Below, piece after piece: positions 1 to 53,729 of a DNA stretch of 53,729 bases. The position numbers and the translations under genes were made by a program. The notes under the pieces are model-generated. The model saw only the letters and a program-made list of their open reading frames with translations, searched no databases and had not been told where the DNA came from. This DNA comes from Nanobdellota archaeon (GTDB lineage Archaea > Nanobdellota > Nanobdellia > Woesearchaeales > GW2011-AR4): NCBI GenBank assembly GCA_022564635.1, contig JADFLA010000003.1, forward strand, positions 1 through 53,729, written 5' to 3'. How positions within the stretch are numbered: position 1 is the first letter of the stretch; each line of letters opens with the position of its first letter.

Positions 1-116
1 TTTTCGCAAAATATTTTAAGGGGTTCGTACTTGAATATCTTATGCCTATACATCGTACTGAAGTTAATCCCTACCGATATTGCTCCTTTACTAGAGCTAT
101 AGCTACTAATTTCCAT
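1..116 (-). mobile_element. tnpA: N-terminus (38 codons, runs off the window) of a probable IS200/IS605-family Y1 transposase TnpA
   Basis: ATG at 116 preceded by SD AGGTGA. Reads MEISSYSSSKGAISVGINFSTMYRHKIFKYEPLKIFCE, resembling the TnpA N-terminal F-x-x-K-Y-R-x-x-x-F motif. Hairpins lie upstream. The HUH motif is outside the window. Confidence 0.5.
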
Positions 117-137
117 GCTTATCACCTGTTTTTTAGT

Positions 138-243
138 GCTACTGGCTTTTCAACTAAGCTCTGGAAAAAGAGCTTAGTGCAGTAGCCTATAGAACTCTGA
201 GAAAAAGTCAAATTTAATCTTTATGCACCGTTTAAAAACGGTG
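138..243. repeat. Two hairpins upstream of the putative tnpA (candidate IS200/IS605 left-end or REP-like structures)
   Basis: GCTACTG(138-144)...CAGTAGC(180-186) encloses CTAAGCTC/GAGCTTAG (154-177). Second hairpin CACCGTTT/AAACGGTG at 226-243. Confidence 0.55.
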
Positions 244-445
244 GCAATACTATTCTAGCCTAACAAAGGTTATGCGAACTTTTTATGCAAAAAAACCATA
301 CTTTTATAAACTACCTATATACTTCAGTATATAGATTGAATAGAGGGAACAGAGAGTATAGTGACTAATGACTTTTACTTTTTCTGTTTCACGTGCAGTG
401 GAGATATTTCAACACGTACGTTTTTATTCAAGGAGATTAGACAGA

Positions 446-1783
446 ATGACATTTGAAGAGTTAAATGTAAACCAAGAACTAGTTAAAGGTCTAAATGAAA
501 TTGGGATTAAAGAACCTACTGACATACAACAGAAAACAATACCTTTGATAAAACAAGGCAAGGATGTTATAGGCATATCAAAGACTGGTTCTGGAAAGAC
601 AGTTGCTTTTGGTATTCCATTATTAGAGAAAATCCAACAAGGCCAAGGCGTGCAGTTTTTAATTATAGCTCCGGTAAGAGAGTTAGCTGTGCAAATATCA
701 AAAGAGCTAAAGAAGTTTGGCAAGTATGTTAAGTTTTACGTTGCTACTGTTTTTGGTGGAGTAGCTATTAATCCGCAGATAGAAGCTATAGAAAGAGCGG
801 ATATTGTGGTTGGAACTCCAGGAAGATTATTAGACCATTTAGAGAATCATAAACTTGATATTTCAAGAGTAAAATGTGTTGTACTGGATGAAGCTGATAA
901 GATGGTAGAGATGGGATTTATAGAAGACATAAGAATTATTCTTAACAAAACTCCAAAACATAGACAAATGTTGCTATTCGGAGCAACAATTTCACATGAA
1001 ATAGAAGAACTTAAGCAAAAATATATGCATAATTCATTAACTGTACAGACAGAATCACATGTTCAGGAAGAATATCTTGAACAATATTATTACAATATAA
1101 AACAATATGAGAAATTCTCATTGCTTGTCCATTTATTGAATAAGGAAGAGGATAAGGGCTTAACAATCATTTTTTGTTCGGCAAGATCCACTGTAGAAAT
1201 GGTTACAAGAAACTTAAGGGACAATGGAATAAAAGTGGAAATGACTCATGGGAAATTGAGCCAGAACAGAAGGCTTAGTATAATAGAAAATTTCCATAAA
1301 GGAAGGCCGAATGTGCTGGTTGCCTCAGCGGTTGCAGCACGTGGTTTAGACATTAAAGATGTTACACATATTTTCAATTATGATTTAAGCCAAGATCCGG
1401 AAGAATATATTCATAGGATTGGCAGGACTGCTAGAGCAGGACAAACGGGAAAAGCCATCACATTACTAAGCGAGAGGGACCATGATACTTTCAGGGAAAT
1501 TTTAAGCAGGTATCCTGTTGAGGTCAAAGAACTACCATTAGAGGATTTTCCAAGGTTGGGGTTTAATGCCGGCATGAGAAGAAGATTTGGAGGTAGAGGC
1601 TTTAGGAGTTCAGGAGGATATGGCAGCTATAACCGTTCCAGGCCAAGATCATATAATAGAGGAAGTTCATTTGGAGATAGGTCACATAGGGGAAGCAGTT
1701 CGTTTAGTGGTAGGTCAAGGCCGCATGGAAGGTATGGCAGTTCATCAAGGTCTGGATCCGGATCATTCGGGAGACGATACTGA
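446..1783 (+). CDS. DEAD-box RNA helicase with RGG/RS-rich C-terminal tail
   Basis: Q motif PTDIQ, KTGSGKT, PVRELA, GTPGR, DEAD, ARGLD, HRIGRTAR. Start moved from 368 to ATG 446 (AGGAG SD at 431). Confidence 0.95.
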   Translation: MTFEELNVNQELVKGLNEIGIKEPTDIQQKTIPLIKQGKDVIGISKTGSGKTVAFGIPLLEKIQQGQGVQFLIIAPVRELAVQISKELKKFGKYVKFYVATVFGGVAINPQIEAIERADIVVGTPGRLLDHLENHKLDISRVKCVVLDEADKMVEMGFIEDIRIILNKTPKHRQMLLFGATISHEIEELKQKYMHNSLTVQTESHVQEEYLEQYYYNIKQYEKFSLLVHLLNKEEDKGLTIIFCSARSTVEMVTRNLRDNGIKVEMTHGKLSQNRRLSIIENFHKGRPNVLVASAVAARGLDIKDVTHIFNYDLSQDPEEYIHRIGRTARAGQTGKAITLLSERDHDTFREILSRYPVEVKELPLEDFPRLGFNAGMRRRFGGRGFRSSGGYGSYNRSRPRSYNRGSSFGDRSHRGSSSFSGRSRPHGRYGSSSRSGSGSFGRRY

Positions 1784-1799
1784 TTTTAATTTAAAGATC

Positions 1800-2768
1800 T
1801 CATAATTTACTCTTAAACTGATCATAACCATAACCTAATTTTTTCTTTTTCCCTTTATCTAATAAATAAACTCCTTCTTTTTTTGATAAAATTTTTCCAA
1901 CAATAGTAAAGTCACTCTTTATTTTATTTAATTTTTCAAATTTATTTTTATTGATTGTAAAGACTAATTCAAAATCTTCTCCCCCATAGAGAGCATAATC
2001 ATATGGATTTTTATTTACTTTTTTAGTATCATTAATTGTTGTTTTATTTATTGGGATTTTTTCTTTGTAAATGACTGCACCTGTTTTGCTTTCAGAACAG
2101 ATGTTAAGGACTTCAGAACTTAAACCATCAGAGACATCTTCCATTGCATTAACATAATTTGATAATTTTCTTCCAATATTTAATTTACATTTGGTATTCA
2201 AATAATTATTAATTGATTTACCTGTTTTTTTGTTTCTCAATAATTCTAATCCTGCTCTTGATGCTCCTAAATTTCCAGTTACTAGAATTAAATCATTAAT
2301 TTTTGCATTGCTTCTTAAACACAAATTTTTCTTCTCGACAATACCAATCATATTTACTGTTATGGATATATTTTTTCCATGGGTTAGATTTCCACCAATA
2401 ATACTAATTTTATATTTTTTTGATGATTTATTTATTCCATTGTATAATTTATTAATAAAATTAACATTTGTATTTTTGGGTAGAATAAGAGAAATCAAGG
2501 TGTATTTTGGAAAGCCACCCATTGCTGCTATATCTGATATATTGCTTTCTATTGCTTTTTTTCCTACTTGTTCTGGGGTAAACCAAGATAAATTAAAATG
2601 ATCATCTTCTACTAGTGTATCTGTGGTTAACAATAAATAATGTTTTTTATCGAATTTAAGAACAGCTGTATCGTCTCCTATTCCCTTAATTATATCTTTT
2701 GAGAATAATTTTATTCCTTTGCTTATTTTTTTGATTAATTCTATTTCTCCTAAATTGGATACTTTCAT
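1800..2768 (-). CDS. thiL: Thiamine-monophosphate kinase
   Basis: GIGDDTA, TTDTLVEDDHF, NISDIAAMGG, IGGN, DVSDGL and GGEDFELVFT motifs. ATG at 2768. Confidence 0.93.
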   Translation of the reverse strand: MKVSNLGEIELIKKISKGIKLFSKDIIKGIGDDTAVLKFDKKHYLLLTTDTLVEDDHFNLSWFTPEQVGKKAIESNISDIAAMGGFPKYTLISLILPKNTNVNFINKLYNGINKSSKKYKISIIGGNLTHGKNISITVNMIGIVEKKNLCLRSNAKINDLILVTGNLGASRAGLELLRNKKTGKSINNYLNTKCKLNIGRKLSNYVNAMEDVSDGLSSEVLNICSESKTGAVIYKEKIPINKTTINDTKKVNKNPYDYALYGGEDFELVFTINKNKFEKLNKIKSDFTIVGKILSKKEGVYLLDKGKKKKLGYGYDQFKSKL

Positions 2769-2800
2769 TTTAAACACACTTCCTTTTTATATTATTTAAA

Positions 2801-2844
2801 ATGAAAGCTACGAACGGAACGAAGTGTAGTGAGTATGTTTTCAT
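2801..2844 (+). repeat. Short dispersed intergenic repeat, copy A
   Basis: ATGAAAGCTACGAACG-GAACGAAGTG-TAGTGAGTATGTTTTCAT. Matches the reverse complement of 52796-52830 apart from the central insert. Ends are ATGAA/TTCAT inverted repeats. Confidence 0.8.
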
Positions 2845-2887
2845 ATAAATCACAAACTTTTTAACTCTTAAATAATTTTCTGTTTAC

Positions 2888-3427
2888 ATGCCTAGTTTAA
2901 TACTAATATGCTTTTACTTCATGTTACCGGTATATTTCGCTAATATGGCTCCGGTTATAGTGAAAAAGGTATTTAATAATTTAGCGTTTCCTCTTGATTT
3001 CAATAAAAAAATAGGAAATAAGGAGATATTTGGAAAGAATAAAACCTTTAGAGGCCTTATTTTTGGTGTTATATTTGCAATTATAATAACATTCATACAA
3101 TTTAATTTTTATAAAAATAATATATTAGTTGATTTATCAATTGTTGATTATTCTGATTGGTTGTTGATTGGGTTGCTTATGGGCTTTGGAGCAATTTTTG
3201 GAGACTTAGCGGAAAGTTTTGTAAAAAGAAGAATAAATTGTAAACCTGGCAAACCATTTATTCCCTTTGATCAATTAGATTTTGTCATAGGAGCCTTAAT
3301 TTTTATTTATCCAATAGTTGCTTTGTCGTTAAATAAGATAATAACTATATTATTATTAAGCTTTGTTTTGCATGTTATAGTAAATCATGTTGCTTATTAT
3401 ACTGGGTTTAGGAAAGAGAAGTGGTAG
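2888..3427 (+). CDS. carS: CDP-archaeol synthase (CDP-2,3-bis-O-geranylgeranyl-sn-glycerol synthase, DUF46)
   Basis: PVYFANMAP, PLDF, GKNKTFRG, GDLAESFVKRR and PFDQLDF motifs; multiple TM helices. Confidence 0.9.
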   Translation: MPSLILICFYFMLPVYFANMAPVIVKKVFNNLAFPLDFNKKIGNKEIFGKNKTFRGLIFGVIFAIIITFIQFNFYKNNILVDLSIVDYSDWLLIGLLMGFGAIFGDLAESFVKRRINCKPGKPFIPFDQLDFVIGALIFIYPIVALSLNKIITILLLSFVLHVIVNHVAYYTGFRKEKW

Positions 3428-3895
3428 TTATAGTATAAAATAAAGCAATATCGCAGGAACAAAAAACCATAAATTCTTTACAAAGATTTCATAATAATTT
3501 TTTTTCTTTAATTTTATTATCAAAGAAGATGTTGGAATACCAAATAAGAATATAAGCGCTGATTCTATAACAAATAAATTAAAAATTTTGCTGCTTAGGT
3601 AAAATACAATTCCAAGAAAAAAATAAACCCTAATAGAATTTTCCAGATTTATTTTTTTGTTCAGGATCAGGATTAATACAAAAATTATCAAGATTGTTAT
3701 TAAGACAATGTTTAGTTTATAAAAGAACAATATAGAGATTATGATAATGAAAAACAATATTTTCTTAAGAAGAATGAAATACTTTTTTCCGGGTTTTTGC
3801 TCTTCCGGAGCAAGCTTGATTAAGATTACACCTAGCAATAATCCTAAGTAAGCGATTATTGATGCCAAAAAATAGCTTATAAAAGTTATTTGCAT
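3428..3895 (-). CDS. Hypothetical polytopic membrane protein
   Basis: 155-aa ORF with about 5 hydrophobic segments; overlaps the rpiB stop. Confidence 0.7.
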   Translation of the reverse strand: MQITFISYFLASIIAYLGLLLGVILIKLAPEEQKPGKKYFILLKKILFFIIIISILFFYKLNIVLITILIIFVLILILNKKINLENSIRVYFFLGIVFYLSSKIFNLFVIESALIFLFGIPTSSLIIKLKKKNYYEIFVKNLWFFVPAILLYFIL

Positions 3896-4356
3896 GTTTT
3901 CTCTTCTATCTTAGAAATTTTTTCCAGTCTTCTTACGTGCCTTCCTTTGTTGCTAAAAGGGGTTTTAAGCCAAAGCTTTAAGGCTTTTATTGCTTCTTCT
4001 TTTTTCAGAAATCTTGCCCCAAGAGAAAGAATATTTGCGTTGTTATGTGTCCTTGAGAGCTTTACAATATTAATATTGCTTCCATAGTATAATGCAGCTC
4101 TTATTCCAGGTATCTTATTAGCTACTATTGCTTCTCCCTGCCCTGAAGCCCCGAATATTACGCCTCTGCTTTCCTGGTTCTTAGCTACTTTTTTGGCTGC
4201 TTTGGATATAAAGTCCGGGTAATCATCATGAGGGTCTAATTTATGAGCACCTACATCCTCAACTTCAAAACCTTCGTTAATGAGAAATTTTTTTATTTCC
4301 TCCTTGAGTTTGAATCCTGCGTGGTCAGTTCCAAGAATTATTTTTTTAATTGGCAT
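3886..4356 (-). CDS. rpiB: Ribose-5-phosphate isomerase B (RpiB/LacAB family)
   Basis: GTDHAG, DYPD, SGQGEAIVANK, HNNANILSLG and GRH motifs. ATG at 4356 preferred over TTG at 4368. Confidence 0.92.
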   Translation of the reverse strand: MPIKKIILGTDHAGFKLKEEIKKFLINEGFEVEDVGAHKLDPHDDYPDFISKAAKKVAKNQESRGVIFGASGQGEAIVANKIPGIRAALYYGSNINIVKLSRTHNNANILSLGARFLKKEEAIKALKLWLKTPFSNKGRHVRRLEKISKIEEKTCK

Positions 4357-4483
4357 TTTTTGTTTCAATAAACTAATTCCTATTTTAATTAGTATAATAT
4401 ATTTTTATTTTGATGATTATAATGTTTATTATTCTTTTAGAATTATTTTATTTATTGTTTTTAATATTATTGTTTTTAAGAAC

Positions 4484-4747
4484 TTACCAAGACCTTATAT
4501 ACTCACTATGGCCCCATTGTATTAATAAGTCAACACCTAACTTTTCAACTACTATAGGTACGTCACAACCGCCCCAGCAGCTTCCCAGCCATATCACAAC
4601 AGATGCATTGGTATTTTTTTCAATATGTTCTTGTATTTCCTTTGCTTTTGGCTTTAGACCATCTGGAAGCTGTATGCACACTAATTTGGCATTGCTGTTC
4701 TTTATTTCAGCTACTGCTTTGTTTAGCTCTAAATCGTAGTTTTCCAT
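4484..4747 (-). CDS. dph2: Single-domain (87 aa) Dph2-like diphthamide synthesis protein
   Basis: IQLPDGL, SCWGGCD and LIQWGHS match domain 1 of Dph2/DPH1. A stop follows directly, then AT-rich non-coding DNA. Confidence 0.8.
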   Translation of the reverse strand: MENYDLELNKAVAEIKNSNAKLVCIQLPDGLKPKAKEIQEHIEKNTNASVVIWLGSCWGGCDVPIVVEKLGVDLLIQWGHSEYIRSW

Positions 4748-4804
4748 TATTATGTGGAATTATTGGTTATTTTAAAAGTTTATTGGGATAAATTGCTTTG
4801 TTAA

Positions 4805-4945
4805 TTACATAAACAACTCATCCAACTCGAAATCAGAAAGATCCTTTTTATTGATTAGTTTAGAAAAATCTTTGTCTTTCATCTTTTTTCTTTCTTCTCT
4901 CATGTTCTCTATTTCAATGTGGTCTTCGTCAAAAAATTCTTCCAT
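4805..4945 (-). CDS. Small acidic hypothetical protein (46 aa), not in the ORF track
   Basis: MEEFFDEDHIEIENMREERKKMKDKDFSKLINKKDLSDFELDELFM. GGTGA SD 6 nt before the ATG. Confidence 0.6.
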   Translation of the reverse strand: MEEFFDEDHIEIENMREERKKMKDKDFSKLINKKDLSDFELDELFM

Positions 4946-4947
4946 AT

Positions 4948-5055
4948 TTATTCACCATAGTTCTTTCTACTGTAATCTTCATTATTCTGTTCCGCTGATG
5001 CTTTTTCATAGCTTTCGTTGGTATTGCTGATATAGACAGCGCAGCCTAGACACAT
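4948..5055 (-). CDS. Small peptide (35 aa) with N-terminal CxxC, not in the ORF track
   Basis: MCLGCAVYISNTNESYEKASAEQNNEDYSRKNYGE. GGTGA SD 6 nt before the ATG; TATA-like box near 5121-5128. Confidence 0.55.
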   Translation of the reverse strand: MCLGCAVYISNTNESYEKASAEQNNEDYSRKNYGE

Positions 5056-5167
5056 TGTAAATCACCTATTTAAAACTATAAGAACCTCTTTTCTATTACT
5101 ACTATTGAGTAATGTTCTAGTATATAAATCTTTCGTTTTCTGAATTAGAAGTTATATTGAAAAATTT

Positions 5168-5377
5168 AGCTGTGCCAGAGCGGTGAATTGCACGCGAGCT
5201 CGCGTGTGAAATGCGACGAGCGACTGCGAGTCGCTCGCAATTCACTGTCGCGAGCAGGCAAGTCAAAATGCCGCACCTTGATTATTTTAGTAATATCATT
5301 TGGTTAAGATACACGGCATTTTAATTTATGTCATTACATTATTCTACCCACCCACCTCCCCTAATTTAGGCACAGCT
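5168..5377 (-). ncRNA. Unidentified structured RNA, copy 1 (paralogue at 47672-47813)
   Basis: Terminal stem AGCUGUGCC/GGCACAGCU. Blocks shared with copy 2: CCUAAnUUAGGGGAGGUGGGUGGG, AAAAUG/CAUUUU stem, AACCAAAU, CCGCUCUGGCACAGC. G-U pairs favour the minus strand. Confidence 0.65.
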
Positions 5378-5400
5378 AAATTTTTTTTAATCAAATTAAA

Positions 5401-5415
5401 GAAAGGTTTATATAT
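5401..5415. promoter_or_regulatory. BRE/TATA box, probably bidirectional
   Basis: GAAAGG-TTTATATAT. Correctly spaced for the + gene at 5454. On the minus strand, TATATAAA is ~25-30 nt before the structured RNA. Confidence 0.55.
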
Positions 5416-5453
5416 GTTCTTAGGCAGTTAAAAATAAAAAAAGGTGGAGATTA

Positions 5454-6005
5454 TTGGGCATTAAAGACAAATTCAAAAAAGAGGTAAAAAATCTTAAGGA
5501 TTATATAGTTCTTGTTACAGTAAATCCCAAAATCTATCAAAAATCGAATTTGGAAATCTTAAATGTACTAGTCAATGAACAAAAAACTCCTGGAGTATAT
5601 GTTACCTTAAACAAGCCTTTTGATATAATGAAGAGGCTGCTTAAGCAGAGCAAAATAGATTCGAGGTTAGTAATTTTTATAGATGGGATTACAAAAGTAC
5701 CTGAAAATAAAAAGGTAAAAAACTGCCTCTTTATAGGGTCACCTGAAAAATTGAGTGATATTTCTCTTGCTATGGATCAAGCAGTTAAGGCCTTGCCAAC
5801 AAAAGAAAAATTCATATTCTTTGATTCGATAAACACTTTGAGTGTATTTAACAAACCTGGAACTGTAGCGAGGTTTGTTTATTTTTTAGCCAGCAAAATA
5901 AGGGAGTGGAAAATTAAGGGTATCATAATATCTGTCAAGAAAGATTCTGACGAATCTTTAATTAATGAACTTGTGCAATTTTGCGATTCGAGAATTGATT
6001 TATGA
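5454..6005 (+). CDS. Degenerate RecA/KaiC-fold protein without Walker A (DUF835-like)
   Basis: VYVTLNKP, FIDG, SPEKLSDI, FFDSINTL and CDSRI pattern. Paralogous to 39609-40145. TTG start with GGTGGAG SD. Confidence 0.6.
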   Translation: MGIKDKFKKEVKNLKDYIVLVTVNPKIYQKSNLEILNVLVNEQKTPGVYVTLNKPFDIMKRLLKQSKIDSRLVIFIDGITKVPENKKVKNCLFIGSPEKLSDISLAMDQAVKALPTKEKFIFFDSINTLSVFNKPGTVARFVYFLASKIREWKIKGIIISVKKDSDESLINELVQFCDSRIDL

Positions 6006-6121
6006 GGCAATGAAAAAATATAAAATTTTTTCAAGCATAAAAAGTATTTCATACTTTTTATACAACGGAAAAATTTAAATTTTTCCTGGTCTCAAAATTA
6101 AAAATTTTGAGGTGATTAAAA

Positions 6122-6475
6122 ATGGTGTCTATTGCAGTATTAAGTATTACAACGGTAATTTTTGGGATTGGAGCTTTAATACTAGCATCGAGAGCAAGAA
6201 TGAGGCTTTCGCCTGGGTCATTGAGGAAATACATAGATAATTTTTCAGTTTGCCTAGCGTTCATGGTAATATTTTCGCTGTGGCTTACGATAAGGAGCCT
6301 CACGAATATCGAAGTATCCCTGGGGGCCTTTTCAGGCTACCCGGAATTTATCTTTATAGTATTTGCATATATTGGATTTGTTATTGCATCGTATAGGGTA
6401 TCAAAAATAAGTGAGGAGTTTGGGTTCAAGGAAGAAGGTAAGGAAATACAGGATCTTGTTAAAAAGAGAAAATAG
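6122..6475 (+). CDS. Hypothetical membrane protein (3 TM)
   Basis: GAGGTGA SD; three hydrophobic helices. Confidence 0.7.
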   Translation: MVSIAVLSITTVIFGIGALILASRARMRLSPGSLRKYIDNFSVCLAFMVIFSLWLTIRSLTNIEVSLGAFSGYPEFIFIVFAYIGFVIASYRVSKISEEFGFKEEGKEIQDLVKKRK

Positions 6476-6497
6476 AATTAAGCTACAATTATTTAAT

Positions 6498-6914
6498 ATG
6501 AGAAAAAAGGAGGCTCAGATAAGTGTTGAATACATGATGCTCATAGGATTTGCTACTGTAATAACCATACCTTTAATTATAATTTATTATACCTTTACCC
6601 AGGAATCTGGCGATGAAATAAACTCTGTACAAATACTGCAGATTGCAAAAAAGATAGTTGATGCAGCTGAGTCAGTTTATTATCTTGGTGAACCGTCTCA
6701 AACAACTTTAAGAGTAAATATACCTAACAATGTTGTTAGTGCAAATTTATCAACTGGCAAGGAAGTTGTTTTTAGGATAAAGACTAAAGCTGGTGAAGTT
6801 GATATAGGTCAGAGTTCCTCCATAAATATAAGTGGTTCTTTGCCAATAAATAAAAGTACTTATAAAATAACGGTCAAAGCCAAATCCAATTATGTGGAAG
6901 TTTCTTATAGTTGA
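6498..6914 (+). CDS. Type IV pilin-like protein with class III signal peptide
   Basis: MRKKEA/QISVEY (QxSxE motif) followed by a hydrophobic helix. Start reassigned from 6411 to ATG 6498. Confidence 0.85.
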   Translation: MRKKEAQISVEYMMLIGFATVITIPLIIIYYTFTQESGDEINSVQILQIAKKIVDAAESVYYLGEPSQTTLRVNIPNNVVSANLSTGKEVVFRIKTKAGEVDIGQSSSINISGSLPINKSTYKITVKAKSNYVEVSYS

Positions 6915-6916
6915 AA

Positions 6917-7789
6917 ATGTACGAGAAATCCCAAGTATCTATAGAATTTTTTACCTTAATAGGGCTGGCTTTTTTAATGGTAATAATTATTGTCGCAGCT
7001 TCTGCCAATGAAGTAAAGGAATTCAGGGATCAAAAAGAATTTTTTCTGATAAAGGATTTGGCTCTGAAATTGCAGAAAGAGGTTAGTATTGCAGCTTCTG
7101 TTGAAGATGGTTATGTAAGAAGCTTTACTTTGCCAGATAAGCTTGATAATATTGTTGATTATTCCATAAGAATAAGAAATAATTCCATAACAGTTGATTC
7201 CTTAAAAACAGCTTATTTTGTTGCGATAGTAAACGTTACCGGATATTTTACAAAAGGTAATAATAAGATTGAAAAAATAAATGGTCAGATATACATAAAT
7301 GGTGGCGTAGGATCAGGTGGAGAAGGTGGAGGAGAGAGTGGTGGAGAAGGTGGACCTTTAGATGAGGTAGCTAGTCAGCTTACAGCAAATACTAATAAGA
7401 GCTTGCCTTCAGATTGGCATGGAGCGAAAGGAGATAAGGATAATATTGTTCTCAAGCTAATTAGTGATGTTTCTTATGATATTTATCTGGAAAGTTTTAC
7501 TTTAAGCTGGAATGATCCTGCAAATAAACTAAGGCATTTTCAGCATTTAACAGAGGCAAATGGTTGGTCTAAAGTCAAGATTTGGGATAATGGAGATCAG
7601 TCTAGCCCTGTTGTAGATGTATTTGATGATAATGGTGATGCAGATGCTAATCTGAAAATTCCGGCAAACAAATACACTATAATTGATGATTTGCATTATA
7701 AAAAAAACATTATTCTCCCAACAGATTTTACTCTTGTATTAAATTTCAATGATGGGACATCGTCAACATTAAGTCTTACTATTAGTTAA
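6917..7789 (+). CDS. Type IV pilin-like protein with Gly/Glu linker and an extra C-terminal domain
   Basis: MYEKS/QVSIEF class III signal; GGVGSGGEGGGESGGEGG linker. Confidence 0.8.
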   Translation: MYEKSQVSIEFFTLIGLAFLMVIIIVAASANEVKEFRDQKEFFLIKDLALKLQKEVSIAASVEDGYVRSFTLPDKLDNIVDYSIRIRNNSITVDSLKTAYFVAIVNVTGYFTKGNNKIEKINGQIYINGGVGSGGEGGGESGGEGGPLDEVASQLTANTNKSLPSDWHGAKGDKDNIVLKLISDVSYDIYLESFTLSWNDPANKLRHFQHLTEANGWSKVKIWDNGDQSSPVVDVFDDNGDADANLKIPANKYTIIDDLHYKKNIILPTDFTLVLNFNDGTSSTLSLTIS

Positions 7790-7802
7790 AAAAGAGGCAT
7801 AA

Positions 7803-8984
7803 ATGGGAACAGAAAAAAATAGTATAAGTAATACAAAAGCCCAAGTGTGGTTTACTGATTTCGTTATAGGCATGATAGTATTTTCTCTTGTACTCATTTC
7901 ATACTATACATACACAACTAATATCTCAAAAGAGGATTCTTCAGCAACTGATAATTTAATTTCAGATGCAAAAATTGTCTCTTCGTCTTTAATATCTAAG
8001 GGTTTTCCGGATAATTGGGATGCTAATACCGTTACTAGAATAGGCTTTACAGACAATTATAATAGAATTGATACTACAAAGTTCAATGAGTTTAATAAAC
8101 TAAATTACAATAAAAGCAAAAAACTGCTAGGAATTTCTAATGATTATTTTTTATTCTTTGTAAATGAAAGCGGAGATGTGCAAAATGTTGAGGGTTATTG
8201 TGGGACTGGAATAGGCGAGGTTAATATTACCTATGATATAAGTGCTGCTTATTATTACCAAAATAGGGACGAAGAACAATTTTTAAAGTCATTTATGGAA
8301 GATGAATTTCAAGCCATTGTATATTGTGATGGTGGCCCAAAATGTGATTTTTTATCCTTTACCGATTTTTTATCTGATATCAATAACTATGATTTTATAG
8401 TTGTGGAACATCCCCTATGGAGTAATTCTGATTTTAATGATTTTGAAGATGCTGCAGACCCTTGGGTTCTAGCAGGTGGAATTCTGTTTGTTGGAGGAGA
8501 ATTAGGATCCAGTCAGCAGTCTAATGGTTTTGGTGTTCAGTTCAGAAAAATATCTGGCCAGTCGGAAAGTGATAGGTTAGCAACAGTTGTGAATGAAGAC
8601 GAATTCATTGCTTTTAATGTGCAAGATAATATAATATTTCGTCAGGCTTTTTATGTGAGAGATATTGGTGTTGGAAGTGATCTTAAAGATATTGCGAGAT
8701 TTAATGAAAGTGACATAGAGTTTGAAGATATCCTAGATAATAAGATAGCTCTGGCAAGATGGCCTTTTGGCAGCGGTAAAATATTTTTCTTCAGTGATTT
8801 TGACGCAGATTACCTTAGTGGGAATTTTCAGGAGATATTAGAAGGATCGATCAAAAAATCTGCTAATGCCGTATGTTTACCAGTTAATATCAGTAATATA
8901 AAGAGGGATAATTTGATAAGAACAGATAGACTAGTAATCTATAATTCTGATCAAATAAAAATGGTTCTTTACTTATGGAATTAA
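7803..8984 (+). CDS. Large pilin-like or adhesin protein with class III signal
   Basis: TKA/QVWFTDFVIGMIVF N-terminus; acidic extracellular domain. Confidence 0.75.
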   Translation: MGTEKNSISNTKAQVWFTDFVIGMIVFSLVLISYYTYTTNISKEDSSATDNLISDAKIVSSSLISKGFPDNWDANTVTRIGFTDNYNRIDTTKFNEFNKLNYNKSKKLLGISNDYFLFFVNESGDVQNVEGYCGTGIGEVNITYDISAAYYYQNRDEEQFLKSFMEDEFQAIVYCDGGPKCDFLSFTDFLSDINNYDFIVVEHPLWSNSDFNDFEDAADPWVLAGGILFVGGELGSSQQSNGFGVQFRKISGQSESDRLATVVNEDEFIAFNVQDNIIFRQAFYVRDIGVGSDLKDIARFNESDIEFEDILDNKIALARWPFGSGKIFFFSDFDADYLSGNFQEILEGSIKKSANAVCLPVNISNIKRDNLIRTDRLVIYNSDQIKMVLYLWN

Positions 8985-8985
8985 A

Positions 8986-9516
8986 ATGCAACTTTGTGGA
9001 AAAATGAAAAAAGGTATATTTTTTACAATAGATAGTATTATTGCGGCAGGAATAATTTTTGTTGTTATTGTATATGCTTCTTCTTTTTATGTCAAAGAGC
9101 AACCTAGCTTTAATCTGAATTATTTGTCACAAGATATAACTAAAACTTTGTCAACCCTTACTGTTAAAGAAATTGATAATGAGTATATTAACGAACGCAT
9201 AAGTTCTGGAGATATAACGAATCTTGATAATACAATTTTGGAACAGATAAGTGAGTTCTGGGCTGATGACCAAATGGTTTTTGCAAATAGAACTGCAAGC
9301 AATGTAACAGATCTTTTTGTACCTGATAATATTGGGTTTGGTATTTGGATAGATAAACAAACTATATACAGTAGAAGCACTCCTATTACAAAGTCTTTAG
9401 TTTCATCTAAAAAAATCATAAGTGGGATTGAAAAAAGTCAAACAACGGGGGAAACAAGGAAAAATCCACCAATATTACTGGGTCCTGTTGTAGTCGAGGT
9501 TAGGATATGGAACTGA
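8986..9516 (+). CDS. Minor pilin-like protein
   Basis: MKKG/IFFTIDSIIAAGIIF class III-type N-terminus (alternative start 9004). Confidence 0.75.
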   Translation: MQLCGKMKKGIFFTIDSIIAAGIIFVVIVYASSFYVKEQPSFNLNYLSQDITKTLSTLTVKEIDNEYINERISSGDITNLDNTILEQISEFWADDQMVFANRTASNVTDLFVPDNIGFGIWIDKQTIYSRSTPITKSLVSSKKIISGIEKSQTTGETRKNPPILLGPVVVEVRIWN

Positions 9517-10481
9517 ATAAAAAAGGAATTTTTTTTACGTTTGCTGCAATTGCATTGTCTATAATAATTATTCTCTCATTCAATGTTTATACAGATTACA
9601 GATTAAATGATCAGATGGGGCCTATAGAAATTAGAATTGATACAATGAACAATTTCATAAAAGATTTAGAAAATGACATAGGGAACGCAATTTTTATAGC
9701 AGGTTTTAGGAGTTTGTTAAGCTTAGAGGACTATATGATGGATCATGACGAATTTTTTAATGCGGTTGATACTCCAACTTTAGCTAATGCTTTTGATGAA
9801 GTATTTAGACTGGGAACTATTCAGTATGGAACCGGTACTGAAAAAATGCTTTTGATGAATAATAATACTTTCCTTAACTGGACTGATAGGATGAAATTGC
9901 AATCTACTAGAACTAATATAAAATTAGAGTTTAATATTGATAGTGTAACAATAAGCCAATCGGATCCGTGGGCAGTGGATGTAACAGTACGGTTAGATAT
10001 AGATGTGAAAGATGAAAAGAATACTGCATCTTGGACGATAAATAATAAAGATTATACAAAAAAAATAAATATAACTTCTCTAACGGGTGTAAAAAAATTT
10101 GTAGATCCTTTGTACCTAGTAAATAATAATGGGTTAGTAAACAATACAATAACAATAACTACTGTTCCAGATTTTTCATCTTCAGCAAATTTAAATACTC
10201 ATTTGATTAATTCTTATTACATAGAACATAGCGATGCACCTAGTTATTTGATGAGGTTTGAGAATAATTTAGGATCTTCCAGTCAGGGTATTGAAAGTCT
10301 TGTAAATTCACAGAAACTCATAGATAAAGGAGTAACTACATATGACAGAAGTGCAGTAGACTATATTTATTATGGATCCGGGATTACCACAAACTGCAAA
10401 ATTGTTGATTTTGAATCACTTGATTGGTTTAAATTGGATTCAAGCCATTTAGGATTCTATGGAGCTACATGCATACCATAG
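9507..10481 (+). CDS. Minor pilin-like protein
   Basis: NKKG/IFFTFAAIALSIII class III-type N-terminus. Confidence 0.75.
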   Translation: MELNKKGIFFTFAAIALSIIIILSFNVYTDYRLNDQMGPIEIRIDTMNNFIKDLENDIGNAIFIAGFRSLLSLEDYMMDHDEFFNAVDTPTLANAFDEVFRLGTIQYGTGTEKMLLMNNNTFLNWTDRMKLQSTRTNIKLEFNIDSVTISQSDPWAVDVTVRLDIDVKDEKNTASWTINNKDYTKKINITSLTGVKKFVDPLYLVNNNGLVNNTITITTVPDFSSSANLNTHLINSYYIEHSDAPSYLMRFENNLGSSSQGIESLVNSQKLIDKGVTTYDRSAVDYIYYGSGITTNCKIVDFESLDWFKLDSSHLGFYGATCIP

Positions 10482-10518
10482 AAACATATTTAAATTATAT
10501 AATTGCTAAACTATTAAA

Positions 10519-11661
10519 ATGGGAATAGCAGGCTCTATTATAGAAACTGGTGTTGATAAGTTAGTTAAGTTAGTTAATACAAAAGGAAGAATTGCTGCTT
10601 CTGATGCTGCAAAAGAGCTTGGAGTAGGTATGAGTGTTATTATGGAATGGGCGGATTTTCTTGAAGAAGAAGGGATTATAAACATAGAATATAAGTTTAC
10701 AAAGCCCTATTTGGTTGCAAGAAAAATTGCAAAAAAGGACGTACAGGAAAAGGCAAAAGAATTTTCTGGTAAAAAGGAGGTTTTTATAAGAAAGGCCGAG
10801 GTTTCATTAAGTTTTATTAACAGGGAATCCAATAAGCTCAAAACTTTAAAGGAAGAATTTGATAAGATTAAAAGAGATCTCGGTTTTGATATAGGCAACA
10901 TAAAAAATGAGCTGCAAGAATTGACAAAATATGAGCAATTGAAAATAGACCTAGATAAGCAAATGGAGGATCAAAAGAGATCTTCTGTTGATAAACTTCA
11001 AGAAATAACGAAACAGGTTCTAAGGGAGAAAAAAAAATACCAGTATATATTAACGGAGATTAAAAAGGAAGAAGAGGTACTGGAAAGGGATAAAGTAGAA
11101 GCAAATTCCATAGAAGAAAGTCAGAAACTTATCAAGGACAGGCTTAACAGTTTGAAGAAAATTATTGAAAAAGTTGAAAATAGAGTCACAACAGAAGAAG
11201 AGAGTGTTAAGATTTCTGAAAATAGTATTCAAAAGCTAGTTGCAATGGCTGAGAACCTAAAAGTCAGGGTTGAGGAAGAAAAAGGTCTGATAGAGCCTTT
11301 GGTAGAGCAAAGCACCAGTCAGGCAGAAAAAATAAAGGAATTGCAAGCTGCGATAATTAAAAAGATAGAGTCTAAAGAAAAAAAGCTGAAAGGCGCAAAA
11401 AGCGCATCTAAAAAAATGAAAGAATTTTTTAAGAAAAAATTGGGTGTGATGAGCTTTATAGAAAAGGTAAATAAAGACACAAATGACTTGCAAAATGAAT
11501 TAATTGCTTTAATTAAGAAAGCGAGGTCATTCCAATTAAGCTCGAGTAGTGCTAATCTAGGAAGCCAGATAGAAGGATTAGAGAAAAAATTCAAGGAAGT
11601 TGACACTAAAAAGAATTTATTTGAAAGGGAGTTAAAAAAAATAAATACATTTTTTAGGTAA
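10519..11661 (+). CDS. N-terminal winged-HTH-like domain plus long coiled coil
   Basis: DAAKELGV..VIMEWADFLEEEGII helix-turn-helix pattern, then about 300 aa of E/K-rich heptads. Confidence 0.7.
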   Translation: MGIAGSIIETGVDKLVKLVNTKGRIAASDAAKELGVGMSVIMEWADFLEEEGIINIEYKFTKPYLVARKIAKKDVQEKAKEFSGKKEVFIRKAEVSLSFINRESNKLKTLKEEFDKIKRDLGFDIGNIKNELQELTKYEQLKIDLDKQMEDQKRSSVDKLQEITKQVLREKKKYQYILTEIKKEEEVLERDKVEANSIEESQKLIKDRLNSLKKIIEKVENRVTTEEESVKISENSIQKLVAMAENLKVRVEEEKGLIEPLVEQSTSQAEKIKELQAAIIKKIESKEKKLKGAKSASKKMKEFFKKKLGVMSFIEKVNKDTNDLQNELIALIKKARSFQLSSSSANLGSQIEGLEKKFKEVDTKKNLFERELKKINTFFR

Positions 11662-11686
11662 TTAGCTATAAAAAAGAGGTGGAACT

Positions 11687-13288
11687 TTGAAGACAAAACT
11701 TAGATTTAGGAAAAAAAATTCAGGTATTAAGACAAAAGATTCCATTTCTAAAATAAAATCAGTGCATGGGGCTAGGACGAAACAGCATTATATTAGCATA
11801 CCCGAAAAAAGCGATATTAAAATTATTACTACTTATAATTTTGATTCTGGAGGAATACCAATAACTATTAAGGTATATACGAAAAAAGATGAATTTGTTC
11901 CCATCTATGATGTTTCCATAACTGGGATAAGTAAAAATACTGAGATAGTTCTGGACAAGATAAAAGAAGAATTAACTAGCCAGGTAAGCCTCGGAATGGT
12001 GGACATATTGGATACCAAAGAGACAGGAGTCATAGAAAAAAAATTTACCCAAGCTATAGAACTATTACTTAACAAGCATTTTCCTGATGCAAGTAAGAAA
12101 GTGATTGATTTTTTGAAATCGTATTTGATTCAAAAAAGTTTAGGACTTGGGTCAGTAGAGATCCTTATGGATGACATAAATCTTGAAGAGGTTGCAATAA
12201 ATTGTAAGGAAGAACCTATCTGGGTTTACCATCTAAAATATGGGTGGTTAAAAACAAACATAAGGATGGAAAGTGAGGAGCAGATAAGGCATTATGCCTC
12301 AATGATAGGAAGAAGGATTGGAAGACAGATAACAATATTAGAACCGTTAATGGATGCACATCTTGCAGCTGGTGACAGGGTAAATGCTACCTTAGAACCC
12401 ATATCTGTTAAGGGCAATACACTGACTCTTAGAAAATTTGCTGCAAAGCCGTGGACAATAACGGATTTTATAAAATCAGAGACAATATCAACAGCTGCTG
12501 CAGCTTTAATATGGCTAGGGGTTCAATATGAATTATCAACGTTAATATCTGGCGGAACAGCTACTGGTAAGACGTCTATGCTTAATGTAGTTGCAAATTT
12601 TTTTCCTCCAAATCAGCGCGTGATAAGTATAGAAGACACAAGAGAAATAAGGCTTCCTAAATTCCTGCACTGGGTCCCTATGATAACAAGGCTGCCAAAT
12701 CCAGAAGGTAAGGGAGAAATTTCAATGCTTGATCTGCTGGTAAATTCATTAAGAATGAGGCCTGACAGGATAGTTGTTGGGGAGATTAGGAGGAAAAGAG
12801 AAGCGGAAGTACTGTTTGAGGCAATACATACAGGACATTCTGTATATGCTACGGTTCATGCAAATGATACAAGAGAAACAATAACAAGACTTACTAACCC
12901 TCCGATAGAAATCCCAAAAACGATGTTGCCAGCTATTTCAATGATCATCGTACAATATAGAAATAGAAGAACAGGTATAAGAAAAACATTCCAGATTTCT
13001 GAGATATTGCCTAACTCTGAAGCAAATGTTCTAATACAATTGGATATAAAGTCCGGAAAATTGAATAAGATAAACAAATCAAGAAGTCTGCTTAATACTA
13101 TCCAGACTTTTACCGGGTTCAGCAATAAAGAATTAATAAAGTCATTGAAAGAAAGAGAACATGTTCTTAAATGGCTTGTCAAGCAGAATATAAATACAGT
13201 TGACAGTGTGGGAAAAGTTATGGCAGAATATTATACACAACCTGATTATTTGATGAAGTTTGTTAAAAAGAATAAGCCTTTGGTTTGA
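11687..13288 (+). CDS. Type IV pilus assembly ATPase (VirB11/TadA/CpaF family)
   Basis: Walker A GGTATGKTS, IEDTRE, LRMRPDRIVVGEIR, TGH and TVHA motifs. TTG start with GAGGTGG SD. Confidence 0.93.
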   Translation: MKTKLRFRKKNSGIKTKDSISKIKSVHGARTKQHYISIPEKSDIKIITTYNFDSGGIPITIKVYTKKDEFVPIYDVSITGISKNTEIVLDKIKEELTSQVSLGMVDILDTKETGVIEKKFTQAIELLLNKHFPDASKKVIDFLKSYLIQKSLGLGSVEILMDDINLEEVAINCKEEPIWVYHLKYGWLKTNIRMESEEQIRHYASMIGRRIGRQITILEPLMDAHLAAGDRVNATLEPISVKGNTLTLRKFAAKPWTITDFIKSETISTAAAALIWLGVQYELSTLISGGTATGKTSMLNVVANFFPPNQRVISIEDTREIRLPKFLHWVPMITRLPNPEGKGEISMLDLLVNSLRMRPDRIVVGEIRRKREAEVLFEAIHTGHSVYATVHANDTRETITRLTNPPIEIPKTMLPAISMIIVQYRNRRTGIRKTFQISEILPNSEANVLIQLDIKSGKLNKINKSRSLLNTIQTFTGFSNKELIKSLKEREHVLKWLVKQNINTVDSVGKVMAEYYTQPDYLMKFVKKNKPLV

Positions 13289-13290
13289 AC

Positions 13291-14556
13291 TTAAGTTCCT
13301 TCTTCCCAGCTTTCAATATATTTTTTTTGTTCAGGAGTCATAGTGTCAATCTTTATTCCCATAGCTTCAAGCTGCAAGCGAGCAATCTCGTCATCTTTTT
13401 CTTTCGGCAAAACATAAACCTTTGGCTCTAATTTCCCCTTATTTTTAACTAAATATTCGCAAGCAAAAGATTGGTTGATGAATGACATTGCCATTATTGT
13501 TGAAGGATGGCCTTCAGCAGCAGCTAAATTAATTAATCTTGCTTCCCCTAAAATAAAAATTCTTTTTCCATCATCCAGAGTATATTCATCCATAAAAGGT
13601 CTTATATTTCTTTTGCTTTTAGCAATTTTCTTTAAATCATTTATATTTATCTCAGCATCAAAATGTCCTGAATTTGCTAATAATACACCATCCTTCATTA
13701 ATTTCATGTGTTCAATATCAATTATGTTTTTATTTCCAGTGACGGTTACAAAAATATCTCCTATCTTAGCAGCATCTTTGATTGGCATTACCCGGAAACC
13801 GTCCATTGCTGCTTGTAAACCCTTAAATGGGTCAACCTCTGTTATAATAACATTAGAATCCATACCTTGAGCACGTTTTGCTACACCCTTGCCACATTCA
13901 CCATATCCGCATATAACAAAATTTTTTCCTGCAAAAAGCACATTAGTTGCACGCAAAATTCCATCCATAGTGCTTTGTCCTGTGCCTTTCAGATTATCCA
14001 TGAGATGTTTTGTTTTTGAGTCGTTAACTGCAATGATAGGGTACCTTAATGCTTTATCTTTTTCCATTGCCCTTAATCTAATAACTCCTGTTGTTGTTTC
14101 CTCTGCACCACCGATAATATTTTTTATCAAATCTTGGTGTTTTTTATGGATTTCTGAAACCAGATCACAGCCATCATCGATTGTAATTTGTGGCTTAAAA
14201 TTGATAACATTAGTAAGGTATCTGTAGTAATCTTCTTTTGTCTCTCCTTTATATGCCCATACATTTATTCCTTCTTTTGCTAATGCAGCGGCAATGTCAT
14301 CTTGCGTAGATAAAGGATTACAACCAGTAATTGCAATTTGGGCTCCACCAGCAACCAGAGTTTTAACAAGAACGGCGGTTTCTTTGGTTACGTGCAAAGC
14401 AAGACCTATTTTTATTCCTTTCAAGGGCTTTTCTTTTTTAAATCGATCTCTAACTTTAAGCAAAGCTCCCATCTGCATCTCTGCCCATTCAATATTCTTT
14501 TTTCCCTGCTCTGCGAGATTAATATCTTTGACTTCGTAGTTTTTTCCTTTGTCCAT
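13291..14556 (-). CDS. ahcY: Adenosylhomocysteinase (SAH hydrolase)
   Basis: LHVTKET, CNPLSTQD, DDGCD, EETTTG, GYGECGKG, SGHFDAE, GHPS and YIESWEEGT motifs. Confidence 0.97.
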   Translation of the reverse strand: MDKGKNYEVKDINLAEQGKKNIEWAEMQMGALLKVRDRFKKEKPLKGIKIGLALHVTKETAVLVKTLVAGGAQIAITGCNPLSTQDDIAAALAKEGINVWAYKGETKEDYYRYLTNVINFKPQITIDDGCDLVSEIHKKHQDLIKNIIGGAEETTTGVIRLRAMEKDKALRYPIIAVNDSKTKHLMDNLKGTGQSTMDGILRATNVLFAGKNFVICGYGECGKGVAKRAQGMDSNVIITEVDPFKGLQAAMDGFRVMPIKDAAKIGDIFVTVTGNKNIIDIEHMKLMKDGVLLANSGHFDAEININDLKKIAKSKRNIRPFMDEYTLDDGKRIFILGEARLINLAAAEGHPSTIMAMSFINQSFACEYLVKNKGKLEPKVYVLPKEKDDEIARLQLEAMGIKIDTMTPEQKKYIESWEEGT

Positions 14557-14615
14557 AATAAAACTCCTCCACGATTATGGAGAATTATCAGCCATTTATA
14601 TATTTTTTTAATTGA

Positions 14616-15578
14616 TTATAATTTCAAATAGGGCTTTAATTTTTCTTTTAAAATACTGATCCTTAACTTAAAATCATTTGCCACATCATTATCAGATTTA
14701 GTAGATTCTTCTTTGTAGCTCTGATTTTTATTATCTATACCGTTTACAAAGTCTATAATATTTTTATGTATATAATTTAAATTGTAACCACCTTCTAAGG
14801 AAACAAAAATATTTTTGAAATTTTTATTTAACAATTTTCCAACTTCATAAAATGCATTTGTTGTTAGATTTAATTGTAATAAAGGGTCCGAATGGTGTGC
14901 ATCAAAGCCTGCTGATACACCAACTATATCTGGATTAAATTCATTTTTTATTATTGGAATTATTTTGTTTAAAATTTCTAAAAATAAATCATCTGATGTA
15001 AATGTAGGCATTGGGATATTTATTGTAAATCCTTTTCCTTTATCTGTCCCAATTTCCTTTATCCATCCTGTACCCGGATAAGCTGGAAACTGATGTGTTG
15101 ATAAGTATAAGACTTTATCTGTACCATAAAAAATATCTTGGGTTCCATTACCATGATGGCCATCAAAATCTATTATGAAGACTTTTTTTCCCTTATTAAC
15201 CAGATTTTGCGCAGCAATTGCAATATTATTAAATAGACAAAAACCCATTGCTTTGTTTTTAGTTGCGTGATGTCCTGGTGGTCTTCCTAAAGAAAAGTTA
15301 TTTTTTTCTGATACTTTGATAGCTGCAGCAACTGCAAAACATGCAGCTTCATAGCTAAATTTATTTGTATATGTATCAGTATCTAAATTAGCTTCATTTT
15401 TTGATGTATTTTTTATTGATTGAATATAGTTTTTATTGTAAATTAAATTAAGATATTTTTCTCCATTTTCTAATTTAGTTTCTTTTAGATTTTCGTCAAA
15501 ATATGCTAATCGTTCTGGACACTCTGGATGCGAGATTGTTTTGTGCTTTAGAAATATTTTGTTATAAATAAGTTGCAT
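14616..15578 (-). CDS. Histone deacetylase family (Zn-dependent) hydrolase
   Basis: HPECPERL, RPPGHHA, GFCLFNN, DFDGHHGNGTQ, SAGFDAH and LEGGY motifs. Confidence 0.93.
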   Translation of the reverse strand: MQLIYNKIFLKHKTISHPECPERLAYFDENLKETKLENGEKYLNLIYNKNYIQSIKNTSKNEANLDTDTYTNKFSYEAACFAVAAAIKVSEKNNFSLGRPPGHHATKNKAMGFCLFNNIAIAAQNLVNKGKKVFIIDFDGHHGNGTQDIFYGTDKVLYLSTHQFPAYPGTGWIKEIGTDKGKGFTINIPMPTFTSDDLFLEILNKIIPIIKNEFNPDIVGVSAGFDAHHSDPLLQLNLTTNAFYEVGKLLNKNFKNIFVSLEGGYNLNYIHKNIIDFVNGIDNKNQSYKEESTKSDNDVANDFKLRISILKEKLKPYLKL

Positions 15579-15580
15579 TT

Positions 15581-15850
15581 TTATGTTGGTGGTATTTTTA
15601 AAAATCTGTAAATTTCTTCTTTTTTACTAGGATTTAATGAAACATGCCATTCTCCAGTTTTCTTTGCTTTTGTTAAAAATTCTAACTGGAACAATTCTTT
15701 TATCGCTTTTTCAACAACTTTGGCTCCTCTTAAATGTGATGGGAGGCCCTTGACTAGATTATCTTCTTCTGTATGTGAGTTACCCCATTTAGGAGGTTTC
15801 ACTGACATTAATTTTCTTAAAATTTTTTCCTGAATAGCTCTTTTTTCCAT
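15581..15850 (-). CDS. Small basic hypothetical protein (89 aa), probably winged-helix
   Basis: WGNSHT..NL.KG.P.H.RG ... HVSLNP pattern; stop is 2 nt before the HDAC start. Confidence 0.65.
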   Translation of the reverse strand: MEKRAIQEKILRKLMSVKPPKWGNSHTEEDNLVKGLPSHLRGAKVVEKAIKELFQLEFLTKAKKTGEWHVSLNPSKKEEIYRFLKIPPT

Positions 15851-15897
15851 TGTACAAGAAAATAGTATAATGATATATAAATATTATCTCAAATTTA

Positions 15898-15913
15898 GGT
15901 ATATTAATATACC
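15898..15913. promoter_or_regulatory. Perfect 16-bp palindrome between divergent promoters (candidate operator)
   Basis: GGTATATTAATATACC, between TATA-like boxes at about 15874-15881 and 15925-15933. Confidence 0.55.
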
Positions 15914-15960
15914 AAAATAGAAAGTTTTAAATAGTTGTAGATTAGTAGTAGTGATAGTAA

Positions 15961-16287
15961 ATGGAACAAACAACTATTTTTAGAGAGGCTTTAGGAGACA
16001 GCCCCGTAATAAGAGTTTTAGATTTCTTGATAGAAGGCAGAGGACTTGACTATTCTTTATCAGATATAGCGGAGAACTCTAATATAGGTTGGACAACTCT
16101 GCATAGAATTTGGGACAAATTATTAAAATTAGAGATTGTAAAACCTACAAGAGAAATAGGCAGAGCAAAATTATTTAAATTAAATGAAGAAAACAAGGCT
16201 GTGAAAGAGTTAATAAGATTGTATGACACCTTACTTTATCAGGAAACTGAAAAGCACCTTTCTAAGAAGTTAATTGTTAAGGTTTGA
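15961..16287 (+). CDS. Winged-HTH transcriptional regulator
   Basis: DYSLSDIAENSNIGWTTLHRIWDKLLKLEIVKPTREIGRAKLFKLN wHTH pattern. Confidence 0.85.
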   Translation: MEQTTIFREALGDSPVIRVLDFLIEGRGLDYSLSDIAENSNIGWTTLHRIWDKLLKLEIVKPTREIGRAKLFKLNEENKAVKELIRLYDTLLYQETEKHLSKKLIVKV

Positions 16288-16341
16288 TTTCTTTTCTTAA
16301 ATAATTAAAAATTCCTTATATCTTGAATCCTCTTCATTTAT

Positions 16342-17016
16342 TTAATTAGAATCTTGAAAATAAACTAAGGGCGGAGTTCCTTGTTCTAATAATTTTATCG
16401 CAACGGATCTATAGGACCTATGCATTCCTGAAAAAGTGGAATCTTCAGGTAATGTAAAATTAAGTATAATAGAAGTGTGGTTATCGTCTTCTTTATAATG
16501 CAATGATCCATTGTTTCTAGTAGCAAACATCCTCGCTAAAGGTAAACCTTGGCCATTACCTTGAATTAGTGCTCTGACTCTAGTATGTGTGTCTATAGTA
16601 TCATACCGTTCAAAAGGCACATAAATTTTATTCATACCCTCTTCCACTCTTTGTCCTAAATCTTCGTTAAGCCCTGAGTTGTTCCTCACTGCAACTATAG
16701 ATGTAGAGTTTATTTCATATGAAATATCTATTTCTGTAAATTCCATATGTCTTTCGAAAAGTTCCATCACAATTCTTGTCCGTTCTTCTGGAGGTAACTC
16801 CGATTTCAAGAATTCATCTATTGAGCCAAAGGCTTCACTAATTTCTCTCGAAGGTAATGCTTTTACAGCATTTTTAACTAACTCATCCAGAACAAAACTA
16901 AAAGAATGAAAGCTACCAATATAATCATTTTGCGATTTTGGAAATGATTCATTAAATCCTACTTCTTCCAAAAAAATTTGTGCTATTTTAGATGAAGTTA
17001 ACATATTAACCTTCAT
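16342..17016 (-). CDS. Stand-alone GHKL/HATPase_c-like domain protein
   Basis: N box VLDELVKNAV, G2 box GNGQGLPL, degenerate G1 box (RNNSG); no HisKA domain. Confidence 0.6.
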   Translation of the reverse strand: MKVNMLTSSKIAQIFLEEVGFNESFPKSQNDYIGSFHSFSFVLDELVKNAVKALPSREISEAFGSIDEFLKSELPPEERTRIVMELFERHMEFTEIDISYEINSTSIVAVRNNSGLNEDLGQRVEEGMNKIYVPFERYDTIDTHTRVRALIQGNGQGLPLARMFATRNNGSLHYKEDDNHTSIILNFTLPEDSTFSGMHRSYRSVAIKLLEQGTPPLVYFQDSN

Positions 17017-17024
17017 TTCGCATA

Positions 17025-17924
17025 CTAAAACTCCCTCATTTCCCTAAATTCCTTAAATCTTTTTTCTATATCTTGATGTTTAATTTTTCTTAGTCTTTCT
17101 ATGGAAAAGTCTTCTGCATTAAAAGATGCTATTACACTGCCATATACAACTGCTTTTCTTAAGTTTGTTTCGCTTAGGTCCTGAGTTTTAGCCAAATACC
17201 CTATTAAGGCGCCACCAAAGCTATCACCACATCCTGTAGGGTCCTTTATGTTTTCTAGAGGGTAACCAGGTGCATTAAAATGCTTATTATCTGTAAATAA
17301 TAATGCACCATGTTCACCTTTTTTTATAATAACTGCTTTAGTGTGTAATTTCAAAGCGGAATTTGCTGCTGTTACCAAGTTTGGTGTGTCAAAAAGCTGC
17401 CTAGCTTCTCCATCATTAAGGACAATGATATCTGCTTTGTCTATTGTTTTAAGTAGTTGCTCGCGCTTGTGCTCAATCCAGAAATTCATAGTATCCATAA
17501 CAATTAGCTCTGGTTGTTTTATAGAGTTTATTGCATCAAGCTGTAATTCTGGATCTATGTTAGCAAGAAAAATATACTTTGCATTTTTGTAATCTTCAGG
17601 AACTTCCACTTTGTATGATTCCAAAGCATTTAATTCTGTTCTTATTGTTTTAGCTTCGTTCATGTCAAACTCATAGAAGCCTTGCCATCTGAATGTTTTA
17701 TCACCTGACATTATTCCTTTAGTATTGATTCCTCTTTCGTTTAGATATTTTATATATTGTTTGGGAAAATCTTTTCCAATAATTGAGAGAATGCCAGGTT
17801 TTGAGAAGAAAGAAGCTGCAATGGATGCATAAGTAGCAGAACCACCAATTACATCTTTAACTTTACCAAAAGGTGTTTCTAAAGAATCTAAAGCTACTGT
17901 GCCTATAATTACTAGGTCAATCAT
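17025..17924 (-). CDS. PfkB-family carbohydrate/nucleoside kinase
   Basis: GGSATY, LNDGEA, KKGEHG and DPTGCGDSFGG motifs. Confidence 0.92.
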   Translation of the reverse strand: MIDLVIIGTVALDSLETPFGKVKDVIGGSATYASIAASFFSKPGILSIIGKDFPKQYIKYLNERGINTKGIMSGDKTFRWQGFYEFDMNEAKTIRTELNALESYKVEVPEDYKNAKYIFLANIDPELQLDAINSIKQPELIVMDTMNFWIEHKREQLLKTIDKADIIVLNDGEARQLFDTPNLVTAANSALKLHTKAVIIKKGEHGALLFTDNKHFNAPGYPLENIKDPTGCGDSFGGALIGYLAKTQDLSETNLRKAVVYGSVIASFNAEDFSIERLRKIKHQDIEKRFKEFREMREF

Positions 17925-18038
17925 TTTATTATTAGAAAATTGTTAGGTTTAAAAAGTTTTAGAAAATTAATTAAATTTTTAGATAAATATAAAAGTAAAG
18001 TCTATTAATAGAATAATTGTTGTAAAAAGAGGTGGGTA

Positions 18039-18806
18039 ATGGCAGACACTAATATTAGAAATTTTATATTTGGAATTTTTCTTCTTGCAATACTTATTTT
18101 GTTAGGAACTTATGCTTTTAGTTTAATCGAAGGGGTAGATTTATTTAACTCATTATATAATGTTATATTGATAATAACCACGGTTGGGTTAGAGCATAAT
18201 GTTGCAACGTTTTACGGTAAAATTCTGGTAATAGTGCTGTTAGCTTTTGGAATTGGCCTTGTGCTTTATATAGCAATATTTTTAGGTAGTGCAGTTTTTG
18301 AAGGTCAAGCAAGATTATTATTCGGAGGAATAAAAGGAGGTCTGGTGAGAATGAGAAAGGAAAAAAATCATACTATTGTCTGTGGTTATGGTAAGTTAGG
18401 TAAGTATGTTTGTAGCGTATTAAAAGAGAAAAAACAAAAATACCTTATAATAGAGAAAGAGGCAGAGAAATGTACTGGATTGATATCTACTGGTGAAAGT
18501 ATCTTGCAAGGAAATGCCTTGGAACCAAATGTTTTGAAAAAGGCTGGGATAGAAAAAGCAAAGGGACTTATAGCTACTTTGGGAGAAGATTCTGACAATA
18601 TATACCTTTTAATGACAGCTGCTGAGCTTAATCCAAAGCTTTACTTAGCAGCAAAGGCAGAAGATGAGCATGCTGTTGATAGACTTCATAAGGTAGGTGC
18701 CAAAATAGTTGTATTGCCGCAAGTTGTTGGAGGAAGGCAGCTTGCAAATGCATTTTTGGAGATAGAAAAGACAGAGGAATTAGAGACGGTTAGTAAGAAG
18801 AAATAG
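18039..18806 (+). CDS. MthK/Kch-like channel: 2 TM, pore loop and TrkA-N (RCK) domain
   Basis: TM-pore-TM with TTVGLE; VCGYGKLG, GNALEP, AGIEKA and DSDN RCK motifs; GAGGTGG SD. Confidence 0.85.
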   Translation: MADTNIRNFIFGIFLLAILILLGTYAFSLIEGVDLFNSLYNVILIITTVGLEHNVATFYGKILVIVLLAFGIGLVLYIAIFLGSAVFEGQARLLFGGIKGGLVRMRKEKNHTIVCGYGKLGKYVCSVLKEKKQKYLIIEKEAEKCTGLISTGESILQGNALEPNVLKKAGIEKAKGLIATLGEDSDNIYLLMTAAELNPKLYLAAKAEDEHAVDRLHKVGAKIVVLPQVVGGRQLANAFLEIEKTEELETVSKKK

Positions 18807-18927
18807 CATTATTACATTAAAAACAATAAAATTTTAATAAATTATTTAATTCTTTTTTTAAAAATTACAATGATAAAATTTAAAAAATAAAACAAAAAAT
18901 ATTAATATAAATTAAATTTTTCTTATA

Positions 18928-19995
18928 TTGGGTGGAATAAAAGTGGATGATAAAAAAGTTGAGGCTATAAATCCTGGAAAAGACAAGAAGATCTCTCAGA
19001 TTCTTGATGAGATGAGGAAGACTGGTTTTCAAGGAAGATCATTAGCGGAAGCTGCTGAAGTTCTTGAGCAAATGATTACAGACAAAGATGTTACTATATT
19101 GTTTGGTTATGCTGCTTCTTTATCCACAACAGGGCAATGGAAAATAATTAATTGGTTATTAGAAAATCATTATATTGATATTTTGGTTGGTACTGGTGCA
19201 AATCTTTCTGAAGATATAATTGAGGCAATGGGCTTTTCTTATTATCAATGCAAGCCTAATGTTGATGATGAAAAATTTTTCAAAGAGGGGATGAATAGAT
19301 ATTATGATCTTTATGGTAAAGAAGATGATTACATGAAAATGACGGAGTTGATTACAGAATTTATTATTACATTAGACCAAAATCATAAATATTCTTCTCG
19401 CGAGTTTTTATATTTGTTTGGCAAATGGTTAGGGAAAAAAGGAATTAAGAGTATCGTAGCTACAGCTGCTGAAAATAATGTTCCTGTTTTTTGTCCTGCA
19501 ATAATTGACAGTCCTTATGGGGATGCGGCTTTAATAGCTAAAAGCAAAGGTTTTCATTTAACTCTTGATGGGGTACAGGATTATGTCGAGTTTATGAGAT
19601 TGAGTGAGAAGGTTAAGGAAACAGCTGTTGTTTATATTGGCGGAGGAGTTCCTAAAGATTTTATTCAGTTGTTTGCAGTGACTGCAGATTTATTGTATCC
19701 AGACAGAAAGGTTCCTAACCGACAAAGTTCTCAAACCAGAAAAGGTGTTGAGAATGAAACCTATTATCCACATAAATATGCTGTTCAAATAACCACAGAC
19801 AGTCCGCAATGGGGTGGTTTATCTGGATGCACTTTTGATGAGGCTGTTTCGTGGGGTAAGGAGACCAAAGAGGGAAGATATATACAATGTTATTGCGATG
19901 CTACGATTGCATTGCCCATTATTTCTCATGCTTTGGCAGAGAGATTAGATGGTAAGAGGGAGGGAAGGCAGTTTTGTTTGCAGTTTAAAGATTAA
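18928..19995 (+). CDS. dys: Deoxyhypusine synthase family protein
   Basis: TGFQGRSL, GTGANL, PAIIDS, GGGVPK and GGLSG..EAVSWGK (catalytic Lys) motifs. True start may be GTG at 18943. Confidence 0.9.
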   Translation: MGGIKVDDKKVEAINPGKDKKISQILDEMRKTGFQGRSLAEAAEVLEQMITDKDVTILFGYAASLSTTGQWKIINWLLENHYIDILVGTGANLSEDIIEAMGFSYYQCKPNVDDEKFFKEGMNRYYDLYGKEDDYMKMTELITEFIITLDQNHKYSSREFLYLFGKWLGKKGIKSIVATAAENNVPVFCPAIIDSPYGDAALIAKSKGFHLTLDGVQDYVEFMRLSEKVKETAVVYIGGGVPKDFIQLFAVTADLLYPDRKVPNRQSSQTRKGVENETYYPHKYAVQITTDSPQWGGLSGCTFDEAVSWGKETKEGRYIQCYCDATIALPIISHALAERLDGKREGRQFCLQFKD

Positions 19996-20106
19996 GAATT
20001 CTTGTAGTAAATACGCCGACGCCCAACAAGGTATATTTCTGTGATTATTTAAAATTAGAATATCTAAGAAGTATATAAAAATTTGCTTTAAACAAAATTC
20101 TAGAAT

Positions 20107-21373
20107 TCATAAAACTTTACTTTTAGTAGATTTGATTATAGGCAAATCTTTGGACATTTCCAAACCTTCAGACATTTCCAAACTTTTTATCTCTGGTAAA
20201 GAAGAACCTATAATCCCTTGCATATCACCATACATATGAGCAATACCAAAAATTGCTTGTTCTATCTGTTTTTCCCTTTTTGACCAGCTTTTTGATATAG
20301 ATCTTTTTTCTTTCTGAAGATCGTCCATCATCTAGGCAAATGCTTCAACAATGGTTTCGACATTGTGTCTAAATTCCGTTCCAGTTAAATAATTATATAC
20401 AGTTTCCATTTTTTCATTCTTACCCGTATTGAAACTTTTTGTTCTTGAAATTTCAAAGAGTTGGTTTCTAAGCATTAAAGTTACAGGAACAATAGATTTA
20501 TGATGTACTATAAATACACCCTCTCGCATATCAAAATTATCCACACCATCTGGAAGTACAGTTGTAACTATAACTCCTATGTCAGCATTAGCATTTCTTT
20601 GATCATTCTTAAGTTTTGAGATCCATCCATTACTCCAATTTTTTGCATTTTTTGATTCAAAAAGTATAGTGCCACATACTTTTCCAGTTTTAAAACACAC
20701 CTTTTGTAGAATATCAGCACCTTTAATTCCTGAAGAAATTGGTTCAATGTCATCAAAATTAAAATTTTTACTTAATACTTGTTCTAATTCCAGTACTTCT
20801 CCTTGTAATTTTTGACTGCCTTGTTCAGCTGTTCTTTTTAATTCCGTAATTTGTTTTTTTAGATTGGTATTTTCTAATTCTCTCTCTTTATTCTTTAAGT
20901 CATTTTCTTCATTTACTTGTTCAGTAGCTTTATCAAATATTTTTTTCCGTTCTTCATCTAATTTACGTGCTGTTTCAAGTTCAAATTTTTTCTTTGCATC
21001 ATCTAATTCTCTTTTTTCCTTTCTTAGTTTTAATTCCTCTTCCTCAGCCTTTTGTAATCTTTTGTCTTTCTCTTTTATCTTTTCATCTTTGTCTTTCATT
21101 TCCTTACTAAATAACTCTTCGACTTTTTTTCTTTCACTTTTCTCAATTTTCTCAGTTTCTCTCATTATAGCAACTTCAATTTGATTGTCTAAGTTTTTTT
21201 TCAATTTGCTTATCTCTTTATTTCTTCTATCTAATTCAGATTTAGTTTTTTTTTACTTCTAAATTGTATTTATTTTCATACTCTTTATCCATTTTATCTT
21301 TAAGAGAATGAGCAAATACTTCATCTAAGGTAATACTTTTATTGCAATGAGGGCATGTTACTTTAGTTAACAT
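20107..21373 (-). pseudogene. DUF2130-domain coiled-coil protein, disrupted
   Basis: N-terminus MLTKVTCPHC at 21373, one extra base in the A9 run (plus-strand T9, 21246-21254), in-frame TAG at 20332-20334. QGEV, GADI, ESKN..WS..WI.KL and MYGDMQGI motifs. Confidence 0.8.
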
Positions 21374-21499
21374 TTTTTTTACCATCTTAATGCGCTTTAA
21401 GATATATGTTATACAATTATTATAATGGAAACTATATATCTCTTTTAAATGTTTCTATTATCATTTATGTGTGTTAAACAATCACAGAAATATATATAA

Positions 21500-21614
21500 C
21501 GCCGCGACCCGGATTTGAACCGGGAAACCCTTGCGGGAACTGGCTCTCAAGGCGTACACTTTTAGGTCAATATTGGCCTAAAATCAGCGCAATGCCAGAT
21601 TATGCGATCGCGGC
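21500..21614 (-). tRNA. tRNA-Ser(UGA) with a 31-nt intron at 29/30 (21554-21584)
   Basis: Acceptor GCCGCGA/UCGCGGC, G73, long variable arm. Spliced stem CUGGC/GCCAG around CUUGAGA; 84-nt mature form. BHB helix GCGC/GUGU predicts both junctions. Confidence 0.9.
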
Positions 21615-21689
21615 AGTTGTGGTAGAACTATAGAAGTTTGTGATTTATTTAAAGTTATCTGGTATGAAAGGAATTTATTTCTTTGTACT

Positions 21690-23600
21690 TTATTTTTTTC
21701 TAAAAATTCTTCCAAACAATCCTTTCTTTTCTAATTGCTTTTCTTTCTCAAAAATATTACCTAGCTCTCTTACTTGCCTCTCTAAGTCCTCGTATCCTTG
21801 CTCTTCTTTTCTTTTATGTGTAGTTTTTCTTTCTGAGCTTTCTTTTTTTCTAAAAATCATTGATAAAAAATCCTTTATGTTATGTCTTTCCCTATCAATT
21901 ATATCCACTTTCGATTCTATTTTCTTTATATATTCCTGTTTATCTATATCTCCACCTTTTTCTCTCTTGAATATAATTAATATAACCAAAACAAAAATTA
22001 TGGCTGCGATATAAGCGATTATCACAAATGCTTTGATTGGTTTTTCTTCCTCAAGTTTTATTTCTGTTACAGATATATCTTCTTCTGTTTCTTTTTTCTC
22101 TGTCTCATCAATTGCTCGAGTTATTTCTGTTTCTAAACTAACTTCCTGTTGTTGTTCTTCAATTTCTTCTTTAGCTTCTTGCTGTTCCTCTATTTCTTCT
22201 ATAGTTTCCTGCTCCTCTTCTGGTTTTTCTTCTATCTTAGGAACTTCAATTATTATATTGTCTCTCACAATAAAAACTTGGTTGCTTGATTCATAAGCAG
22301 ATTCTAAATTGAGATGATAAATTTCATTTAATGGTGGGGTTATAATGGAAGAATCGAAAATCTTAATGGTTTCAAGAGGTTTTATTTCAGAGTATGCTGT
22401 TGAATGATCCTGAATATTTGGGATATTTGTAAAGTAGTTTATCTTAACATTTCGAAACCTATGAACTCTGCTTGGATTAATAAGGAATGCACTAAGACGT
22501 ACCCTTTGCTCAGGCACAGCAATTTGTTGAGAAAAATCATGAATGATGTATGGGCAATCACAGTAAACCTCTATGTTAGCGCTTTCTTCAGCTTTTCTCA
22601 AGAATTTTTCTATTTTATAGCTTGCTTCTGTCAGAACAGAGTAGTTGCCAGTTCTTTGGCCTTGAAGTTTTATTGCTAAATCCTTATTTTCTTCTGGAGC
22701 AAGAGTACCGCTCCAGGTGATTATCTTATTGTTAATAGTTGCATCTTTAGGTTTTTTTATGAGTAAAAGTTTTCCAGGCAGCTTTATTTTTAATGCTGTT
22801 ACAGTTAGATCATATTGGTCATTTATATTTTTAAGATTAATTGTTAGATCTAGTTCTTCTCCAATATCAAATTTGCTTTTATCTAGTTTAGGGGTTATTT
22901 TCAATGAATAATTATATACCTTAGCACTTATTGTGCTTGAGGTCGTATTTATCTGCTCTATTCCATCAAAAAAAAAGATACTAGCAGTTAATTCAAAATC
23001 ATCTGGACTTAAACCCTGTATCTTATAAGTGCATTTCTTTATCTGTTTTGGATGTATGTCCTCCTGGAATACAATAGTATCAAATATCTTTTTACATCCT
23101 TCTACATCTGTAACTAAAATAGAGGAAGGGACGTCAATTGTTGCGGTAACATCCTCTGCGACAATATCGGCAGTATTTTCTATCGATAGCTCTGCAGTTG
23201 TCTCTTCATTTAATAAAATATTATTTTGTTTAATTGTATTTTTTATATCCAGTTTTGATTTTATTTGATATACTTTTACATTTGTCTTATATACATCATA
23301 ATATCCTGTAAGGTTTCTGTAAGAAAAAGAAATATTACTTATGCATATATCAAAATTACCCTTTATTTCACATCCTCCGCTTTCTATTATAATCCCAGAA
23401 ATATCTATTTCTATGTATACTTTGTTACTTCCTGAGACTATCCTGAATTCAAAAAGGCTGTCAGCTATCTCAATAATATCTCCATCTTCAACTGTTCCTG
23501 AATAAACAAGTTCCTCATAAATAGAGAAGGAATTAGGCATTAAAATGAGTATAAATATTATAAGTAATACAAAAAATATGCCTCTTTTTTTCATTCTCAC
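21690..23600 (-). CDS. Membrane-anchored surface protein with Ig-like/CARDB-like domains
   Basis: N-terminal signal peptide, beta-rich domains, Glu-rich spacer, one TM (FVIIAYIAAIIFVLVILII), charged cytoplasmic tail. Confidence 0.7.
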   Translation of the reverse strand: MRMKKRGIFFVLLIIFILILMPNSFSIYEELVYSGTVEDGDIIEIADSLFEFRIVSGSNKVYIEIDISGIIIESGGCEIKGNFDICISNISFSYRNLTGYYDVYKTNVKVYQIKSKLDIKNTIKQNNILLNEETTAELSIENTADIVAEDVTATIDVPSSILVTDVEGCKKIFDTIVFQEDIHPKQIKKCTYKIQGLSPDDFELTASIFFFDGIEQINTTSSTISAKVYNYSLKITPKLDKSKFDIGEELDLTINLKNINDQYDLTVTALKIKLPGKLLLIKKPKDATINNKIITWSGTLAPEENKDLAIKLQGQRTGNYSVLTEASYKIEKFLRKAEESANIEVYCDCPYIIHDFSQQIAVPEQRVRLSAFLINPSRVHRFRNVKINYFTNIPNIQDHSTAYSEIKPLETIKIFDSSIITPPLNEIYHLNLESAYESSNQVFIVRDNIIIEVPKIEEKPEEEQETIEEIEEQQEAKEEIEEQQQEVSLETEITRAIDETEKKETEEDISVTEIKLEEEKPIKAFVIIAYIAAIIFVLVILIIFKREKGGDIDKQEYIKKIESKVDIIDRERHNIKDFLSMIFRKKESSERKTTHKRKEEQGYEDLERQVRELGNIFEKEKQLEKKGLFGRIFRKK

Positions 23601-23647
23601 AAGAAAATTAATTTAATAATTATTTTTTTATTGTTTCTTATTATCAA

Positions 23648-24709
23648 TTATTTTTTTTCTTCTTCATATATTTCAATGAAAGTTACAAGCATTGCAAGTA
23701 TTATAGGACCAATTATTATTCCTACAAAGCCAAGAAATTTTAAACCACCAACAACTCCGAGCAAGACAAGCACAGGATGTAAACCTCCTTTGCTACCTAT
23801 TATTTTTGGTTTCAATATATTATCTATTGTTCCTACAACAAATATTCCATAAAGCATAAACAGTATCCCTTTTATCATTAGAGTAGTTTCTGAATTAAGA
23901 TAGCCATTAAATATTAGTATTAAAGAGGCTGGAAACCAAATAATAGAGGATCCTACGTATGGAATCAAAGATGCGAACATCATGACTATGCCCCATAATA
24001 GAGGAGATGGCAGCCCAAATACAAAAAATCCAAGACCACCTAAAGTTCCTTGAATTATTGCAATTATTATGCTTCCATAAATTACTGCATAAGTCATATT
24101 ATTTAATTTTTTGAAAACATATTTTCTGTATTTGCTTTTTAATGGCATAATGCGCTCAACTTTATCGATAAAAATTTCTCCATCTCTAAAAAGGAAAAAC
24201 ATAACAAACAGTACAATGAACATGTCCAGAATAAATATTGGAACTGAAAATAGTATATTTGAAATGCTGCCAGTTATTTTTGTGGTAATGCCTTTAATGG
24301 TTGTATCAAAATAATATTTTGTTTGAGGGTCATTTATTTTATCAGAAACAAAATTTGAGATCTTACATACAGTTTTGTCTGCTGGTGTGCATTCTGTCAG
24401 GAATTGTCCACTAGCAAGTTTCTGTTTCGATAATAAATAAGTTGTATAAGCTTCTTTGGATAGGGTGTTAAGTACGAAAAATAAAGGCAAGGTTATTATT
24501 AAAATAACTAAGATGGAAGTAATTAAGGAAGAAATGTTCTTATTTCTAATTTTTTTATAAATTCTTGAATATAAGGGGTGGAATATATAGGAAAAAATTA
24601 TTCCAGTAAGCACAGCGGTAAGAAATGGTTTTATGATTAAAAATGATACTAGAATTAGAACTAAAAAAATCAGTGTAAAAAAGATCTTGCGGTATATTTC
24701 TGAATCCAT
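23648..24709 (-). CDS. AI-2E family (UPF0118) transporter
   Basis: IIAIIQGTLGG, LIPYVGS, DNILKPKIIG and GIIIGP motifs. Start MDSEIY at 24709, because the longer track ORF runs through tRNA-Val. Confidence 0.92.
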   Translation of the reverse strand: MDSEIYRKIFFTLIFLVLILVSFLIIKPFLTAVLTGIIFSYIFHPLYSRIYKKIRNKNISSLITSILVILIITLPLFFVLNTLSKEAYTTYLLSKQKLASGQFLTECTPADKTVCKISNFVSDKINDPQTKYYFDTTIKGITTKITGSISNILFSVPIFILDMFIVLFVMFFLFRDGEIFIDKVERIMPLKSKYRKYVFKKLNNMTYAVIYGSIIIAIIQGTLGGLGFFVFGLPSPLLWGIVMMFASLIPYVGSSIIWFPASLILIFNGYLNSETTLMIKGILFMLYGIFVVGTIDNILKPKIIGSKGGLHPVLVLLGVVGGLKFLGFVGIIIGPIILAMLVTFIEIYEEEKK

Positions 24710-24732
24710 TTTCTTGAGATTTGTATTCTGAA

Positions 24733-24899
24733 TGGGCCCGAAGGGACTCCCAAATCCCGACCTGCATGGTCTGGGATATTCGAACCCTTGATCTCCGCCA
24801 ATTCGATACCTTTCTAATGATTTATTTAATGTCGAGGCGACGTCATAGCTCCTAGTAGCGAGCGAAGCTACGCTTCGCATATCACTAGACTACAGGCCC
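24733..24899 (-). tRNA. tRNA-Val(GAC) with three introns: 18/19 (24850-24882), 37/38 (24801-24829), 59/60 (24747-24778)
   Basis: Removing 33+29+32 nt gives a 73-nt cloverleaf GGGCCUG UA GUCU AGUGGCUA UGAC G UCGCC UCGACAU GGCGG AGAUC AAGGG UUCGAAU CCCUU CGGGCCC A. Each intron has a 4-bp BHB helix. Confidence 0.88.
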
Positions 24900-24957
24900 A
24901 TAAATATGGGTTAAGAGTAGAGGATATAAAAATATTGCTATTAACTCAAAAATAACG

Positions 24958-25043
24958 GAGAACACAAATAATAGATTAAAATAGTTTGTGTTCTCTAACA
25001 TAGTGGCGGAATAATTATGTTCAATTATTTAGTTCCGCCACTA
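24958..25043. repeat. Two adjacent 11-bp inverted-repeat hairpins
   Basis: GAGAACACAAA(24958)/TTTGTGTTCTC(24995) and TAGTGGCGGAA(25001)/TTCCGCCACTA(25043). Confidence 0.7.
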
Positions 25044-25123
25044 AAAATCCAAAAATTTAAAAACATTCAATGTAAAGACTATACAATAGTTCAAAAATTT
25101 CATTTTTAAAAAGAGGGTGTTTT

Positions 25124-25396
25124 ATGAGACAAACCAAGAGTTGTGCATGTTTGATAGGCGCGGCTGCAAGAGATTTAGAAATATCAAAAAGAAAATCTAT
25201 GTTGAGGATAGAAGAAATAAACAAAAAGCTTAAGACTTCTAAAGATACAAAGAAAATAATAAAGTTGAAGGATAAAAAAAGGGAAATCATGAAGGCTATA
25301 AAAGAAACCACCAAGCATAAAATGAATGTAAAAAAACTATTTGATGAGCATATTAAAAAGAGTGGTTATGTGCCACCAAAATATAAAGGTAGGTAA
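25124..25396 (+). CDS. Small Lys-rich hypothetical protein (90 aa)
   Basis: GAGGGTG SD; first gene of the plus-strand signalling cluster. Confidence 0.6.
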   Translation: MRQTKSCACLIGAAARDLEISKRKSMLRIEEINKKLKTSKDTKKIIKLKDKKREIMKAIKETTKHKMNVKKLFDEHIKKSGYVPPKYKGR

Positions 25397-25400
25397 TATA

Positions 25401-25730
25401 ATGCATACTAATCAAAAAATTTTAAAGAATTTTTTTGATACTATAATAAGAATAGTTTCTCAGGGAACTTCTGATACATATGCTACAATGATATTAATGA
25501 AATTTAATAAAGAAAATACTTCAGATTTTCCTTTTGTTAAGTATATAAATTTGTATTCAAAGAAAATGGAAATAAATCAAAAAATCAATTCTGTTAATTC
25601 AAAACTTGTTGCAAAATACATTACAAAATTAGTAAATTCTATTTTTTCCGATTTGTTCAAGCACTTGCTTAAAAAAAATATGAGTTTAGAATTACTTAAA
25701 GATTTTAAAAAATTAGGAGTTAAAATTTGA
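25401..25730 (+). CDS. Unknown ~110-aa protein, paralogue 1 of 3
   Basis: Ungapped similarity to 29304 and 43826 ORFs (TNQ..FF..TS..Y..F.F.K.I..IN..LL..LG). Start reassigned to ATG 25401. Confidence 0.75.
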   Translation: MHTNQKILKNFFDTIIRIVSQGTSDTYATMILMKFNKENTSDFPFVKYINLYSKKMEINQKINSVNSKLVAKYITKLVNSIFSDLFKHLLKKNMSLELLKDFKKLGVKI

Positions 25731-25868
25731 TAAATGCTTCATTATACATAAATTTTTATATTAAAGAATTCATAATAATTAAAATGTGGTATTTTGCACA
25801 AAAAAGGGCAGCGGAAATTAAAAATTTCCTGGTCTTTTTTTATTAAAAATAAAAAAAGGTGAATAAAA

Positions 25869-27074
25869 ATGAGTTTGGATTTGAATACTGGAATTGGTGT
25901 AAGTGTTTTAACGGATTCTTATAAGGCTGGTGCTGAGGCAGCTGGAAAAGCACTTAAAGAACTTGGCCAAAAAAAAGCTGATGTGTTAATGGTGTTTGCT
26001 GCGCCAAAATTTAAGCAGCAGAAGATGGTGAATGGTATAAAATCTGTAACAAAAAATATACCAATGATAGGCGGGACAACTGCTGGAGAAATATCTACAC
26101 AAGGATTAAGTGTAAAATCAGTTGTTGTTATGGCTATTAACTCGAAAGACATAGAATTCTATGTTGGTCAAGGTAAAAATATAGCTAAGAATGAGGTTAA
26201 TGCTGGTAAGCAGTTGGCAAAAAACGTCCTTAAGAAAGCATCCAAGAAAAATGCCAATACATTAGTAATGCTGCCAGATGGATTAGCTGGAGATGGGTTG
26301 GCCGTTATACAAGGAGCACAAAAAGTTTTGGGAGAGAGCTTTGAGATTGTTGGTGGATCTTTAGGGGATGAATCCGATTTTAAACATACATATCAATATT
26401 ATAATGGAAAAGTCTATGATAATACTGTTGTGGGAATGTTAATTTGTGGTGGTAAAAAAATAAAAACAGCAACCGGAGTTAGAAGCGGATGGGAGTCAAT
26501 TGGTAATAGATTTAAATCCACAAAATCAAAAGGCAATGTTGTGTATAAGTTTGGAAACAAAAAAGCATTGGATTTTTATAGGGAGTTACTGGGTAAGGAA
26601 AGAGGAAAGAAATTACCGGCAATTGGCTTAGAGTATCCTATGGGACTAATTGATGAAAGAGCTAAGATAGAAGGCTATGATTATTTCCAGATAAGATGTC
26701 CGGTTGGGATAGATGAAAAAGCAGGTAGTGTTACTTTTGCAGCATCTATACCTGAGGGCAAGGAAGTAACATTGACATATTCTTCTAGGTCGACAATAAT
26801 TAACGGCTCTAAGCTTTCAGCTATGCAAGCTAAAAAAACCTTAAAGGGAAAAGCAAGGTTAATTATGATGTTCAGTTGTGTAGCTAGAAAAATGGTGCTA
26901 GGGAGAAGAACAAATGAAGAGGTGAATTTAGTTAAAAGTGTTTTTGGAAAAAATGTACCAATTGTTGGTTTTTACACTTATGGAGAAATAGGACCTATTG
27001 ACAAAAGAGTTCCTACATTAAGAAACACAAGATGGCATAATGAAACTGTTGTACTATATGTATTGGGAGAATAG
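25869..27074 (+). CDS. FIST signal transduction protein (FIST_N + FIST_C)
   Basis: GGTTAGEI, GGSLGD, SCVAR, GFYTYGEI and HNET motifs; AGGTGA SD. Confidence 0.92.
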   Translation: MSLDLNTGIGVSVLTDSYKAGAEAAGKALKELGQKKADVLMVFAAPKFKQQKMVNGIKSVTKNIPMIGGTTAGEISTQGLSVKSVVVMAINSKDIEFYVGQGKNIAKNEVNAGKQLAKNVLKKASKKNANTLVMLPDGLAGDGLAVIQGAQKVLGESFEIVGGSLGDESDFKHTYQYYNGKVYDNTVVGMLICGGKKIKTATGVRSGWESIGNRFKSTKSKGNVVYKFGNKKALDFYRELLGKERGKKLPAIGLEYPMGLIDERAKIEGYDYFQIRCPVGIDEKAGSVTFAASIPEGKEVTLTYSSRSTIINGSKLSAMQAKKTLKGKARLIMMFSCVARKMVLGRRTNEEVNLVKSVFGKNVPIVGFYTYGEIGPIDKRVPTLRNTRWHNETVVLYVLGE

Positions 27075-27197
27075 ATTTGAAAACCTTGATTATAGATTAA
27101 AAGGGATTATTGCGGTTTTTTGGGTTCAATAATAAGCAAAATTATAGCTGATTAATATTTCTCATTTTTCTTTTTTAAATTTAAGTAAAAGACTAAG

Positions 27198-28928
27198 ATG
27201 AAAAAAATAAGAGGGAAATTAAGAAAAGATAAGGTAAAAGCAACAGTTAAAACAAGTGGTTATATTACTGAACGCAAGGAAGCAGAGAGAGCATTGCGGA
27301 AGAGTGAGGAAAAATATATATCAATTACAGAATCAGTTCCCCTTGGGATAGAGGAAATAGATACTAATGGAATAATAACTTTTTCTAATTCAGCGCAACA
27401 CAAAATGTATGGTTATGCTAAAGGAAAATTGATAGGAAGATCAATACTTGATTTTGTTCCTGGTCCTGAGAAAGAAAAGTTGCGCAAGTATCTGAAGTTT
27501 TTGGTGGAGAAACAGCCTAAACCTGTTCCCTATTTTGGAAAGAAAATAACAAAAAAAGGAAAAATTATAGATGTTCAAGTGTCTTGGAATTACAAGCGTG
27601 ACAAAGAAGGACGCGTCATAGGTTTCAATTCTGTCATTACAGATATCACTAAACGGAAAAAAGCAGAGGAAAAACTACTACAACAAGCTGTTTTTATGAA
27701 AAACAATCCGGCCCCTGTTCTTAGAATGGGGTATGACGGTAAGATTATTGAAATTAATCCGGCAGCTAAAAAATTGTTTAAAAAAGACTTAGTGGGTATA
27801 TCGATACATAATATTTTTTCTTATATTAGCAAATCTGTAATTGCAAGCTTACTTATGGTAGACACGTTTCAATTTGAACAAAGAATTGGTAAAGAAACTT
27901 TCTCATTTATATTAAATAGAGATGAGCCAACACATTCATACTGTTTTTATGGTAGTGAAGTTACAGAGAGAGAAAAATCAGCAGAAATGTTAAAAGAACA
28001 AAATAAAGATCTTTTGAGAAAAAGTATGGATTTAACGGAACTTGGAGGACAGCTTGAGGACAGGAATTATGAATTAGAATCTGCAATTAAGAGTATAAAT
28101 AAACAAAATAAAGATCTTGTAAAAACGTCTATGGCTTTAACAGAACTCAGAGGACAGCTTGAGGACAAGAATTATGAATTACAACAAGCAAATAAAGAAA
28201 TTTTGAGCCTTATGGAGGCTAGGACCGATTTTATTAATAAAGCTGCTCATGATTTAAGAACACCTATTACCCCAATATTAGTCCTGCTTCCAACAATTAA
28301 AAAACGCATAAAGGATATTGGAGTTTTATTTGATCTAAAGGTTATTGAAAGAAATGCAAATTATTTGAAAAACATAGCAGACAATCTTATTAGCTACTTA
28401 AAATCGAATACTCAAAAATACGATTATAATTTCAAAAAAACTGATATAAGAGAATTAATAGAAGATGTGCTCATAACTTATAGGGAGGTATTCAAACAAC
28501 GCAAAATATCTATAATAAAAAAATTTTCCGGAAATCTTCCTCTTATTAAATTAGATGGACTTAAGATTACAGAGGTACTTCAAAACATTGTTTCAAATTC
28601 AATAAAGTTTATGCCTAGAGTAGGAAAATTAACTATTAGTGTAAAAAAAATGGATAATTTTATAAATATTAGATTTAAAGATACTGGTATTGGAATTAAA
28701 AAAGAAAATTTAGAGGAGATATTTATAGAATTTTTTAAAGCTGATGTGTCCAGACATACTGCAGGTGAGGGACTTGGTCTTTCAATATGCAAAGGAATTA
28801 TAGAGGACCATCATGGCAAAATATGGGCTGAAAGTAAGGGTCTAGGAAAAGGAACCACAGTATCTTTTAATATTCCAATAACACAAAAAAAGGTGAAGTT
28901 ATATGAAAAACAAACCGAAGAAAAATAA
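27198..28928 (+). CDS. Cytoplasmic PAS-PAS histidine kinase
   Basis: PAS/PAC (DITKRKKAEE), HisKA AAHDLRTP, N box NIVSNSIKF, DTGIGI, GEGLGL; no TM. Confidence 0.93.
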   Translation: MKKIRGKLRKDKVKATVKTSGYITERKEAERALRKSEEKYISITESVPLGIEEIDTNGIITFSNSAQHKMYGYAKGKLIGRSILDFVPGPEKEKLRKYLKFLVEKQPKPVPYFGKKITKKGKIIDVQVSWNYKRDKEGRVIGFNSVITDITKRKKAEEKLLQQAVFMKNNPAPVLRMGYDGKIIEINPAAKKLFKKDLVGISIHNIFSYISKSVIASLLMVDTFQFEQRIGKETFSFILNRDEPTHSYCFYGSEVTEREKSAEMLKEQNKDLLRKSMDLTELGGQLEDRNYELESAIKSINKQNKDLVKTSMALTELRGQLEDKNYELQQANKEILSLMEARTDFINKAAHDLRTPITPILVLLPTIKKRIKDIGVLFDLKVIERNANYLKNIADNLISYLKSNTQKYDYNFKKTDIRELIEDVLITYREVFKQRKISIIKKFSGNLPLIKLDGLKITEVLQNIVSNSIKFMPRVGKLTISVKKMDNFINIRFKDTGIGIKKENLEEIFIEFFKADVSRHTAGEGLGLSICKGIIEDHHGKIWAESKGLGKGTTVSFNIPITQKKVKLYEKQTEEK

Positions 28929-29307
28929 GAAGGTTATCTTGTTGGTTGATGACAATCCTGATCTGCTATATAGCGTCAAAAAAGGGTTAGAGTCTATTAG
29001 CAAAGATTTTAAAGTAGTTACTGTAGAGAGCGGCAAGGAATGCCTGCAATCATTAAAGAAGATTAGACCAGACCTAATTTTATTAGATATAATGATGCCA
29101 GATATGGATGGCTGGGATACTTGCGCTAAAATTAAAAGCGATAAAAAAACAGAAAATATACCTATAGTTTTCTTAACAGCAAAAACTGATCCAGTAAGCA
29201 GGAGTATGGGTGGACTTGCATCTGCGGATTATATAACCAAGCCATTTGATATGAAAGACTTGAAAAAAAGAATTGATTTTGTTATTAGGTCAAAAAATGA
29301 GAAATGA
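28903..29307 (+). CDS. Stand-alone response regulator receiver (REC1)
   Basis: VDDN, DLILLDIMMP, FLTAK and KPF motifs. Confidence 0.95.
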   Translation: MKNKPKKNKKVILLVDDNPDLLYSVKKGLESISKDFKVVTVESGKECLQSLKKIRPDLILLDIMMPDMDGWDTCAKIKSDKKTENIPIVFLTAKTDPVSRSMGGLASADYITKPFDMKDLKKRIDFVIRSKNEK

Positions 29308-29648
29308 AAATCAAAAATATGACAAATCAGATTGTTACTAGAGATTTTTTTAAAACTACTATGGACATTATAGCGGAAAGTACCTCGCGTAGTTATAGTG
29401 CGGTTGTTATAGAAGGGGTTAAAGAACAACTAGGAGAGGAATTTAAGTTCTCAAAAAGTATTCGTATAATAGGCAAATCAATCGAAGTTGATGAGACAAT
29501 TAATTCTGTAGGCGAAATACAATTAAGAAAATTTTTTACAAAAGTTGTTAATATGATGGGAGCTAATTACTTGAAAATGCTGTTGGCCCAAAAACTTGAT
29601 ACAAAAGCCTTAAATTATTTAGAAAATCTTGGATTAAGGTTTGGTTAA
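29304..29648 (+). CDS. Unknown ~110-aa protein, paralogue 2 of 3
   Basis: ATGA overlap with REC1; similar to 25401 and 43826 ORFs. Confidence 0.8.
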   Translation: MKIKNMTNQIVTRDFFKTTMDIIAESTSRSYSAVVIEGVKEQLGEEFKFSKSIRIIGKSIEVDETINSVGEIQLRKFFTKVVNMMGANYLKMLLAQKLDTKALNYLENLGLRFG

Positions 29649-29671
29649 ATAATAATAAAAAAGAACGGATA

Positions 29672-29831
29672 ATGGAAGATGAAAAACTTGAAAATATCAA
29701 TATAACATATCTAACTATTCTTACATTTTCAAAGAATCAAAAACAGAAACTAAAAAAAATTGGATCATATACAAAAATCATTTGATAATAAAGAATTAAT
29801 TACAAGTGTTAATAGGATAACTAAGAAATAA
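29672..29831 (+). pseudogene. Frameshifted remnant of the C-terminal half of a receiver domain
   Basis: MEDEKLENINITYLTILTFSKNQKQKLKK, frameshift in A8 (29752-29759), then LDHIQKSFDNKELITSVNRITKK. Aligns to the C-half of REC3. Confidence 0.6.
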
Positions 29832-29836
29832 GGGAG

Positions 29837-30217
29837 ATGATAAAAATGGCAAAAAAAACAATAATGATAGTTGATGATGAACCACCTATTAACAAGGTAA
29901 TTGAAGATATTTTAGAACCTGAAGGTTATAATGTGGTATCAGCATTAAGTGGTCCTGAAGCTTTAGATAAGCTAAAAAAAGTAAAACCGCATCTTATTTT
30001 AATTGATTTCTTCATGCCTGGAATGTCTGGAAGAGAGCTATGCGTAAAAATAAGAGCAGATAGTAAATTAAAAGATCTTAAGGTGGCATTTATAACAGCT
30101 GCGACATTCTCAGCATCGGGTAGGGACGAACTAGAAAAAATGAATGTTCTAGATACTATAAATAAACCATTTGACTATAAAGATTTGATTCAAAGAGTAA
30201 AGAAGATGGTCGGGTAA
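29837..30217 (+). CDS. Stand-alone response regulator receiver (REC3)
   Basis: VDDEP, LILIDFFMP, FITA and KPF motifs. Confidence 0.94.
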   Translation: MIKMAKKTIMIVDDEPPINKVIEDILEPEGYNVVSALSGPEALDKLKKVKPHLILIDFFMPGMSGRELCVKIRADSKLKDLKVAFITAATFSASGRDELEKMNVLDTINKPFDYKDLIQRVKKMVG

Positions 30218-30244
30218 ATAGGAGTAATAATTGGGTAAGATAAA

Positions 30245-31015
30245 ATGCCAAAAAAAGATAAGTACTTAAAAACAGGTATTGCCGGATTTGATATTCTATT
30301 TGAGCATGGTATACCTAAAGGTAAGGCTATATTAATTGAAGGCTCTGCTGGAACTGGAAAGACAATTTTTTGTCTGCAAACGGCATATAACACATGTAGA
30401 ATGGGTAAAAAAGTGTTGTATATGAGTTTTGAAGAGTCTGAAGATAGCTTAATAGAGCATATGGAAGATTTTGGGTGGAATGCAATTGAAATGCAAAAAA
30501 GAGGCCTGTTGCGAATAACTAGATTTAGCGCTATAGACATAGCAAGGTCTGTTGAGGCTTTGCTTAGTGAGGCAAAAAAGGAACTTTTAATAACTACTGA
30601 AACAGTTCTCTTTCCTCACGACTTTGATCCAGAAGTGATAGTTATAGATTCCCTTACAGCAATTGCTTCAGCCTTTAGTGGAGAAGATTATAGGTTTCGC
30701 ATTTATATTGAACAACTTTTTAGATATCTTGAAAAGAAAAAAATTACCAGTTATTTAATAAAAGAAACTCCTGCTCCAACCCATATAGGCGGTGTTTATA
30801 AAGATGAGCATGGGCCGATAGCTTTTTTAGCAGATGGTATAATATGTATATATAATGTGGTCTATACTGGGGGAAAGAGAGGAGGTGCTATAGAGATTTT
30901 AAAAATGAGGGGTGAAAGTTTTAAAAAAATAACAGTAAAAATAGAAATAAAATCTAAAAGTGGATTAATTGTTTATCCTAACCAAGAACTTAAGGGAAAT
31001 TATGTACTTACTTGA
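30245..31015 (+). CDS. Single-domain KaiC/RAD55-like ATPase
   Basis: TGIAGFD, Walker A GSAGTGKT, SFEES, VIDS, LADG and ILKMRG motifs. Confidence 0.92.
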   Translation: MPKKDKYLKTGIAGFDILFEHGIPKGKAILIEGSAGTGKTIFCLQTAYNTCRMGKKVLYMSFEESEDSLIEHMEDFGWNAIEMQKRGLLRITRFSAIDIARSVEALLSEAKKELLITTETVLFPHDFDPEVIVIDSLTAIASAFSGEDYRFRIYIEQLFRYLEKKKITSYLIKETPAPTHIGGVYKDEHGPIAFLADGIICIYNVVYTGGKRGGAIEILKMRGESFKKITVKIEIKSKSGLIVYPNQELKGNYVLT

Positions 31016-31062
31016 ATTTGATATTTTTTCTATTTATATTATGAACCTATACCTCCTTCTAA

Positions 31063-32565
31063 CTATGATGGCGGAGGTGGAGGTAGTATTTCAATAGATT
31101 TCTTCTTTTTTATTTCTTTTTGTTTCTTCTTTTCTAATTTTTCCTCTTCTGTCTTTACCAAACTAATACTATGGAATAGAGAATAGATTTTTTGCTTCAA
31201 ATTATTTTTAAATAATATGATTTTTTGTTTTCTGAGGTACCTAATCCTAGGTAAATCTTCTTGTTCCCTTTTTTGTCTTAATAACTTCCTATATTCTATT
31301 GCACTTTCAATTCTTTTGATTAAACTGTCTACGTATAGTTTTAATCTGATAATTTTATTTGATATGAACATTTGTAAAGGCTGCAAAAATTTAAATCTTT
31401 TTTCTTTCTCTATCTGAGGCTCTTCCTTTTTTCTCTTTTTCCTTATATAAATATATAAAAATATTGCAGATAAAATTAATATGCTTGCTATAACTAAAGC
31501 AATAACACCAAAAGTACCAATTATTAAATTTAAAGCTTCCGCAACATTTAAACCAATCTTTTTGATAAATTCTAATATTTCAGAATAGGAAGCTATCTTA
31601 AAATATATAATTAAGAATATTACTGCTGCTATAAAGGCTAGTAAAGATATAGCAATTATAATAATTCTCTTACGTAATTTAAGCTTCTCGGTTTTAACTT
31701 CTTCCTCTGCCAGTCCTTTTATCCTTTCTCTCTCTTCAATTAGCAACGGAATTTGCCGTTCTATATCCCTTATTAATTCTCCAAATTTCTCTATTCTTAT
31801 ATGATACAATTCTTCAGGTATTTTGAAGAGATGAAAATATTCGTATTGGGTTTGCTTTATGAGGTTTTTCAAAACTTCTTTTTCAAAATTCAAATCTTTT
31901 ATTTTTCTATTAATTAAATATATAGCAATTCTTTTATGAGAGAACGAGTAAACAATGCTAATAATAACAATTGTAAAGGTTATCTCTTTCCATCTGTCCT
32001 TGAAAAAATCAACAACAGTCTTTGTGCTTGCTTCATAAATTGCCCTAAATCTTGTTTGCAAAGCCTGTTCTTCACTTATTTTTACATAGGCTTCTTCTAC
32101 CAGCTCAGCTACTTTGTCGTATCTTTCATCAGCAAATTCCTCTTTTGCTTTATTAAATATGGCAAATGCTTCACTTTCGTATCCTGTTTCTTTAAGCCTT
32201 GTTTCAAGAGCTTTTAACTCATCACTCATTTCTTCAGCTTGTTCTCTTAGCTCTGTTATTTCTTTTGTTCTTTCTAAAATAAGGGAATAATCAGGTGTGC
32301 CTCCTGCTTTCTCTAAAGCATACTGAGCTTCAAATAGCTGCTGAGCTTGACTTAAAGTGTCGTTTATTCTCAAAACACTATAGCCGGTATCTATTGTCTC
32401 TTGCAAATCTATTCTTGACTGGTTAAGTGCTTTGACTGTCTCATTATAACCTTGAGCTTTTATTGGATCCAGACTTATTATTAATAAAAAAAACATACTT
32501 AAAATTAAAATAAAAATTTTCACTTTTGTCATTTTATTTCTTGGCTTTTTTATTTTCATCCTCAT
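31063..32565 (-). CDS. Multi-TM helical membrane protein (500 aa)
   Basis: Signal peptide, helical ectodomain, TM, LIKQTQYEYF module, two further TMs, basic tail. Confidence 0.75.
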   Translation of the reverse strand: MRMKIKKPRNKMTKVKIFILILSMFFLLIISLDPIKAQGYNETVKALNQSRIDLQETIDTGYSVLRINDTLSQAQQLFEAQYALEKAGGTPDYSLILERTKEITELREQAEEMSDELKALETRLKETGYESEAFAIFNKAKEEFADERYDKVAELVEEAYVKISEEQALQTRFRAIYEASTKTVVDFFKDRWKEITFTIVIISIVYSFSHKRIAIYLINRKIKDLNFEKEVLKNLIKQTQYEYFHLFKIPEELYHIRIEKFGELIRDIERQIPLLIEERERIKGLAEEEVKTEKLKLRKRIIIIAISLLAFIAAVIFLIIYFKIASYSEILEFIKKIGLNVAEALNLIIGTFGVIALVIASILILSAIFLYIYIRKKRKKEEPQIEKEKRFKFLQPLQMFISNKIIRLKLYVDSLIKRIESAIEYRKLLRQKREQEDLPRIRYLRKQKIILFKNNLKQKIYSLFHSISLVKTEEEKLEKKKQKEIKKKKSIEILPPPPPS

Positions 32566-32589
32566 TTTTAATTATGTGCATAAAAATAA

Positions 32590-35500
32590 TTATTTTGTAA
32601 ATTTATCTGCTGTTTTTCTTTCATAATACAAATCCTTAATATGAGGATAAATTCTTACTTTGTTTTTCTGATCTAATCCATTATACATGCTCATAATTTC
32701 TATGTAGATTCTTTTTGCATCATTAAATTTAAAGTCCATCAATGCAAGCCTTGCTTTGTGTATTTTCTCTTTTATTGCATTAATACTGTCTGTTTTTACT
32801 TTTGCTTTTTTTACTTCTGGTTTGAGTTTTACTGGAGGTATTTTAATATGTTCAACTGCTTTTCCCTTTCTCTTGAATAAATCCCCTATGACAGAAAACC
32901 TTTTCTTTTCCTCTCTTTTCTTCTCAAGCTTTTTCTGGTGTTCTCTTTCTTTTTCTTCATGTTTTTCTTTTAATTCTTCTTGTATTTCTTTCTCTTTTCT
33001 TATCCTTTCCTCGTCTTTCCTTCTTTTTTCTAACTCTTTTTGTCTTTGTTTTCTAAATTCTTTTCTTCTCTTTTCTTCCCTTAACCTTTCCTTTCTCTCT
33101 TTTTCCGGTAATTTTTCCTCTTCTAGTAATTGAGAAGGTGCTTGTGGGGTTGATAATTCTATAGACTCGGTTTTCCTCAATTTTATCTGCATTTCTTCCT
33201 TCTTTTGTTTTTTTAGTAATTTCAATGGCCTTATTTCTTCCATTATTTTTATTAAATTTTCAAAAAATAAACTTATTCTAGAAATTATTACTGTTTTTTT
33301 ATGCTCCTTTGCTTTTTCTTTTGGTTTCTCTTTTTTGGGTTTTAATTTAATTCCAAACAAACTTAAAAATTTTAACCTTCTTTCTTTCCTTATAGCAGCT
33401 TCGGCCTCTTTTAATATTATCTTTCCCTCTACCTCACTTAACTTAGTAGAATAGTTGTGTATCTTCCTCTTGTATACCCCAGTTTCCTGTTGTCCTTTTA
33501 CGATGTATTCATCCTGTGTTTGTTTTATTAAATCAAGCAATCTTTTACGTTCTAGAGACAATCTATGAAGAGCAGGTCTTACCAAAGAGGCTTTTAGGCT
33601 TTCTAATTCTAATATTTTTTGAATAACATCGCTTAGTTTCTTTTCATATTGTAGCATTGTTATGTTATACTGCGCCATATCTATTGTCTTTTTTTCAAAA
33701 CATTCACGCTGTGCAGTCTGCATTAAACCCCTTAAAATTCCTCTTTCCTTGAGTGAATTTCTCAGATCATAATTTATTTTTTCAATCTTTATTTTGAAGA
33801 ATATACTCAGAGCAAAAATTAGAATGTAAAATGCCATAAAGCTTGCTAATAGACGATTTCTTTTGATAAAATCCAATATAGAAAACTTACCTTTTGTTTC
33901 CAAGGCGAATGTTAGCTCAATTTCCTTGAGCCTTGCAAAAGCAGTGAAGTAATCTTCTCTTTCTAACGCTGATAGGGTAAGCGAAACTAATCTTTGTGTA
34001 TCTGGAGTTTCTATCCCTCTCTCTTTGGCCTTAGCAATTTTAACAGTAAATTCCTGTATTTTTTCATATGCTTGTAAAGCTCTTGCAACCTTTTCTTTTA
34101 TTAAATCATGCAGTTCTTGAACAGCTTCATAGTCTGTAGCCTTTAATTTATCTTTACTGTCAGCTAAAAGTTTTCTTAGTTTTTTAGTACTTAAATTTAG
34201 ATCCTCTAATATAATAATTTCATTTAAACTTAAATTTATAAGCTTAGCAGCATCTTCCCTACTTAACTCATGAATGGCAAGCAATACTTTTCTTTTTTCT
34301 GAAAAATGTATTGTTTGCGTTGAGTTTGTTTCAGCAAATTTCTTAATATATATTGCATCTATTGTAAAATATAAAGTCCACTCTCCTTTGGTAAAGTATC
34401 TTGGAGCAGTAATACGAATTATCACGTTAGCAGAGCTGTTAGGAGCAATTTCTGAAGGTATGTTAGTTAGTTCAATATATTGGGCTAAAAATCCTGTAAC
34501 AGCAACACTAATATTCTGTAGAGGCCAATCGAAATCATTATTTATAGGCAAGATAAAGTCTTCATCTTCCCCTCTAACAAGTTCGTATACTGCTTCTGTT
34601 TCAATCTCTTGTTCTTGAATGAGACCAGCTCCGATTCCTCCTCCTCCACCACCACCACCTCCACCACCACCACCTCCGCTTACAACTGTTGTTATGGTTA
34701 TGGTAGTAGCAGCTGTTGATGTTTCTGTAACAACTATAGAAGCTGCTGCACTACCACTTCCGCTGTTATTTGATGCTGCTGTTACATTTACCTTTTGAGT
34801 CCCTGTAGCAGCATTAGAAGTAAGATTTACAGTTATGTTATGATAAACTATCTCTTGAACTGAAACATTGGTAAAATTCTGATTTAATCTTCCTGTAATA
34901 TTGTTCCATTCACTTGGTAATGTCCAATTTACATAGGTAAAGCCTGCTGTTTCATTACCTATATTTTTTATTGAAGCATTTAAATGATGCACTCCAGGAT
35001 CGCTTTTGTTGGCTTCTGTTGGAGGATTTATTATAGTAACATCAAAAACAGGACCTCCTAGAAATACAGTTATTTTAGCCGAGGTTATTTCTGAATCTGG
35101 AACTGCGTCAGTTGTTGTGGCATCTATTGTTAACTCGGCATCAAATACACTTGTAGTTGTCCCTGCATCTGCAGTTACTTCAACAACTTCATAATCTTTA
35201 GCAGCTAAATCAAATGGTTCTGTTTTATTAAAGGAAGTACCCGTAAAACGGGATGATAAATCAAAGGTCAATAGGGAATCTCCTGAATTGTTTATGGTTA
35301 AATTTCCAATGGAACATGTTGTAGAAACTGGACAAGCTATAGCAGTAAATTTATTAGGTATCCTATTCCATGTAAGCTCTTGTTCTACAGAAATATTTGT
35401 AATTTTTGAAGTAGCGTTAAATCCTACATGATCAGTTACATTAATGAAATAACTCCAATTACCGGTTTCATCTGGTGTAAACGAAGTATTAAATAATCCA

Positions 35501-38500
35501 ACATTGTTGAGCTGTGCAGTTGCTATTTTAAATGTAGCTGCTGATGCTAGTTTGTAAAACAAAACAACTGTTTTAACTCCTGAACTGCTATCTGTAACAT
35601 TTATTGTAAAGTTTAATAAAACATCATCATCAACATCTGCTGTTGTGTTAGGATCAAAGCTTATTTTATTAATTATTGGAGCATTTAAATCGACTGAAAA
35701 GTTTCTTGTTTCGCTTGTGTTTGAATTAGCTCCGTCTAAGCAAGTTATATTCCAAATGAAAGTCCCTTCACTTATATTTTTGATTTCAAATAATGTGGCA
35801 GTTCCGTTAAGAGTTGACGAGTTTGTTGTGTTTAATACAGCGTCAAAGTAAATTGAACAATTTAATGAAGTAGCAAGGTTATCAGTTACGTTAAATTTAA
35901 AGGTAACATTTTCAGAGCTCGAATTGAATAAATTTACAGGACTAGAGATATTTACAATGGGTTTTACTGTATCAATTGTAAAGCTAACAGTTACATTAGC
36001 GCTTGGAGCAGCTCCAGAAACATTATCGAATAAGCTTACATTTAAAATGTAAATTCCATCAGATGCATTAAATGTTGTGTTTCCTAGTTGAGTTTGGTTT
36101 AAAACACCATCAATATAATAAGAAATATTTATTACATCATTATCCCTGTCGTTTTCAAAAGTTACATTTAAGTGAAGAGGTTGTAAATTTGTTTTTAAAT
36201 CGTTAGTTGGGAAAAATATTGTTGGTGTGGGAATAAAGTTTGCTACTGTTATTATTTGCTCACTTTGGTTTAAAAAATTGCTTGTATCATTAACAATAAC
36301 AGTAAAGTTAATTACATTACCTCTTGCCAAGGCAATAGTGAAGTTTTGTGAGCATTTATCATCAGTTCCACTTATGCTTGTATTGAAAAATTCTTTTGCA
36401 CCAGAGCTTTGATTTGTTATAAACTGACAGAATGATAAAAATGCATTATCGGTAACATTCGCACTTATATTTACAACATCATTTTTTGTTGGTGCTGAGT
36501 TGTTTATAGATGAATTCATTCTTGGTGGCGTAGTATCTTGTGTATAATCTAATACGAAATATATTTGGTCTATATTGATACTGGCTGCTGATCCAGCGTC
36601 AGTATCATCCCCAGCACACCTAATTTCAATTTCATCATTATTCACATCAGTACATGTTGCATCTGTTATAGTTATATTGTGTTCATGCTCTGCGGTATTA
36701 TCTATTCCAGTTTCGTAATCAATAGCTGACCAAGTCGAACCATCATCTAAAGAATAGGTTAAACCAACTCTGCCTCCTTTATTTGACTCAACTTCTAAAT
36801 GTATGCAATGGGCAACTATAGAATTAATACTTACACAATCATTAACAGTTGTGTTACGAGTAACAACAGTTATATAATCGTCATCCTTGCCGTTTATCGT
36901 ATAATAGGTTGTATCATTAGTTCTTACTTCATCGCCAGCATCGCTTGTAGAAGTTCCACTGCAAGTTGCTTCAGTAGGATCATCACTTGTAGGTTTGTCG
37001 CAGAATACGGCATCAGTATCTGCTGAACCAGTTCCAATATCGGATGCAGGATCAATAATATGATCAAACTCTAAATAAGCATTTTTATTATCATCGAGAT
37101 TTTTTATTTTTAAATCAAAAGTGTCATGTGCTCCATCCATTCCGATCAATAAAACCTTATAATATTTTTCTTCAGTTATTACTGGAAATTCTGTTATTTT
37201 TTCAGCTGAATCTTCAGGATAAACTTCTATGTAGGTATTTAAGCCTTGATTATTCCTAGTATAAACTGTTATATCATTTGAAGATGTTAAGTTTCTTTCA
37301 AATGTAATCCTTACATATTCATTTTCATAGATTGGTTCTGACCATATAGTATCTTTTTCAATCACTTCATCATATATATCTGAAATAAATACATAATTTT
37401 TATCTAAATGCATAGCTTTTGTTATTCTAATGACATTAATTTCAAATTCTTGTTCAGAAGTATGCGGGGTTATCCAATAAATAGTATCAATTAAACCATT
37501 TGAATTTTCATCGGCAAATGAAACTTCAAAATAATTTTCATTAGTGATATCTGTTTTTATTTTTCTTCCATCACCAATTATTAAATATTCAGAATCAATA
37601 TATTCCTTATAATCTTTTTCAGAAGCATACCAATATAATTTAATTATAGCATCAGGATCTTCTGGAATAGAAGTAAATGTTAAAATATCTGTATAAGGTA
37701 ATTCAGATGAAACAGTTATCTTCTTTCCATTAATAATTTCCTCTTCAATAGCAATAGGAGCTTCTGTATAATATTCAATCTCTATTTCCTCTACCTCTTC
37801 CTCAATAATAATTTCTAATTCATCGCTATCCTTTACATCGACTATGGCATAACCTGTCAGGGAATTAAATTTATTAAACATCCAATTTAAAAATCCGGAA
37901 AATAAACTTGTTCCATCTGTTATTCTTACTGAATAGCCAGTTATTTTATCCAGTTCAAATTCATCAACTGTCTTAATTATATTGTCTTTTTTTACTTTTA
38001 TGTTCTTCTTATTAATCTTAAATTCTTTGTTATTAATAATTTTTTTAGCACTAAAATTAATTATTTTTGGCAGGGTAATGTTTGCCTTTGTTGCATCGGA
38101 ATACCTGACTCTTACCTTCCATTTAACTGGTTGGCCAATAACGGCCCTAAACTGCTTAGTTTCTATATTTACTATTATTGCACCTGTAATATTTTCAGTT
38201 TTTTCAACAGTATCAATAACTTCTCTAAATTTAGCTGATAAATTTTTCTTAGAAGAATAATAAATGTCAACATATGGCTTATCAACGCTTAAATTATAAT
38301 CGACATAAATTACTTGAGCAGAAATTGTATTATTGAAAGAGGTTCCATACTGCCAATAATTAATGTAGAATATTTCATTCCAATCATTTCTTAAAGATGT
38401 TAATTCAACAAAATTGCAACATCTTTGGCTTCCATGACATATAGTATTTGCATTTCCAGAATCTATCGAATATATGTTCCATCTTGTGCATAGATTTTCT

Positions 38501-38916
38501 TCCTTGACATTCCAATTAAATTGAGTATTTTTAACAGTTAAATCAATAATACCATTAATTGTTTCTATTCCATCGTTATCTTCATCGTAAGGTGTATTAT
38601 TATTATAATTTAATATTATTTTTATTGATTTGTTTATTGTTATATTTGTAGTTATATAGGTATCATTAATTGTTTGATTTGTATTAATTTCATTGATTGG
38701 TTTACTAATATTTATGTATGATATTGGAATATTTACATTTGTTTTATTAATTGGTAATGTGATATTTGGTATTTTATCATTAATTGATACATTTATTTCA
38801 GAGCTATTGGTATCATTCAAAGCGTATACTAATGAAAATGGAATTATTATAAGTGCAAGGAGTATTGGAGCTAATTTAATCATTACTTTTCCTGCTTTAT
38901 CATCTAATAATTTCAT
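32590..38916 (-). CDS. Giant (2108 aa) membrane-anchored surface glycoprotein or adhesin
   Basis: Signal peptide, many NxS/T sequons, Cys-rich and Ig/CARDB-like domains, Thr-rich plus Gly14 linker (34636-34677), one TM, Lys/Glu-rich tail. Confidence 0.85.
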   Translation of the reverse strand: MKLLDDKAGKVMIKLAPILLALIIIPFSLVYALNDTNSSEINVSINDKIPNITLPINKTNVNIPISYINISKPINEINTNQTINDTYITTNITINKSIKIILNYNNNTPYDEDNDGIETINGIIDLTVKNTQFNWNVKEENLCTRWNIYSIDSGNANTICHGSQRCCNFVELTSLRNDWNEIFYINYWQYGTSFNNTISAQVIYVDYNLSVDKPYVDIYYSSKKNLSAKFREVIDTVEKTENITGAIIVNIETKQFRAVIGQPVKWKVRVRYSDATKANITLPKIINFSAKKIINNKEFKINKKNIKVKKDNIIKTVDEFELDKITGYSVRITDGTSLFSGFLNWMFNKFNSLTGYAIVDVKDSDELEIIIEEEVEEIEIEYYTEAPIAIEEEIINGKKITVSSELPYTDILTFTSIPEDPDAIIKLYWYASEKDYKEYIDSEYLIIGDGRKIKTDITNENYFEVSFADENSNGLIDTIYWITPHTSEQEFEINVIRITKAMHLDKNYVFISDIYDEVIEKDTIWSEPIYENEYVRITFERNLTSSNDITVYTRNNQGLNTYIEVYPEDSAEKITEFPVITEEKYYKVLLIGMDGAHDTFDLKIKNLDDNKNAYLEFDHIIDPASDIGTGSADTDAVFCDKPTSDDPTEATCSGTSTSDAGDEVRTNDTTYYTINGKDDDYITVVTRNTTVNDCVSINSIVAHCIHLEVESNKGGRVGLTYSLDDGSTWSAIDYETGIDNTAEHEHNITITDATCTDVNNDEIEIRCAGDDTDAGSAASINIDQIYFVLDYTQDTTPPRMNSSINNSAPTKNDVVNISANVTDNAFLSFCQFITNQSSGAKEFFNTSISGTDDKCSQNFTIALARGNVINFTVIVNDTSNFLNQSEQIITVANFIPTPTIFFPTNDLKTNLQPLHLNVTFENDRDNDVINISYYIDGVLNQTQLGNTTFNASDGIYILNVSLFDNVSGAAPSANVTVSFTIDTVKPIVNISSPVNLFNSSSENVTFKFNVTDNLATSLNCSIYFDAVLNTTNSSTLNGTATLFEIKNISEGTFIWNITCLDGANSNTSETRNFSVDLNAPIINKISFDPNTTADVDDDVLLNFTINVTDSSSGVKTVVLFYKLASAATFKIATAQLNNVGLFNTSFTPDETGNWSYFINVTDHVGFNATSKITNISVEQELTWNRIPNKFTAIACPVSTTCSIGNLTINNSGDSLLTFDLSSRFTGTSFNKTEPFDLAAKDYEVVEVTADAGTTTSVFDAELTIDATTTDAVPDSEITSAKITVFLGGPVFDVTIINPPTEANKSDPGVHHLNASIKNIGNETAGFTYVNWTLPSEWNNITGRLNQNFTNVSVQEIVYHNITVNLTSNAATGTQKVNVTAASNNSGSGSAAASIVVTETSTAATTITITTVVSGGGGGGGGGGGGGGIGAGLIQEQEIETEAVYELVRGEDEDFILPINNDFDWPLQNISVAVTGFLAQYIELTNIPSEIAPNSSANVIIRITAPRYFTKGEWTLYFTIDAIYIKKFAETNSTQTIHFSEKRKVLLAIHELSREDAAKLINLSLNEIIILEDLNLSTKKLRKLLADSKDKLKATDYEAVQELHDLIKEKVARALQAYEKIQEFTVKIAKAKERGIETPDTQRLVSLTLSALEREDYFTAFARLKEIELTFALETKGKFSILDFIKRNRLLASFMAFYILIFALSIFFKIKIEKINYDLRNSLKERGILRGLMQTAQRECFEKKTIDMAQYNITMLQYEKKLSDVIQKILELESLKASLVRPALHRLSLERKRLLDLIKQTQDEYIVKGQQETGVYKRKIHNYSTKLSEVEGKIILKEAEAAIRKERRLKFLSLFGIKLKPKKEKPKEKAKEHKKTVIISRISLFFENLIKIMEEIRPLKLLKKQKKEEMQIKLRKTESIELSTPQAPSQLLEEEKLPEKERKERLREEKRRKEFRKQRQKELEKRRKDEERIRKEKEIQEELKEKHEEKEREHQKKLEKKREEKKRFSVIGDLFKRKGKAVEHIKIPPVKLKPEVKKAKVKTDSINAIKEKIHKARLALMDFKFNDAKRIYIEIMSMYNGLDQKNKVRIYPHIKDLYYERKTADKFTK

Positions 38917-39128
38917 TTCTTAATCTCCCATACATTCAGATTGCTGATTCTATAACCTAAAATCTTACCAGCTAATTGTAATCTCAAACAATGACCTTGA
39001 ACAGAATGCCATGCCCTGCCTATCTTTAGGGCTATATCCCTTGTAGAAATCGGAGTTTTTGAATCACGTAGGACTTTAAGTATATCGGACTCTATTTTTC
39101 TGCCTAATTTAGCCTTCCTAGTAGTCAT
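38913..39128 (-). CDS. Small winged-HTH regulator (71 aa), translationally coupled to the giant protein
   Basis: ILKVL..PISTRDIA.KIGRAWHSV..L.L..G wHTH pattern; ATGA overlap. Confidence 0.8.
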   Translation of the reverse strand: MTTRKAKLGRKIESDILKVLRDSKTPISTRDIALKIGRAWHSVQGHCLRLQLAGKILGYRISNLNVWEIKK

Positions 39129-39163
39129 TATTGTATATTATTATACTTTTTATATATAAATAT

Positions 39164-39201
39164 TGCGAATATTGATACTAATATTAATACTAATATTCGC
39201 A
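39164..39201. promoter_or_regulatory. Candidate operator next to the TATA box (39149-39160)
   Basis: 10-bp inverted repeat TGCGAATATT...AATATTCGCA enclosing two direct ATACTAATATT repeats. Confidence 0.55.
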
Positions 39202-39410
39202 CTTAGAAAACTAGTTTTTTTGTGTTATGAGTACAATCTTTATTTTGTCGAAACATATATAAAACAAATCATTAAGAAAAGGATTGAATAGAATGTATAA
39301 AAATTAAATTTAGACTCAGATGAGGATATCATAGAAATTTGCCTAACTCTGGATTAACATCTGGAGTTTGATTTATAATTTTATTTTAGAGGCAAATTTC
39401 TAGGACACTG

Positions 39411-39460
39411 AGAAATGCCAAAGGCATTTCTGGTGTGCCAAAAATTGCAAAGCAATTTTT
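39411..39460. repeat. REP-like tandem palindromes with C-AAA-G centre, cluster 1
   Basis: AGAAATGCC-AAA-GGCATTTCT and AAAAATTGC-AAA-GCAATTTTT. Confidence 0.75.
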
Positions 39461-39608
39461 AAGTATGCCAAAAATAGATAACTCATAGGTACAATTTTTC
39501 GCTCTGTATTCCGCTTCACTACATCCCGAGTTATCTATTTTTGTGCATATTCCCGTAGAAAGTTTTAAATAGAAATATTATAAGGTTATAGTAAAAGAGA
39601 GTGGTCTT

Positions 39609-40145
39609 ATGAATATTGAAGAAGAAATTATAAAAAATCAGTCGATATTGGTCTTAATTGCGAAATCTGAATATCCAAGTAAACATATGGAAATAGTAGG
39701 ATTATTGGACAAAAATTTCAAAAAAATAGGTTATGTTTACCTCAAAAAATCCTACAAAACTCTTAAAAAAAAATTAACTAAAAACAAAGTTAACTTTAAC
39801 AAGTTTTTATTTATAGGCCTAAATAAACCTACTAAAGAACAGCTTAAAGCAGAATATTATAGTTATATTACTTCGCCTGCAGATTTTGGAGGAATAAACA
39901 TAGCTTTATCTGATTTGGTGTATAGGGGATGTAAAAGTTTTTTATTTGATTCTTTATCTAATATGATTGCTCATGTTAAGAGAGATAAATTGCTCAAATT
40001 TATAAATACAATAATTATTAAAACAAAAGTTGCTAATGCTAATGTTATTTTTTTAGCTTTAAGTGAAAATATTGACTCTAATTTGTTTAATGATTTAAAT
40101 ATGGTTTTTGATAAAATTATTGTGACTCCAACAGATAATAAATAA
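39609..40145 (+). CDS. Degenerate RecA/KaiC-fold protein without Walker A (DUF835-like)
   Basis: YVYLKK, SPADF and FLFDSLSNM pattern; paralogue of 5454-6005. Confidence 0.6.
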   Translation: MNIEEEIIKNQSILVLIAKSEYPSKHMEIVGLLDKNFKKIGYVYLKKSYKTLKKKLTKNKVNFNKFLFIGLNKPTKEQLKAEYYSYITSPADFGGINIALSDLVYRGCKSFLFDSLSNMIAHVKRDKLLKFINTIIIKTKVANANVIFLALSENIDSNLFNDLNMVFDKIIVTPTDNK

Positions 40146-40184
40146 AACAAAGAGAGTATTAAAGGGATAGCATAAAAAATAAAA

Positions 40185-43100
40185 TTGATGAATGGGATAT
40201 TTAGCATATTCAAAAAAGAGAAACCAGAAGTTAAAGAAACAGAAATTAGAGTAGCTGATGGGATAATTGATTATGCTGTTAGTTTGATAAAAGATAAGGA
40301 AAGTATCAAAGAACAGCTTAAAGAAATTGATAAAATAAGAAAACTTCCTGTTGACGAAAGAGAATATTCTTACCTGCTGGTGTATCTCAGCTTAGAAAGA
40401 GTTATTTTAGCAAAAAAGCCTGCACCTACTAAAGAATATTTTTCACGAAAGATTTTAAAAAAGCCAAAAGAATTTACGCAAGATGGTTTAAGAAGAACTA
40501 TAAGAAAAAAATTTGAAATAAATAAACTAGGGGTATATTTTAGAGTTCTATTTCTTAATGAACCTCAGCAAAGTTTAATTCTATATGAGCTAATGTTTCA
40601 GGAATTTATGGATTTAATATCTGATAAAATTAAAAAAAAAATTCCTGATGTTATTTTAAAAGAAAACTATGATGTTCTTAATGGCACTAAAATAGAAAAT
40701 GGAAAGATGGATTTATCATCTGTAAATGAGAAAATTGAAGAAAAACAAGTGAATGTTGAAGATATAATAATCCCTTTTAAAAATTTATTCTTTGTATTTT
40801 ATAGCAATGTAGTTAAAAGTGACGGCAAAGAGTTAGCTGATAAACTTGTGATGGATGTTTACAATTTTGTAGAAATTTACGGTCATCCTCTAACCTCGGC
40901 TGCAATTCAAATTTTGCCCAAGATAACATCTAAAGAAACAAAAGCAGCAGCTGCTCATAGGATTGTGGATTATTTAAGCATGCTAATTTTAAGAAAAGAC
41001 CTGATAAAGCCTCAAATTGATAAAATAGCGGATGCTGAAACACTTCCAGAAGAAGGTAAAGAAAAAGTCTATTTTAGTATTTATCTTGAACTGGAAAAAT
41101 TTATGATTGACCATTTACCTCCTGCTGTAGAAAAATCATTTACCAGAGAAGAGTTAAGAAAAGAAATAAGGGAAAAGATTAATACTCAAAATTTGGAGCA
41201 TAGATTTAAGTTACTATTTTTAGGAGAAAAAGAGCAATTAATTGAGTTATTTAATATGTTTTATGGGTTGCTTTTAGAACAGATGGTTTCATTTTGGGCA
41301 GCAGGTGATTTACAAAAATTTGTCAGCGAAAATGTAAAAGGAACAATGCTTGATAGTCTTGGATTTACTATTGAGAAAAAAGAAATTGGTTTTGATGTTT
41401 CTGAAACAAATATCGATACTTTACCAAAGAATAAACTAAAAGATGTTATTCATGATTTGTCTGCATTTCTTCTTGTTTTGTATAAAAATGCAAAAGAGAC
41501 AGGTGGTGAGAAAAAGGCAGAAAAGGCAATTAGCAAGGCCTATAAAATAATGAAAGAACAATATGGCATGCTTCCTATTTTTAATGATTTTGTTAGAGCA
41601 ATTCCAGAAGGCGTGTTAGACTATGAGAATAAGATTTTATTATCACCCAGAGCAGCGGAAGAGGTTGTAACCTATATAACTAAAATTCTAAAAAAAGAAA
41701 AAATAGAAGAGCATTTAAAGGCCATGGAAGAAACAAGGAAATTACCTTTGGAAGAACAGGCAGAAGCTTTCTTTAATATTTATATTAATTTACAGCATTA
41801 CATTATTGAAGAAAGACCTTCTTTTAAAGGAAAAGAGATAACCTTGTCAGATTTAAAGGAAAAAATAAGAAGACATGTAAATGTCAAAGATTTAGAGGAC
41901 AAATTTCAACTACTATTTTTAACGCATGACGAAGTACTTGTTAAACTTGTGAGAGACCTAATTAAAGAATGTATTGTTAATTTTATTGATAAAAAAGCTT
42001 TGGTAGAAGCTGTAAAAGATCTTACAAAAAAAAACTCTTTTTTAAGGAATGTGGAAATTGATGAAGAAGGCTTAATTGATTTTGAACCGTTTTTTGATAA
42101 GCTTAAAAAAGTTGAGGTTGCGAAAGTTAGAGTTCTTAGCATTACTTTATCTAAGATCGTATTAGCAATATATGAAAAATCTAAAGAAATTTTAGGAGAG
42201 TTACAAGCTAAAAAACTTTTTGAGATTGCTTATGCAAATCTGCAAAAAAAATATGGTGCAAATTTATTGCAGGTATTAAGAGTTATTCCCAAAGGAATAC
42301 TGGAAGCTGAGAAATTTGAGTTACTCGGTAAAGAGGAAATAGAAAAAACTGCCAAAGAAATGGTAAAAATAGACACTATAAAAGGAGAGTTTATGAATAT
42401 CGCAGCACATGAACTAAAAACACCTCTTGTGCCAATTATTAGCTATCTAGAGATGCTACTTAATGATAAAAGGCTAGCGAGGGATCAGAAAGAAAAGCTA
42501 AGAATATGCTTATCCTCTGCAAAGAGAGAAGCTGATTTAGTAAGTGATATACTTGATATAAGCAAGTTAGAGGCAGGATCATTAAAGTTAGAGTTTGAAA
42601 CACTTGACATGGTAGAGCTTTTAAAAGAAATTACAGATGGTTTAGGTCCTGCTATAAGGGGGAAAAAACTGGCATTTAAAGTAGAAGTACCATCTAAACT
42701 TCCACTTGTTAGAGGGGATAAGAGAAGACTTACACAAGTAGTATCCAACTTAATTAATAATGCTACAAAATTTACAGATAAAGGGAGTATAACTGTTAGA
42801 GCTCAGATGGAAAAACAAAATATACTTGTTAGTGTAATAGACACAGGAATGGGCATTAGTAAAGAAAATATACATAAGTTATTTACAAAATTTTTTCAAG
42901 TTGATAGCACTGCTAGGAGAAAACAGGGTGGAACAGGCTTAGGATTAGCAATTTCCAAAGGGATTATTCAAGGGCATAAAGGCAAACTATGGGTTGAAAG
43001 TGATGGTATAGGAAAAGGCACTACTTTTTCTTTTACAGTGCCATACCTTCCTACAACAGAAAAAGAAAAAATGGAAACACAAAGAGAACAAAACTCTTTT

Positions 43101-43235
43101 GTTTCCCAGGAACCAAAGGTGAAAACAGAAAAAGTTATAAAGAACAAAGCTAAGGAAAAGAAGAAAGAGAAGGATAAGGTTAGAAAGTCTAGGCATAAAA
43201 AATCATCAATAATTAAAAACACGCGAAAATCGTAG
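40185..43235 (+). CDS. Cytoplasmic histidine kinase with three tandem ~230-aa unknown N-terminal repeats
   Basis: HisKA AAHELKTP, NLINNATKF, DTGMGI, FFQV, GTGLGL. Repeats start near 40254, 40953 and 41655. No TM. Confidence 0.92.
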   Translation: MMNGIFSIFKKEKPEVKETEIRVADGIIDYAVSLIKDKESIKEQLKEIDKIRKLPVDEREYSYLLVYLSLERVILAKKPAPTKEYFSRKILKKPKEFTQDGLRRTIRKKFEINKLGVYFRVLFLNEPQQSLILYELMFQEFMDLISDKIKKKIPDVILKENYDVLNGTKIENGKMDLSSVNEKIEEKQVNVEDIIIPFKNLFFVFYSNVVKSDGKELADKLVMDVYNFVEIYGHPLTSAAIQILPKITSKETKAAAAHRIVDYLSMLILRKDLIKPQIDKIADAETLPEEGKEKVYFSIYLELEKFMIDHLPPAVEKSFTREELRKEIREKINTQNLEHRFKLLFLGEKEQLIELFNMFYGLLLEQMVSFWAAGDLQKFVSENVKGTMLDSLGFTIEKKEIGFDVSETNIDTLPKNKLKDVIHDLSAFLLVLYKNAKETGGEKKAEKAISKAYKIMKEQYGMLPIFNDFVRAIPEGVLDYENKILLSPRAAEEVVTYITKILKKEKIEEHLKAMEETRKLPLEEQAEAFFNIYINLQHYIIEERPSFKGKEITLSDLKEKIRRHVNVKDLEDKFQLLFLTHDEVLVKLVRDLIKECIVNFIDKKALVEAVKDLTKKNSFLRNVEIDEEGLIDFEPFFDKLKKVEVAKVRVLSITLSKIVLAIYEKSKEILGELQAKKLFEIAYANLQKKYGANLLQVLRVIPKGILEAEKFELLGKEEIEKTAKEMVKIDTIKGEFMNIAAHELKTPLVPIISYLEMLLNDKRLARDQKEKLRICLSSAKREADLVSDILDISKLEAGSLKLEFETLDMVELLKEITDGLGPAIRGKKLAFKVEVPSKLPLVRGDKRRLTQVVSNLINNATKFTDKGSITVRAQMEKQNILVSVIDTGMGISKENIHKLFTKFFQVDSTARRKQGGTGLGLAISKGIIQGHKGKLWVESDGIGKGTTFSFTVPYLPTTEKEKMETQREQNSFVSQEPKVKTEKVIKNKAKEKKKEKDKVRKSRHKKSSIIKNTRKS

Positions 43236-43250
43236 ACTTTCGGTGAACTG

Positions 43251-43328
43251 GGAAATTTCAAAGAAATTTCCGGTTTCCCAAAAATTGCAAAGCAATTTTT
43301 TAGGATCCTGAAAATGCAAAGCATTTTC
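43251..43328. repeat. REP-like tandem palindromes with C-AAA-G centre, cluster 2
   Basis: GGAAATTTC-AAA-GAAATTTCC, AAAAATTGC-AAA-GCAATTTTT (identical to 39440-39460) and GAAAATGC-AAA-GCATTTTC. Confidence 0.75.
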
Positions 43329-43447
43329 ATGACAATAAAGTTCAAAAACATAATAATAATTGATTGATTAACTTTTTGTATTATTAAAGATTATACCACA
43401 ACAAATAATAAAAAATTAAATCAAACAAATTTTAAGAATTTATAATA

Positions 43448-43822
43448 ATGGTAAAAAAATCAATAATGATAGTTGATGACGAACCAATGATCGTAAAAGT
43501 AGTAAAAGATATTTTTAAAGAGGAAGGTTATAAGGTAATTACAGCATTAAGTGGCCAAGAATGTCTTGAAAAATTGAAAAATACAAGTGTAGATCTAATT
43601 TTGCTTGATATAATGATGCCGGGTATGGATGGCTGGGATACGTGCGCTAAAATCAAAAGCGATAAAAAAACAGAAAAGATACCTATAGTTTTCTTAACAG
43701 CAAAAACTGATCCGGTAAGCAGGAGTATGGGCGGGCTTGCATCTACAGCTTATATAACCAAGCCATTTGATATGAAAGATTTGAAAAAAAGAGTTGATTC
43801 TGTTATCAAAGCTAGCAAATAA
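43448..43822 (+). CDS. Stand-alone response regulator receiver (REC2)
   Basis: VDDEP, DLILLDIMMP, FLTAK and KPF motifs. Confidence 0.95.
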   Translation: MVKKSIMIVDDEPMIVKVVKDIFKEEGYKVITALSGQECLEKLKNTSVDLILLDIMMPGMDGWDTCAKIKSDKKTEKIPIVFLTAKTDPVSRSMGGLASTAYITKPFDMKDLKKRVDSVIKASK

Positions 43823-43825
43823 GAA

Positions 43826-44164
43826 ATGGTAGATATGACAAATCAGATTGTGACTAAGGATTTTTTTGAGAAAACTATTAATATTATAGCTCAAAATACT
43901 TCTTTTAGTTATAGTACAATTGCTTTAAACGGTATTAAAATGCAACTAAGTAAAGAATTTAATTTCTTAAAAGATATTCATATAAAAGGAAAATCGGTAG
44001 ATGTTGATAAAACTATAAATAATATTGGAAAAAATGAATTGAGAAATTTTTTTAGAAAAGTAATTGATATGGTAGGGCCTAATTACTTAAAAATACTTTT
44101 GGCCCAAAAACTCAATCCTAAATCATTGATGTATTTAGAAAATATTGGGTTAAGGTTTGGTTAA
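43826..44164 (+). CDS. Unknown ~110-aa protein, paralogue 3 of 3
   Basis: Directly follows REC2; close homologue of 29304-29648. Confidence 0.8.
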   Translation: MVDMTNQIVTKDFFEKTINIIAQNTSFSYSTIALNGIKMQLSKEFNFLKDIHIKGKSVDVDKTINNIGKNELRNFFRKVIDMVGPNYLKILLAQKLNPKSLMYLENIGLRFG

Positions 44165-44575
44165 ATGGCAATAAAAATATTTTCCTGGATTGTATATGTA
44201 TTGTTTTTTCTTATTTTAATGAATTTTGTATCAGCCCAATCAGAGATAATTAATCTTAATAATCTAAAAAATATTGCAATTCCTATACACTTGTTTGAGC
44301 TGGTTTTAGCACTTTTTATTGCATTCATGTCTTTGAAATTTTTTAGAATAACTAAACCTATTAGTTTATTTTTATTTATATATGTTGCTGTAGGTTTCTT
44401 TATTATTAATTCATTGCTCTACTTATTTTTTTATTTGAGTATAGATACCAGATTAGAGATGGTTTTTGTAAATGTGCATATAGGAAGTAGGGTTGCATTG
44501 ATGGGGATGTTAATATCATTTGTAATCTTTTTCTATCAGTGGAATAAGATTATGAGAAGAACGGATATTAAGTAG
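44165..44575 (+). CDS. Hypothetical membrane protein (4 hydrophobic helices)
   Basis: Abuts the previous stop codon. Confidence 0.7.
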   Translation: MAIKIFSWIVYVLFFLILMNFVSAQSEIINLNNLKNIAIPIHLFELVLALFIAFMSLKFFRITKPISLFLFIYVAVGFFIINSLLYLFFYLSIDTRLEMVFVNVHIGSRVALMGMLISFVIFFYQWNKIMRRTDIK

Positions 44576-44740
44576 ATATTAATATACTTCTAAACAAAAC
44601 TTCTAATTGATTGCCCTAATGGGCTAAAGAAGAATAAAAAGAAGGCAGTTACTAATCCAAAGATTGCTAATATTACTTCTTGTATTATCTGGTGGAATCT
44701 TGTAAAGTCCCTTGTCGTTGATCGTTTAAGATTAAGAAAA

Positions 44741-44902
44741 AGCCTCTGGGGAGAATTGCACTCCCGACCTTTGCCTATTTGGACTGACGTCCTAATCCTT
44801 CAAGCAAAGCTTGAAGTTACCAAGGCTTTACGGAATTGAAGAAACCCTTCAAATCTAACGCAATTTGTAGGACATAAAGCCTAACTACTATGCTACAGAG
44901 GC
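44741..44902 (-). tRNA. tRNA-Thr(GGU) with three introns: end of D-loop before A21 (44865-44882), 28/29 (44827-44856), 37/38 (44777-44817)
   Basis: Removing 18+30+41 nt gives 73 nt: GCCUCUG UA GCAU AGUAGUUA UUGC G UUGCC UUGGUAA GGCAA AGGUC GGGAG UGCAAUU CUCCC CAGAGGC U. BHB helices GUAG/CUAC, UGCG/CGUA and UUGG/CCAA. Confidence 0.85.
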
Positions 44903-44973
44903 ATTAAATAAATTAAAAACAACGAATTATTGTTTGATATTTAAAAATTGCTAAAAATTATAAGAATAAAAAA

Positions 44974-45118
44974 TGCGAGGGAGGGGATTCGAACCCCCGG
45001 ATCCACTAAGGAACAGGATATCTTCCTTACATCAGAAGTGTTCCGTTATGGAATAGTTCTGGTCTTAAGTTTCGCACTAAATAGACCTGCGCGTTTAACC
45101 AGGCTTCGCTACCCTCGC
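44974..45118 (-). tRNA. tRNA-Leu(UAA) with two introns: 30/31 (45071-45085) and 37/38 (45020-45063)
   Basis: Removing 15+44 nt gives an 86-nt type II cloverleaf with CAGGA CUUAAGA UCCUG and A73. The first intron has a perfect CGCA/UGCG central helix. Confidence 0.87.
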
Positions 45119-45238
45119 ATATTATAAGTAATAAAGAATTAAAGACGATATTTAAACATTACTAATTAAAAAAGATTAATTAATTCATTATTTTATTTAT
45201 TAAAAATATTAATGATTAAAATATAGAATAATGGAATT

Positions 45239-45757
45239 TTAACTAACTTTCATTTTAGACAAATTGAAAAAAGCCTTGAGTCTTTTATGCAGATCGTAGC
45301 AATCTTCATAAACAATGCTTTCATGCATTTCTGCTCCTGAATGTCCTACATTCCAGATGTACTTATCAAACAATGTTCTTAAAAATTGAAATAATGGGGC
45401 CTGTGTCCAACGACTTGTGAGGCTTGTCTCAATAAACCCATCAATAACTATTAAAACATCTGCTTGGTTTATTTTAACTGTATGGCCTTTTTTCTTTATT
45501 TTAACTTCTTTTACATTGTTAAACAAAGCCCGTAATATGACTAAATGCTTTACTTCACTGGTAAGGTCCTTAAAAGCTTCTATTACCCATTCTATTTTTT
45601 TCCCTTTTTGCATGACATCTTCAGATTTTCTTTTTAAGTCTTTTTGCAGGCCTTTTTCCTCCATCCATTTCTCTACTTCAGCATAAAAATCTTCTATTGA
45701 TAAAGGTCCATTGTAACTTAATCTTAAGTCAAATACAATATGTTTTTTCTCTACCAT
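45239..45757 (-). CDS. Unknown protein, paralogous triad member 3
   Basis: SYNGP...IEW...IDG...RW..LFQFLRTLFDKY. Start reassigned to MVEKK at 45757. Confidence 0.8.
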   Translation of the reverse strand: MVEKKHIVFDLRLSYNGPLSIEDFYAEVEKWMEEKGLQKDLKRKSEDVMQKGKKIEWVIEAFKDLTSEVKHLVILRALFNNVKEVKIKKKGHTVKINQADVLIVIDGFIETSLTSRWTQAPLFQFLRTLFDKYIWNVGHSGAEMHESIVYEDCYDLHKRLKAFFNLSKMKVS

Positions 45758-45758
45758 T

Positions 45759-46301
45759 TTAATGAACTGAAACAAATGGTGGTACTCTTGATACAACCTT
45801 GTAATGTTTGTAAATATTAAAGAATCGTTCTATTGTATCATATAAATGATGCATATCATAACTTAATCTTTGCTCAAATCTTTCTGTATAAACTTTATAT
45901 AAAAAATTGTTGTAAATAGATCTTAAAAATTGGAAAAATGGATAGCCTTCCCATCTTTGTGATTCGTCTAGCTCCATATAACCATCAATATAAATTGTTG
46001 CTTGGCCATTTCCAACCTTAATTTTTTTATTATCTACGACTGCATCAACCTTATTGTAGTTCTTAACTATAATTCTTACTTTTGGCCAGTACCTTACATA
46101 ATCGGTTATTCTTTTCCAAGGCTTTATCTGCCATTCCATGTGCTTTCCAGTTTTTGTATTTTGCTCAAACTCTTTTTCTATAATCAAATCCCATCCTCTC
46201 TCTTTGAGGAAAGCGGTTATGTGCTTAAACAAAGCATTAGCGTCAAAGGGTCCAGAGTAATTTAGCCTCAAATGATCAACAACTAATCTTAGCTCTGACA
46301 T
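45759..46301 (-). CDS. Unknown protein, paralogous triad member 2
   Basis: NYSGPFD...MEW...IDG...RW..FFQFLRSIYNNF. Confidence 0.8.
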   Translation of the reverse strand: MSELRLVVDHLRLNYSGPFDANALFKHITAFLKERGWDLIIEKEFEQNTKTGKHMEWQIKPWKRITDYVRYWPKVRIIVKNYNKVDAVVDNKKIKVGNGQATIYIDGYMELDESQRWEGYPFFQFLRSIYNNFLYKVYTERFEQRLSYDMHHLYDTIERFFNIYKHYKVVSRVPPFVSVH

Positions 46302-46302
46302 T

Positions 46303-46866
46303 TTATCTTACTTTGTGGAAATATCTATGCTCAAAACCTTCTGATTCCATCTTTAATCTTTCTTTAATCTGAGATTGTAGCTTTAATAAAACATTATAAT
46401 GCATATTATCCCACCATAAGGCTTCTACCTTTTTCCATATAACATACTTATGGTAAAAATTTCTTAGATTAGCGTAGAAGGCATTTTCTTCCCATCTCCT
46501 TTCGTAGTCCGTTTCTACACGGCCTCTAAATTGTATCCTTATTCTTCCTTTGGTAAAAGTTCTTTTACTTCCATCTTTCATAACAACTTCTGTATCCTGG
46601 GTATCGAATGTATGCAGATAGATAGTGACTACAAACCTATAATATTCCTCTACATCTCTTCTTGCTTCCCATACGTGTTGCACATCTGCACCAAACGGAC
46701 CTGGTTTTTTAAATATGTAACGCATCTCATAAAACTTAAATTTCTGCCTGTGAAAAAAAGAAGCTACAAATTCATATAAATCCTGCATATCCCATACTCC
46801 TTTGTATTGGATATATGTAGCCCATGTTGGAACTTCTTTATGTATAAATGGTAATGGGTCAACCAT
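46303..46866 (-). CDS. Unknown protein, paralogous triad member 1
   Basis: QYKGVWD...HVW...FRG...RW..FYANLRNFYHKY. Confidence 0.8.
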   Translation of the reverse strand: MVDPLPFIHKEVPTWATYIQYKGVWDMQDLYEFVASFFHRQKFKFYEMRYIFKKPGPFGADVQHVWEARRDVEEYYRFVVTIYLHTFDTQDTEVVMKDGSKRTFTKGRIRIQFRGRVETDYERRWEENAFYANLRNFYHKYVIWKKVEALWWDNMHYNVLLKLQSQIKERLKMESEGFEHRYFHKVR

Positions 46867-46915
46867 AAGAAAAATCTGGTATAGAATATATTTAAATGTT
46901 TTGGAAATCTAAATG

Positions 46916-47467
46916 TTATAATTCAATTTCCTGTTTAGAACAGTCTTCACAAAGAACAGTTCCATTTAGTTCTTTTACTTTTTCAGAATATTCTCCACAT
47001 GTTTGGCAGATGCCTTCTGTTGGTATTATCCTATTTATTGGTTTTCTGCTCTCTTCCCTTAGCTCGAATTTTTCAACTATCAAATCAAAAAGCTGCGGTT
47101 CTATTTTAAGAATATCTTTTATTGTTAGTAGACCAACCATTTCGTTGTTCTCTACAACTGGTAGATGTCTGATGTTGTTATCTCTCATTTTTATAAGTGC
47201 ATCATAAATATCTGTATTTGGGGAAATTGTGATTAAATTTTTTTCCATAAGGCCTCTAACATTTTCATTCACATCAAAACCGCGGGCCACGGCTTTTCTT
47301 ACAATATCCTGCTCCGTCAATATGCCCAAAGAATTCCAATCTTTAACAACAACAGCACCAACATGTTTCTCTGACATTATTTTAGCACATTCCAGTAAAG
47401 ATATATCTGGGCTCACAGAAACAGGGTTTATTGTCATAGCATCCGCAACTTTAAAACCGGATTTCAT
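46916..47467 (-). CDS. CBS-pair protein with C-terminal zinc ribbon
   Basis: Two CBS repeats (VADAM, GILTEQD, IRHLPVV, GLLTIKDIL); CQTC...CEDC. Confidence 0.9.
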   Translation of the reverse strand: MKSGFKVADAMTINPVSVSPDISLLECAKIMSEKHVGAVVVKDWNSLGILTEQDIVRKAVARGFDVNENVRGLMEKNLITISPNTDIYDALIKMRDNNIRHLPVVENNEMVGLLTIKDILKIEPQLFDLIVEKFELREESRKPINRIIPTEGICQTCGEYSEKVKELNGTVLCEDCSKQEIEL

Positions 47468-47544
47468 TCTATAACTTAATTAGTTTTTAGGATTTATAAA
47501 TTTATTGATTTCAAAATGAAGTTTTATTTTTTAATTTAGAAAAA

Positions 47545-47619
47545 TGGGGCGACTGGCGAGAATCGAACTCGCGCAACAAGATCCACAGTCTTGTATTCTA
47601 CCACTAAATTACAGCCGCC
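47545..47619 (-). tRNA. tRNA-His(GUG), intronless, with encoded G-1 and CCA
   Basis: G GCGGCUG...CAAGA CUGUGGA UCUUG...CGAG UUCGAUU CUCG C CAGUCGC C CCA. Confidence 0.95.
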
Positions 47620-47671
47620 ATAATCATTAGAACAAACTTTTACCTTATAAATCTTTTGTGATTAATTTTTT

Positions 47672-47813
47672 AGGCTGTGCCAGAGCGGACTGGAGGCAAA
47701 ATGGGCTACCATGATATCATTTTTTAATAATATTTGGTTCACAACACGCACCATTTTAATTAATATCTTTTTGTGCTTCTTCCCACCCACCTCCCCTAAG
47801 TTAGGCACAGCCT
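47672..47813 (-). ncRNA. Unidentified structured RNA, copy 2 (paralogue at 5168-5377)
   Basis: Terminal stem AGGCUGUGCC/GGCACAGCCU; same conserved blocks as copy 1; G-U-rich inner stems on the minus strand. Confidence 0.65.
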
Positions 47814-48302
47814 TTATTTTTTCAAAAAAATCTGATAGAAAATATAAGGGAGTATAAAAGCTATAGAATAGACGGCTCCTATTATTATAGGATTTTGCGG
47901 GCTTTCTATCCCTATTAATTTTTTCATGTTATTTGAGATGATAATGAAATTTATTACAGCAATAATTGGGATTATAATACCTAAAAATAAATGGTGTTTG
48001 ATTTCTAAATTCTCTATACTCCTAATTAATAATTCAAACAATAAACCAAAGGCGAAACCTAGAGTGATTATTACAAGATAAAGCTGCTGGCCTTTTAATG
48101 TAATAAGTACTGGAATTAATGAGATTGAAATGATGAGGTTTCCTATCATTGTTATTAACAAAGAAAACCAATAAACAAACTTGTCAAGAACTTTTATTTT
48201 TGGGTGCTTATTCTTTTTTGCTTTTTCTATTATTCTTATGGTTTTATTTATGTCTTTTTTGCTCCATCCTTTTTCAACAAGGTATTTTTTTATGTTCTTC
48301 AT
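47814..48302 (-). CDS. Hypothetical membrane protein (4 TM)
   Basis: Basic N-terminus followed by four hydrophobic helices; operonic with upstream genes. Confidence 0.75.
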   Translation of the reverse strand: MKNIKKYLVEKGWSKKDINKTIRIIEKAKKNKHPKIKVLDKFVYWFSLLITMIGNLIISISLIPVLITLKGQQLYLVIITLGFAFGLLFELLIRSIENLEIKHHLFLGIIIPIIAVINFIIISNNMKKLIGIESPQNPIIIGAVYSIAFILPYIFYQIFLKK

Positions 48303-48766
48303 TATTCTTCTTCCTTGCCTTCAATAATTCTCTCTACATAATTTATAAAATTTTTTGCAGTTTCATAATACTCCTTCAAAACATCTATGTTCACTTCTAC
48401 CACTTCTCCATTGCCTATTGTACAGGTCATTGTAACATGTCTCCTAAATTCTTCCCTTTTACTATAATCTGCTCTAGTTATCTTCCTTAGTCTCAAATAA
48501 AGACTCATGTATTCGATAAGTTCTTGATCTGTAAAAGTTTTAGTTAATAATTCAGAATCCAATGTCGGATTATTAGGTATATTATCTATCATTTTTTGTT
48601 CTTTTGCAAATTTAAGCATAGATTCTATTCCAAAAGAAAATGTACTTATCAGTCTTTCAATCATGTGCTTCATCATATCAGCAGTACGTGTGTATTTTAA
48701 ACTCACATAGAACAAGTGGTCAACTCTCTTTAATTCTTCCTTTGCGTTATCTAAGGCTTCTTTCAT
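48302..48766 (-). CDS. Helical protein, probable HEPN-like fold (paralogue B)
   Basis: AKEELKRVDH first helix, REEFRRH (Rx5H), YYETAKNFI last helix. Confidence 0.55.
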   Translation of the reverse strand: MKEALDNAKEELKRVDHLFYVSLKYTRTADMMKHMIERLISTFSFGIESMLKFAKEQKMIDNIPNNPTLDSELLTKTFTDQELIEYMSLYLRLRKITRADYSKREEFRRHVTMTCTIGNGEVVEVNIDVLKEYYETAKNFINYVERIIEGKEEE

Positions 48767-48771
48767 TTTAA

Positions 48772-49257
48772 TTACCTAAATATAGATTCATCTTTACTTA
48801 CAATAGTGGAAATGTTTTTTATAAATAATTTTGCTTTTTGCACGTAATTATGAATCATATTTGCTGATATGGTTTTCATTCTATAATTGCCATTGCAGAT
48901 AATTAAACTATCATTCCTTGAGAATTCCATAGGGCTTTTTTTATGGGACACTATTATTTCTTTTATATCTTGGATTATTTTTAGATGTTCGCTATCTATG
49001 TTGTATCTCTTTGAGCATTCATCCCTGAACATCTCAAACTTGCCTGCAAAATTATCTGGAAATTGGGGTATGCGCTTAAATAGCTGTTCATAATAAAGCA
49101 AAGAATTCATACCATAAGTAAATGCGAGAAATAGATTTTCTATAGAAGAAAGGAGTAATCTGGGATCTTTAACCATTGGATAAGTCATTGTTAATATGTG
49201 GTCTGCAAGCTTAAGTTTTTTGTCTGCTGCGTCCCTTAATTCCTGAAATTTTTCCAT
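48772..49257 (-). CDS. Helical protein, probable HEPN-like fold (paralogue A)
   Basis: ADKKLKLADH first helix, MEFSRN, YVQKAKLFI last helix; similar to its neighbour. Confidence 0.55.
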   Translation of the reverse strand: MEKFQELRDAADKKLKLADHILTMTYPMVKDPRLLLSSIENLFLAFTYGMNSLLYYEQLFKRIPQFPDNFAGKFEMFRDECSKRYNIDSEHLKIIQDIKEIIVSHKKSPMEFSRNDSLIICNGNYRMKTISANMIHNYVQKAKLFIKNISTIVSKDESIFR

Positions 49258-49313
49258 AAATGATGATATAGTACAGAAGTTTAAATATTTTGTTGAAAAA
49301 TTTTAGACTATTT

Positions 49314-49655
49314 TTATTGCCCTTTTAGAGACATAATAGTCTTTGCCAAATCACCATCATTTTTTTCTATAGCTTCTTTTGCTTTTTCTTCTGTTGCTCC
49401 TGTTTGTTCCATGACTGTTTTAATGTCATCTTCATTTATTTCTAGTTCAGAAGAAATTGGATGCTCTTCAACTTGGCCAACAATCTGGAAAGTTTCCTGG
49501 CCCATCATGTTAACTTTGCTTACTTGAGGATTTTGTATTATAATCTCCTTATCATTTGTTTTTATTATGACTTCATTAGCTTCTATTTCTTCCTGCTTAA
49601 TCCCGAGCTTCTTCATCGCTCTTTGCATATCTCTTGGATTCATTCCTGGTATCAT
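49314..49655 (-). CDS. nac: Nascent polypeptide-associated complex protein
   Basis: PGMNPRDMQRAMKKLGI, NAC barrel (V.KVNMMGQETFQIVG), C-terminal UBA (EDDIKTVMEQTG...GDLAKTI). Confidence 0.95.
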   Translation of the reverse strand: MIPGMNPRDMQRAMKKLGIKQEEIEANEVIIKTNDKEIIIQNPQVSKVNMMGQETFQIVGQVEEHPISSELEINEDDIKTVMEQTGATEEKAKEAIEKNDGDLAKTIMSLKGQ

Positions 49656-49656
49656 T

Positions 49657-49833
49657 TTAAATTCCTAAAATACTGTACCCATAAGAGTATAGAAAAATCA
49701 TTATTACCATCACAACAAATGTCATAATTATTATATGTCCTGGCTTTATTCTTATCTTGCTTTTGTACTCGTCAAAGTACCTCATTAAGCCGCCCATACC
49801 AGAGGGCATTGTGATTCTGTTGTCTTGTGGCAT
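49657..49833 (-). CDS. secG: Preprotein translocase subunit Sec61beta (58 aa), not in the ORF track
   Basis: MPQDNRITMPSGMGGLMRYFDEYKSKIRIKPGHIIIMTFVVMVIMIFL: GL.RYF motif, P, then a TM helix. Confidence 0.9.
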   Translation of the reverse strand: MPQDNRITMPSGMGGLMRYFDEYKSKIRIKPGHIIIMTFVVMVIMIFLYSYGYSILGI

Positions 49834-49857
49834 TTTAATCTTTTAGTTTAAAAAATA

Positions 49858-50292
49858 GCAGGGTCAGAATAAGCCACCTTCTGTCAGACCGTAAGCAACA
49901 TAATTGCTATGATCTGTCTTAGCATTTAACTAAGCGTCTTGTAATGGCATGAACCCATTTCGACTTGCACCAGACAGGGCTCACCGTTTCATCCTTTCCT
50001 GAAAAAATGTCAAAAGGTTAACTCAAGTTTGTCACCAAACTTTTCGCGTTTATCATCCTCCAAGAAAATCTTAAGATTTTCTGGATCCAAAAAACACCAA
50101 GTGTTTTTTAGGATATTCCCAGGAGGTCTCGTTTCTGAGTGGTTGCCATCCATTACTGGATCTTGCTTTCGCAAGTGTCTATTAGGCAAAACCTAAGTGG
50201 GTGGACTTTCCTCAGCATTATAAAGCACGCCATAATTTGCTACGCAAATTAACAGCAAGTCAATAACACCGTCAGCTAAGTACTGACCCTAC
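49858..50292 (-). ncRNA. rnpB: RNase P RNA (archaeal type A)
   Basis: P1 GUAGGGUCAG/CUGACCCUGC, GAGGAAAGUCCACCC, GAAAC, GAUGAAACGG, GGUGCAAG and CAGAAGGUGGCUUAU. TATA box about 25 nt upstream. Confidence 0.93.
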
Positions 50293-50364
50293 AGTATAAA
50301 GTTAGGATATGCTGTTTATAAATTTAACCTTTTTTTTTCAATTTTAATTATTTTTTCTTTACTT

Positions 50365-51498
50365 TTATTTATTTAGTACAAAAATCTCATATTGCATTTT
50401 CCCACTAAAAACATTTCTTTCATCAAATATTTTAAATTTATATTTAGATGAATATTTTTTTACTAGATCTTTTTTTCCAATTAAAACTATATTTCCTTTT
50501 TTATTTAGGATAAACTCTGCCTGGTAAAAGAATTCGTTGTAGATATTGTTAATATCTTTTTGTTTTGATGGAGGCAATTTTGTAATTATTTTATCTATTT
50601 TGCCTTTCTCGAACTTTGTGTCTAGCCATTCTAAATCTATTCTACTGAAATTTATTTTTTTGTCTATGCCAGCTATCTTGCTATTTTTCTTTGTAGAGTT
50701 AAGATTTTTCATTGAGGAATCGATGTTATGTATTTTTAATTTTTGATCTAATATATTTTTATCCAACCTTTTAAAAAATTTTTCAAAATTAAAGTCCTTG
50801 AATTTGTCAAATTTTAAAAAAATGAATTTTTCTTTATTAAAGAAATTAATTGGAAAATTAGATGCAAACAAGGCAGCTTCTATTGGTATTGTTCCAGAAC
50901 CAGAAAAACAGTCCAATAGTGTTTCGTTTTTATTATAGTTAGATAATCTAACAAGAAAATAACCTATTGTACCCCTTATATCTGCAGAATTGGAGAAGAT
51001 TTTATATGATCTTTTGCTTAGATCAAAACCAGTAAAGTCTATGCAAACATAGCACTTTTTTTCTGTTAAATATGTAAAGATTATAACTTCAGGATCTTCG
51101 AGGTTGACTTTTTGTTTATAGTCATATTTTTTTTGAATATATTCTATAATTATTTCTCCGAATCTTTTTTCTATTTCTGGTGTTAATATATTATTATCAT
51201 AGTTTTTTAGGCATTTTACTCTAAATTGAATATTTTTACTTAACCAATCATTAAGTCTTATTTTTTCTAAATTTTTTTTGAAATCGTTGAAAAGGTTATT
51301 GTGATTAAATTCAAATAAAAAATAATGAATTCCTATAGCAGACTGTGATTTGTAGCATAATTCAAACAATTCCTCATATTTTTTAATATCAAAAACAATG
51401 CATGTCTCTTCTATCTTTGGGTTTTTTCCTATTAGTTCCTTTACTTCCAAAGCGGCTATATCTTCCATTCCTTTATGGGTAATTAAAAATCCTTTCAT
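50365..51498 (-). CDS. THUMP-domain RNA methyltransferase (UPF0020 / Trm14-RlmL-like)
   Basis: THUMP (FRVKC, VNLEDPE), LSKRSY, DCFSGSGTIPIEAA SAM-binding motif. Start reassigned to MKGFL at 51498. Confidence 0.88.
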   Translation of the reverse strand: MKGFLITHKGMEDIAALEVKELIGKNPKIEETCIVFDIKKYEELFELCYKSQSAIGIHYFLFEFNHNNLFNDFKKNLEKIRLNDWLSKNIQFRVKCLKNYDNNILTPEIEKRFGEIIIEYIQKKYDYKQKVNLEDPEVIIFTYLTEKKCYVCIDFTGFDLSKRSYKIFSNSADIRGTIGYFLVRLSNYNKNETLLDCFSGSGTIPIEAALFASNFPINFFNKEKFIFLKFDKFKDFNFEKFFKRLDKNILDQKLKIHNIDSSMKNLNSTKKNSKIAGIDKKINFSRIDLEWLDTKFEKGKIDKIITKLPPSKQKDINNIYNEFFYQAEFILNKKGNIVLIGKKDLVKKYSSKYKFKIFDERNVFSGKMQYEIFVLNK

Positions 51499-51678
51499 AT
51501 TGACATTTGATTTAGGGGTATTTATAAAAATGTTTATAATTAGCAAAACAATTCAATATTAAAATTCAATAAAACAATAATTAGAATTCAATAATGAAGA
51601 ACTCAATAAAAATAATTAATGATTAAAAAATACAATAGTAAAATTCCATAATAAAAATTAAATTAATAATAATTTAAA

Positions 51679-52080
51679 ATGAAGAAAATATTATTAGACA
51701 CGAATTTTTTGATGCTCAGTGCTCAATTCAGAGTAGATATATTCTTAGAGATTGAAAGAATATGCAACTTTAACTATAAACTTTATGTTTTAGATAAAAC
51801 AATTGAAGAATTAAAAAACATTATCGAAACGCAAAAAGGGAAACATAAGGATGCTGCGAAGGTTGCTTTACAATTGTTGAAACTCGAGAAAGTTAATGTA
51901 ATAAAAACCAGTTCCAAAAAAAATACAGACGACATTATATTAGACTACGGCAAAAAAGACCATTTAGTGGCAACGCAAGACAAAGATTTAAAAAGAAAGC
52001 TTGTCAACCAAGGATGTAAGGTCATTATTTTAAAGCAAAAGAAGATACTTGCTATAATAAATGACAAGGGCTTTGTATGA
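51679..52080 (+). CDS. PIN-domain protein (Fcf1/Utp24-like) upstream of rpo7
   Basis: ILLDTNFL, EEL, TDDII and VATQDKDLK motifs; conserved position before rpoE1. Confidence 0.9.
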   Translation: MKKILLDTNFLMLSAQFRVDIFLEIERICNFNYKLYVLDKTIEELKNIIETQKGKHKDAAKVALQLLKLEKVNVIKTSSKKNTDDIILDYGKKDHLVATQDKDLKRKLVNQGCKVIILKQKKILAIINDKGFV

Positions 52081-52192
52081 AGTCCTCCAACGTGCAATTG
52101 GAAAGTACGCTGCTATTTTTAGCTTTTTATATTTGCACAAATTGGTAAAATAAGAGGGAAGGTTTATAAAATAACCTTTATATTTTAAGAAA

Positions 52193-52786
52193 ATGTATTA
52201 CAAAATAGAGTTGAAAGATCGGGTTAGAGTACCTCCAAAGCTATTTGATTTGGAGGTAAAGGAAGCTGTCATACAAAGTATAAAGAAGAAATACTCGGGT
52301 TATATTTCCAAGGATCTTGGCATTGTAATAGATGTTGCTGATGTAAAAGAGACAGGGGAAGGTGTTATAATACCTGGAGATGGGTCTTCTTATTACGAGG
52401 CAAAATTTGAGGTTTTGACATTTAAACCAGAATTGCAGGAGGTTGTTTTAGGTCGTATTCGGGATATAGTGGATTTTGGAGCCTTCATAACTTTAGGACC
52501 TATTGATGGGATGATACATGTTAGCCAGACAATGGATGACTTCGTAAGTTTCAGCAAGGAAAAAACTTTATCAGGTAAAGAAAGCAAAAAAACTCTAAAA
52601 ATCAATGATGTTTGCAGAGCAAGAATAATAGCTGTATCATTTAAGGATCCTCTAAACCCAAAATTAGGGCTTACAATGAGGCAACAAGGACTTGGAAGAC
52701 TGGATTGGATAGAAGAGGAAGAAGAAAAGCCTATTAAAAAAGAAGAAAAAAAGGAAATAAAGAAGCAAGCTAAAAAGAAAAAATGA
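52193..52786 (+). CDS. rpo7: DNA-directed RNA polymerase subunit Rpo7 (E')
   Basis: VRVPP, GEGVIIPGDG, FGAFITLGPIDGMIHVSQ, RARI and GLGRLDWI motifs. Confidence 0.96.
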   Translation: MYYKIELKDRVRVPPKLFDLEVKEAVIQSIKKKYSGYISKDLGIVIDVADVKETGEGVIIPGDGSSYYEAKFEVLTFKPELQEVVLGRIRDIVDFGAFITLGPIDGMIHVSQTMDDFVSFSKEKTLSGKESKKTLKINDVCRARIIAVSFKDPLNPKLGLTMRQQGLGRLDWIEEEEEKPIKKEEKKEIKKQAKKKK

Positions 52787-52795
52787 GAATTTAAG

Positions 52796-52830
52796 ATGAA
52801 AACATACTTACTATCGTTCGTAGCCTTCAT
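52796..52830 (-). repeat. Short dispersed intergenic repeat, copy B
   Basis: Reverse complement ATGAAGGCTACGAACG-A-TAGTAAGTATGTTTTCAT matches 2801-2844. Confidence 0.8.
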
Positions 52831-52899
52831 TTCGAATACAGTCACTAACGTTCCTGTATCCCTCTGGGATATTCATAATAACAGAAAGGTTGCTTAAAA

Positions 52900-53226
52900 A
52901 TGGAAGAAAAAGAAGAAAAAATACAAAAGCTTTACCTTGAATTTCAGGAACTGGATCAAAAGATTAAACAGCTTGAACAGCAAAACAGCCAATTAAGCAC
53001 CCAACTGACAGATTTGACAGCAACTGTCCAAAACCTAGATGATATAAAAAGTATAAAAAACGGGACAGAAATTCTTGTACCTATAAGCGGTGGAATATAC
53101 GCAAAAGCCGAGCTTAAGGATAGTAAAAAGTTCATTGTAAATGTAGGATCTAATATTACAACAGTAAAGGATGTAGATTCTACAAAAAACCTGATAGAAA
53201 CCCAAGTACGGAGTACCGACTCGTGA
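52900..53226 (+). CDS. pfdA: Prefoldin alpha subunit, C-terminally truncated at about 53208 by foreign DNA
   Basis: EILVPISGGIYAKAEL and IVNVGS motifs. The second coiled-coil helix is missing; the last codons (RSTDS*) come from the high-GC segment. Confidence 0.88.
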   Translation: MEEKEEKIQKLYLEFQELDQKIKQLEQQNSQLSTQLTDLTATVQNLDDIKSIKNGTEILVPISGGIYAKAELKDSKKFIVNVGSNITTVKDVDSTKNLIETQVRSTDS

Positions 53227-53729
53227 AATCGGTGGACTTACTAGCCGAAGCGCTGCGGTGGATAGATCGGCGGAAGCGTGATCAGTGAGGGAGCATTAAG
53301 GACTTTCCGGTTGCGGGATTGACCGCCCTGCGACGCGACCACGTATTCGGCATGATCCGCAAAATCTTCCTCGCATTGCTGATGCTGAGTGTGGCGATTG
53401 TGTAGTTCATCCTTGGCTTTAGATTCGTGCTGTTTCCGATGCTCGCGTGGATCGTGCTTAGGATCTGGTCTTCCCGGAAGCTGAATCGTCAACGCAACGC
53501 GCCGCCCTGCGATACAAAGACCGATAGCCCATGATCCGCAAGATCATCATCGTGGTGCTGACGCTGGGGGCGGTGGGTGCGTTCGCATTAAAGATCGACT
53601 CTTTGCGTACGCACTATCGCGAGTACAACCCCAGTTGGGGTCTGACTCTGGGAAGCTACAGCGTCTCCGTCTCTCGCGTCGTGAATAAACCAATGGTACC
53701 CCCGAGATCAACCTGGGGAGACACGCCGG
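53209..53729. other. Compositionally foreign, GC-rich, bacterial-like segment (probable chimeric contig end)
   Basis: GC jumps from about 30% to about 58% (35/60 in line 53221) in mid-gene; codon style changes. Confidence 0.85.
53531..53729 (+). CDS. Partial secreted or membrane hypothetical protein in the foreign segment
   Basis: MIRKIIIVVLTLGAVGAFALKIDSL..., open to the window end. A similar MIRKIFLALL start at 53352 has an internal TAG. Confidence 0.5.
   Translation, partial: MIRKIIIVVLTLGAVGAFALKIDSLRTHYREYNPSWGLTLGSYSVSVSRVVNKPMVPPRSTWGDTP

What the first reader, a model, noticed from the sequence alone, without database searches (positions are those of the whole stretch)
21500..45118. 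Heavy tRNA intron load: nine introns in four of five tRNAs, at seven positions
Seen: introns at 18/19, the end of the D-loop, 28/29, 29/30, 30/31, 37/38 (three times) and 59/60, 15-44 nt long. Applying the BHB rule (cut after the second nt of each bulge) yields exact cloverleaves. Known: multi-intron and non-canonical-site tRNAs are typical of Thermoproteales and some ARMAN archaea and need relaxed-specificity splicing endonucleases. Inference: an active intron-gain regime in this lineage, with ordered splicing; standard scans may miss these genes.
Basis: partly seen in the sequence, partly recalled or inferred. Interest (0 to 1): 0.75.

Follow-up and report, generated by a model that had tools for sequence, protein, structure and literature searches.

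The report
Four multi-intron tRNA genes, Woesearchaeota
Four of the five tRNA genes in this stretch of a tiny uncultured archaeon (Woesearchaeota) are broken up by nine short protein-spliced introns at seven different positions, a known kind of oddity that here occurs with a cutting enzyme of the type thought unable to handle such introns.

Summary
On the minus strand lie tRNA-Ser(UGA), tRNA-Val(GAC), tRNA-Thr(GGU) and tRNA-Leu(UAA). They carry nine introns of 15-44 nt at 18/19, 20/21, 28/29, 29/30, 30/31, 37/38 (three times) and 59/60. tRNA-His has no intron.

I did not rely on the bulge-helix-bulge (BHB) rule to place the boundaries, because permissive BHB trimming produces many false cloverleaves. 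The same four tRNAs in up to 11 congeneric genomes lack or carry each intron at the same junction. The 4-bp central helix is then present in 8 of 9 introns (chance P about 1e-12).

Standard scans find only tRNA-His cleanly. The whole genome yields 12 Rfam tRNA hits.

The organism is a Woesearchaeota (DPANN) genome assembled from a metagenome. It has RtcB ligase and one 191-aa EndA of alpha4 architecture. That EndA lacks all three loops (CSL, ASL, NEQ loop) held to confer relaxed specificity.

A 2018 paper already links DPANN alpha4 EndAs to disrupted tRNA genes, so this is a new member of a known kind.

Intron turnover is shown. The direction of change (gain or loss) and ordered splicing are not shown. 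No RNA data could be obtained.

The parts
21500..21614 (-). tRNA-Ser(UGA) gene, 115-nt precursor and 84-nt mature. Class II, with variable arm CCC-GCAA-GGG.
   Evidence: Found by the acceptor plus T-arm scan. ARAGORN calls Ser-tga after intron removal. Orthologues occur in 9 congeners.
21554..21584 (-). 31-nt intron at 29/30, inside the anticodon stem. Central helix GCGC/GUGU, bulges UG|A and AC|G, and a 7-bp inner hairpin. No contiguous outer helix, so the motif is relaxed.
   Evidence: G005 has the uninterrupted stem, and G003 and G001 carry an intron at the same site.
24733..24899 (-). tRNA-Val(GAC) gene, 167-nt precursor and 73-nt mature. The anticodon loop UCGACAU has C33.
   Evidence: Orthologues occur in 10 congeners.
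24850..24882 (-). 33-nt D-loop intron between G18 and G19. Central helix CUAG/CUAG. Holds a 7-bp GC-rich hairpin, GCGAAGC/GCUUCGC.
   Evidence: G002, G009 and G010 read AGTGGCTA without an intron. Eight genomes have a 15-52-nt intron at the same place.
24801..24829 (-). 29-nt canonical 37/38 intron. This is the only motif with all three helices contiguous (outer 5, central 4, inner 2 bp).
   Evidence: An intron is present at this site in all 11 orthologues.
24747..24778 (-). 32-nt T-loop intron at 59/60. Central helix UUCG/UGGG (three G-U pairs); the outer helix is the T-stem.
   Evidence: Absent in G011, G012, G005 and G010; 35-154 nt long in the other congeners that have it.
44741..44902 (-). 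tRNA-Thr(GGU) gene, 162-nt precursor and 73-nt mature. The T-loop UGCAAUU has G55, and the D-loop has no GG.
   Evidence: Compensatory T-stem changes are seen across 9 genomes.
44865..44882 (-). 18-nt intron at 20/21, the end of the D-loop. Central helix GUAG/CUAC and a 3-bp inner helix.
   Evidence: G010 reads AGTAGTTATTGC with no intron. G005 has a 15-nt intron at the same place.
44827..44856 (-). 30-nt intron at 28/29 in the anticodon stem. Central helix UGCG/CGUA.
   Evidence: G010 reads GCGTTGCCTTGG uninterrupted. G009, G001, G005 and G006 have an intron here.
44777..44817 (-). 41-nt intron at 37/38. Central helix UUGG/CCAA, no contiguous inner helix, and an internal 7-bp hairpin.
   Evidence: G005 reads GCCTTGGTAAGGCAA with no intron. 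The other congeners have 10-54-nt introns, and some of those sequences are unrelated to this one.
44974..45118 (-). tRNA-Leu(UAA) gene, 145-nt precursor and 86-nt mature. Class II. Lies 71 nt upstream of tRNA-Thr.
   Evidence: Rfam tRNA model at 37.8 bits with a 64-nt insert.
45071..45085 (-). 15-nt intron at 30/31 in the anticodon stem. Central helix CGCA/UGCG.
   Evidence: G004, G011, G006, G008 and G002 read CGCGCAGGACTTAAG with no intron.
45020..45063 (-). 44-nt intron at 37/38. Central helix is 3/4 paired. The outer helix (anticodon stem) is complete only once the 30/31 intron is out.
47548..47618 (-). tRNA-His(GUG), without intron. This is the fifth tRNA of the window.

Best explanation
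These are four working, single-copy tRNA genes of a Woesearchaeota (DPANN) archaeon. Each is interrupted by one to three archaeal bulge-helix-bulge (BHB) introns.

Shown:
- In every intron the two cut sites are separated by a 4-bp helix formed between exon sequence just upstream of the 5' site and intron sequence just upstream of the 3' site.
- Removing the nine segments gives cloverleaves whose exons are conserved across the genus.
- The genome encodes the splicing endonuclease EndA and the ligase RtcB.

Inferred:
- The precursor folds so that each pair of sites sits in or near 3-nt bulges.
- EndA cuts after the second bulge nucleotide on each strand, leaving a 2',3'-cyclic phosphate and a 5'-OH. 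RtcB then joins the exons.
- Because this genus has only one EndA gene, with an N-terminal and a catalytic domain (191 aa), the enzyme is most likely an alpha4 homotetramer. It must accept motifs at many positions, most of them with weak or displaced outer or inner helices.

The introns are evolutionarily labile. Congeners differ in which of the shared sites are occupied, in intron length and sometimes in intron sequence.
For: - Boundaries are fixed by comparison with intron-less orthologues.
- The central helix is 4/4 paired in 8 of 9 introns and 3/4 in the ninth, against a 2.4% background (P about 1e-12).
- ARAGORN calls the trimmed sequences as full-length Ser, Val, Thr and Leu.
- There is no other copy of these tRNAs in the assembly.
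- All four lie between genes, with T-runs downstream. The 410-aa ORF that overlaps tRNA-Val has its plausible start after the tRNA.
- EndA is a single gene with both Pfam domains. Each of the 10 congeners with a hit also has exactly one such gene.
- RtcB is present.
- tRNAs are scarce genome-wide and genus-wide under standard models: 12 hits in this genome and 6-21 in congeners.
- Of 15 genes with an intact acceptor stem and T-arm, 9 are over-long; a reversed-genome control gave 0 hits.
Against: - There is no RNA evidence.
- Only one of the nine motifs is a textbook hBHBh'. Several have no contiguous outer or inner helix.
- The only EndA is of the type reported to cut strict motifs only (PMC3488258, PMC5829648).
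- The assembly is 87% complete, so a second EndA subunit or an intron-free tRNA copy could in principle be missing.
Confidence: 0.9

Rival explanations
1. The cloverleaves are artefacts. With a relaxed BHB rule and up to three or four deletions, almost any GC-rich stretch can be trimmed into something a tRNA finder accepts.
For: My own permissive enumeration gave 63 (Val) and 29 (Leu) different full-length ARAGORN 'tRNAs' from the same precursors. They had anticodons for Pro, Ala, Asn, His and others.
Against: The accepted solutions are the ones dictated by intron-less orthologues in other genomes, not by the trimming search. Exons are conserved while introns vary. The central-helix statistic is P about 1e-12. 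A reversed-genome control of the gene scan gave 0 hits.
Confidence: 0.02
2. These are decaying pseudogenes disrupted by insertions such as selfish GC-rich hairpin elements. The working tRNAs lie elsewhere or are supplied by a host.
For: Some introns carry GC-rich palindromic hairpins (Val 18/19, Thr 37/38). DPANN archaea depend on hosts. The assembly is 87% complete.
Against: Exon sequences, including compensatory stem changes, are kept across up to 11 divergent congeners (50-80% protein identity in the flanks). Every insertion sits so that a 4-bp helix links its two ends. No second copy exists in this or the related assemblies. EndA and RtcB are retained.
Confidence: 0.03
3. The introns are real but are cut by a heteromeric or otherwise unrecognised endonuclease. 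This could be a structural beta subunit too divergent to detect or lying in the missing 13% of the genome. In that case the enzyme would not be an alpha4 homotetramer.
For: The closest solved relative of the catalytic domain is the alpha subunit of the Nanoarchaeum equitans (alpha-beta)2 enzyme (E 4e-35). The C-terminal Trp typical of Crenarchaeota and Nanoarchaeum enzymes is conserved.
Against: Unlike NEQ205, this protein keeps its own N-terminal domain. phmmer and jackhmmer against all six-frame ORFs find no paralogue. Ten congeners, three of them at least 90% complete, each have exactly one hit.
Confidence: 0.12

Closest known systems
Multi-intron tRNA genes of Thermoproteales (Pyrobaculum, Thermofilum) and other Crenarchaeota, cut by (alpha-beta)2 EndA carrying the Crenarchaea-specific loop
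   Same: Up to three BHB introns per gene. Sites lie in the D-loop, anticodon stem (28-31), 37/38 and the T-loop. The motifs are relaxed, and standard tRNA finders miss the genes.
   Different: The lineage is different (DPANN, 31% GC). There is one EndA gene rather than two. The 10-residue CSL insert is absent. No paralogous intron families within the genome point to transposition.
ARMAN-2 (Candidatus Micrarchaeum acidiphilum) disrupted tRNAs with epsilon2 EndA (PMC3239211, PMC3488258)
   Same: An ultrasmall DPANN archaeon with non-canonical and multiple tRNA introns.
   Different: EndA here is 191 aa with two domains, not a 395-aa three-unit protein. It has neither the ASL nor the insert around the catalytic His.
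DPANN alpha4-type EndAs 'harbouring the L3 loop' that are associated with increased tRNA gene disruption (Kaneta et al. 2018, PMC5829648, which included one Woesearchaeota MAG)
   Same: The same superphylum, the same alpha4 architecture and the same association with disrupted, incompletely predicted tRNA sets. This paper anticipates the phenomenon.
   Different: In this protein and in 80 Woesearchaeota/Nanoarchaeia homologues, the segment between the catalytic Tyr and His is 9 residues. That equals Methanocaldococcus jannaschii; Nanoarchaeum equitans has 15. By this measure the NEQ-type (L3) insert is absent. That paper gives no intron-by-intron account for Woesearchaeota in the text held here.
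Methanocaldococcus jannaschii alpha4 EndA (PDB 1A79), the archetype of strict-BHB specificity
   Same: Same length and domain order. The catalytic Tyr, His and Lys align, with no gap longer than one residue.
   Different: Its host has essentially canonical introns only. The protein here has Trp where M. jannaschii has Tyr near the C-terminus, and a largely conserved Lys at the CSL/ASL site.

Membership tests
Archaeal BHB (protein-spliced) tRNA intron | Two cleavage sites separated by a 4-bp helix, each after the second nucleotide of a 3-nt bulge | tested here: met
   The central helix is 4/4 paired in 8 introns and 3/4 in one, using boundaries fixed by orthologues. P is about 1e-12.
Archaeal BHB (protein-spliced) tRNA intron | Strict hBHBh' form: contiguous outer and inner helices of at least 2 bp closing both bulges | tested here: not met
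   Only Val 37/38 qualifies (5/4/2 bp). The other eight lack a contiguous outer or inner helix or have G-U-rich helices, so they are relaxed forms.
Archaeal BHB (protein-spliced) tRNA intron | Removal restores a tRNA cloverleaf with a sensible anticodon | tested here: met
   ARAGORN calls Ser-tga, Val-gac, Thr-ggt and Leu-taa, all full length.
Archaeal BHB (protein-spliced) tRNA intron | Spliced product and excised intron exist as RNA | not testable with these tools
Archaeal BHB (protein-spliced) tRNA intron | Splicing endonuclease and RtcB ligase are encoded | tested here: met
   EndA is at G000:C10 with PF02778 and PF01974. RtcB is at G000:C60.
alpha4-type EndA | One gene of about 180 aa with an N-terminal and a catalytic C-terminal domain, and no second subunit gene | tested here: met
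   The protein is 191 aa with both domains. There is no paralogue in this genome, and each of the 10 congeners with a hit has exactly one.
alpha4-type EndA | Forms a homotetramer | not testable with these tools
   Oligomeric state needs biochemistry.
Broad-specificity EndA as currently defined (CSL/L1, ASL/L2 or NEQ loop/L3) | Carries one of the three specificity loops | tested here: not met
   There is no 10-aa insert relative to S. tokodaii 2CV8 and no 6-aa insert relative to NEQ 3IEY_A. The length equals M. jannaschii 1A79. All 80 homologues have 9 residues between Tyr and His.

The most novel reading that the evidence does not exclude
A single-gene, alpha4-type EndA with none of the three known specificity loops is the sole splicing endonuclease of a whole Woesearchaeota clade. 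In that clade most tRNA genes carry relaxed BHB introns at many positions. If so, broad substrate range can be reached without CSL, ASL or the NEQ loop. Candidate means are the conserved C-terminal Trp and a Lys at the loop site. That would contradict the current loop-centred model of EndA specificity.
Probability: 0.45. Interest if true: 0.65.

Novelty: new member of a known kind. Interest (0 to 1): 0.5.

Why it matters
The finding has a practical and a mechanistic side.

Practical: Woesearchaeota genomes assembled from metagenomes look as if they lack most tRNAs. This genome gives 12 Rfam hits and its congeners give 6-21. That can be misread as incompleteness or as dependence on a host. This window shows that the genes are present but hidden by introns.

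Mechanistic: the lineage pairs a heavy load of relaxed, non-canonically placed introns with an EndA of the architecture regarded as strict and without any known specificity loop. Cutting these four precursors in vitro with the recombinant enzyme would be a clean test of the loop model.

The genus-level differences in intron occupancy at fixed sites also give a data set for asking how BHB introns are gained and precisely lost.

Tried and rejected
- **Permissive BHB trimming scored by ARAGORN.** It gave dozens of mutually exclusive 'tRNAs' per locus. I rejected it as evidence and replaced it with comparison to orthologues.
- **A textbook BHB inside the Val D-loop intron.** This 24-nt candidate has helices of 4/4/7 bp. 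I rejected it as the splice pair because it leaves a 17-nt D-loop, whereas congeners without the intron read AGTGGCTA.
- **ARAGORN intron mode on the genome.** It mis-assigns Ser as Leu(tag) and Leu as Asn(att).
- **Search for paralogues of the nine introns in the genome.** None were found, so there is no support for recent transposition.
- **Attempt to find the nearest congener, to tell gain from loss.** All congeners are about equally distant (about 45-73% average amino-acid identity in the flanking regions). The result was inconclusive.
- **Depth-3 genome-wide decomposition.** It timed out. The depth-2 run gives plausible but uncorroborated solutions for Gly, Glu, Cys, Lys and Met genes elsewhere.
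- **Rfam at permissive thresholds on the GC-rich islands at 5165-5285 and 53196-53729.** Nothing credible was found.


Full report
**What standard tools see.** ARAGORN with default settings finds one tRNA in the window, tRNA-His at 47545-47618 on the minus strand. Rfam at its gathering thresholds finds the same gene plus archaeal RNase P RNA. With permissive filters the Rfam tRNA model also matches 44974-45118 (minus) at 37.8 bits, with a 64-nt insert. The window is 31% G+C, so structured RNA genes stand out as GC-rich islands.

**Locating the genes.** Reading the GC islands on the minus strand gave three candidates with intact acceptor stems and T-arms or recognisable pieces of them:
- 21614..21500 (115 nt)
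- 24899..24733 (167 nt)
- 45118..44974 (145 nt)

The fourth, 44902..44741 (162 nt), lies 71 nt downstream of the third. It escaped my T-loop pattern because its T-loop reads UGCAAUU. Profile searches with 5' and 3' tRNA pieces find these five genes and nothing else.

**A caution about method.** I first trimmed candidate BHB introns recursively and asked ARAGORN to judge the products. This gave 63 different full-length 'tRNAs' for the Val locus and 29 for the Leu locus, with many different anticodons. So 'applying the BHB rule yields exact cloverleaves' is weak evidence by itself. Independent evidence was needed.

**Comparative evidence.** The window is contig C66 of a 1.43-Mb assembly that is 87% complete. 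BLAST of the four precursors against the 12 other genomes of the same genus found orthologues of each. Thr sits next to Leu in those loci. The orthologues keep the exons and differ in the introns.
- **Leu(UAA).** G004, G011, G006, G008 and G002 read CGCGCAGGACTTAAG. The window has a 15-nt insert between CAGG and A (30/31). All orthologues examined have an intron at 37/38.
- **Thr(GGU).** G010 reads GCATAGTAGTTATTGCGTTGCCTTGGTAA. The window has 18 nt before the last D-loop A (20/21) and 30 nt between GCGTT and GCC (28/29). G005 reads GCCTTGGTAAGGCAA without the 37/38 intron.
- **Val(GAC).** G002, G009 and G010 read GTCTAGTGGCTATGAC. The window has 33 nt between the two D-loop Gs. G011, G012, G005 and G010 lack the T-loop intron.
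- **Ser(UGA).** G005 has an uninterrupted anticodon arm. G003 and G001 share the 29/30 intron.

**The motif.** With boundaries fixed as above, I asked whether the BHB geometry holds. The geometry is: 4 nt upstream of each 3-nt 'bulge' pair with each other, and the cut falls after the second bulge nucleotide. The central helix is 4/4 paired in eight introns and 3/4 in Leu 37/38. In the same sequences a random pair of sites 15-44 nt apart gives 4/4 in 2.4% of cases, so P(>=8 of 9) is about 1e-12.

The flanking helices are much less regular. Only Val 37/38 has contiguous outer (5 bp) and inner (2 bp) helices. Ser 29/30, Val 18/19 and Thr 28/29 have no contiguous outer helix. Thr 37/38 has no contiguous inner helix. 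Val 59/60 has three G-U pairs in the central helix. In Leu and Thr the outer helix of the 37/38 motif is the anticodon stem, which is itself split by the stem intron.

Minimum-free-energy folds of the local regions often choose a neighbouring register, for example a 2-nt rather than a 3-nt bulge at Val 18/19. By the field's usual definitions most of these are relaxed motifs.

**Products.** The trimmed sequences are 84, 73, 73 and 86 nt. ARAGORN calls them as full-length Ser-tga, Val-gac, Thr-ggt and Leu-taa. BLAST of the mature sequences against the whole assembly finds only these loci, plus different isoacceptors.

All four lie between genes. The long ORF that overlaps tRNA-Val has a plausible start (MDSEIYRK...) downstream of the tRNA.

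**Genome and lineage.** The whole assembly gives 12 Rfam tRNA hits. Congeners give 6-21, and other genera of the order give 9-42. My scan for a 7-bp acceptor stem plus a canonical T-arm finds 15 genes, against 0 in the reversed-genome control. Nine of them are longer than a mature tRNA.

A depth-2 decomposition suggests introns in Gly, Glu, Cys, Lys and Met genes elsewhere, but this is not corroborated. Earlier first-reader notes on other windows of this genome report the same kind of thing. Neighbours of the EndA protein in public genomes are labelled Woesearchaeota, Nanoarchaeota or Nanoarchaeia.

**The enzymes.** One gene (G000:C10; L001 1474-2049, minus strand; 191 aa) carries the EndA N-terminal and catalytic domains.
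- phmmer and jackhmmer against all six-frame ORFs find no paralogue.
- Ten congeners, three of them at least 90% complete, have exactly one hit each.
- The best solved relatives are the N. equitans alpha subunit (E 4e-35), M. kandleri and the M. jannaschii alpha4 enzyme.
- Against M. jannaschii there is no gap longer than one residue.
- Against S. tokodaii the 10-residue Crenarchaea-specific loop is missing.
- Against N. equitans the 6-residue basic insert before the catalytic His is missing.
- Against ARMAN-2 both inserts are missing.
- In 80 homologues from Woesearchaeota and Nanoarchaeia genomes, the spacing between the catalytic Tyr and His is always 9 residues. That equals M. jannaschii; N. 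equitans has 15.
- The clade keeps a C-terminal Trp, as in the N. equitans and S. tokodaii enzymes aligned here, and a mostly conserved Lys at the loop site.

RtcB is present.

**Literature.** Reviews and primary papers state that alpha4 and alpha'2 enzymes cut only strict motifs, and that CSL or ASL confer broad specificity (PMC3488258; PMC5829648, abstract and introduction). Kaneta et al. 2018 (PMC5829648) already note alpha4 EndAs 'harbouring L3' in several DPANN lineages, associated with more disrupted tRNA genes. They also note incomplete tRNA sets that need manual curation, and one Woesearchaeota genome was in their set.

The phenomenon is therefore known in outline. What I add is the intron-by-intron proof for one genus, and the observation that by sequence alignment this clade's EndA has no NEQ-type insert.

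**Evolution.** Occupancy of shared sites differs among congeners. At Thr 37/38 some genomes carry unrelated intron sequences. This shows turnover.

I could not decide between gain and loss because all congeners are about equally distant. None of the nine introns has a paralogue in the genome. 'Active intron gain' and 'ordered splicing' remain hypotheses.

**Limits.** No enzyme assay was possible. The assembly is incomplete.

Noticed in passing
window 24830-24836 (minus strand), and loci L018-L027: The anticodon loop of tRNA-Val(GAC) reads U32-C33-G34-A35-C36-A37-U38. It has C33 instead of the near-universal U33. The same CCTCGACA is present in all 11 orthologues of the genus.
   Followed up: partly
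window 44753-44759 (minus strand), and loci L003-L015: tRNA-Thr(GGU) has the T-loop UGCAAUU, with G at position 55. Its D-loop, AGUAGUUA, lacks the GG pair. The pattern [U/C]GCA[A/C]NU is kept in 9 genomes, with compensatory T-stem changes. This is why T-loop-based searches miss the gene.
   Followed up: partly
loci L020, L023, L026, L034, L036, L039, L041, L048, L051, L052 (congeners): Long T-loop introns of about 84-154 nt occur in Val, Ser(UGA) and other Ser tRNA genes of congeners. They start ...TTCAAA|ACGATCTTTT... and end ...GATGAAAG|TCC, and they contain GC-rich hairpins. They look like one intron family spread over several tRNA genes and genomes. None is in this window.
   Followed up: no
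loci L003, L004, L006, L013 (congeners): tRNA-Leu(UAA) of G010, G009, G005 and G004 has a further intron of about 31 nt right after the acceptor stem (about 8/9). This site is not occupied in the window.
   Followed up: no
window 5165-5285: A GC-rich (about 60%) structured island lies in AT-rich surroundings. Its minimum free energy is -47 kcal/mol (z = -2.3), and it contains nested GC hairpins. It has no Rfam match and no tRNA features.
   Followed up: partly
window 53196-53729: The last 530 bases of the contig are about 60% G+C, against 31% for the rest. They seem to encode unrelated small proteins. This is probably a chimeric contig end or foreign DNA.
   Followed up: no
window 49861-50289 (minus strand): The archaeal RNase P RNA is 429 nt against a 288-position model. 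It has three large inserts (47, 72 and about 30 nt).
   Followed up: no
G000:C60:973-2318: The first 30 positions of the RtcB match lie in a separate short frame that has a TAG stop. They sit just upstream of the main 445-aa frame. This could be a frameshift, a sequencing error or an odd start.
   Followed up: no
window 34602-34707: A GC-rich run of repeated CCTCCACCACCA-like triplets sits inside a long reading frame (low-complexity Gly-rich if read on the minus strand). It is not an RNA gene.
   Followed up: no

What the first reader, a model, noticed from the sequence alone, without database searches (positions are those of the whole stretch)
24733..24899. Triple-intron tRNA-Val split in the D-loop, anticodon loop and T-loop
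Seen: intron 18/19 splits the conserved GG and carries the REP-like palindrome GCGAAGC-GUA-GCUUCGC. Intron 37/38 is canonical. Intron 59/60 uses an almost all-wobble helix UUCG/UGGG. The gene is hidden under the spurious N-terminal extension of the AI-2E ORF.
Basis: seen in the sequence. Interest (0 to 1): 0.65.

Follow-up and report, generated by a model that had tools for sequence, protein, structure and literature searches.

The report
Three-intron valine tRNA gene
This is a real gene for a valine tRNA in a tiny uncultured archaeon (Woesearchaeota), cut into four pieces by three short introns; the type is already known in archaea and turns out to be routine in this genome, so it mainly matters for annotation.

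Summary
Confirmed. On the minus strand of 24733-24899, removing 33, 29 and 32 nt (after G18, A37 and A59) leaves a 73-nt tRNA-Val(GAC) that ARAGORN accepts. Single-sequence evidence is only modest, because three free introns give much freedom. The comparative evidence is decisive. Twelve syntenic orthologues in related Woesearchaeales genomes all splice to 73 nt. Four lack the D-loop intron and read AGUGGCUA, and four lack the T-loop intron, exactly at the predicted junctions. The cloverleaf is 100% paired, with six compensatory pairs. Each intron keeps a 4-bp helix between two 3-nt bulges: CUAG/CUAG, UCGA/UYGR, and UUCR/UGAA or UGGG.

The genome holds one EndA, an RtcB ligase and a conserved TATA box upstream. 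About 14 of 29 detectable tRNA genes carry an intron at 59/60, and standard finders see only 12-14 tRNAs. The AI-2E ORF extension is spurious; the real start is at 24709. The "REP-like" palindrome is not a repeat family, with two copies in the genome.

This is a new member of a known kind. Multi-intron archaeal tRNAs with up to three introns are published, and DPANN disruption was noted by Kaneta 2018.

Side points: the single alpha4-like EndA lacks all three published specificity loops, and C33 is conserved.

The parts
24923..24932 (-). Archaeal TATA-box-like element (UUUUUAUAUC on the gene strand), centred about 28 nt upstream of tRNA position 1
   Evidence: Read. The same CTTTTTATATA motif lies 23-30 nt upstream of the orthologues in G001, G004, G009, G012 and G016. 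Promoter function is inferred, not tested.
24883..24899 (-). Exon 1 (17 nt): acceptor 5' strand, U8, A9, D-stem 5' strand, D-loop up to G18
   Evidence: It is invariant or compensatory in 12 orthologues.
24850..24882 (-). Intron 1 (33 nt) at 18/19, between the conserved G18 and G19. It contains the hairpin GCGAAGC-GUA-GCUUCGC. Its 3' end CUAG pairs with exon C12-G15. Bulges are UG^A and GA^G.
   Evidence: The intron is absent in G002, G009, G020 and G016, which read AGTGGCTA. It is 15-52 nt long in the seven other orthologues that carry it, all ending CTAG + 2 nt.
24830..24849 (-). Exon 2 (20 nt): G19 to A37, including the D-stem 3' strand, the anticodon stem 5' strand and the loop U32 C33 G34 A35 C36 A37
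   Evidence: The same exon pattern with C33 is present in 44 of 301 genomes of the order.
24801..24829 (-). Intron 2 (29 nt) at the canonical 37/38 site. It is a strict bulge-helix-bulge: central helix UCGA/UCGA, bulges CA^U and AU^U, with the anticodon stem as outer helix.
   Evidence: It is present in all 12 orthologues at 16-40 nt, and the central helix is kept with G.U and Watson-Crick alternations.
24779..24800 (-). Exon 3 (22 nt): U38 to A59 (anticodon stem 3' strand, variable loop AGAUC, T-stem 5' strand, T-loop UUCGAA)
24747..24778 (-). Intron 3 (32 nt) at 59/60 in the T-loop. Central helix is U54-G57 with UGGG, bulges are AA^U and AG^U, and the T-stem is the outer helix. The inner helix AUCCC/GGGAU has one extra U opposite the 5' bulge.
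   Evidence: The intron is absent in G011, G014, G020 and G012, which read TTCGACT or TTCAAAT followed by the T-stem. It is 27-154 nt elsewhere. Fourteen of about 29 tRNA genes of this genome have an intron at the same site.
24733..24746 (-). Exon 4 (14 nt): U60, T-stem 3' strand, acceptor 3' strand, discriminator A73. No CCA is encoded.
23648..24709 (-). Neighbouring AI-2E family transporter gene with its probable true start (MDSEIYRK...), 23 nt downstream of the tRNA. The listed 410-aa ORF (to 24880) runs through the tRNA gene.
   Evidence: Pfam PF01594 covers residues 68-405 of the long ORF. Orthologues start with ATGGATTCA or ATGAATTCA just after the tRNA. Intron lengths differ by non-multiples of 3 between species, so no frame through the tRNA is conserved.

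Best explanation
The region is the single functional gene for tRNA-Val(GAC) of a Woesearchaeales (DPANN) archaeon.

Inferred: it is transcribed from a TATA-box promoter as a 167-nt precursor in which three protein-spliced introns interrupt the D-loop (18/19), the anticodon loop (37/38) and the T-loop (59/60).

Shown from sequence and covariation: each intron pairs its 3' end with the four exon nucleotides just upstream of the 5' splice site. This makes a 4-bp helix flanked by two 3-nt bulges, the bulge-helix-bulge (BHB) motif.

Inferred from the established pathway: the genome's single splicing endonuclease EndA cuts after the second nucleotide of each bulge. RtcB joins the four exons. The CCA end is added afterwards, because none is encoded. 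The product is a 73-nt tRNA that reads GUU and GUC, which make up 57% of valine codons here.

The D-loop fold borrows C12-G15, so the D-arm can form only after that intron is removed. The T-loop fold borrows U54-G57 and leaves the T-stem as the outer helix.

The introns are gained and lost quickly between sister species. T-loop introns are shared between different tRNA genes, so the site behaves as a landing place for mobile introns.
For: - Splicing gives a tRNA-Val(GAC) accepted by ARAGORN.
- Twelve orthologues, syntenic with the AI-2E gene where the downstream flank was read, all reduce to 73 nt.
- Intron-less alleles sit at exactly the predicted junctions for intron 1 (4 genomes) and intron 3 (4 genomes).
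- The cloverleaf on the spliced alignment is paired in 240 of 240 cells. Six pairs change on both sides, and 0 of 500 shuffles reach this.
- BHB cores are conserved while intron bodies diverge. CUAG/CUAG is kept in 8 of 8 D-loop introns. UUCR pairs with UGAA or UGGG, including A57-U replacing G57.U. Inner helices covary, for example CCGUG/CACGG and CCUUA/UAAGG.
- Fourteen of about 29 tRNA genes in this genome have a 59/60 intron, and 12 of these end YGAA-AG^U.
- One EndA is present with Pfam N- and C-terminal domains and invariant Tyr127/His137/Lys168. RtcB is present.
- A TATA motif is conserved upstream.
- No second tRNA-Val(GAC) turned up in the own-genome BLAST. GTT + GTC account for 8875 of 15501 Val codons.
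- Literature: 59/60 introns and three-intron tRNAs are known in archaea (PMC4090602, PMC4033280). Increased tRNA disruption with alpha4 EndA in DPANN is noted in PMC5829648.
Against:
- The 18/19 and 59/60 motifs are not strict. The D-loop one has no in-register outer helix; a 4-bp one (U8-A21, A9-U20a, G10-C20, U11.G19) needs a 1-nt shift. The T-loop one has an extra unpaired U and three G.U pairs.
- The EndA is a single alpha4-like protein without the CSL, ASL or N. equitans loop inserts. Published work regards this class as narrow in specificity.
- Position 33 is C instead of the near-universal U.
- My single-sequence null test is weak: real score 24.96 against a shuffle maximum of 24.6.
Confidence: 0.93

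Rival explanations
1. It is a decaying tRNA pseudogene. The three inserts are junk insertions (hairpins, repeat fragments) that have inactivated an old tRNA-Val gene, and decoding of GUU/GUC is done by another tRNA.
For: Standard finders do not call the gene. C33 is abnormal. Two of the three BHB motifs are imperfect.
Against: Exons are 94% identical across 12 species of at least five genera and two families, with compensatory stem changes and no broken pair. The intron 3' ends that form the BHB are conserved while the intron bodies are not. A conserved promoter motif is present. No other Val(GAC) gene was found, yet 57% of Val codons need it. Half of all detectable tRNA genes in the genome have the same T-loop insertion, and they cannot all be dead.
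Confidence: 0.03
2. The gene is real, but not all three inserts are EndA/BHB introns. The D-loop or T-loop insert might be kept in the mature RNA as an expansion, or removed by a different activity, since the only EndA is of the narrow-specificity alpha4 type.
For: EndA lacks all published specificity loops and there is no second subunit. The 18/19 and 59/60 motifs deviate from the strict hBHBh' form.
Against: Orthologues without these inserts show that the functional molecule is the 73-nt form. Both inserts keep two 3-nt bulges exactly 4 bp apart in every species. The T-loop class has a genome-wide consensus YGAA-AG^U at the 3' splice site. G18/G19 and the T-loop must interact in a working tRNA elbow (established tRNA structure). 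ARMAN-2 and crenarchaeal T-loop introns are cut by EndA in vitro (PMC3488258, PMC3241643).
Confidence: 0.04
3. The stretch is protein-coding: the 57-residue N-terminal extension of the AI-2E transporter ORF is genuine, and the tRNA-like features are coincidental.
For: An uninterrupted ORF of 410 aa runs from 24880 to 23648.
Against: Pfam coverage starts at residue 68. In relatives the transporter starts right after the tRNA. The tRNA region differs in length by 28-209 nt, not multiples of three, so the extension is not conserved as protein. G+C content and RNA covariation fit an RNA gene.
Confidence: 0.005

Closest known systems
Multiple-intron tRNA genes of Thermoproteales (Pyrobaculum, Thermofilum, Caldivirga; Sugahara 2007/2008, reviewed in PMC4033280 and PMC4090602)
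   Same: Up to three BHB introns in one tRNA gene. One intron is canonical (37/38) and the others lie at non-canonical sites including 59/60. The non-canonical sites have relaxed motifs. Introns are gained and lost quickly, and similar introns occur in different tRNA genes (intron transposition, Fujishima 2010). Here, Tyr(GTA) and Val(UAC) T-loop introns are 72% identical, and a sister-species Val(GAC) intron is 96% like that of another tRNA.
   Different: The lineage is DPANN/Woesearchaeales, mesophile-type with 31% G+C, not Crenarchaeota. The endonuclease is a single alpha4-like gene without the Crenarchaea-specific loop, not the alpha2beta2 enzyme. There is a strong preference for one site: 59/60 in about half of the tRNA genes.
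Disrupted tRNA genes of DPANN archaea (ARMAN-2 T-loop intron of tRNA-Cys with epsilon2 EndA, PMC3239211 and PMC3488258; DPANN survey incl. a Woesearchaeota MAG in Kaneta et al. 2018, PMC5829648)
   Same: The same superphylum, T-loop and other non-canonical introns, incomplete tRNA sets with standard predictors, and alpha4-type EndA associated with increased tRNA disruption.
   Different: Kaneta et al. link the DPANN alpha4 enzymes to the L3 (N. equitans/ARMAN-2) loop. In this genome and nine other Woesearchaeales the loop before the catalytic His is the same length as in M. jannaschii and lacks the 6-residue basic insert of NEQ205. This particular tRNA-Val family and its intron gain/loss pattern are not described in the papers I could read.
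Canonical archaeal/eukaryal tRNA intron at 37/38
   Same: Intron 2 is a textbook case: anticodon stem, then a 4-bp helix formed by nt 32-35 with the intron, two 3-nt bulges, and cleavage after the second bulge nucleotide.
   Different: It is only one of the three introns. C33 takes part in the helix as a C-G pair.

Membership tests
Archaeal BHB (EndA-spliced) tRNA introns / multi-intron tRNA genes | Removing the inserts restores a canonical cloverleaf tRNA | tested here: met
   A 73-nt tRNA-Val(GAC) is called by ARAGORN. All 12 orthologues give 73 nt. Pairing is 100%, with 6 compensatory pairs.
Archaeal BHB (EndA-spliced) tRNA introns / multi-intron tRNA genes | Each exon-intron boundary lies in a 3-nt bulge, with the two bulges separated by a 4-bp helix (strict form: also flanked by an outer and an inner helix) | tested here: met
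   The 37/38 intron is strict. The 18/19 intron has the 4-bp helix and both bulges, with an inner helix of 2 bp plus a hairpin here (4-5 bp in four relatives); its outer helix forms only with a 1-nt shift. The 59/60 intron has the 4-bp helix (3 G.U), both bulges and the T-stem as outer helix, but its inner helix needs one skipped nucleotide. The core is met for all three. The strict form is met only for 37/38.
Archaeal BHB (EndA-spliced) tRNA introns / multi-intron tRNA genes | Orthologous genes without the intron read exactly the predicted spliced junction | tested here: met
   Intron 1 is absent in G002, G009, G020 and G016. Intron 3 is absent in G011, G012, G014 and G020. Intron 2 is present in all, so this test is not available for it.
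Archaeal BHB (EndA-spliced) tRNA introns / multi-intron tRNA genes | The genome encodes the splicing endonuclease with its catalytic Tyr/His/Lys and an RNA ligase (RtcB) | tested here: met
   EndA is at C10, 191 aa, with PF02778 + PF01974. Y127/H137/K168 are invariant in alignment A2 with the M. jannaschii and N. equitans enzymes. RtcB scores E = 2.7e-164.
Archaeal BHB (EndA-spliced) tRNA introns / multi-intron tRNA genes | A spliced mature RNA and excised introns are observed | not testable with these tools
No transcript data could be examined.
Broad-specificity splicing endonucleases (alpha2beta2 of Crenarchaeota/N. equitans; epsilon2 of ARMAN-2) | A second (structural) subunit or a three-unit fusion | tested here: not met
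   jackhmmer of EndA against all ORFs of the genome finds only itself. One PF01974 hit of about 180-250 aa is found in nearly all of 60 relatives, including closed genomes.
Broad-specificity splicing endonucleases (alpha2beta2 of Crenarchaeota/N. equitans; epsilon2 of ARMAN-2) | Specificity loop insert: CSL (L1), ASL (L2) or the basic N. equitans loop around the catalytic His (L3) | tested here: not met
   Pairwise HMMER alignments and alignment A2 show GVKPGE------DHAKW against NEQ GVIPKKGKRSEREHSKW, the same length as M. jannaschii. The 10-aa crenarchaeal insert seen in 2cv8 is absent, and the protein is 2 aa shorter than ARMAN-2 at the ASL. The C-terminal Trp typical of the broad-specificity enzymes (PMC3488258) is present (W188).
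REP-like / MITE repeat family (for the palindrome in intron 1) | Many dispersed copies of the same palindromic unit in the genome | tested here: not met
   GCGAAGC-N3-5-GCTTCGC occurs twice in 1.43 Mb, here and at C23:31331. BLAST of intron 1 finds only itself.

The most novel reading that the evidence does not exclude
Woesearchaeales splice pervasive D-loop and T-loop introns, relaxed BHB motifs included, with a single homotetramer-type (alpha4-like) EndA. This enzyme has none of the three loop inserts (CSL, ASL, N. equitans loop) that published work holds responsible for broad substrate specificity. It would therefore achieve broad specificity by another route, perhaps the C-terminal Trp188 and Trp140 it shares with N. 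equitans. Linked to this, the 59/60 site would be a landing pad for a mobile intron family with a YGAA-AG^U 3' end that moves between tRNA genes. C33 in tRNA-Val(GAC), present in at least 44 of 301 genomes of the order, would be either tolerated or edited to U after splicing.
Probability: 0.4. Interest if true: 0.55.

Novelty: new member of a known kind. Interest (0 to 1): 0.3.

Why it matters
The practical point is annotation. In this 1.43-Mb genome ARAGORN and Rfam see only 12-14 tRNAs, while at least 29 exist. The one for the commonest valine codons is hidden under a falsely extended transporter ORF. MAG completeness, codon-usage and 'missing tRNA' claims for DPANN archaea are affected by this.

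Biologically it adds a well-documented case, with natural intron-plus and intron-minus alleles inside one genus, to the picture of fast tRNA-intron turnover outside Thermoproteales. It also gives a clean substrate set (strict 37/38, relaxed 18/19 and 59/60 in one precursor). That set could test whether a loop-less alpha4 EndA can have broad specificity.

Tried and rejected
- Direct detection failed. ARAGORN with and without introns, and Rfam tRNA, do not find the gene.
- My first brute-force BHB + ARAGORN ranking ranked by motif quality alone and picked wrong splice sets. I replaced it with a cloverleaf scorer, which still ties two D-loop solutions (AGGAGCUA against AGUGGCUA). The intron-less orthologues decide for AGUGGCUA.
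- The null test with interior shuffles shows my scorer discriminates poorly, so I do not rest the case on it.
- I tried alternative anticodon-arm registers or splice sites that would restore U33. None keeps a 5-bp stem, a purine at 37 and a BHB, so I rejected them (reasoned on the sequence).
- The REP-like repeat idea for the intron-1 palindrome is rejected.
- The search for a second EndA subunit was negative.
- Loci from other genomes are not available to the Python box.
- Sugahara 2007 (PMC1852824) is not held, so I could not check whether 18/19 has been listed before.

Full report
**What is there.** The window is contig C66 of a 1.43-Mb, 74-contig, 87%-complete assembly with 31% G+C. It carries an archaeal RNase P RNA. 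Protein neighbours place it in Candidatus Woesearchaeota, which is GTDB Nanoarchaeota, order Woesearchaeales (record titles).

On the minus strand, 24899 to 24733 reads GGGCCUGUAGUCUAGUG / AUAUGCGAAGCGUAGCUUCGCUCGCUACUAGGA / GCUAUGACGUCGCCUCGACA / UUAAAUAAAUCAUUAGAAAGGUAUCGAAU / UGGCGGAGAUCAAGGGUUCGAA / UAUCCCAGACCAUGCAGGUCGGGAUUUGGGAG / UCCCUUCGGGCCCA. Joining the four exons gives a 73-nt sequence that ARAGORN calls tRNA-Val(GAC). It has a 7-bp acceptor stem, G18G19, a UUCGAAU T-loop and A73. The unspliced gene is invisible to ARAGORN and to the Rfam tRNA model.

**Is it more than chance?** Judged on this sequence alone, only moderately. With three removable segments there is much freedom. 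My own scorer gave the real sequence 24.96. Eighteen versions with a shuffled interior scored 18.1-24.6. The precursor is unusually stable: -64.6 kcal/mol, z = -3.8, with 0 of 200 shuffles as stable.

The decisive evidence is comparative. A BLAST of the locus against 60 related genomes found orthologues, which I read. They sit in the same place, directly upstream of the AI-2E transporter gene.

- All twelve, from five genera of the same family plus one other family, reduce to exactly 73 nt.
- G002, G009, G020 and G016 have no D-loop insert and read AGUGGCUA, the predicted exon1-exon2 junction.
- G011, G012, G014 and G020 have no T-loop insert and read UUCGACU or UUCAAAU followed directly by the T-stem, the predicted exon3-exon4 junction.
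- Intron lengths elsewhere range from 15 to 154 nt.
- G016 has an additional intron at 44/45 (GGCG/CGCC, bulges GA^A and AG^G).
- On the spliced alignment every one of 240 stem cells is a standard pair. Six pairs change on both sides, for example AAGGG/CCCUU against GAGUG/CACUC, GAGCG/CGCUC and CUGGG/CCCAG. No shuffle out of 500 reaches this, and slid registers collapse to 33-57% paired.

**Anatomy of the three introns.**

- **37/38.** This is a strict bulge-helix-bulge. Nucleotides 32-35 (UCGA) pair with UCGA near the intron's 3' end. The bulges are CA^U and AU^U, and the anticodon stem is the outer helix. In relatives the partner is UUGA, UCGG or UUGG, which keeps pairing through G.U.
- **18/19.** Exon C12-G15 (CUAG) pairs with CUAG in the intron. 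The bulges are UG^A and GA^G. This core is identical in all eight intron-bearing orthologues, while the inner helix covaries (CCGUG/CACGG, CCUUA/UAAGG, CCUUG/CGGGG). There is no in-register outer helix. The MFE fold suggests U8-A21, A9-U20a, G10-C20 and U11.G19 with a 1-nt shift. Because C12 and U13 are borrowed, the D-stem cannot form until the intron is out.
- **59/60.** In G001, G004, G009 and G052 they pair with UGAA instead. G009 has A57-U in place of G57.U. The bulges are AA^U and AG^U, and the T-stem is the outer helix. The inner helix AUCCC/GGGAU leaves one U unpaired. The junction could also be written 60/61, because a U flanks both ends.

**Genome context.** An acceptor- and T-arm-anchored search finds about 29 tRNA genes in the assembly, against 12 above the Rfam cut-off. 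Fourteen of them have an insert at exactly 59/60, and 12 of those end YGAA-AG^U. Others have D-loop, anticodon-stem or position-8/9 introns. The triple-intron valine gene is therefore typical of this genome, not an oddity.

T-loop introns are shared between different tRNA genes:

- Tyr(GUA) and Val(UAC) introns are 72% identical over 89 nt.
- The 154-nt intron of the sister species' Val(GAC) gene is 96% identical in its flanks to the intron of a type-II tRNA at C18:3131-3391 of this genome.
- The middle of that 154-nt intron is a repeat with more than 20 copies here.

This matches the intron transposition described for Thermoproteales (PMC4090602).

**Machinery.** There is one EndA gene of 191 aa with both Pfam domains. 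No paralogue was found, and there is one copy in nearly all 60 relatives, closed genomes included. Its best solved relatives are the N. equitans catalytic subunit (3iey_A, 4e-35), then M. kandleri and M. jannaschii.

Alignment shows Tyr127/His137/Lys168 invariant. It shows no crenarchaeal CSL insert and no ASL. The loop before the catalytic His has the M. jannaschii length and lacks the six-residue basic insert of N. equitans (loop definitions from PMC3488258 and PMC5829648). It does share the C-terminal Trp of the broad-specificity enzymes. RtcB is present. The gene encodes no CCA.

GUU and GUC make up 57% of valine codons in long ORFs. No second Val(GAC) gene appeared, so the gene should be essential.

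**The neighbouring ORF.** The 410-aa ORF 23648-24880(-) matches AI-2E_transport only from residue 68. Relatives start the transporter at an ATG just after the tRNA. The variable intron lengths rule out a conserved frame. The true start is most likely ATG 24709-24707, 23 nt after A73.

**The palindrome.** GCGAAGC-N3-GCUUCGC occurs only twice in the genome, and intron 1 has no other BLAST match. In G011 the same position holds GCGAAG-UGCAG-CUUUGC, and in G014 it is degenerate. It is the intron's own hairpin, not a REP-type family.

**Comparison with what is known.** Introns at 59/60 and other non-canonical sites, and tRNA genes with up to three introns, are established for Crenarchaeota, especially Thermoproteales (PMC4090602, PMC4033280). 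T-loop introns cut by EndA are shown for ARMAN-2 (PMC3488258). Kaneta et al. 2018 (PMC5829648) already noted that DPANN lineages with alpha4-type EndA, including one Woesearchaeota MAG, show more disrupted tRNA genes. They also noted that their tRNA sets are incomplete with standard predictors.

Earlier notes of this scan report four- and five-intron tRNA genes in other Woesearchaeota. These are unchecked by me. This gene is therefore a new member of a known kind.

The parts that go beyond the literature I could read:

- the natural intron-plus and intron-minus series within one genus;
- the dominance of the 59/60 site, with a consensus 3' end;
- the absence of any of the three specificity loops in the only EndA.

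**Limits.** Splicing, promoter use and the oligomeric state of EndA are inferred. The tRNA census comes from my own heuristic scripts and is incomplete.

Noticed in passing
window 24835 (minus strand; tRNA position 33): The anticodon loop reads U32 C33 G34 A35 C36 A37 U38, with C instead of the near-universal U33. C33 is kept in 11 of 12 orthologues. The exon pattern TATGACNNNGCCTCGACR is in 44 of 301 genomes (36 genera) of the order, with 0 control hits. The U33 version of the same pattern is in only 3. Two more tRNAs of this genome appear to have C33: Pro(GGG) on C36 and intron-less Arg(UCG) on C71.
   Followed up: partly
genome contig C60:1039-1070 (outside the window): The rtcB ligase gene is interrupted by a 32-nt BHB-like insert between ...CMPDGH and WGYGFPIGG.... 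The central helix is GGUC/GACA with 3 of 4 pairs, and the bulges are AU^A and AG^U. Removing it restores the frame. The ligase mRNA would itself need tRNA-type splicing.
   Followed up: partly
window 44974-45118 (-): Another hidden tRNA gene, which ARAGORN miscalls 'Asn(att)'. By eye it is tRNA-Leu(UAA) with a 15-nt intron in the anticodon stem (30/31) and a 44-nt intron at 37/38.
   Followed up: partly
window 21500-21614 (-): Hidden tRNA-Ser(UGA) with a 31-nt intron inside the anticodon stem. ARAGORN miscalls it Leu(tag) with a canonical intron.
   Followed up: partly
genome contigs C32 (Tyr-GUA), C37:13413-13579 (Val-UAC), C18:3131-3391 (type-II tRNA): T-loop (59/60) introns are homologous between different tRNA genes. 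Tyr and Val(UAC) introns are 72% identical. The C18 intron is 96% identical to the flanks of the tRNA-Val(GAC) intron of sister species G001. This suggests intron transposition or conversion between tRNA genes.
   Followed up: partly
L006 (genome G001) T-loop intron nt 20-76; copies in this genome e.g. window 43216-43245: The middle of the 154-nt T-loop intron of the sister species is a short repeat with more than 20 copies (80-100% identity) in this genome. So a dispersed hairpin repeat does invade tRNA introns in this genus, though not the introns of the gene studied here.
   Followed up: partly
genome contig C23:31329-31348: This is the only other copy of the palindrome (ATGCGAAGC-AAT-GCTTCGCT). 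It lies in a G+C-rich stretch that looks like another structured RNA. Its identity was not determined.
   Followed up: no
L011 (genome G016): The orthologous tRNA-Val(GAC) there has a different three-intron set: 37/38, 59/60 and a 26-nt intron at 44/45 with a perfect GGCG/CGCC helix, and no D-loop intron.
   Followed up: yes

What the first reader, a model, noticed from the sequence alone, without database searches (positions are those of the whole stretch)
25124..44575. Candidate new signalling system: two soluble kinase > receiver > 110-aa unknown cassettes, with FIST and KaiC-like partners, flanking giant surface proteins
Seen: block A is X1, FIST, PAS kinase, REC1, X2, a REC remnant, REC3 and KaiC. 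Block B is a dead KaiC-like protein, the repeat kinase, REC2, X3 and a membrane protein. No receiver has a DNA-binding output domain and neither kinase has a TM. A wHTH and the 2108-aa and 500-aa surface genes lie between the blocks. Known: two-component systems are rare in characterised DPANN, and archaeal stand-alone receivers act through protein contacts. Inference: X proteins are the outputs or adaptors, possibly controlling adhesion or pili via KaiC-like proteins.
Basis: partly seen in the sequence, partly recalled or inferred. Interest (0 to 1): 0.72.

Follow-up and report, generated by a model that had tools for sequence, protein, structure and literature searches.

The report
New receiver-partner domain in archaeal signalling
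A small archaeon (Woesearchaeota-like, from marine sediment) carries a two-component signalling operon whose receiver proteins always travel with an undescribed ~110-residue helical domain ("X") and a small membrane protein, which suggests a new way for archaeal receivers to pass on their signal; the link to giant surface proteins belongs to a second, more ordinary module inserted into this operon.

Summary
The genes are there as described. The window holds both histidine kinases, all three intact receivers (REC) and all three X genes of the 1.43-Mb genome.

The "two cassettes flanking surface genes" layout is not conserved. Relatives have one operon: p90-X1-FIST-kinase-REC-X-TM136 (a 4-TM protein). 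Here about 14.5 kb (REC remnant, REC3, KaiC, surface genes, K178, repeat kinase, REC2, X3) sits between X2 and TM136.

X is a real domain family with 134 clusters. It has no Pfam, NCBIfam or PDB match, although its AlphaFold model is confident (pLDDT 91.6). It occurs:
- alone,
- in triplicate,
- fused to REC,
- fused to TM helices,
- fused to a probable wHTH.

In most contexts it lies next to a REC gene. All 34 X-adjacent receivers form one clade (99/97) that excludes 20 other receivers of the phylum and REC3.

So X as receiver partner is well supported. Its conserved downstream partner is TM136, not KaiC.

The KaiC and surface-protein link belongs to REC3 and K178. K178 is an iKaiC-like family present in 90 of 401 genomes and REC-adjacent in 22 of 29 loci.

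REC domains occur in 57% of genomes of this phylum, so they are not rare.

One triple-X clade sits beside an Lhr helicase with no REC. This is a new variant of a known kind.

The parts
25124..25396 (+). p90: basic 90-aa protein with conserved CxCLI and SGYVPP motifs; first gene of the conserved operon
   Evidence: ORF. It is 41-47% identical in relatives at the same position. No Pfam or NCBIfam hit.
25401..25730 (+). X1: divergent X-domain paralogue, always before the sensor gene in relatives
   Evidence: 50-53% identical to the 110-aa genes in L001, L005, L023 and L024.
25869..27074 (+). Stand-alone FIST (NosP-like) protein, probable auxiliary sensor of the kinase
   Evidence: Pfam FIST 7e-43 and FIST_C 6e-37. 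NCBIfam NosP gives 97 bits against a cut-off of 450.
27198..28928 (+). HK1: soluble PAS-HisKA-HATPase_c histidine kinase
   Evidence: No TM segment. It is 58-67% identical to the kinases of the relatives' operons.
28903..29307 (+). REC1: stand-alone receiver of the X-linked clade
   Evidence: Pfam 5e-26. Tree clade 99/97. Its stop overlaps the X2 start by 4 nt.
29304..29648 (+). X2: 114-aa X-domain protein
   Evidence: No Pfam, NCBIfam or PDB match. AF2 pLDDT 91.6.
29666..29831 (+). Frameshifted C-terminal remnant of a REC3-like receiver gene; scar of the rearrangement
   Evidence: tblastn matches in two frames. DNA repeat D8 to the REC3 3' end.
29837..30217 (+). REC3: stand-alone receiver of a different clade, whose relatives pair with K178-like proteins
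   Evidence: Pfam 6e-23. Lies outside the X-linked clade and groups with the G247 and G173 receivers at 95/95. Those receivers sit next to K178 homologues.
30245..31015 (+). Single-domain KaiC-like ATPase with an intact Walker A motif
   Evidence: Pfam PF06745 1e-43. Sequence GSAGTGKT.
31063..32565 (-). 500-aa membrane and coiled-coil protein, last gene of the minus-strand surface operon
   Evidence: ORF. TM segments.
32590..38916 (-). 2108-aa surface protein (signal or anchor segment, one late TM, charged tail)
   Evidence: ORF. TM at 7-36 and 1687-1712. It is 25% identical over 589 aa to a surface protein next to K178-like and REC3-like genes in G173.
38913..39128 (-). 71-aa basic protein overlapping the start of the 2108-aa gene by 4 nt; wHTH not verified
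   Evidence: ORF. No Pfam or PDB match.
39407..39475 (.). REP-like 69-nt element; a second copy lies at 43247-43315 (81% identical), and together they bracket K178-HK2
   Evidence: family D4.
39609..40145 (+). K178: iKaiC-like protein without a P-loop, member of a family that usually follows a receiver gene
   Evidence: DUF7504 8e-4. Homologues hit KaiC at 0.008 and DUF835 at 0.0014. The family is in 90 of 401 genomes and has a REC within 1.5 kb in 22 of 29 loci.
40185..43235 (+). HK2: soluble kinase with three ~230-aa N-terminal repeats and HisKA-HATPase_c
   Evidence: The repeat module gives one weak hit in 400 genomes. No similarity to X.
43247..43315 (.). Second copy of the REP-like 69-nt element
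43448..43822 (+). REC2: receiver of the X-linked clade. Its C-terminal two thirds are about 95% identical in DNA to REC1, and its N-terminus is of a separate established type.
   Evidence: 81% identical to the receiver of L111.
43826..44164 (+). X3: 112-aa X-domain protein
   Evidence: Its stop abuts the TM136 start.
44165..44575 (+). TM136: 4-TM protein that follows X in every relative. Conserved features are H42 and E45 in TM2, the loop KFFRITKP, and R109.

Best explanation
The region is two archaeal two-component modules that a rearrangement has joined.

Module 1 is an operon conserved in this Woesearchaeota-like family: p90-X1-FIST-kinase-REC-X-TM136.
- By analogy with bacterial NosP/NosK, the stand-alone FIST protein is an auxiliary sensor that sets the autophosphorylation of the soluble kinase. 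In one relative an ODP protein takes this place.
- The kinase phosphorylates a stand-alone receiver of a dedicated clade.
- That receiver's partner is X, an undescribed ~110-residue, mostly helical domain. X has no invariant polar residue, so it is a docking or adaptor module rather than an enzyme.
- In this family X passes the state of the receiver to the co-translated 4-TM protein TM136, so the output is at the membrane rather than on DNA.
- In other archaea the same X domain is fused to the receiver, to TM helices or to a probable wHTH, or is triplicated between a receiver and a kinase.

Module 2 comprises REC3-KaiC, the wHTH-like gene with the 2108-aa and 500-aa surface genes, and K178 (iKaiC-like)-HK2. 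It is of the common type in this phylum, in which receivers pair with KaiC or iKaiC proteins.

In this genome about 14.5 kb (module 2 plus a second REC-X pair) lies between X2 and TM136. A receiver-gene remnant and a gene-conversion tract between REC1 and REC2 mark the event.

Shown: gene content, conserved order, fusions, a dedicated REC clade, and no known homologue of X.
Inferred: physical REC:X and X:TM136 contacts, the direction of signal flow, and the FIST role.
For: Conserved operon. The order AI-2E(-) | p90, X1, FIST, HK, REC, X, TM134-138 recurs in a genome of the same genus (G360), of the same family (G181) and in metagenome contigs. REC/X and X/TM136 start-stop codons overlap or abut.

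X is a family of its own.
- An exhaustive search found 134 clusters.
- No Pfam or NCBIfam hit.
- The AF2 model has pLDDT 91.6, but no Foldseek PDB hit is better than E=1.6.
- A PDB profile search found nothing.

Architectures:
- Single X.
- 2x and 3x X.
- REC-X fusion (5 clusters).
- TM-TM-X following HK-REC.
- X plus a C-terminal MarR-like region following REC.

Linkage to REC.
- Among the loci of the >=36%-identity triple-X group, every one with enough flank has a receiver 150-300 bp upstream. Most have a kinase about 580 bp downstream.
- In L011 and L027, X lies with REC genes and no kinase is nearby.

Dedicated receiver clade. All 34 X-adjacent receivers form one clade (99/97), or 35 with L029. 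The 20 receivers from X-less genomes of the phylum and REC3 are excluded. The label needs 3 changes on the tree against 17.5 in shuffles (0 of 500 as low).

No invariant polar residue in X. The best conserved are S28 at 76% and N8 at 58%.

Sensor analogy. NosP-HK-RR operons are described in PMC12570481. The FIST protein hits NCBIfam NosP. An ODP protein replaces FIST in L005.

Module 2.
- REC3-like receivers sit next to K178 homologues in G173 and G247. In G173 they also sit next to an S2108-like surface protein.
- The K178 family is REC-adjacent in 22 of 29 loci.
- iKaiC domains are known archaeal receiver partners (PMC5847659).

Rearrangement. Evidence comes from the remnant, the ~95% identical tract and the REP-like repeats.
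Against: - No physical interaction was tested. The AF2 model of the natural REC-X fusion gives confident domains but pTM of only 0.64 and a weak linker, and no PAE was available.
- A whole clade of triple-X proteins (27 loci) has no receiver or kinase within 4 kb. It sits 92 bp after an Lhr helicase instead. X is therefore not exclusively a receiver partner.
- G181 has HK-REC-TM134 without the second X, so TM136 can go with the receiver without an X between them.
- X1 is not next to a receiver.
- TM136 could equally be an input (membrane sensor) rather than the output.
- The FIST protein scores far below the NosP equivalog cut-off, and HK1 has its own PAS domains.
- The join across the REC1/REC2 repeat could not be confirmed independently.
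Confidence: 0.6

Rival explanations
1. X acts on the phosphorelay itself rather than downstream of it. It could be an auxiliary phosphatase or stabiliser of REC~P (in the manner of CheZ, CheX or Spo0E). Alternatively it could be an input adaptor that couples the membrane protein TM136 to sensor-poor soluble kinases.
For: - X is small, helical and always beside REC.
- The kinase in L110 has no sensor domain at all, so it must get its input from a partner.
- Triple X lies between a receiver and a kinase.
- TM136 has conserved charged residues in its TM helices, as a sensor or channel would.
Against: - No polar residue is invariant across the family: N8 58%, S28 76%, N67 63%. This is unlike catalytic Gln, Asn or Asp residues of known receiver phosphatases.
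- X occurs with receivers but without a kinase in L011 and L027.
- The X-wHTH-like and REC-X fusions look like output architectures.
Confidence: 0.2
2. X is a nucleic-acid-binding or otherwise general-purpose domain, for instance a degenerate winged-helix-like module. On this view the receivers regulate it as a small transcription or RNA factor, and TM136 is unrelated to it.
For: - The X proteins are basic, with pI 9.4-9.9.
- The top Foldseek hits, though insignificant, are LysR- and MarR-type DNA-binding domains.
- One triple-X clade is encoded directly after an Lhr helicase.
Against: - Foldseek E-values are 1.6 or worse and TM-scores are at most 0.33.
- High pI is common in this AT-rich genome: p90, K178 and TM136 are also basic.
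- Membrane-anchored TM-X fusions and the tight X-TM136 coupling fit poorly with DNA binding.
- The Lhr neighbourhood is flanked by housekeeping mevalonate genes, so it may be lineage synteny only.
Confidence: 0.1
3. The two-cassette layout is an assembly artefact or a minority variant. The true genome would have the ancestral single operon (HK1-REC-X-TM136), with the 14.5-kb segment lying elsewhere or as an excised circle, joined through the repeat shared by REC1 and REC2.
For: - Public unitigs of two samples break at an 87-nt node (29158-29244) with double depth that REC1 and REC2 share.
- All relatives have X followed directly by TM136.
Against: - The shared exact node is only 87 nt, shorter than the reads and the large k-mers used by metagenome assemblers.
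- Depth of the insert equals that of the flanks in two samples.
- X2 and X3 differ by about 28% in DNA. A receiver remnant lies after X2. Both copies therefore exist and the rearrangement scar is real.
Confidence: 0.08

Closest known systems
NosP/NosK/NosR operons of bacteria (FIST-domain haem sensor + histidine kinase + response regulator; PMC12570481)
   Same: A stand-alone FIST_N + FIST_C protein is encoded directly before a soluble histidine kinase and a receiver. The FIST protein hits the NCBIfam NosP model.
   Different: - The score is 97 bits against an equivalog cut-off of 450.
- Haem or NO binding is unknown.
- HK1 has its own PAS domains.
- The receiver has no c-di-GMP output domain. 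It is followed instead by X and a 4-TM protein.
- The setting is archaeal.
Archaeal stand-alone (CheY-like) receivers and the lineage-specific REC-associated 'output domains' of Galperin et al. 2018 (HalX, HalOD, MetOD, NitrOD, TackOD; PMC5847659)
   Same: X is a small domain of unknown function found both free and fused to REC. It has a narrow phyletic spread and no DNA-binding signature. This is the pattern by which those domains were defined.
   Different: - X matches none of the Pfam models of those domains.
- It spans at least two archaeal lineages: Woesearchaeota-named and Thermoplasmata-named contigs.
- It is mostly encoded as a separate gene after the receiver.
- It comes with its own receiver clade.
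REC-iKaiC / KaiC-like signalling hubs of archaea (Makarova, Galperin and Koonin 2017, cited in PMC5847659)
   Same: REC3 lies next to a KaiC-like ATPase. K178 belongs to a P-loop-less KaiC-like family whose members follow receiver genes in 22 of 29 loci.
   Different: In this window K178 precedes a kinase rather than following a receiver. The similarity of K178 to KaiC, DUF835 and DUF7504 is below the Pfam cut-offs.
CheY-CheF adaptor logic of the archaeal chemotaxis system
   Same: A phosphorylated stand-alone receiver is read by a dedicated archaeal adaptor protein rather than by a DNA-binding domain (my own knowledge, not tested here).
   Different: There is no sequence relation and no che or archaellum genes are in the locus. 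The partner here is a 4-TM protein.

Membership tests
Two-component system (histidine kinase + receiver) | HisKA phospho-acceptor domain with the H-box histidine, plus an HATPase_c catalytic domain | tested here: met
   HK1 scores HisKA 2.8e-6 and HATPase_c 1.3e-25. HK2 scores HisKA 2e-14 and HATPase_c 6e-29. The H-boxes AAHDLRTP and AAHELKTP are visible in the sequence.
Two-component system (histidine kinase + receiver) | Receiver domain with the acidic pocket (DD), the phospho-acceptor Asp, and the conserved T/S and K | tested here: met
   Pfam Response_reg scores 5e-26, 6e-23 and 9e-28. D16, D17, D62, T92 and K113 (REC1 numbering) are invariant in the three receivers.
Two-component system (histidine kinase + receiver) | Phosphotransfer from the kinase to the neighbouring receiver | not testable with these tools
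   Needs an in-vitro phosphotransfer assay.
NosP (FIST haem NO sensor) - NosK - NosR | FIST_N + FIST_C single-domain protein encoded with a kinase and a receiver | tested here: met
   The operon description is in PMC12570481.
NosP (FIST haem NO sensor) - NosK - NosR | Scores as a NosP equivalog | tested here: not met
   NF041558 gives 97.4 bits against a cut-off of 450.
NosP (FIST haem NO sensor) - NosK - NosR | Binds haem and senses NO; the response regulator has a c-di-GMP output | tested here: not met
   The receivers have no output domain. Haem binding is not testable here.
Described archaeal REC-associated output domains (HalX, HalOD1/2, MetOD1/2, NitrOD1/2/5, TackOD1) | Match to the Pfam model of the domain | tested here: not met
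   No Pfam family at E <= 0.01 for X1-X3, triple X, REC-X, TM-X or X-wHTH. Only scattered noise appears at E <= 1.
Described archaeal REC-associated output domains without a Pfam model (AcidOD1, MetOD3-5, NitrOD3/4) | Sequence similarity to the published representatives | not testable with these tools
   Their sequences could not be fetched. Lengths and taxa differ from X for most. AcidOD1 (70 aa, Aciduliprofundum) is the only one worth checking.
KaiC-like ATPase | PF06745 match with an intact Walker A | tested here: met
   For 30245-31015, the score is 1e-43 and GSAGTGKT is present.
iKaiC (inactivated KaiC-like; DUF835 / MEDS / DUF7504) | Recognisable KaiC-like fold without a P-loop, encoded with or fused to REC | tested here: inconclusive
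   - K178 hits DUF7504 at 8e-4, below the cut-off.
- Its homologues hit KaiC at 0.008, DUF835 at 0.0014 and DUF7504 at 0.0015.
- Pairwise comparison with the KaiC of the window is not significant.
- The family is REC-adjacent in 22 of 29 loci.
Winged helix-turn-helix regulators | Significant match of the 71-aa protein (38913-39128) to a wHTH family or structure | tested here: not met
   No Pfam hit. The best PDB sequence hit has E = 0.62.

The most novel reading that the evidence does not exclude
X together with its dedicated receiver clade is an ancient, mobile archaeal 'split response regulator'. X would be a general docking module for the phosphorylated receiver. It would couple one receiver type to very different outputs:
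- a 4-TM protein in Woesearchaeota,
- TM anchors,
- wHTH DNA-binding domains,
- triple-X scaffolds in Thermoplasmata-like archaea.
On this reading X is a new fold and a new class of receiver output spread across archaeal phyla.
Probability: 0.4. Interest if true: 0.72.

Novelty: new variant of a known kind. Interest (0 to 1): 0.58.

Why it matters
Most archaeal response regulators are bare receivers whose targets are unknown. How they pass on the signal is a long-standing gap (PMC5847659).

This work gives a concrete, testable partner for one receiver clade:
- a compact domain with a confident predicted structure but no known relative;
- natural fusions that indicate what it connects to (membrane, DNA);
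- a minimal four-gene cassette (kinase, receiver, X, 4-TM protein) in a very small genome, which holds that genome's only two detected histidine kinases.

It also shows that the eye-catching link to KaiC and giant surface proteins belongs to a different, already recognised type of module.

Tried and rejected
1. X as a sub-domain of the repeat kinase. The X HMM does not hit HK2 (E = 10). A profile-profile comparison of X with the three aligned repeats gives probability 0.2%. Rejected at this depth.

2. p90 as a truncated X. There is only a 15-bit HMM hit in a tiny database, and its own conserved motifs are different. Not pursued.

3. TM region of the TM-X fusions as a homologue of TM136. hhalign gives probability 0.1%. 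Rejected.

4. The wHTH of the X-wHTH fusion as a homologue of the 71-aa protein of the window. No similarity.

5. The giant protein next to REC/X-wHTH in L027 as a homologue of the 2108-aa protein. Only an Ig-like stretch matches, at E = 0.04.

6. REC2 as a chimera made in this genome from REC3 and REC1. Rejected because L111 carries the same N-terminal type in an ordinary cassette. The ~95% identical tract with REC1 is better read as gene conversion.

7. A richer alignment for the REC-X fold. MAFFT misaligned the X rows onto REC whenever more than two REC rows were given. The usable alignment A7 had only three REC rows.

8. Centring a genome survey on the Thermoplasmata genome. That genome is not held.

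9. A metagenome scan with the whole X superfamily. No conserved stretch was usable, so the triple-X alignment was used instead.

10. RNA evidence. Only DNA runs hold the stretch.

Full report
**1. What is in the sequence**

On the + strand lie:
- p90 (25124-25396)
- X1 (25401-25730)
- a FIST_N + FIST_C protein (25869-27074)
- a PAS-HisKA-HATPase_c kinase, HK1 (27198-28928)
- REC1 (28903-29307)
- X2 (29304-29648, overlapping REC1 by 4 nt)
- REC3 (29837-30217)
- a KaiC-like ATPase with an intact Walker A (30245-31015)

On the - strand lie a 71-aa basic protein (38913-39128), a 2108-aa protein and a 500-aa protein, forming one operon.

The + strand then continues with:
- a 178-aa protein, K178 (39609-40145)
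- a 1016-aa kinase, HK2 (40185-43235)
- REC2 (43448-43822)
- X3 (43826-44164)
- a 4-TM protein, TM136 (44165-44575)

Pfam supports all the named domains.

The stretch between X2 and REC3 holds a frameshifted C-terminal half of a REC3-like receiver (29666-29831). Neither kinase has a hydrophobic segment. HK2 starts with three ~230-aa repeats that are 26-31% identical to one another.

In the 1.43-Mb, 87%-complete genome, the window holds:
- both histidine kinases,
- all three intact receivers (one partial and one weak match lie elsewhere),
- all three X genes.

**2. The layout is not conserved; one operon is**

Contigs that carry close X homologues all show the same order. These include a genome of the same genus (G360), one of the same family (G181), and Woesearchaeota-named MAGs. 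The order is:

AI-2E transporter (-) | p90, X1, FIST, (DUF5667), kinase, REC, X, a 134-138-aa homologue of TM136, then CBS genes.

Variants also exist:
- L005 has an ODP di-iron sensor in place of FIST.
- L110 has a 350-aa kinase with no sensor domain.
- L111 has a REC2-type receiver with an X2-like X.

In every one of them X is followed at once by the TM136 homologue.

In the window, X2 is followed by the receiver remnant. The TM136 gene follows X3, 14.5 kb further on. The window therefore equals the ancestral operon with about 14.5 kb placed between X and TM136. The inserted stretch is the remnant, REC3, KaiC, the surface operon, K178, HK2, REC2 and X3.

REC1 and REC2 are about 95% identical in DNA over their C-terminal two thirds. 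X2 and X3 are only about 72% identical. This indicates gene conversion between two older paralogues.

A REP-like 69-nt element brackets K178-HK2. The repeat module of HK2 is almost unique, with one weak hit in 400 genomes.

Caveat: public unitigs break at an 87-nt node shared by REC1 and REC2, so I could not confirm the joins independently. Depth is even across insert and flanks.

**3. What X is**

*No known relative.*
- X has no Pfam or NCBIfam family.
- It has no PDB relative by sequence profile.
- Its AlphaFold model is confident (pLDDT 91.6, pTM 0.87). The model has five helices, two short helices and one beta-hairpin.
- The best Foldseek hit in the PDB nevertheless has E = 1.6 and a TM-score of at most 0.33.

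*Size and architectures of the family.* An exhaustive profile search of 1.84 billion representatives found 134 clusters. The architectures are:
- about 110-aa singles;
- doubles;
- about 49 clusters of ~400-aa proteins with three X domains (one is named Thermoplasmata archaeon);
- a REC-X fusion of 274 aa (five clusters);
- proteins with two N-terminal TM helices followed by X;
- X followed by a C-terminal region that weakly resembles MarR-type regulators (E = 0.04).

*Conservation.* Across the family the best-conserved positions are structural (F49, L50, I55, G110). The polar ones (N8 58%, T27/S28 55%/76%, Y31 60%, N67 63%) are not invariant. This speaks against an enzyme.

*Distribution.* X is rare in its own phylum, at 4 of 401 genomes.

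**4. Is X linked to receivers?**

Yes, in most branches of the family:

| Context | Gene arrangement |
|---|---|
| Woesearchaeal operons | REC-X |
| G036 | two X genes divergent from REC-REC-HK-HK |
| L029 | HK-REC-(TM-X) |
| L027 | REC-(X-wHTH-like), no kinase nearby |
| L011 | REC, REC, triple X, REC-X fusion, no kinase nearby |
| 80 metagenome loci with triple-X genes | see below |

Among the 80 triple-X loci, the group that is at least 36% identical to the query behaves uniformly. Every locus with enough flank has a receiver 150-300 bp upstream, divergently oriented. Most have a HAMP kinase about 580 bp downstream.

The strongest single result is the receiver tree (IQ-TREE, LG+C20).
- All 34 receivers that lie beside an X-domain gene form one clade with 99/97 support. 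These include the receiver moiety of the fusion and 19 triple-X loci.
- The L029 receiver joins that clade at 86/70.
- Twenty receivers taken from X-less genomes of the same phylum fall outside, as do REC3 and the second receivers of two triple-X loci.
- The label needs 3 changes on the tree against 17.5 in shuffles (0 of 500 as low).

X and one receiver lineage have therefore travelled together across archaeal lineages. This is what is expected of direct partners.

*Limits.* A second triple-X clade (27 loci, 27-34% identical) has no receiver or kinase within 4 kb. It lies 92 bp after an Lhr helicase in 24 of 27 loci, with mevalonate-pathway genes downstream. X is thus not exclusively a receiver partner, although that neighbourhood may be lineage synteny only.

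The AF2 model of the natural REC-X fusion has confident domains (X part 92-98). Its pTM is 0.64, its linker and alpha4-beta5-alpha5 region are weak, and no PAE was available. It neither shows nor excludes an interface.

**5.

KaiC and the surface genes are absent from the operon in relatives, so they are not the conserved targets of X. They belong to a different module.

- REC3 groups (95/95) with receivers of G247 and G173.
- Both of those receivers are directly adjacent to K178 homologues (27-30% identity, E 5e-16 and 3e-24).
- In G173 the same operon starts with a surface protein that is 25% identical to the 2108-aa protein over 589 aa. It faces a large dCache kinase with an HK2-like catalytic core.
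- K178 homologues weakly hit KaiC, DUF835 and DUF7504.
- The K178 family is present in 90 of 401 genomes.
- In 22 of 29 loci a receiver lies within 1.5 kb, usually just upstream.

REC-iKaiC pairing is a known archaeal theme (PMC5847659). Receivers themselves occur in 230 of 401 genomes of the phylum. Within this phylum, REC plus iKaiC-like is therefore the common solution and REC plus X plus TM136 is the rare one.

**6. Mechanism proposed**

*Shown:* the parts, their conserved order and coupling, the fusions, and the dedicated receiver clade.

*Inferred:*
- FIST (or ODP) acts as an auxiliary sensor on the soluble kinase, as NosP does on NosK (PMC12570481).
- The kinase phosphorylates the X-type receiver.
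- The receiver docks on X.
- X relays to TM136. Its invariant cytoplasmic loop KFFRITKP and its intramembrane H42, E45 and R109 make it a plausible effector or channel-like target.

REC1 and REC2 differ in their N-terminal third, which includes helix alpha1. By general knowledge of two-component systems, this is the main specificity surface for kinases. They share the rest of the domain. This fits two kinases feeding one kind of X/TM136 output.

Rivals are listed separately. They are X as a phosphatase or input adaptor, X as a nucleic-acid binder, and an assembly artefact of the layout.

**7. Novelty**

The system is a two-component system, which is a known kind. The FIST-kinase and REC-KaiC pairings are also known.

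What appears new is:
- the X domain, with no family, no structural relative and no literature found;
- its dedicated receiver clade;
- the X-TM136 pairing.

Some published REC-associated domains lack a Pfam model and could not be compared with X.

Noticed in passing
window 5490-5990 (+): A second, distant paralogue of K178 (iKaiC-like; E 1e-7, 25% identity) lies elsewhere in the window, with no receiver nearby.
   Followed up: no
L071, L073-L109 (27 metagenome loci): A clade of triple-X proteins is encoded about 92 bp after a ~950-aa Lhr helicase (DEAD, Helicase_C, WH_Lhr, DEAD_assoc) in 24 of 27 loci. HMG-CoA synthase, thiolase and DUF35 genes follow. No receiver or kinase lies within 4 kb.
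   Followed up: partly
L137-L165 (genomes of the same phylum): Receiver followed by a K178-like (iKaiC-like) gene is a recurrent pair: 22 of 29 loci have a REC within 1.5 kb and 11 also have a kinase. The family is present in 90 of 401 genomes.
   Followed up: partly
L135 (G173:C36:32500-41500): An S2108-like surface protein, a 448-aa protein, a K178-like gene and a REC3-like receiver lie contiguously on one strand. They face a 1155-aa dCache kinase. This is a possible conserved link between giant surface proteins and this receiver type.
   Followed up: partly
L027:1-5717: A protein of more than 1780 aa with Big_7 (Ig-like) repeats lies directly before a receiver gene and an X-wHTH-like gene. 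It is not homologous to the 2108-aa protein of the window.
   Followed up: partly
L005:4873-5688 and L005:3441-4274: In one relative the FIST gene is replaced by an ODP (di-iron) protein (PF19583, 216 bits). A PilJ-HAMP protein lies nearby. This suggests swapping of auxiliary sensors in front of the same kinase-REC-X-TM cassette.
   Followed up: partly
window 39407-39475 and 43247-43315: A REP-like 69-nt element with two internal palindromes is present as a direct repeat (81% identical) on both sides of K178-HK2.
   Followed up: partly
window 29158-29244: An 87-nt unitig has double depth in a public run of the source study. It is the exact stretch shared by REC1 and REC2, and it limits independent checking of the assembly.
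   Followed up: partly
G000:C42:6192-6392: A partial receiver domain (model positions 2-68, 60 bits) in a 118-aa frame on another contig is the only clear REC match outside the window.
   Followed up: no
L013:7246-7365 and the equivalent place in other triple-X loci: A 39-aa ORF is called between the triple-X gene and the HAMP kinase in the Thermoplasmata-type loci. The spacing to the kinase is constant at about 580 bp.
   Followed up: no

What the first reader, a model, noticed from the sequence alone, without database searches (positions are those of the whole stretch)
40185..43235. Soluble histidine kinase with three tandem copies of an unrecognised ~230-aa domain
Seen: repeats of 233, 234 and about 224 aa share A..(I/V)..Y...(L/I), LP....E....Y..L, L...IR, F..LFL, G...A.......Y, YG and (I/L)P. 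I cannot assign them to PAS, GAF, Cache or HAMP. Inference: a new cytoplasmic sensor or scaffold module, with the upstream dead KaiC-like protein as a possible input.
Basis: partly seen in the sequence, partly recalled or inferred. Interest (0 to 1): 0.68.

Follow-up and report, generated by a model that had tools for sequence, protein, structure and literature searches.

The report
Histidine kinase with unnamed triplicated domain
A soluble two-component histidine kinase of a small-genome archaeon carries three tandem copies of a ~230-residue all-helical domain that matches no named family or solved fold. The same domain sits in front of about 280 clusters of kinases in tiny archaeal and bacterial genomes, so it is a real but uncharacterised signal-input module.

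Summary
The gene (ATG at 40188, stop at 43235, 1015 aa) encodes three tandem repeats: residues 18-249, 250-482 and 483-712. They are 28-31% identical pairwise (BLASTP E 3e-12 to 1e-23). A canonical HisKA/HATPase_c core and a Lys-rich tail follow.

The repeats match nothing in Pfam-A, NCBIfam or PDB sequences. A confident AlphaFold model of one repeat (pLDDT 89.5) has no Foldseek neighbour in PDB or BFVD (best E 0.7, TM below 0.25).

A profile of the repeat finds 284 clusters among 1.84 billion representatives. It is nearly always at the N-terminus of HisKA kinases (72 of 72 long hits), in 1-4 copies, rarely stand-alone, in archaeal and 0.9-Mb bacterial genomes. It is rare in both phyla (2 of 401 genomes each). 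The last copy joins the phospho-accepting His by a fixed 31-residue linker in 32 proteins.

Best reading: an undescribed cytoplasmic input domain driving a kinase that feeds a stand-alone receiver. In archaea this system is linked to KaiC-family genes. The signal is unknown.

The upstream 178-aa protein is weakly KaiC-like and lacks a P-loop. Its family sits beside related kinases in two other loci, but not beside the closest orthologues. This is a new variant of a known kind, of moderate interest.

The parts
40188..43235 (+). Histidine kinase gene, 1015 aa (the listed ORF starts at TTG 40185; ATG 40188 is the likely start)
   Evidence: 18 orthologues at 38-67% identity over residues 1-725
40188..40238 (+). 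N-terminal peptide MNGIFSIFKKEKPEVKE; the MG(I/L)F.IFKK motif is conserved in orthologues; low model confidence
   Evidence: M1, F8 and K10 are nearly invariant; pLDDT below 50 for residues 1-19
40239..40934 (+). Repeat 1 of the unnamed domain (residues 18-249)
   Evidence: domain E 2.8e-72 to the repeat profile
40935..41633 (+). Repeat 2 (residues 250-482)
   Evidence: E 6e-86
41634..42323 (+). Repeat 3 (residues 483-712), the best conserved copy. It ends in IPKGILEAEKF, which runs into the linker
   Evidence: E 1.7e-78; AF2 model pLDDT 89.5, pTM 0.83; mean orthologue identity 0.60, against 0.42 for R1 and 0.43 for R2
42324..42383 (+). Helical linker. The profile-defined end of the domain lies exactly 31 residues before the H-box His
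   Evidence: The 31-residue spacing is found in 18 orthologues and 14 other proteins; helices 707-724 and 732-758 in the model
42384..42581 (+). HisKA (DHp) domain; H-box HELKTP with His741 at 42408-42410
   Evidence: Pfam PF00512 E 2e-14
42717..43049 (+). HATPase_c catalytic domain with N box (854), G1 (885), F (899) and G2 (914)
   Evidence: Pfam PF02518 E 6e-29; Foldseek match to HK853, WalK and CusS cores
43056..43232 (+). Disordered Lys/Arg-rich tail (59 aa, 22 K/R)
   Evidence: tails of variable length in several orthologues
39609..40145 (+). 178-aa protein P0002, 42 nt upstream on the same strand. It is weakly KaiC-like and has no Walker A
   Evidence: DUF7504 E 8e-4, below cut-off; hhalign of family against KaiC family E 3e-4, Walker-B region aligned; the family is present in 86 of 301 genomes of the order
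43448..43822 (+). Stand-alone receiver (CheY-like, 124 aa) with D10/D11, D54, T84 and K86
   Evidence: PF00072 E 8.5e-28; sequence; a receiver follows the kinase in L001, L002, L004, L029, L050 and the P0084 locus
43826..44164 (+). 112-aa protein 'X3' of unknown family; paralogues at 29304-29648 and 25401-25730
   Evidence: not related to the repeat
44165..44575 (+). 136-aa hydrophobic (membrane) protein with no family
30245..31015 (+). KaiC-family ATPase (context); 80% identical to the KaiC that closes the kinase operon in L001
   Evidence: PF06745 E 1e-43
39407..39475 (.). 69-nt palindrome-rich element, first copy
43247..43315 (.). Second copy of the 69-nt element (81% identical), 12 nt after the kinase stop. 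The two copies bracket P0002 plus the kinase

Best explanation
The gene encodes an active, soluble, class-I (HisKA) sensor histidine kinase. Its entire input region is three tandem copies of an undescribed ~230-residue all-alpha domain (ten helices and small hairpins). The domain has two sub-modules, and the C-terminal one can repeat on its own in other proteins. I read this domain as a cytoplasmic signal-input module that occupies the place PAS or GAF domains usually hold.

Proposed mechanism: binding of a still unknown ligand or partner protein changes the last copy. That change travels through a fixed-length 31-residue helical linker into the DHp helix. It modulates autophosphorylation of His741 and transfer to Asp54 of the stand-alone receiver encoded just downstream. 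The receiver has no output domain, so output is by protein contact. In the archaeal members this most likely involves the genomically linked KaiC-family ATPase network.

Shown: the repeats, the family, the lack of any named or structural relative, the intact catalytic motifs, the fixed linker, and the gene neighbourhoods. Inferred: that the domain receives a signal, the direction of signalling, and the KaiC connection.
For: Repeats are real. The kinase core and all its boxes are intact. The receiver has the canonical Asp/Thr/Lys set.

The repeat profile finds 284 clusters at E<=1e-3 and 165 at E<=1e-10 in 1.84e9 representatives. All 72 long hits scanned carry HATPase_c, 70 carry HisKA, and about 30 have PAS between the new domain and the core. 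The first copy starts at a median of residue 19. In P0117 it follows a long multi-span hydrophobic region (residues 1-235), and in P0095 a single N-terminal hydrophobic helix, so it lies on the cytoplasmic side.

A 31-residue spacing from the domain end to the H-box, with a conserved LP.G.LE.E.f..LSKEEL linker, occurs in 32 proteins. Conservation among orthologues rises toward the core: R1 0.42, R2 0.43, R3 0.60, DHp 0.78. Each of R1, R2 and R3 is a well-supported clade across orthologues (SH-like support 0.999, 0.965, 1.0), so all three copies have been kept since before the family diverged.

A stand-alone receiver follows the kinase in most loci examined. A KaiC or P0002-like gene lies within 10 kb in the window, L001, L002, L004, L018, L049 and L050. 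These genomes hold only 2-6 full KaiC genes in 1.4-1.7 Mb.
Against: No ligand, cofactor or partner is identified. The residues conserved across the family are mostly hydrophobic, aromatic, Gly or Pro, with no conserved Cys or His, so no binding site can be named.

The KaiC link is absent from the bacterial loci. In the window the KaiC operon is headed by a PAS kinase that lacks the new domain. KaiC is therefore tied to the two-component system as a whole, not shown to be tied to this domain.

A 245-aa stand-alone form exists with no kinase within 8 kb. The fold verdict rests on a predicted model and on Foldseek, which is less sensitive for all-alpha folds.
Confidence: 0.6

Rival explanations
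1. The domain is a docking or scaffold module, not a ligand sensor. Each copy binds a partner protein: a KaiC-family hexamer, the P-loop-less KaiC-like P0002 protein, or receivers. This would assemble a signalling complex, much as the KaiB-like domain of SasA docks on KaiC.
For: KaiC or P0002-family genes lie near the kinase in 7 of 8 archaeal or multi-copy loci. P0002 is 42 nt upstream here, and a family member lies upstream of the P0033 kinase in L050 (E 8.6e-18). Conserved residues are structural rather than pocket-like. Copy number varies from 1 to 4, and the half-domain repeats alone, as in scaffolds.
Against: Bacterial single-copy members have no KaiC neighbour. The KaiC operon of the window uses a PAS kinase instead. 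P0002 is absent from L001-L004. The fixed 31-residue linker argues for signal transmission rather than passive docking.
Confidence: 0.25
2. The kinase works at the membrane surface. The conserved N-terminal MGIFxIFKK peptide and the Lys-rich tail would hold it on the membrane, and the helical domain would read out a small integral membrane protein or the state of the membrane.
For: The N-terminal motif is conserved and the tail is basic. Related small (~97-aa) hydrophobic proteins lie directly upstream of the kinase in L016 and L050 (44% identical, E 3e-18), and a possibly similar one in L029. A 136-aa membrane protein lies in the window's gene row. P0095 and P0117 are membrane-anchored versions.
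Against: The window's 136-aa protein shows no similarity to those small proteins. Most loci have no such neighbour. The amphipathic character of the N-terminal peptide was not tested.
Confidence: 0.1
3. The repeat is a very divergent member of a known helical fold, such as a bromodomain-like or other four-helix-bundle sensor, that the available tools miss.
For: There is a weak PDB profile hit to the BRD7 bromodomain (E 0.05) over profile positions 111-198. Foldseek is weak on all-alpha folds.
Against: The E-value is not significant. No bromodomain or other fold appears among 224 Foldseek matches (best E 0.96, TM <= 0.24) for a model with pLDDT 89.5. No Pfam family recurs in 33 instances.
Confidence: 0.08

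Closest known systems
Cytoplasmic PAS/GAF-type sensor histidine kinases (such as the PAS kinase at 27198-28928 of this window)
   Same: Soluble protein. Input domains sit N-terminal to a HisKA/HATPase_c core and are joined by a helical linker. Tandem input domains are common. A stand-alone receiver is the partner.
   Different: The input domain here is all-alpha, about 230 aa, with no PAS, GAF, Cache or HAMP match and no fold neighbour. In about 40% of relatives it sits upstream of PAS domains rather than replacing them.
HK853 / WalK / CusS class-I kinase cores
   Same: The DHp and CA domains align with TM 0.7-0.8 (normalised to the target) and 28-31% identity. The H, N, G1, F and G2 boxes are present.
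   Different: Those proteins are membrane sensors with periplasmic, HAMP or PAS inputs. None has this N-terminal domain.
SasA-KaiC (cyanobacterial clock output) and the archaeal KaiC signalling hub described in PMC5847659 and its reference 41
   Same: A histidine kinase is genomically tied to KaiC-family ATPases. Stand-alone receivers predominate. P-loop-less 'inactivated KaiC' proteins are known in archaeal signalling (PMC5847659).
   Different: The docking domain of SasA is KaiB/thioredoxin-like, not helical. No contact between this domain and KaiC is shown, and bacterial relatives lack KaiC neighbours.
All-alpha sensor modules (4HB_MCP, non-haem globin of RsbR, NarX-type four-helix bundles); named from my own knowledge
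   Same: Helical input domains of signalling proteins.
   Different: No sequence or Foldseek similarity to any PDB chain. There is no conserved His for a haem. This domain is cytoplasmic, whereas most four-helix-bundle sensors are periplasmic.

Membership tests
Class-I (HisKA) two-component histidine kinase | HisKA/DHp domain with H-box histidine | tested here: met
   PF00512 E 2e-14, above cut-off; HELKTP with His741
Class-I (HisKA) two-component histidine kinase | GHKL ATPase domain with N, G1, F and G2 boxes | tested here: met
   PF02518 E 6e-29; boxes at 854, 885, 899 and 914; Foldseek E 1e-13 to HK853
Class-I (HisKA) two-component histidine kinase | Cognate receiver with phospho-acceptor Asp | tested here: met
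   The adjacent gene 43448-43822 is PF00072 (E 8.5e-28) with D10/D11, D54, T84 and K86. Phosphotransfer itself was not tested.
PAS / GAF / Cache / HAMP input domains | Profile match of the repeats to any of these families | tested here: not met
   No hit in residues 1-720 at E<=1. Among 33 instances scanned at E<=5, PAS_9 and PAS_10 each appear once at E above 0.03.
Bromodomain | Significant sequence or fold similarity to a bromodomain | tested here: not met
   BRD7 E 0.05 only; no bromodomain among the Foldseek PDB matches
The unnamed ~230-aa kinase N-terminal domain family (defined here) | Significant match of each repeat to a profile of the family, with the motifs Y..LE.FI, F.LLFL, idF, lGe..A, Y...k..Yg and lP.g.Le | tested here: met
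   R1, R2 and R3 score E 2.8e-72, 6e-86 and 1.7e-78. This is partly circular, because the window's repeats are in the seed. Independent members such as P0024, P0112 and P0171 score 1e-48 to 1e-55. Consensus.
KaiC / RecA-superfamily ATPase (for the upstream protein P0002) | Walker A P-loop (GxxxxGK[ST]) | tested here: not met
   The sequence has no such motif
KaiC / RecA-superfamily ATPase (for the upstream protein P0002) | Profile similarity to the KaiC core, including the Walker-B strand | tested here: inconclusive
   hhalign of the P0002 family against the KaiC family gives probability 40%, E 3e-4, and aligns FDSLS with the iDSLt motif of KaiC. Pfam KaiC does not hit; DUF7504 scores 20.3 bits against a cut-off of 27. 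BLASTP against the window's KaiC gives nothing.

The most novel reading that the evidence does not exclude
The domain is a structurally new sensor fold confined to ultra-small, probably symbiotic prokaryotes (DPANN archaea and 0.9-Mb CPR-like bacteria) and exchanged between the two domains of life. In the archaeal lineage its multiplied copies would physically couple a bacterial-type two-component kinase to the native KaiC/inactive-KaiC signalling hub. That would be a second, independent solution to the SasA-KaiC type of coupling.
Probability: 0.2. Interest if true: 0.7.

Novelty: new variant of a known kind. Interest (0 to 1): 0.47.

Why it matters
This genome (1.43 Mb, 87% complete) has only two histidine kinases, both in this window, so this kinase is half of the organism's two-component sensing. 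The 2018 census of archaeal two-component systems found very few in complete DPANN genomes (PMC5847659).

The input domain defines a family of about 280 clusters that no library names and no solved structure resembles. It is shared by small-genome archaea and bacteria. Learning what it binds would show what these reduced organisms monitor.

The recurrent KaiC neighbourhood gives a testable entry point into how bacterial-type kinases were wired into the archaeal KaiC network. On the practical side, it is a candidate new Pfam family and a good structural-genomics target, because the model is confident and has no fold neighbour.

Tried and rejected
1. hhalign probability is 1-3%, and different regions align depending on the profile used. 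Rejected.

2. Internal duplication within the repeat (N-half against C-half). hhalign probability is 1.3%. Rejected, although the C-half does occur on its own in tandem in P0033, P0044, P0026 and P0028.

3. Bromodomain lead. Rejected.

4. A pattern of 'orphan membrane sensor encoded upstream' (4HB_MCP-HAMP in L016; dCache and CHASE-PAS in L029; HisKA_7TM-PAS at the P0084 locus). It does not appear in L047 or L048. Anecdotal only.

5. A heliorhodopsin lies 6 kb from the stand-alone form in L033. This is a single case and was not pursued.

6. The window's PAS kinase as a recent domain-swap partner. The cores are only 33-34% identical. Rejected.

7. Searches that led nowhere. The search for related loci with the diverse alignments failed for lack of a conserved stretch. 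The word-indexed search with P0024 residues 1-250 found only itself, and the search with A5 gave few hits and no organism names. Organism names for most relatives therefore remain unknown. The domain of life was instead inferred from eIF2-gamma and bacterial RnpA.

8. P0002 against PDB sequences and against the window's KaiC by BLASTP: nothing.
Full report
THE OBSERVATION

The ORF listed at 40185-43235 (+) is the only long frame there. Its product begins LMNGIFSIFKK. Eighteen orthologues begin MG(I/L)F.IFKK, so the ATG at 40188 is the likely start, giving 1015 aa.

I cut the N-terminal 725 residues into three overlapping pieces and compared them by BLASTP:
- R1/R2: 27.6% identity over 239 aa, E 1.8e-17.
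- R2/R3: 31.0% over 232 aa, E 1.3e-23.
- R1/R3: 29.0% over 107 aa, E 3e-12.

Smith-Waterman scores are 14-27 standard deviations above 300 shuffles. The copies are offset by 233-234 residues. I place them at residues 18-249, 250-482 and 483-712 (window 40239-40934, 40935-41633, 41634-42323).

WHAT THE REST OF THE PROTEIN IS

Pfam finds HisKA (733-798, E 2e-14) and HATPase_c (844-954, E 6e-29), and nothing in residues 1-720. NCBIfam matches only the kinase core. The catalytic motifs are all present: H-box HELKTP (His741), N box, G1 (DTGMGI), F box and G2 (GGTGLGL). The full-length model superposes on the HK853, WalK and CusS cores.

There is no hydrophobic stretch of transmembrane strength. Residues 957-1015 form a disordered tail with 22 Lys/Arg in 59 residues.

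IS THE REPEAT A NAMED FAMILY?

No, as far as these tools can tell.
- A profile of 33 repeat instances against all PDB sequences gives nothing significant. The best hit is the BRD7 bromodomain at E 0.05.
- Scanning the 33 instances against Pfam at E<=5 gives no family that recurs in more than 3 of them.
- AlphaFold2 on repeat 3, with a 28-row alignment that includes distant single-copy relatives, gives a confident model: mean pLDDT 89.5, pTM 0.83, five models between 83.6 and 89.5. It has ten helices and small two-residue hairpins.
- Foldseek of this model finds no match better than E 0.96 in PDB (TM <= 0.24) or E 0.73 in BFVD.

THE FAMILY

A word-indexed search found 17 orthologues with the same three-repeat architecture (38-67% identity over residues 1-725). 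One is labelled Nanoarchaeota archaeon.

An exhaustive HMM search with the repeat profile over 1.84 billion cluster representatives found 284 clusters at E<=1e-3, 165 at E<=1e-10 and 41 at E<=1e-30. Among the 170 proteins in hand (169 with a domain hit):

| Copies per protein | Proteins |
|---|---|
| 1 | 133 |
| 2 | 10 |
| 3 | 24 |
| 4 | 2 |

In several proteins (P0033, P0044, P0026, P0028, P0046, P0062) only the C-terminal half (profile positions about 96-229) is repeated. The 230-residue unit is therefore made of two separable sub-modules. I found no similarity between the two halves.

All 72 long relatives scanned carry HATPase_c, 70 carry HisKA, and about 30 have PAS domains between the new domain and the core. 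The first copy starts at a median of residue 19. In P0117 it follows a long multi-span hydrophobic region, and in P0095 a single N-terminal hydrophobic helix. A complete 245-aa stand-alone form also exists (P0171, inside a 39-kb contig).

In 32 proteins (18 orthologues and 14 others) the end of the last copy lies exactly 31 residues before the H-box His, with a conserved LP.G.LE.E.f..LSKEEL linker.

DISTRIBUTION

The window's genome (1.43 Mb, 87% complete) has the domain only in this gene. In 401 genomes sampled from its phylum, only two (G000 and G338) have a true match. The other hits are to a coiled-coil overhang of the query. The sampled same-genus genome and the four sampled same-family genomes all lack the domain.

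P0024 has two copies and lies in a 0.9-Mb genome (G401). In that genome's phylum, 2 of 401 genomes have the domain.

G338, G402 and G403 encode eIF2-gamma and no bacterial RnpA. G401 and G688 show the reverse. Gene content of L016, L029, L048 and the P0084 locus is bacterial: Mur ligase, RnpA, RNase Y, Peptidase_M23. The family therefore spans small-genome archaea and small-genome bacteria and is rare in both, which points to lateral spread. I could not obtain organism names for most members.

HISTORY OF THE THREE COPIES

In a maximum-likelihood tree of 133 domain instances, R1, R2 and R3 each form a clade across the orthologues (SH-like support 0.999, 0.965, 1.0). The three clades do not group together. 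With midpoint rooting, R1 sits beside the large single-copy clade. R2 and R3 group with second or later copies of other multi-copy proteins (support 0.76).

The triplication is therefore old. All three copies have been retained, and conservation rises toward the kinase core: mean orthologue identity is 0.42 for R1, 0.43 for R2, 0.60 for R3, 0.78 for DHp and 0.72 for CA.

NEIGHBOURHOOD

Downstream lie a stand-alone receiver (43448-43822, canonical D10/D11, D54, T84, K86), a 112-aa unknown protein (X3) and a 136-aa membrane protein. Upstream, 42 nt away on the same strand, lies the 178-aa P0002.

The genome's only two clear histidine kinases (HATPase_c above the Pfam cut-off) are both in this window, and three of its four clear receiver genes are too. 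The second block is:

| Coordinates | Gene |
|---|---|
| 25869-27074 | FIST |
| 27198-28928 | PAS kinase |
| 28903-29307 | Receiver |
| 29304-29648 | X2 |
| 29837-30217 | Receiver |
| 30245-31015 | KaiC |

. The two receiver-X pairs are recent duplicates: the receivers are 70% identical and X3/X2 are 61% identical.

In L001 the three-repeat kinase itself heads the operon kinase-receiver-receiver-KaiC. That KaiC is 80% identical to the window's, and it is followed by the same 500-aa gene and a giant gene in the same place and orientation.

KaiC-family genes also lie within 3 kb of the kinase in L002 and L004, immediately after it in L018 (G338), and immediately after it in L049 (P0029). These genomes have only 2-6 full KaiC genes in 1.4-1.7 Mb, so chance proximity is only a few per cent per genome. 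The loci are not all independent. No bacterial locus shows a KaiC neighbour.

THE 'DEAD KaiC-LIKE' PROTEIN

P0002 has no Walker A motif. It gets only a sub-threshold DUF7504 hit and shows no BLASTP similarity to the window's KaiC. Its family is common: 86 of 301 genomes of the order, often in several copies, with a second copy at 5454-6005 of the window.

A 16-sequence profile of the family aligns to a KaiC-family profile with E 3e-4 (probability 40%). The alignment is in register over the strand-helix region and the Walker-B-like FDSLS motif. 'KaiC-like without a P-loop' is plausible but not proven.

P0002 is not beside the kinase in L001-L004. However, a clear family member (E 8.6e-18) lies upstream of the P0033 kinase in L050. 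Another lies next to a kinase with a closely related core in L040.

HOW IT MOST LIKELY WORKS

I commit to the input-module reading with confidence about 0.6. The domain sits where sensor domains sit, on the cytoplasmic side. It is rigidly registered to the phospho-accepting helix, and the copy nearest the core is under the strongest constraint. A change in the last copy would be passed through the 31-residue helix to DHp. This would set autophosphorylation of His741 and transfer to the downstream receiver. The receiver lacks an output domain and must act by protein contact. In archaea the likely context is the KaiC hub described for archaeal signalling (PMC5847659).

What the domain binds is unknown. 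The residues conserved across the family are mainly hydrophobic or aromatic (five Tyr), Gly and Pro, with no conserved Cys or His. This neither supports nor excludes a pocket.

The main rival (0.25) is that the copies are docking sites for KaiC or P0002-type partners. The recurrent neighbourhood favours it. Two facts weaken it: in this window the KaiC operon is headed by a PAS kinase without the new domain, and the bacterial members lack KaiC neighbours.

A membrane-surface reading (0.1) rests on the conserved N-terminal peptide, the basic tail and the related ~97-aa hydrophobic proteins upstream of the kinase in L016 and L050.

VERDICT

The finding is real. Within the libraries available, the domain is undescribed. 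It is a new input domain on an otherwise ordinary two-component kinase, so I rate it a new variant of a known kind, of moderate interest.

Noticed in passing
window 39407-39475 and 43247-43315: A 69-nt element made of short hairpins with CAAAG loops occurs twice (81% identical, with an exact 23-nt core found nowhere else in the window). The two copies bracket exactly the P0002 + kinase pair. Together with the different gene order in L001, this hints that the pair moved as a unit.
   Followed up: partly
window 43826-44164, 29304-29648, 25401-25730: Three paralogous ~110-aa proteins (61% and 26% identical to the first) with no Pfam family. Two of them directly follow a receiver gene. No homologue appears in the orthologous loci L001-L004. 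They are not related to the kinase repeat by profile comparison.
   Followed up: partly
window 28903-29648 versus 43448-44164: The receiver + X pair is duplicated: the receivers are 70% identical and the X proteins 61%. The two kinase cassettes of the window therefore share a recent duplication of their downstream part, while the kinase cores are only 33% identical.
   Followed up: partly
window 25869-44575 (whole genome G000): Both histidine kinases of the 1.43-Mb genome and three of its four clear receiver genes lie in this one 19-kb stretch, together with FIST and KaiC genes and a 2108-aa protein. It is a single signalling island.
   Followed up: partly
window 39609-40145 and 5454-6005; loci L036-L046: The P0002 family (~180 aa, P-loop-less, weakly KaiC-like) is present in 86 of 301 genomes of the order, often in 2-5 copies. 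It sits next to a true KaiC in L037 and next to a histidine kinase in L040. This looks like an unnamed but common archaeal signalling adaptor.
   Followed up: partly
L016 3935-4228; L050 310-603 and 605-901; L029 5625-5939: Related ~97-aa, very hydrophobic small proteins (44% identical between L016 and L050) sit directly upstream of kinases carrying the new domain, including in a bacterial locus. They are possible membrane partners.
   Followed up: partly
window 43056-43232: The kinase ends in a 59-residue disordered Lys/Arg-rich tail. Orthologues have tails of very different lengths, up to about 250 residues of K/E-rich sequence in P0018.
   Followed up: no
window 30245-38916 versus L001 9930-15081: The KaiC, the 500-aa gene (weak holin-like hit) and the giant surface-protein gene are syntenic with L001 (80% and 67% identity for the first two). 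There the three-repeat kinase occupies the position held here by the PAS kinase.
   Followed up: partly
L033 846-1670 and 8001-8738: The stand-alone 245-aa form of the domain lies 6 kb from a heliorhodopsin gene in a groundwater bacterial contig. This is a single case.
   Followed up: no
window 47545-47618: ARAGORN finds only one tRNA (His) in the 53.7-kb window. Earlier notes claim multi-intron tRNA genes at 24733-24899 and 44741-44902, which this tool would not detect. Not examined.
   Followed up: no
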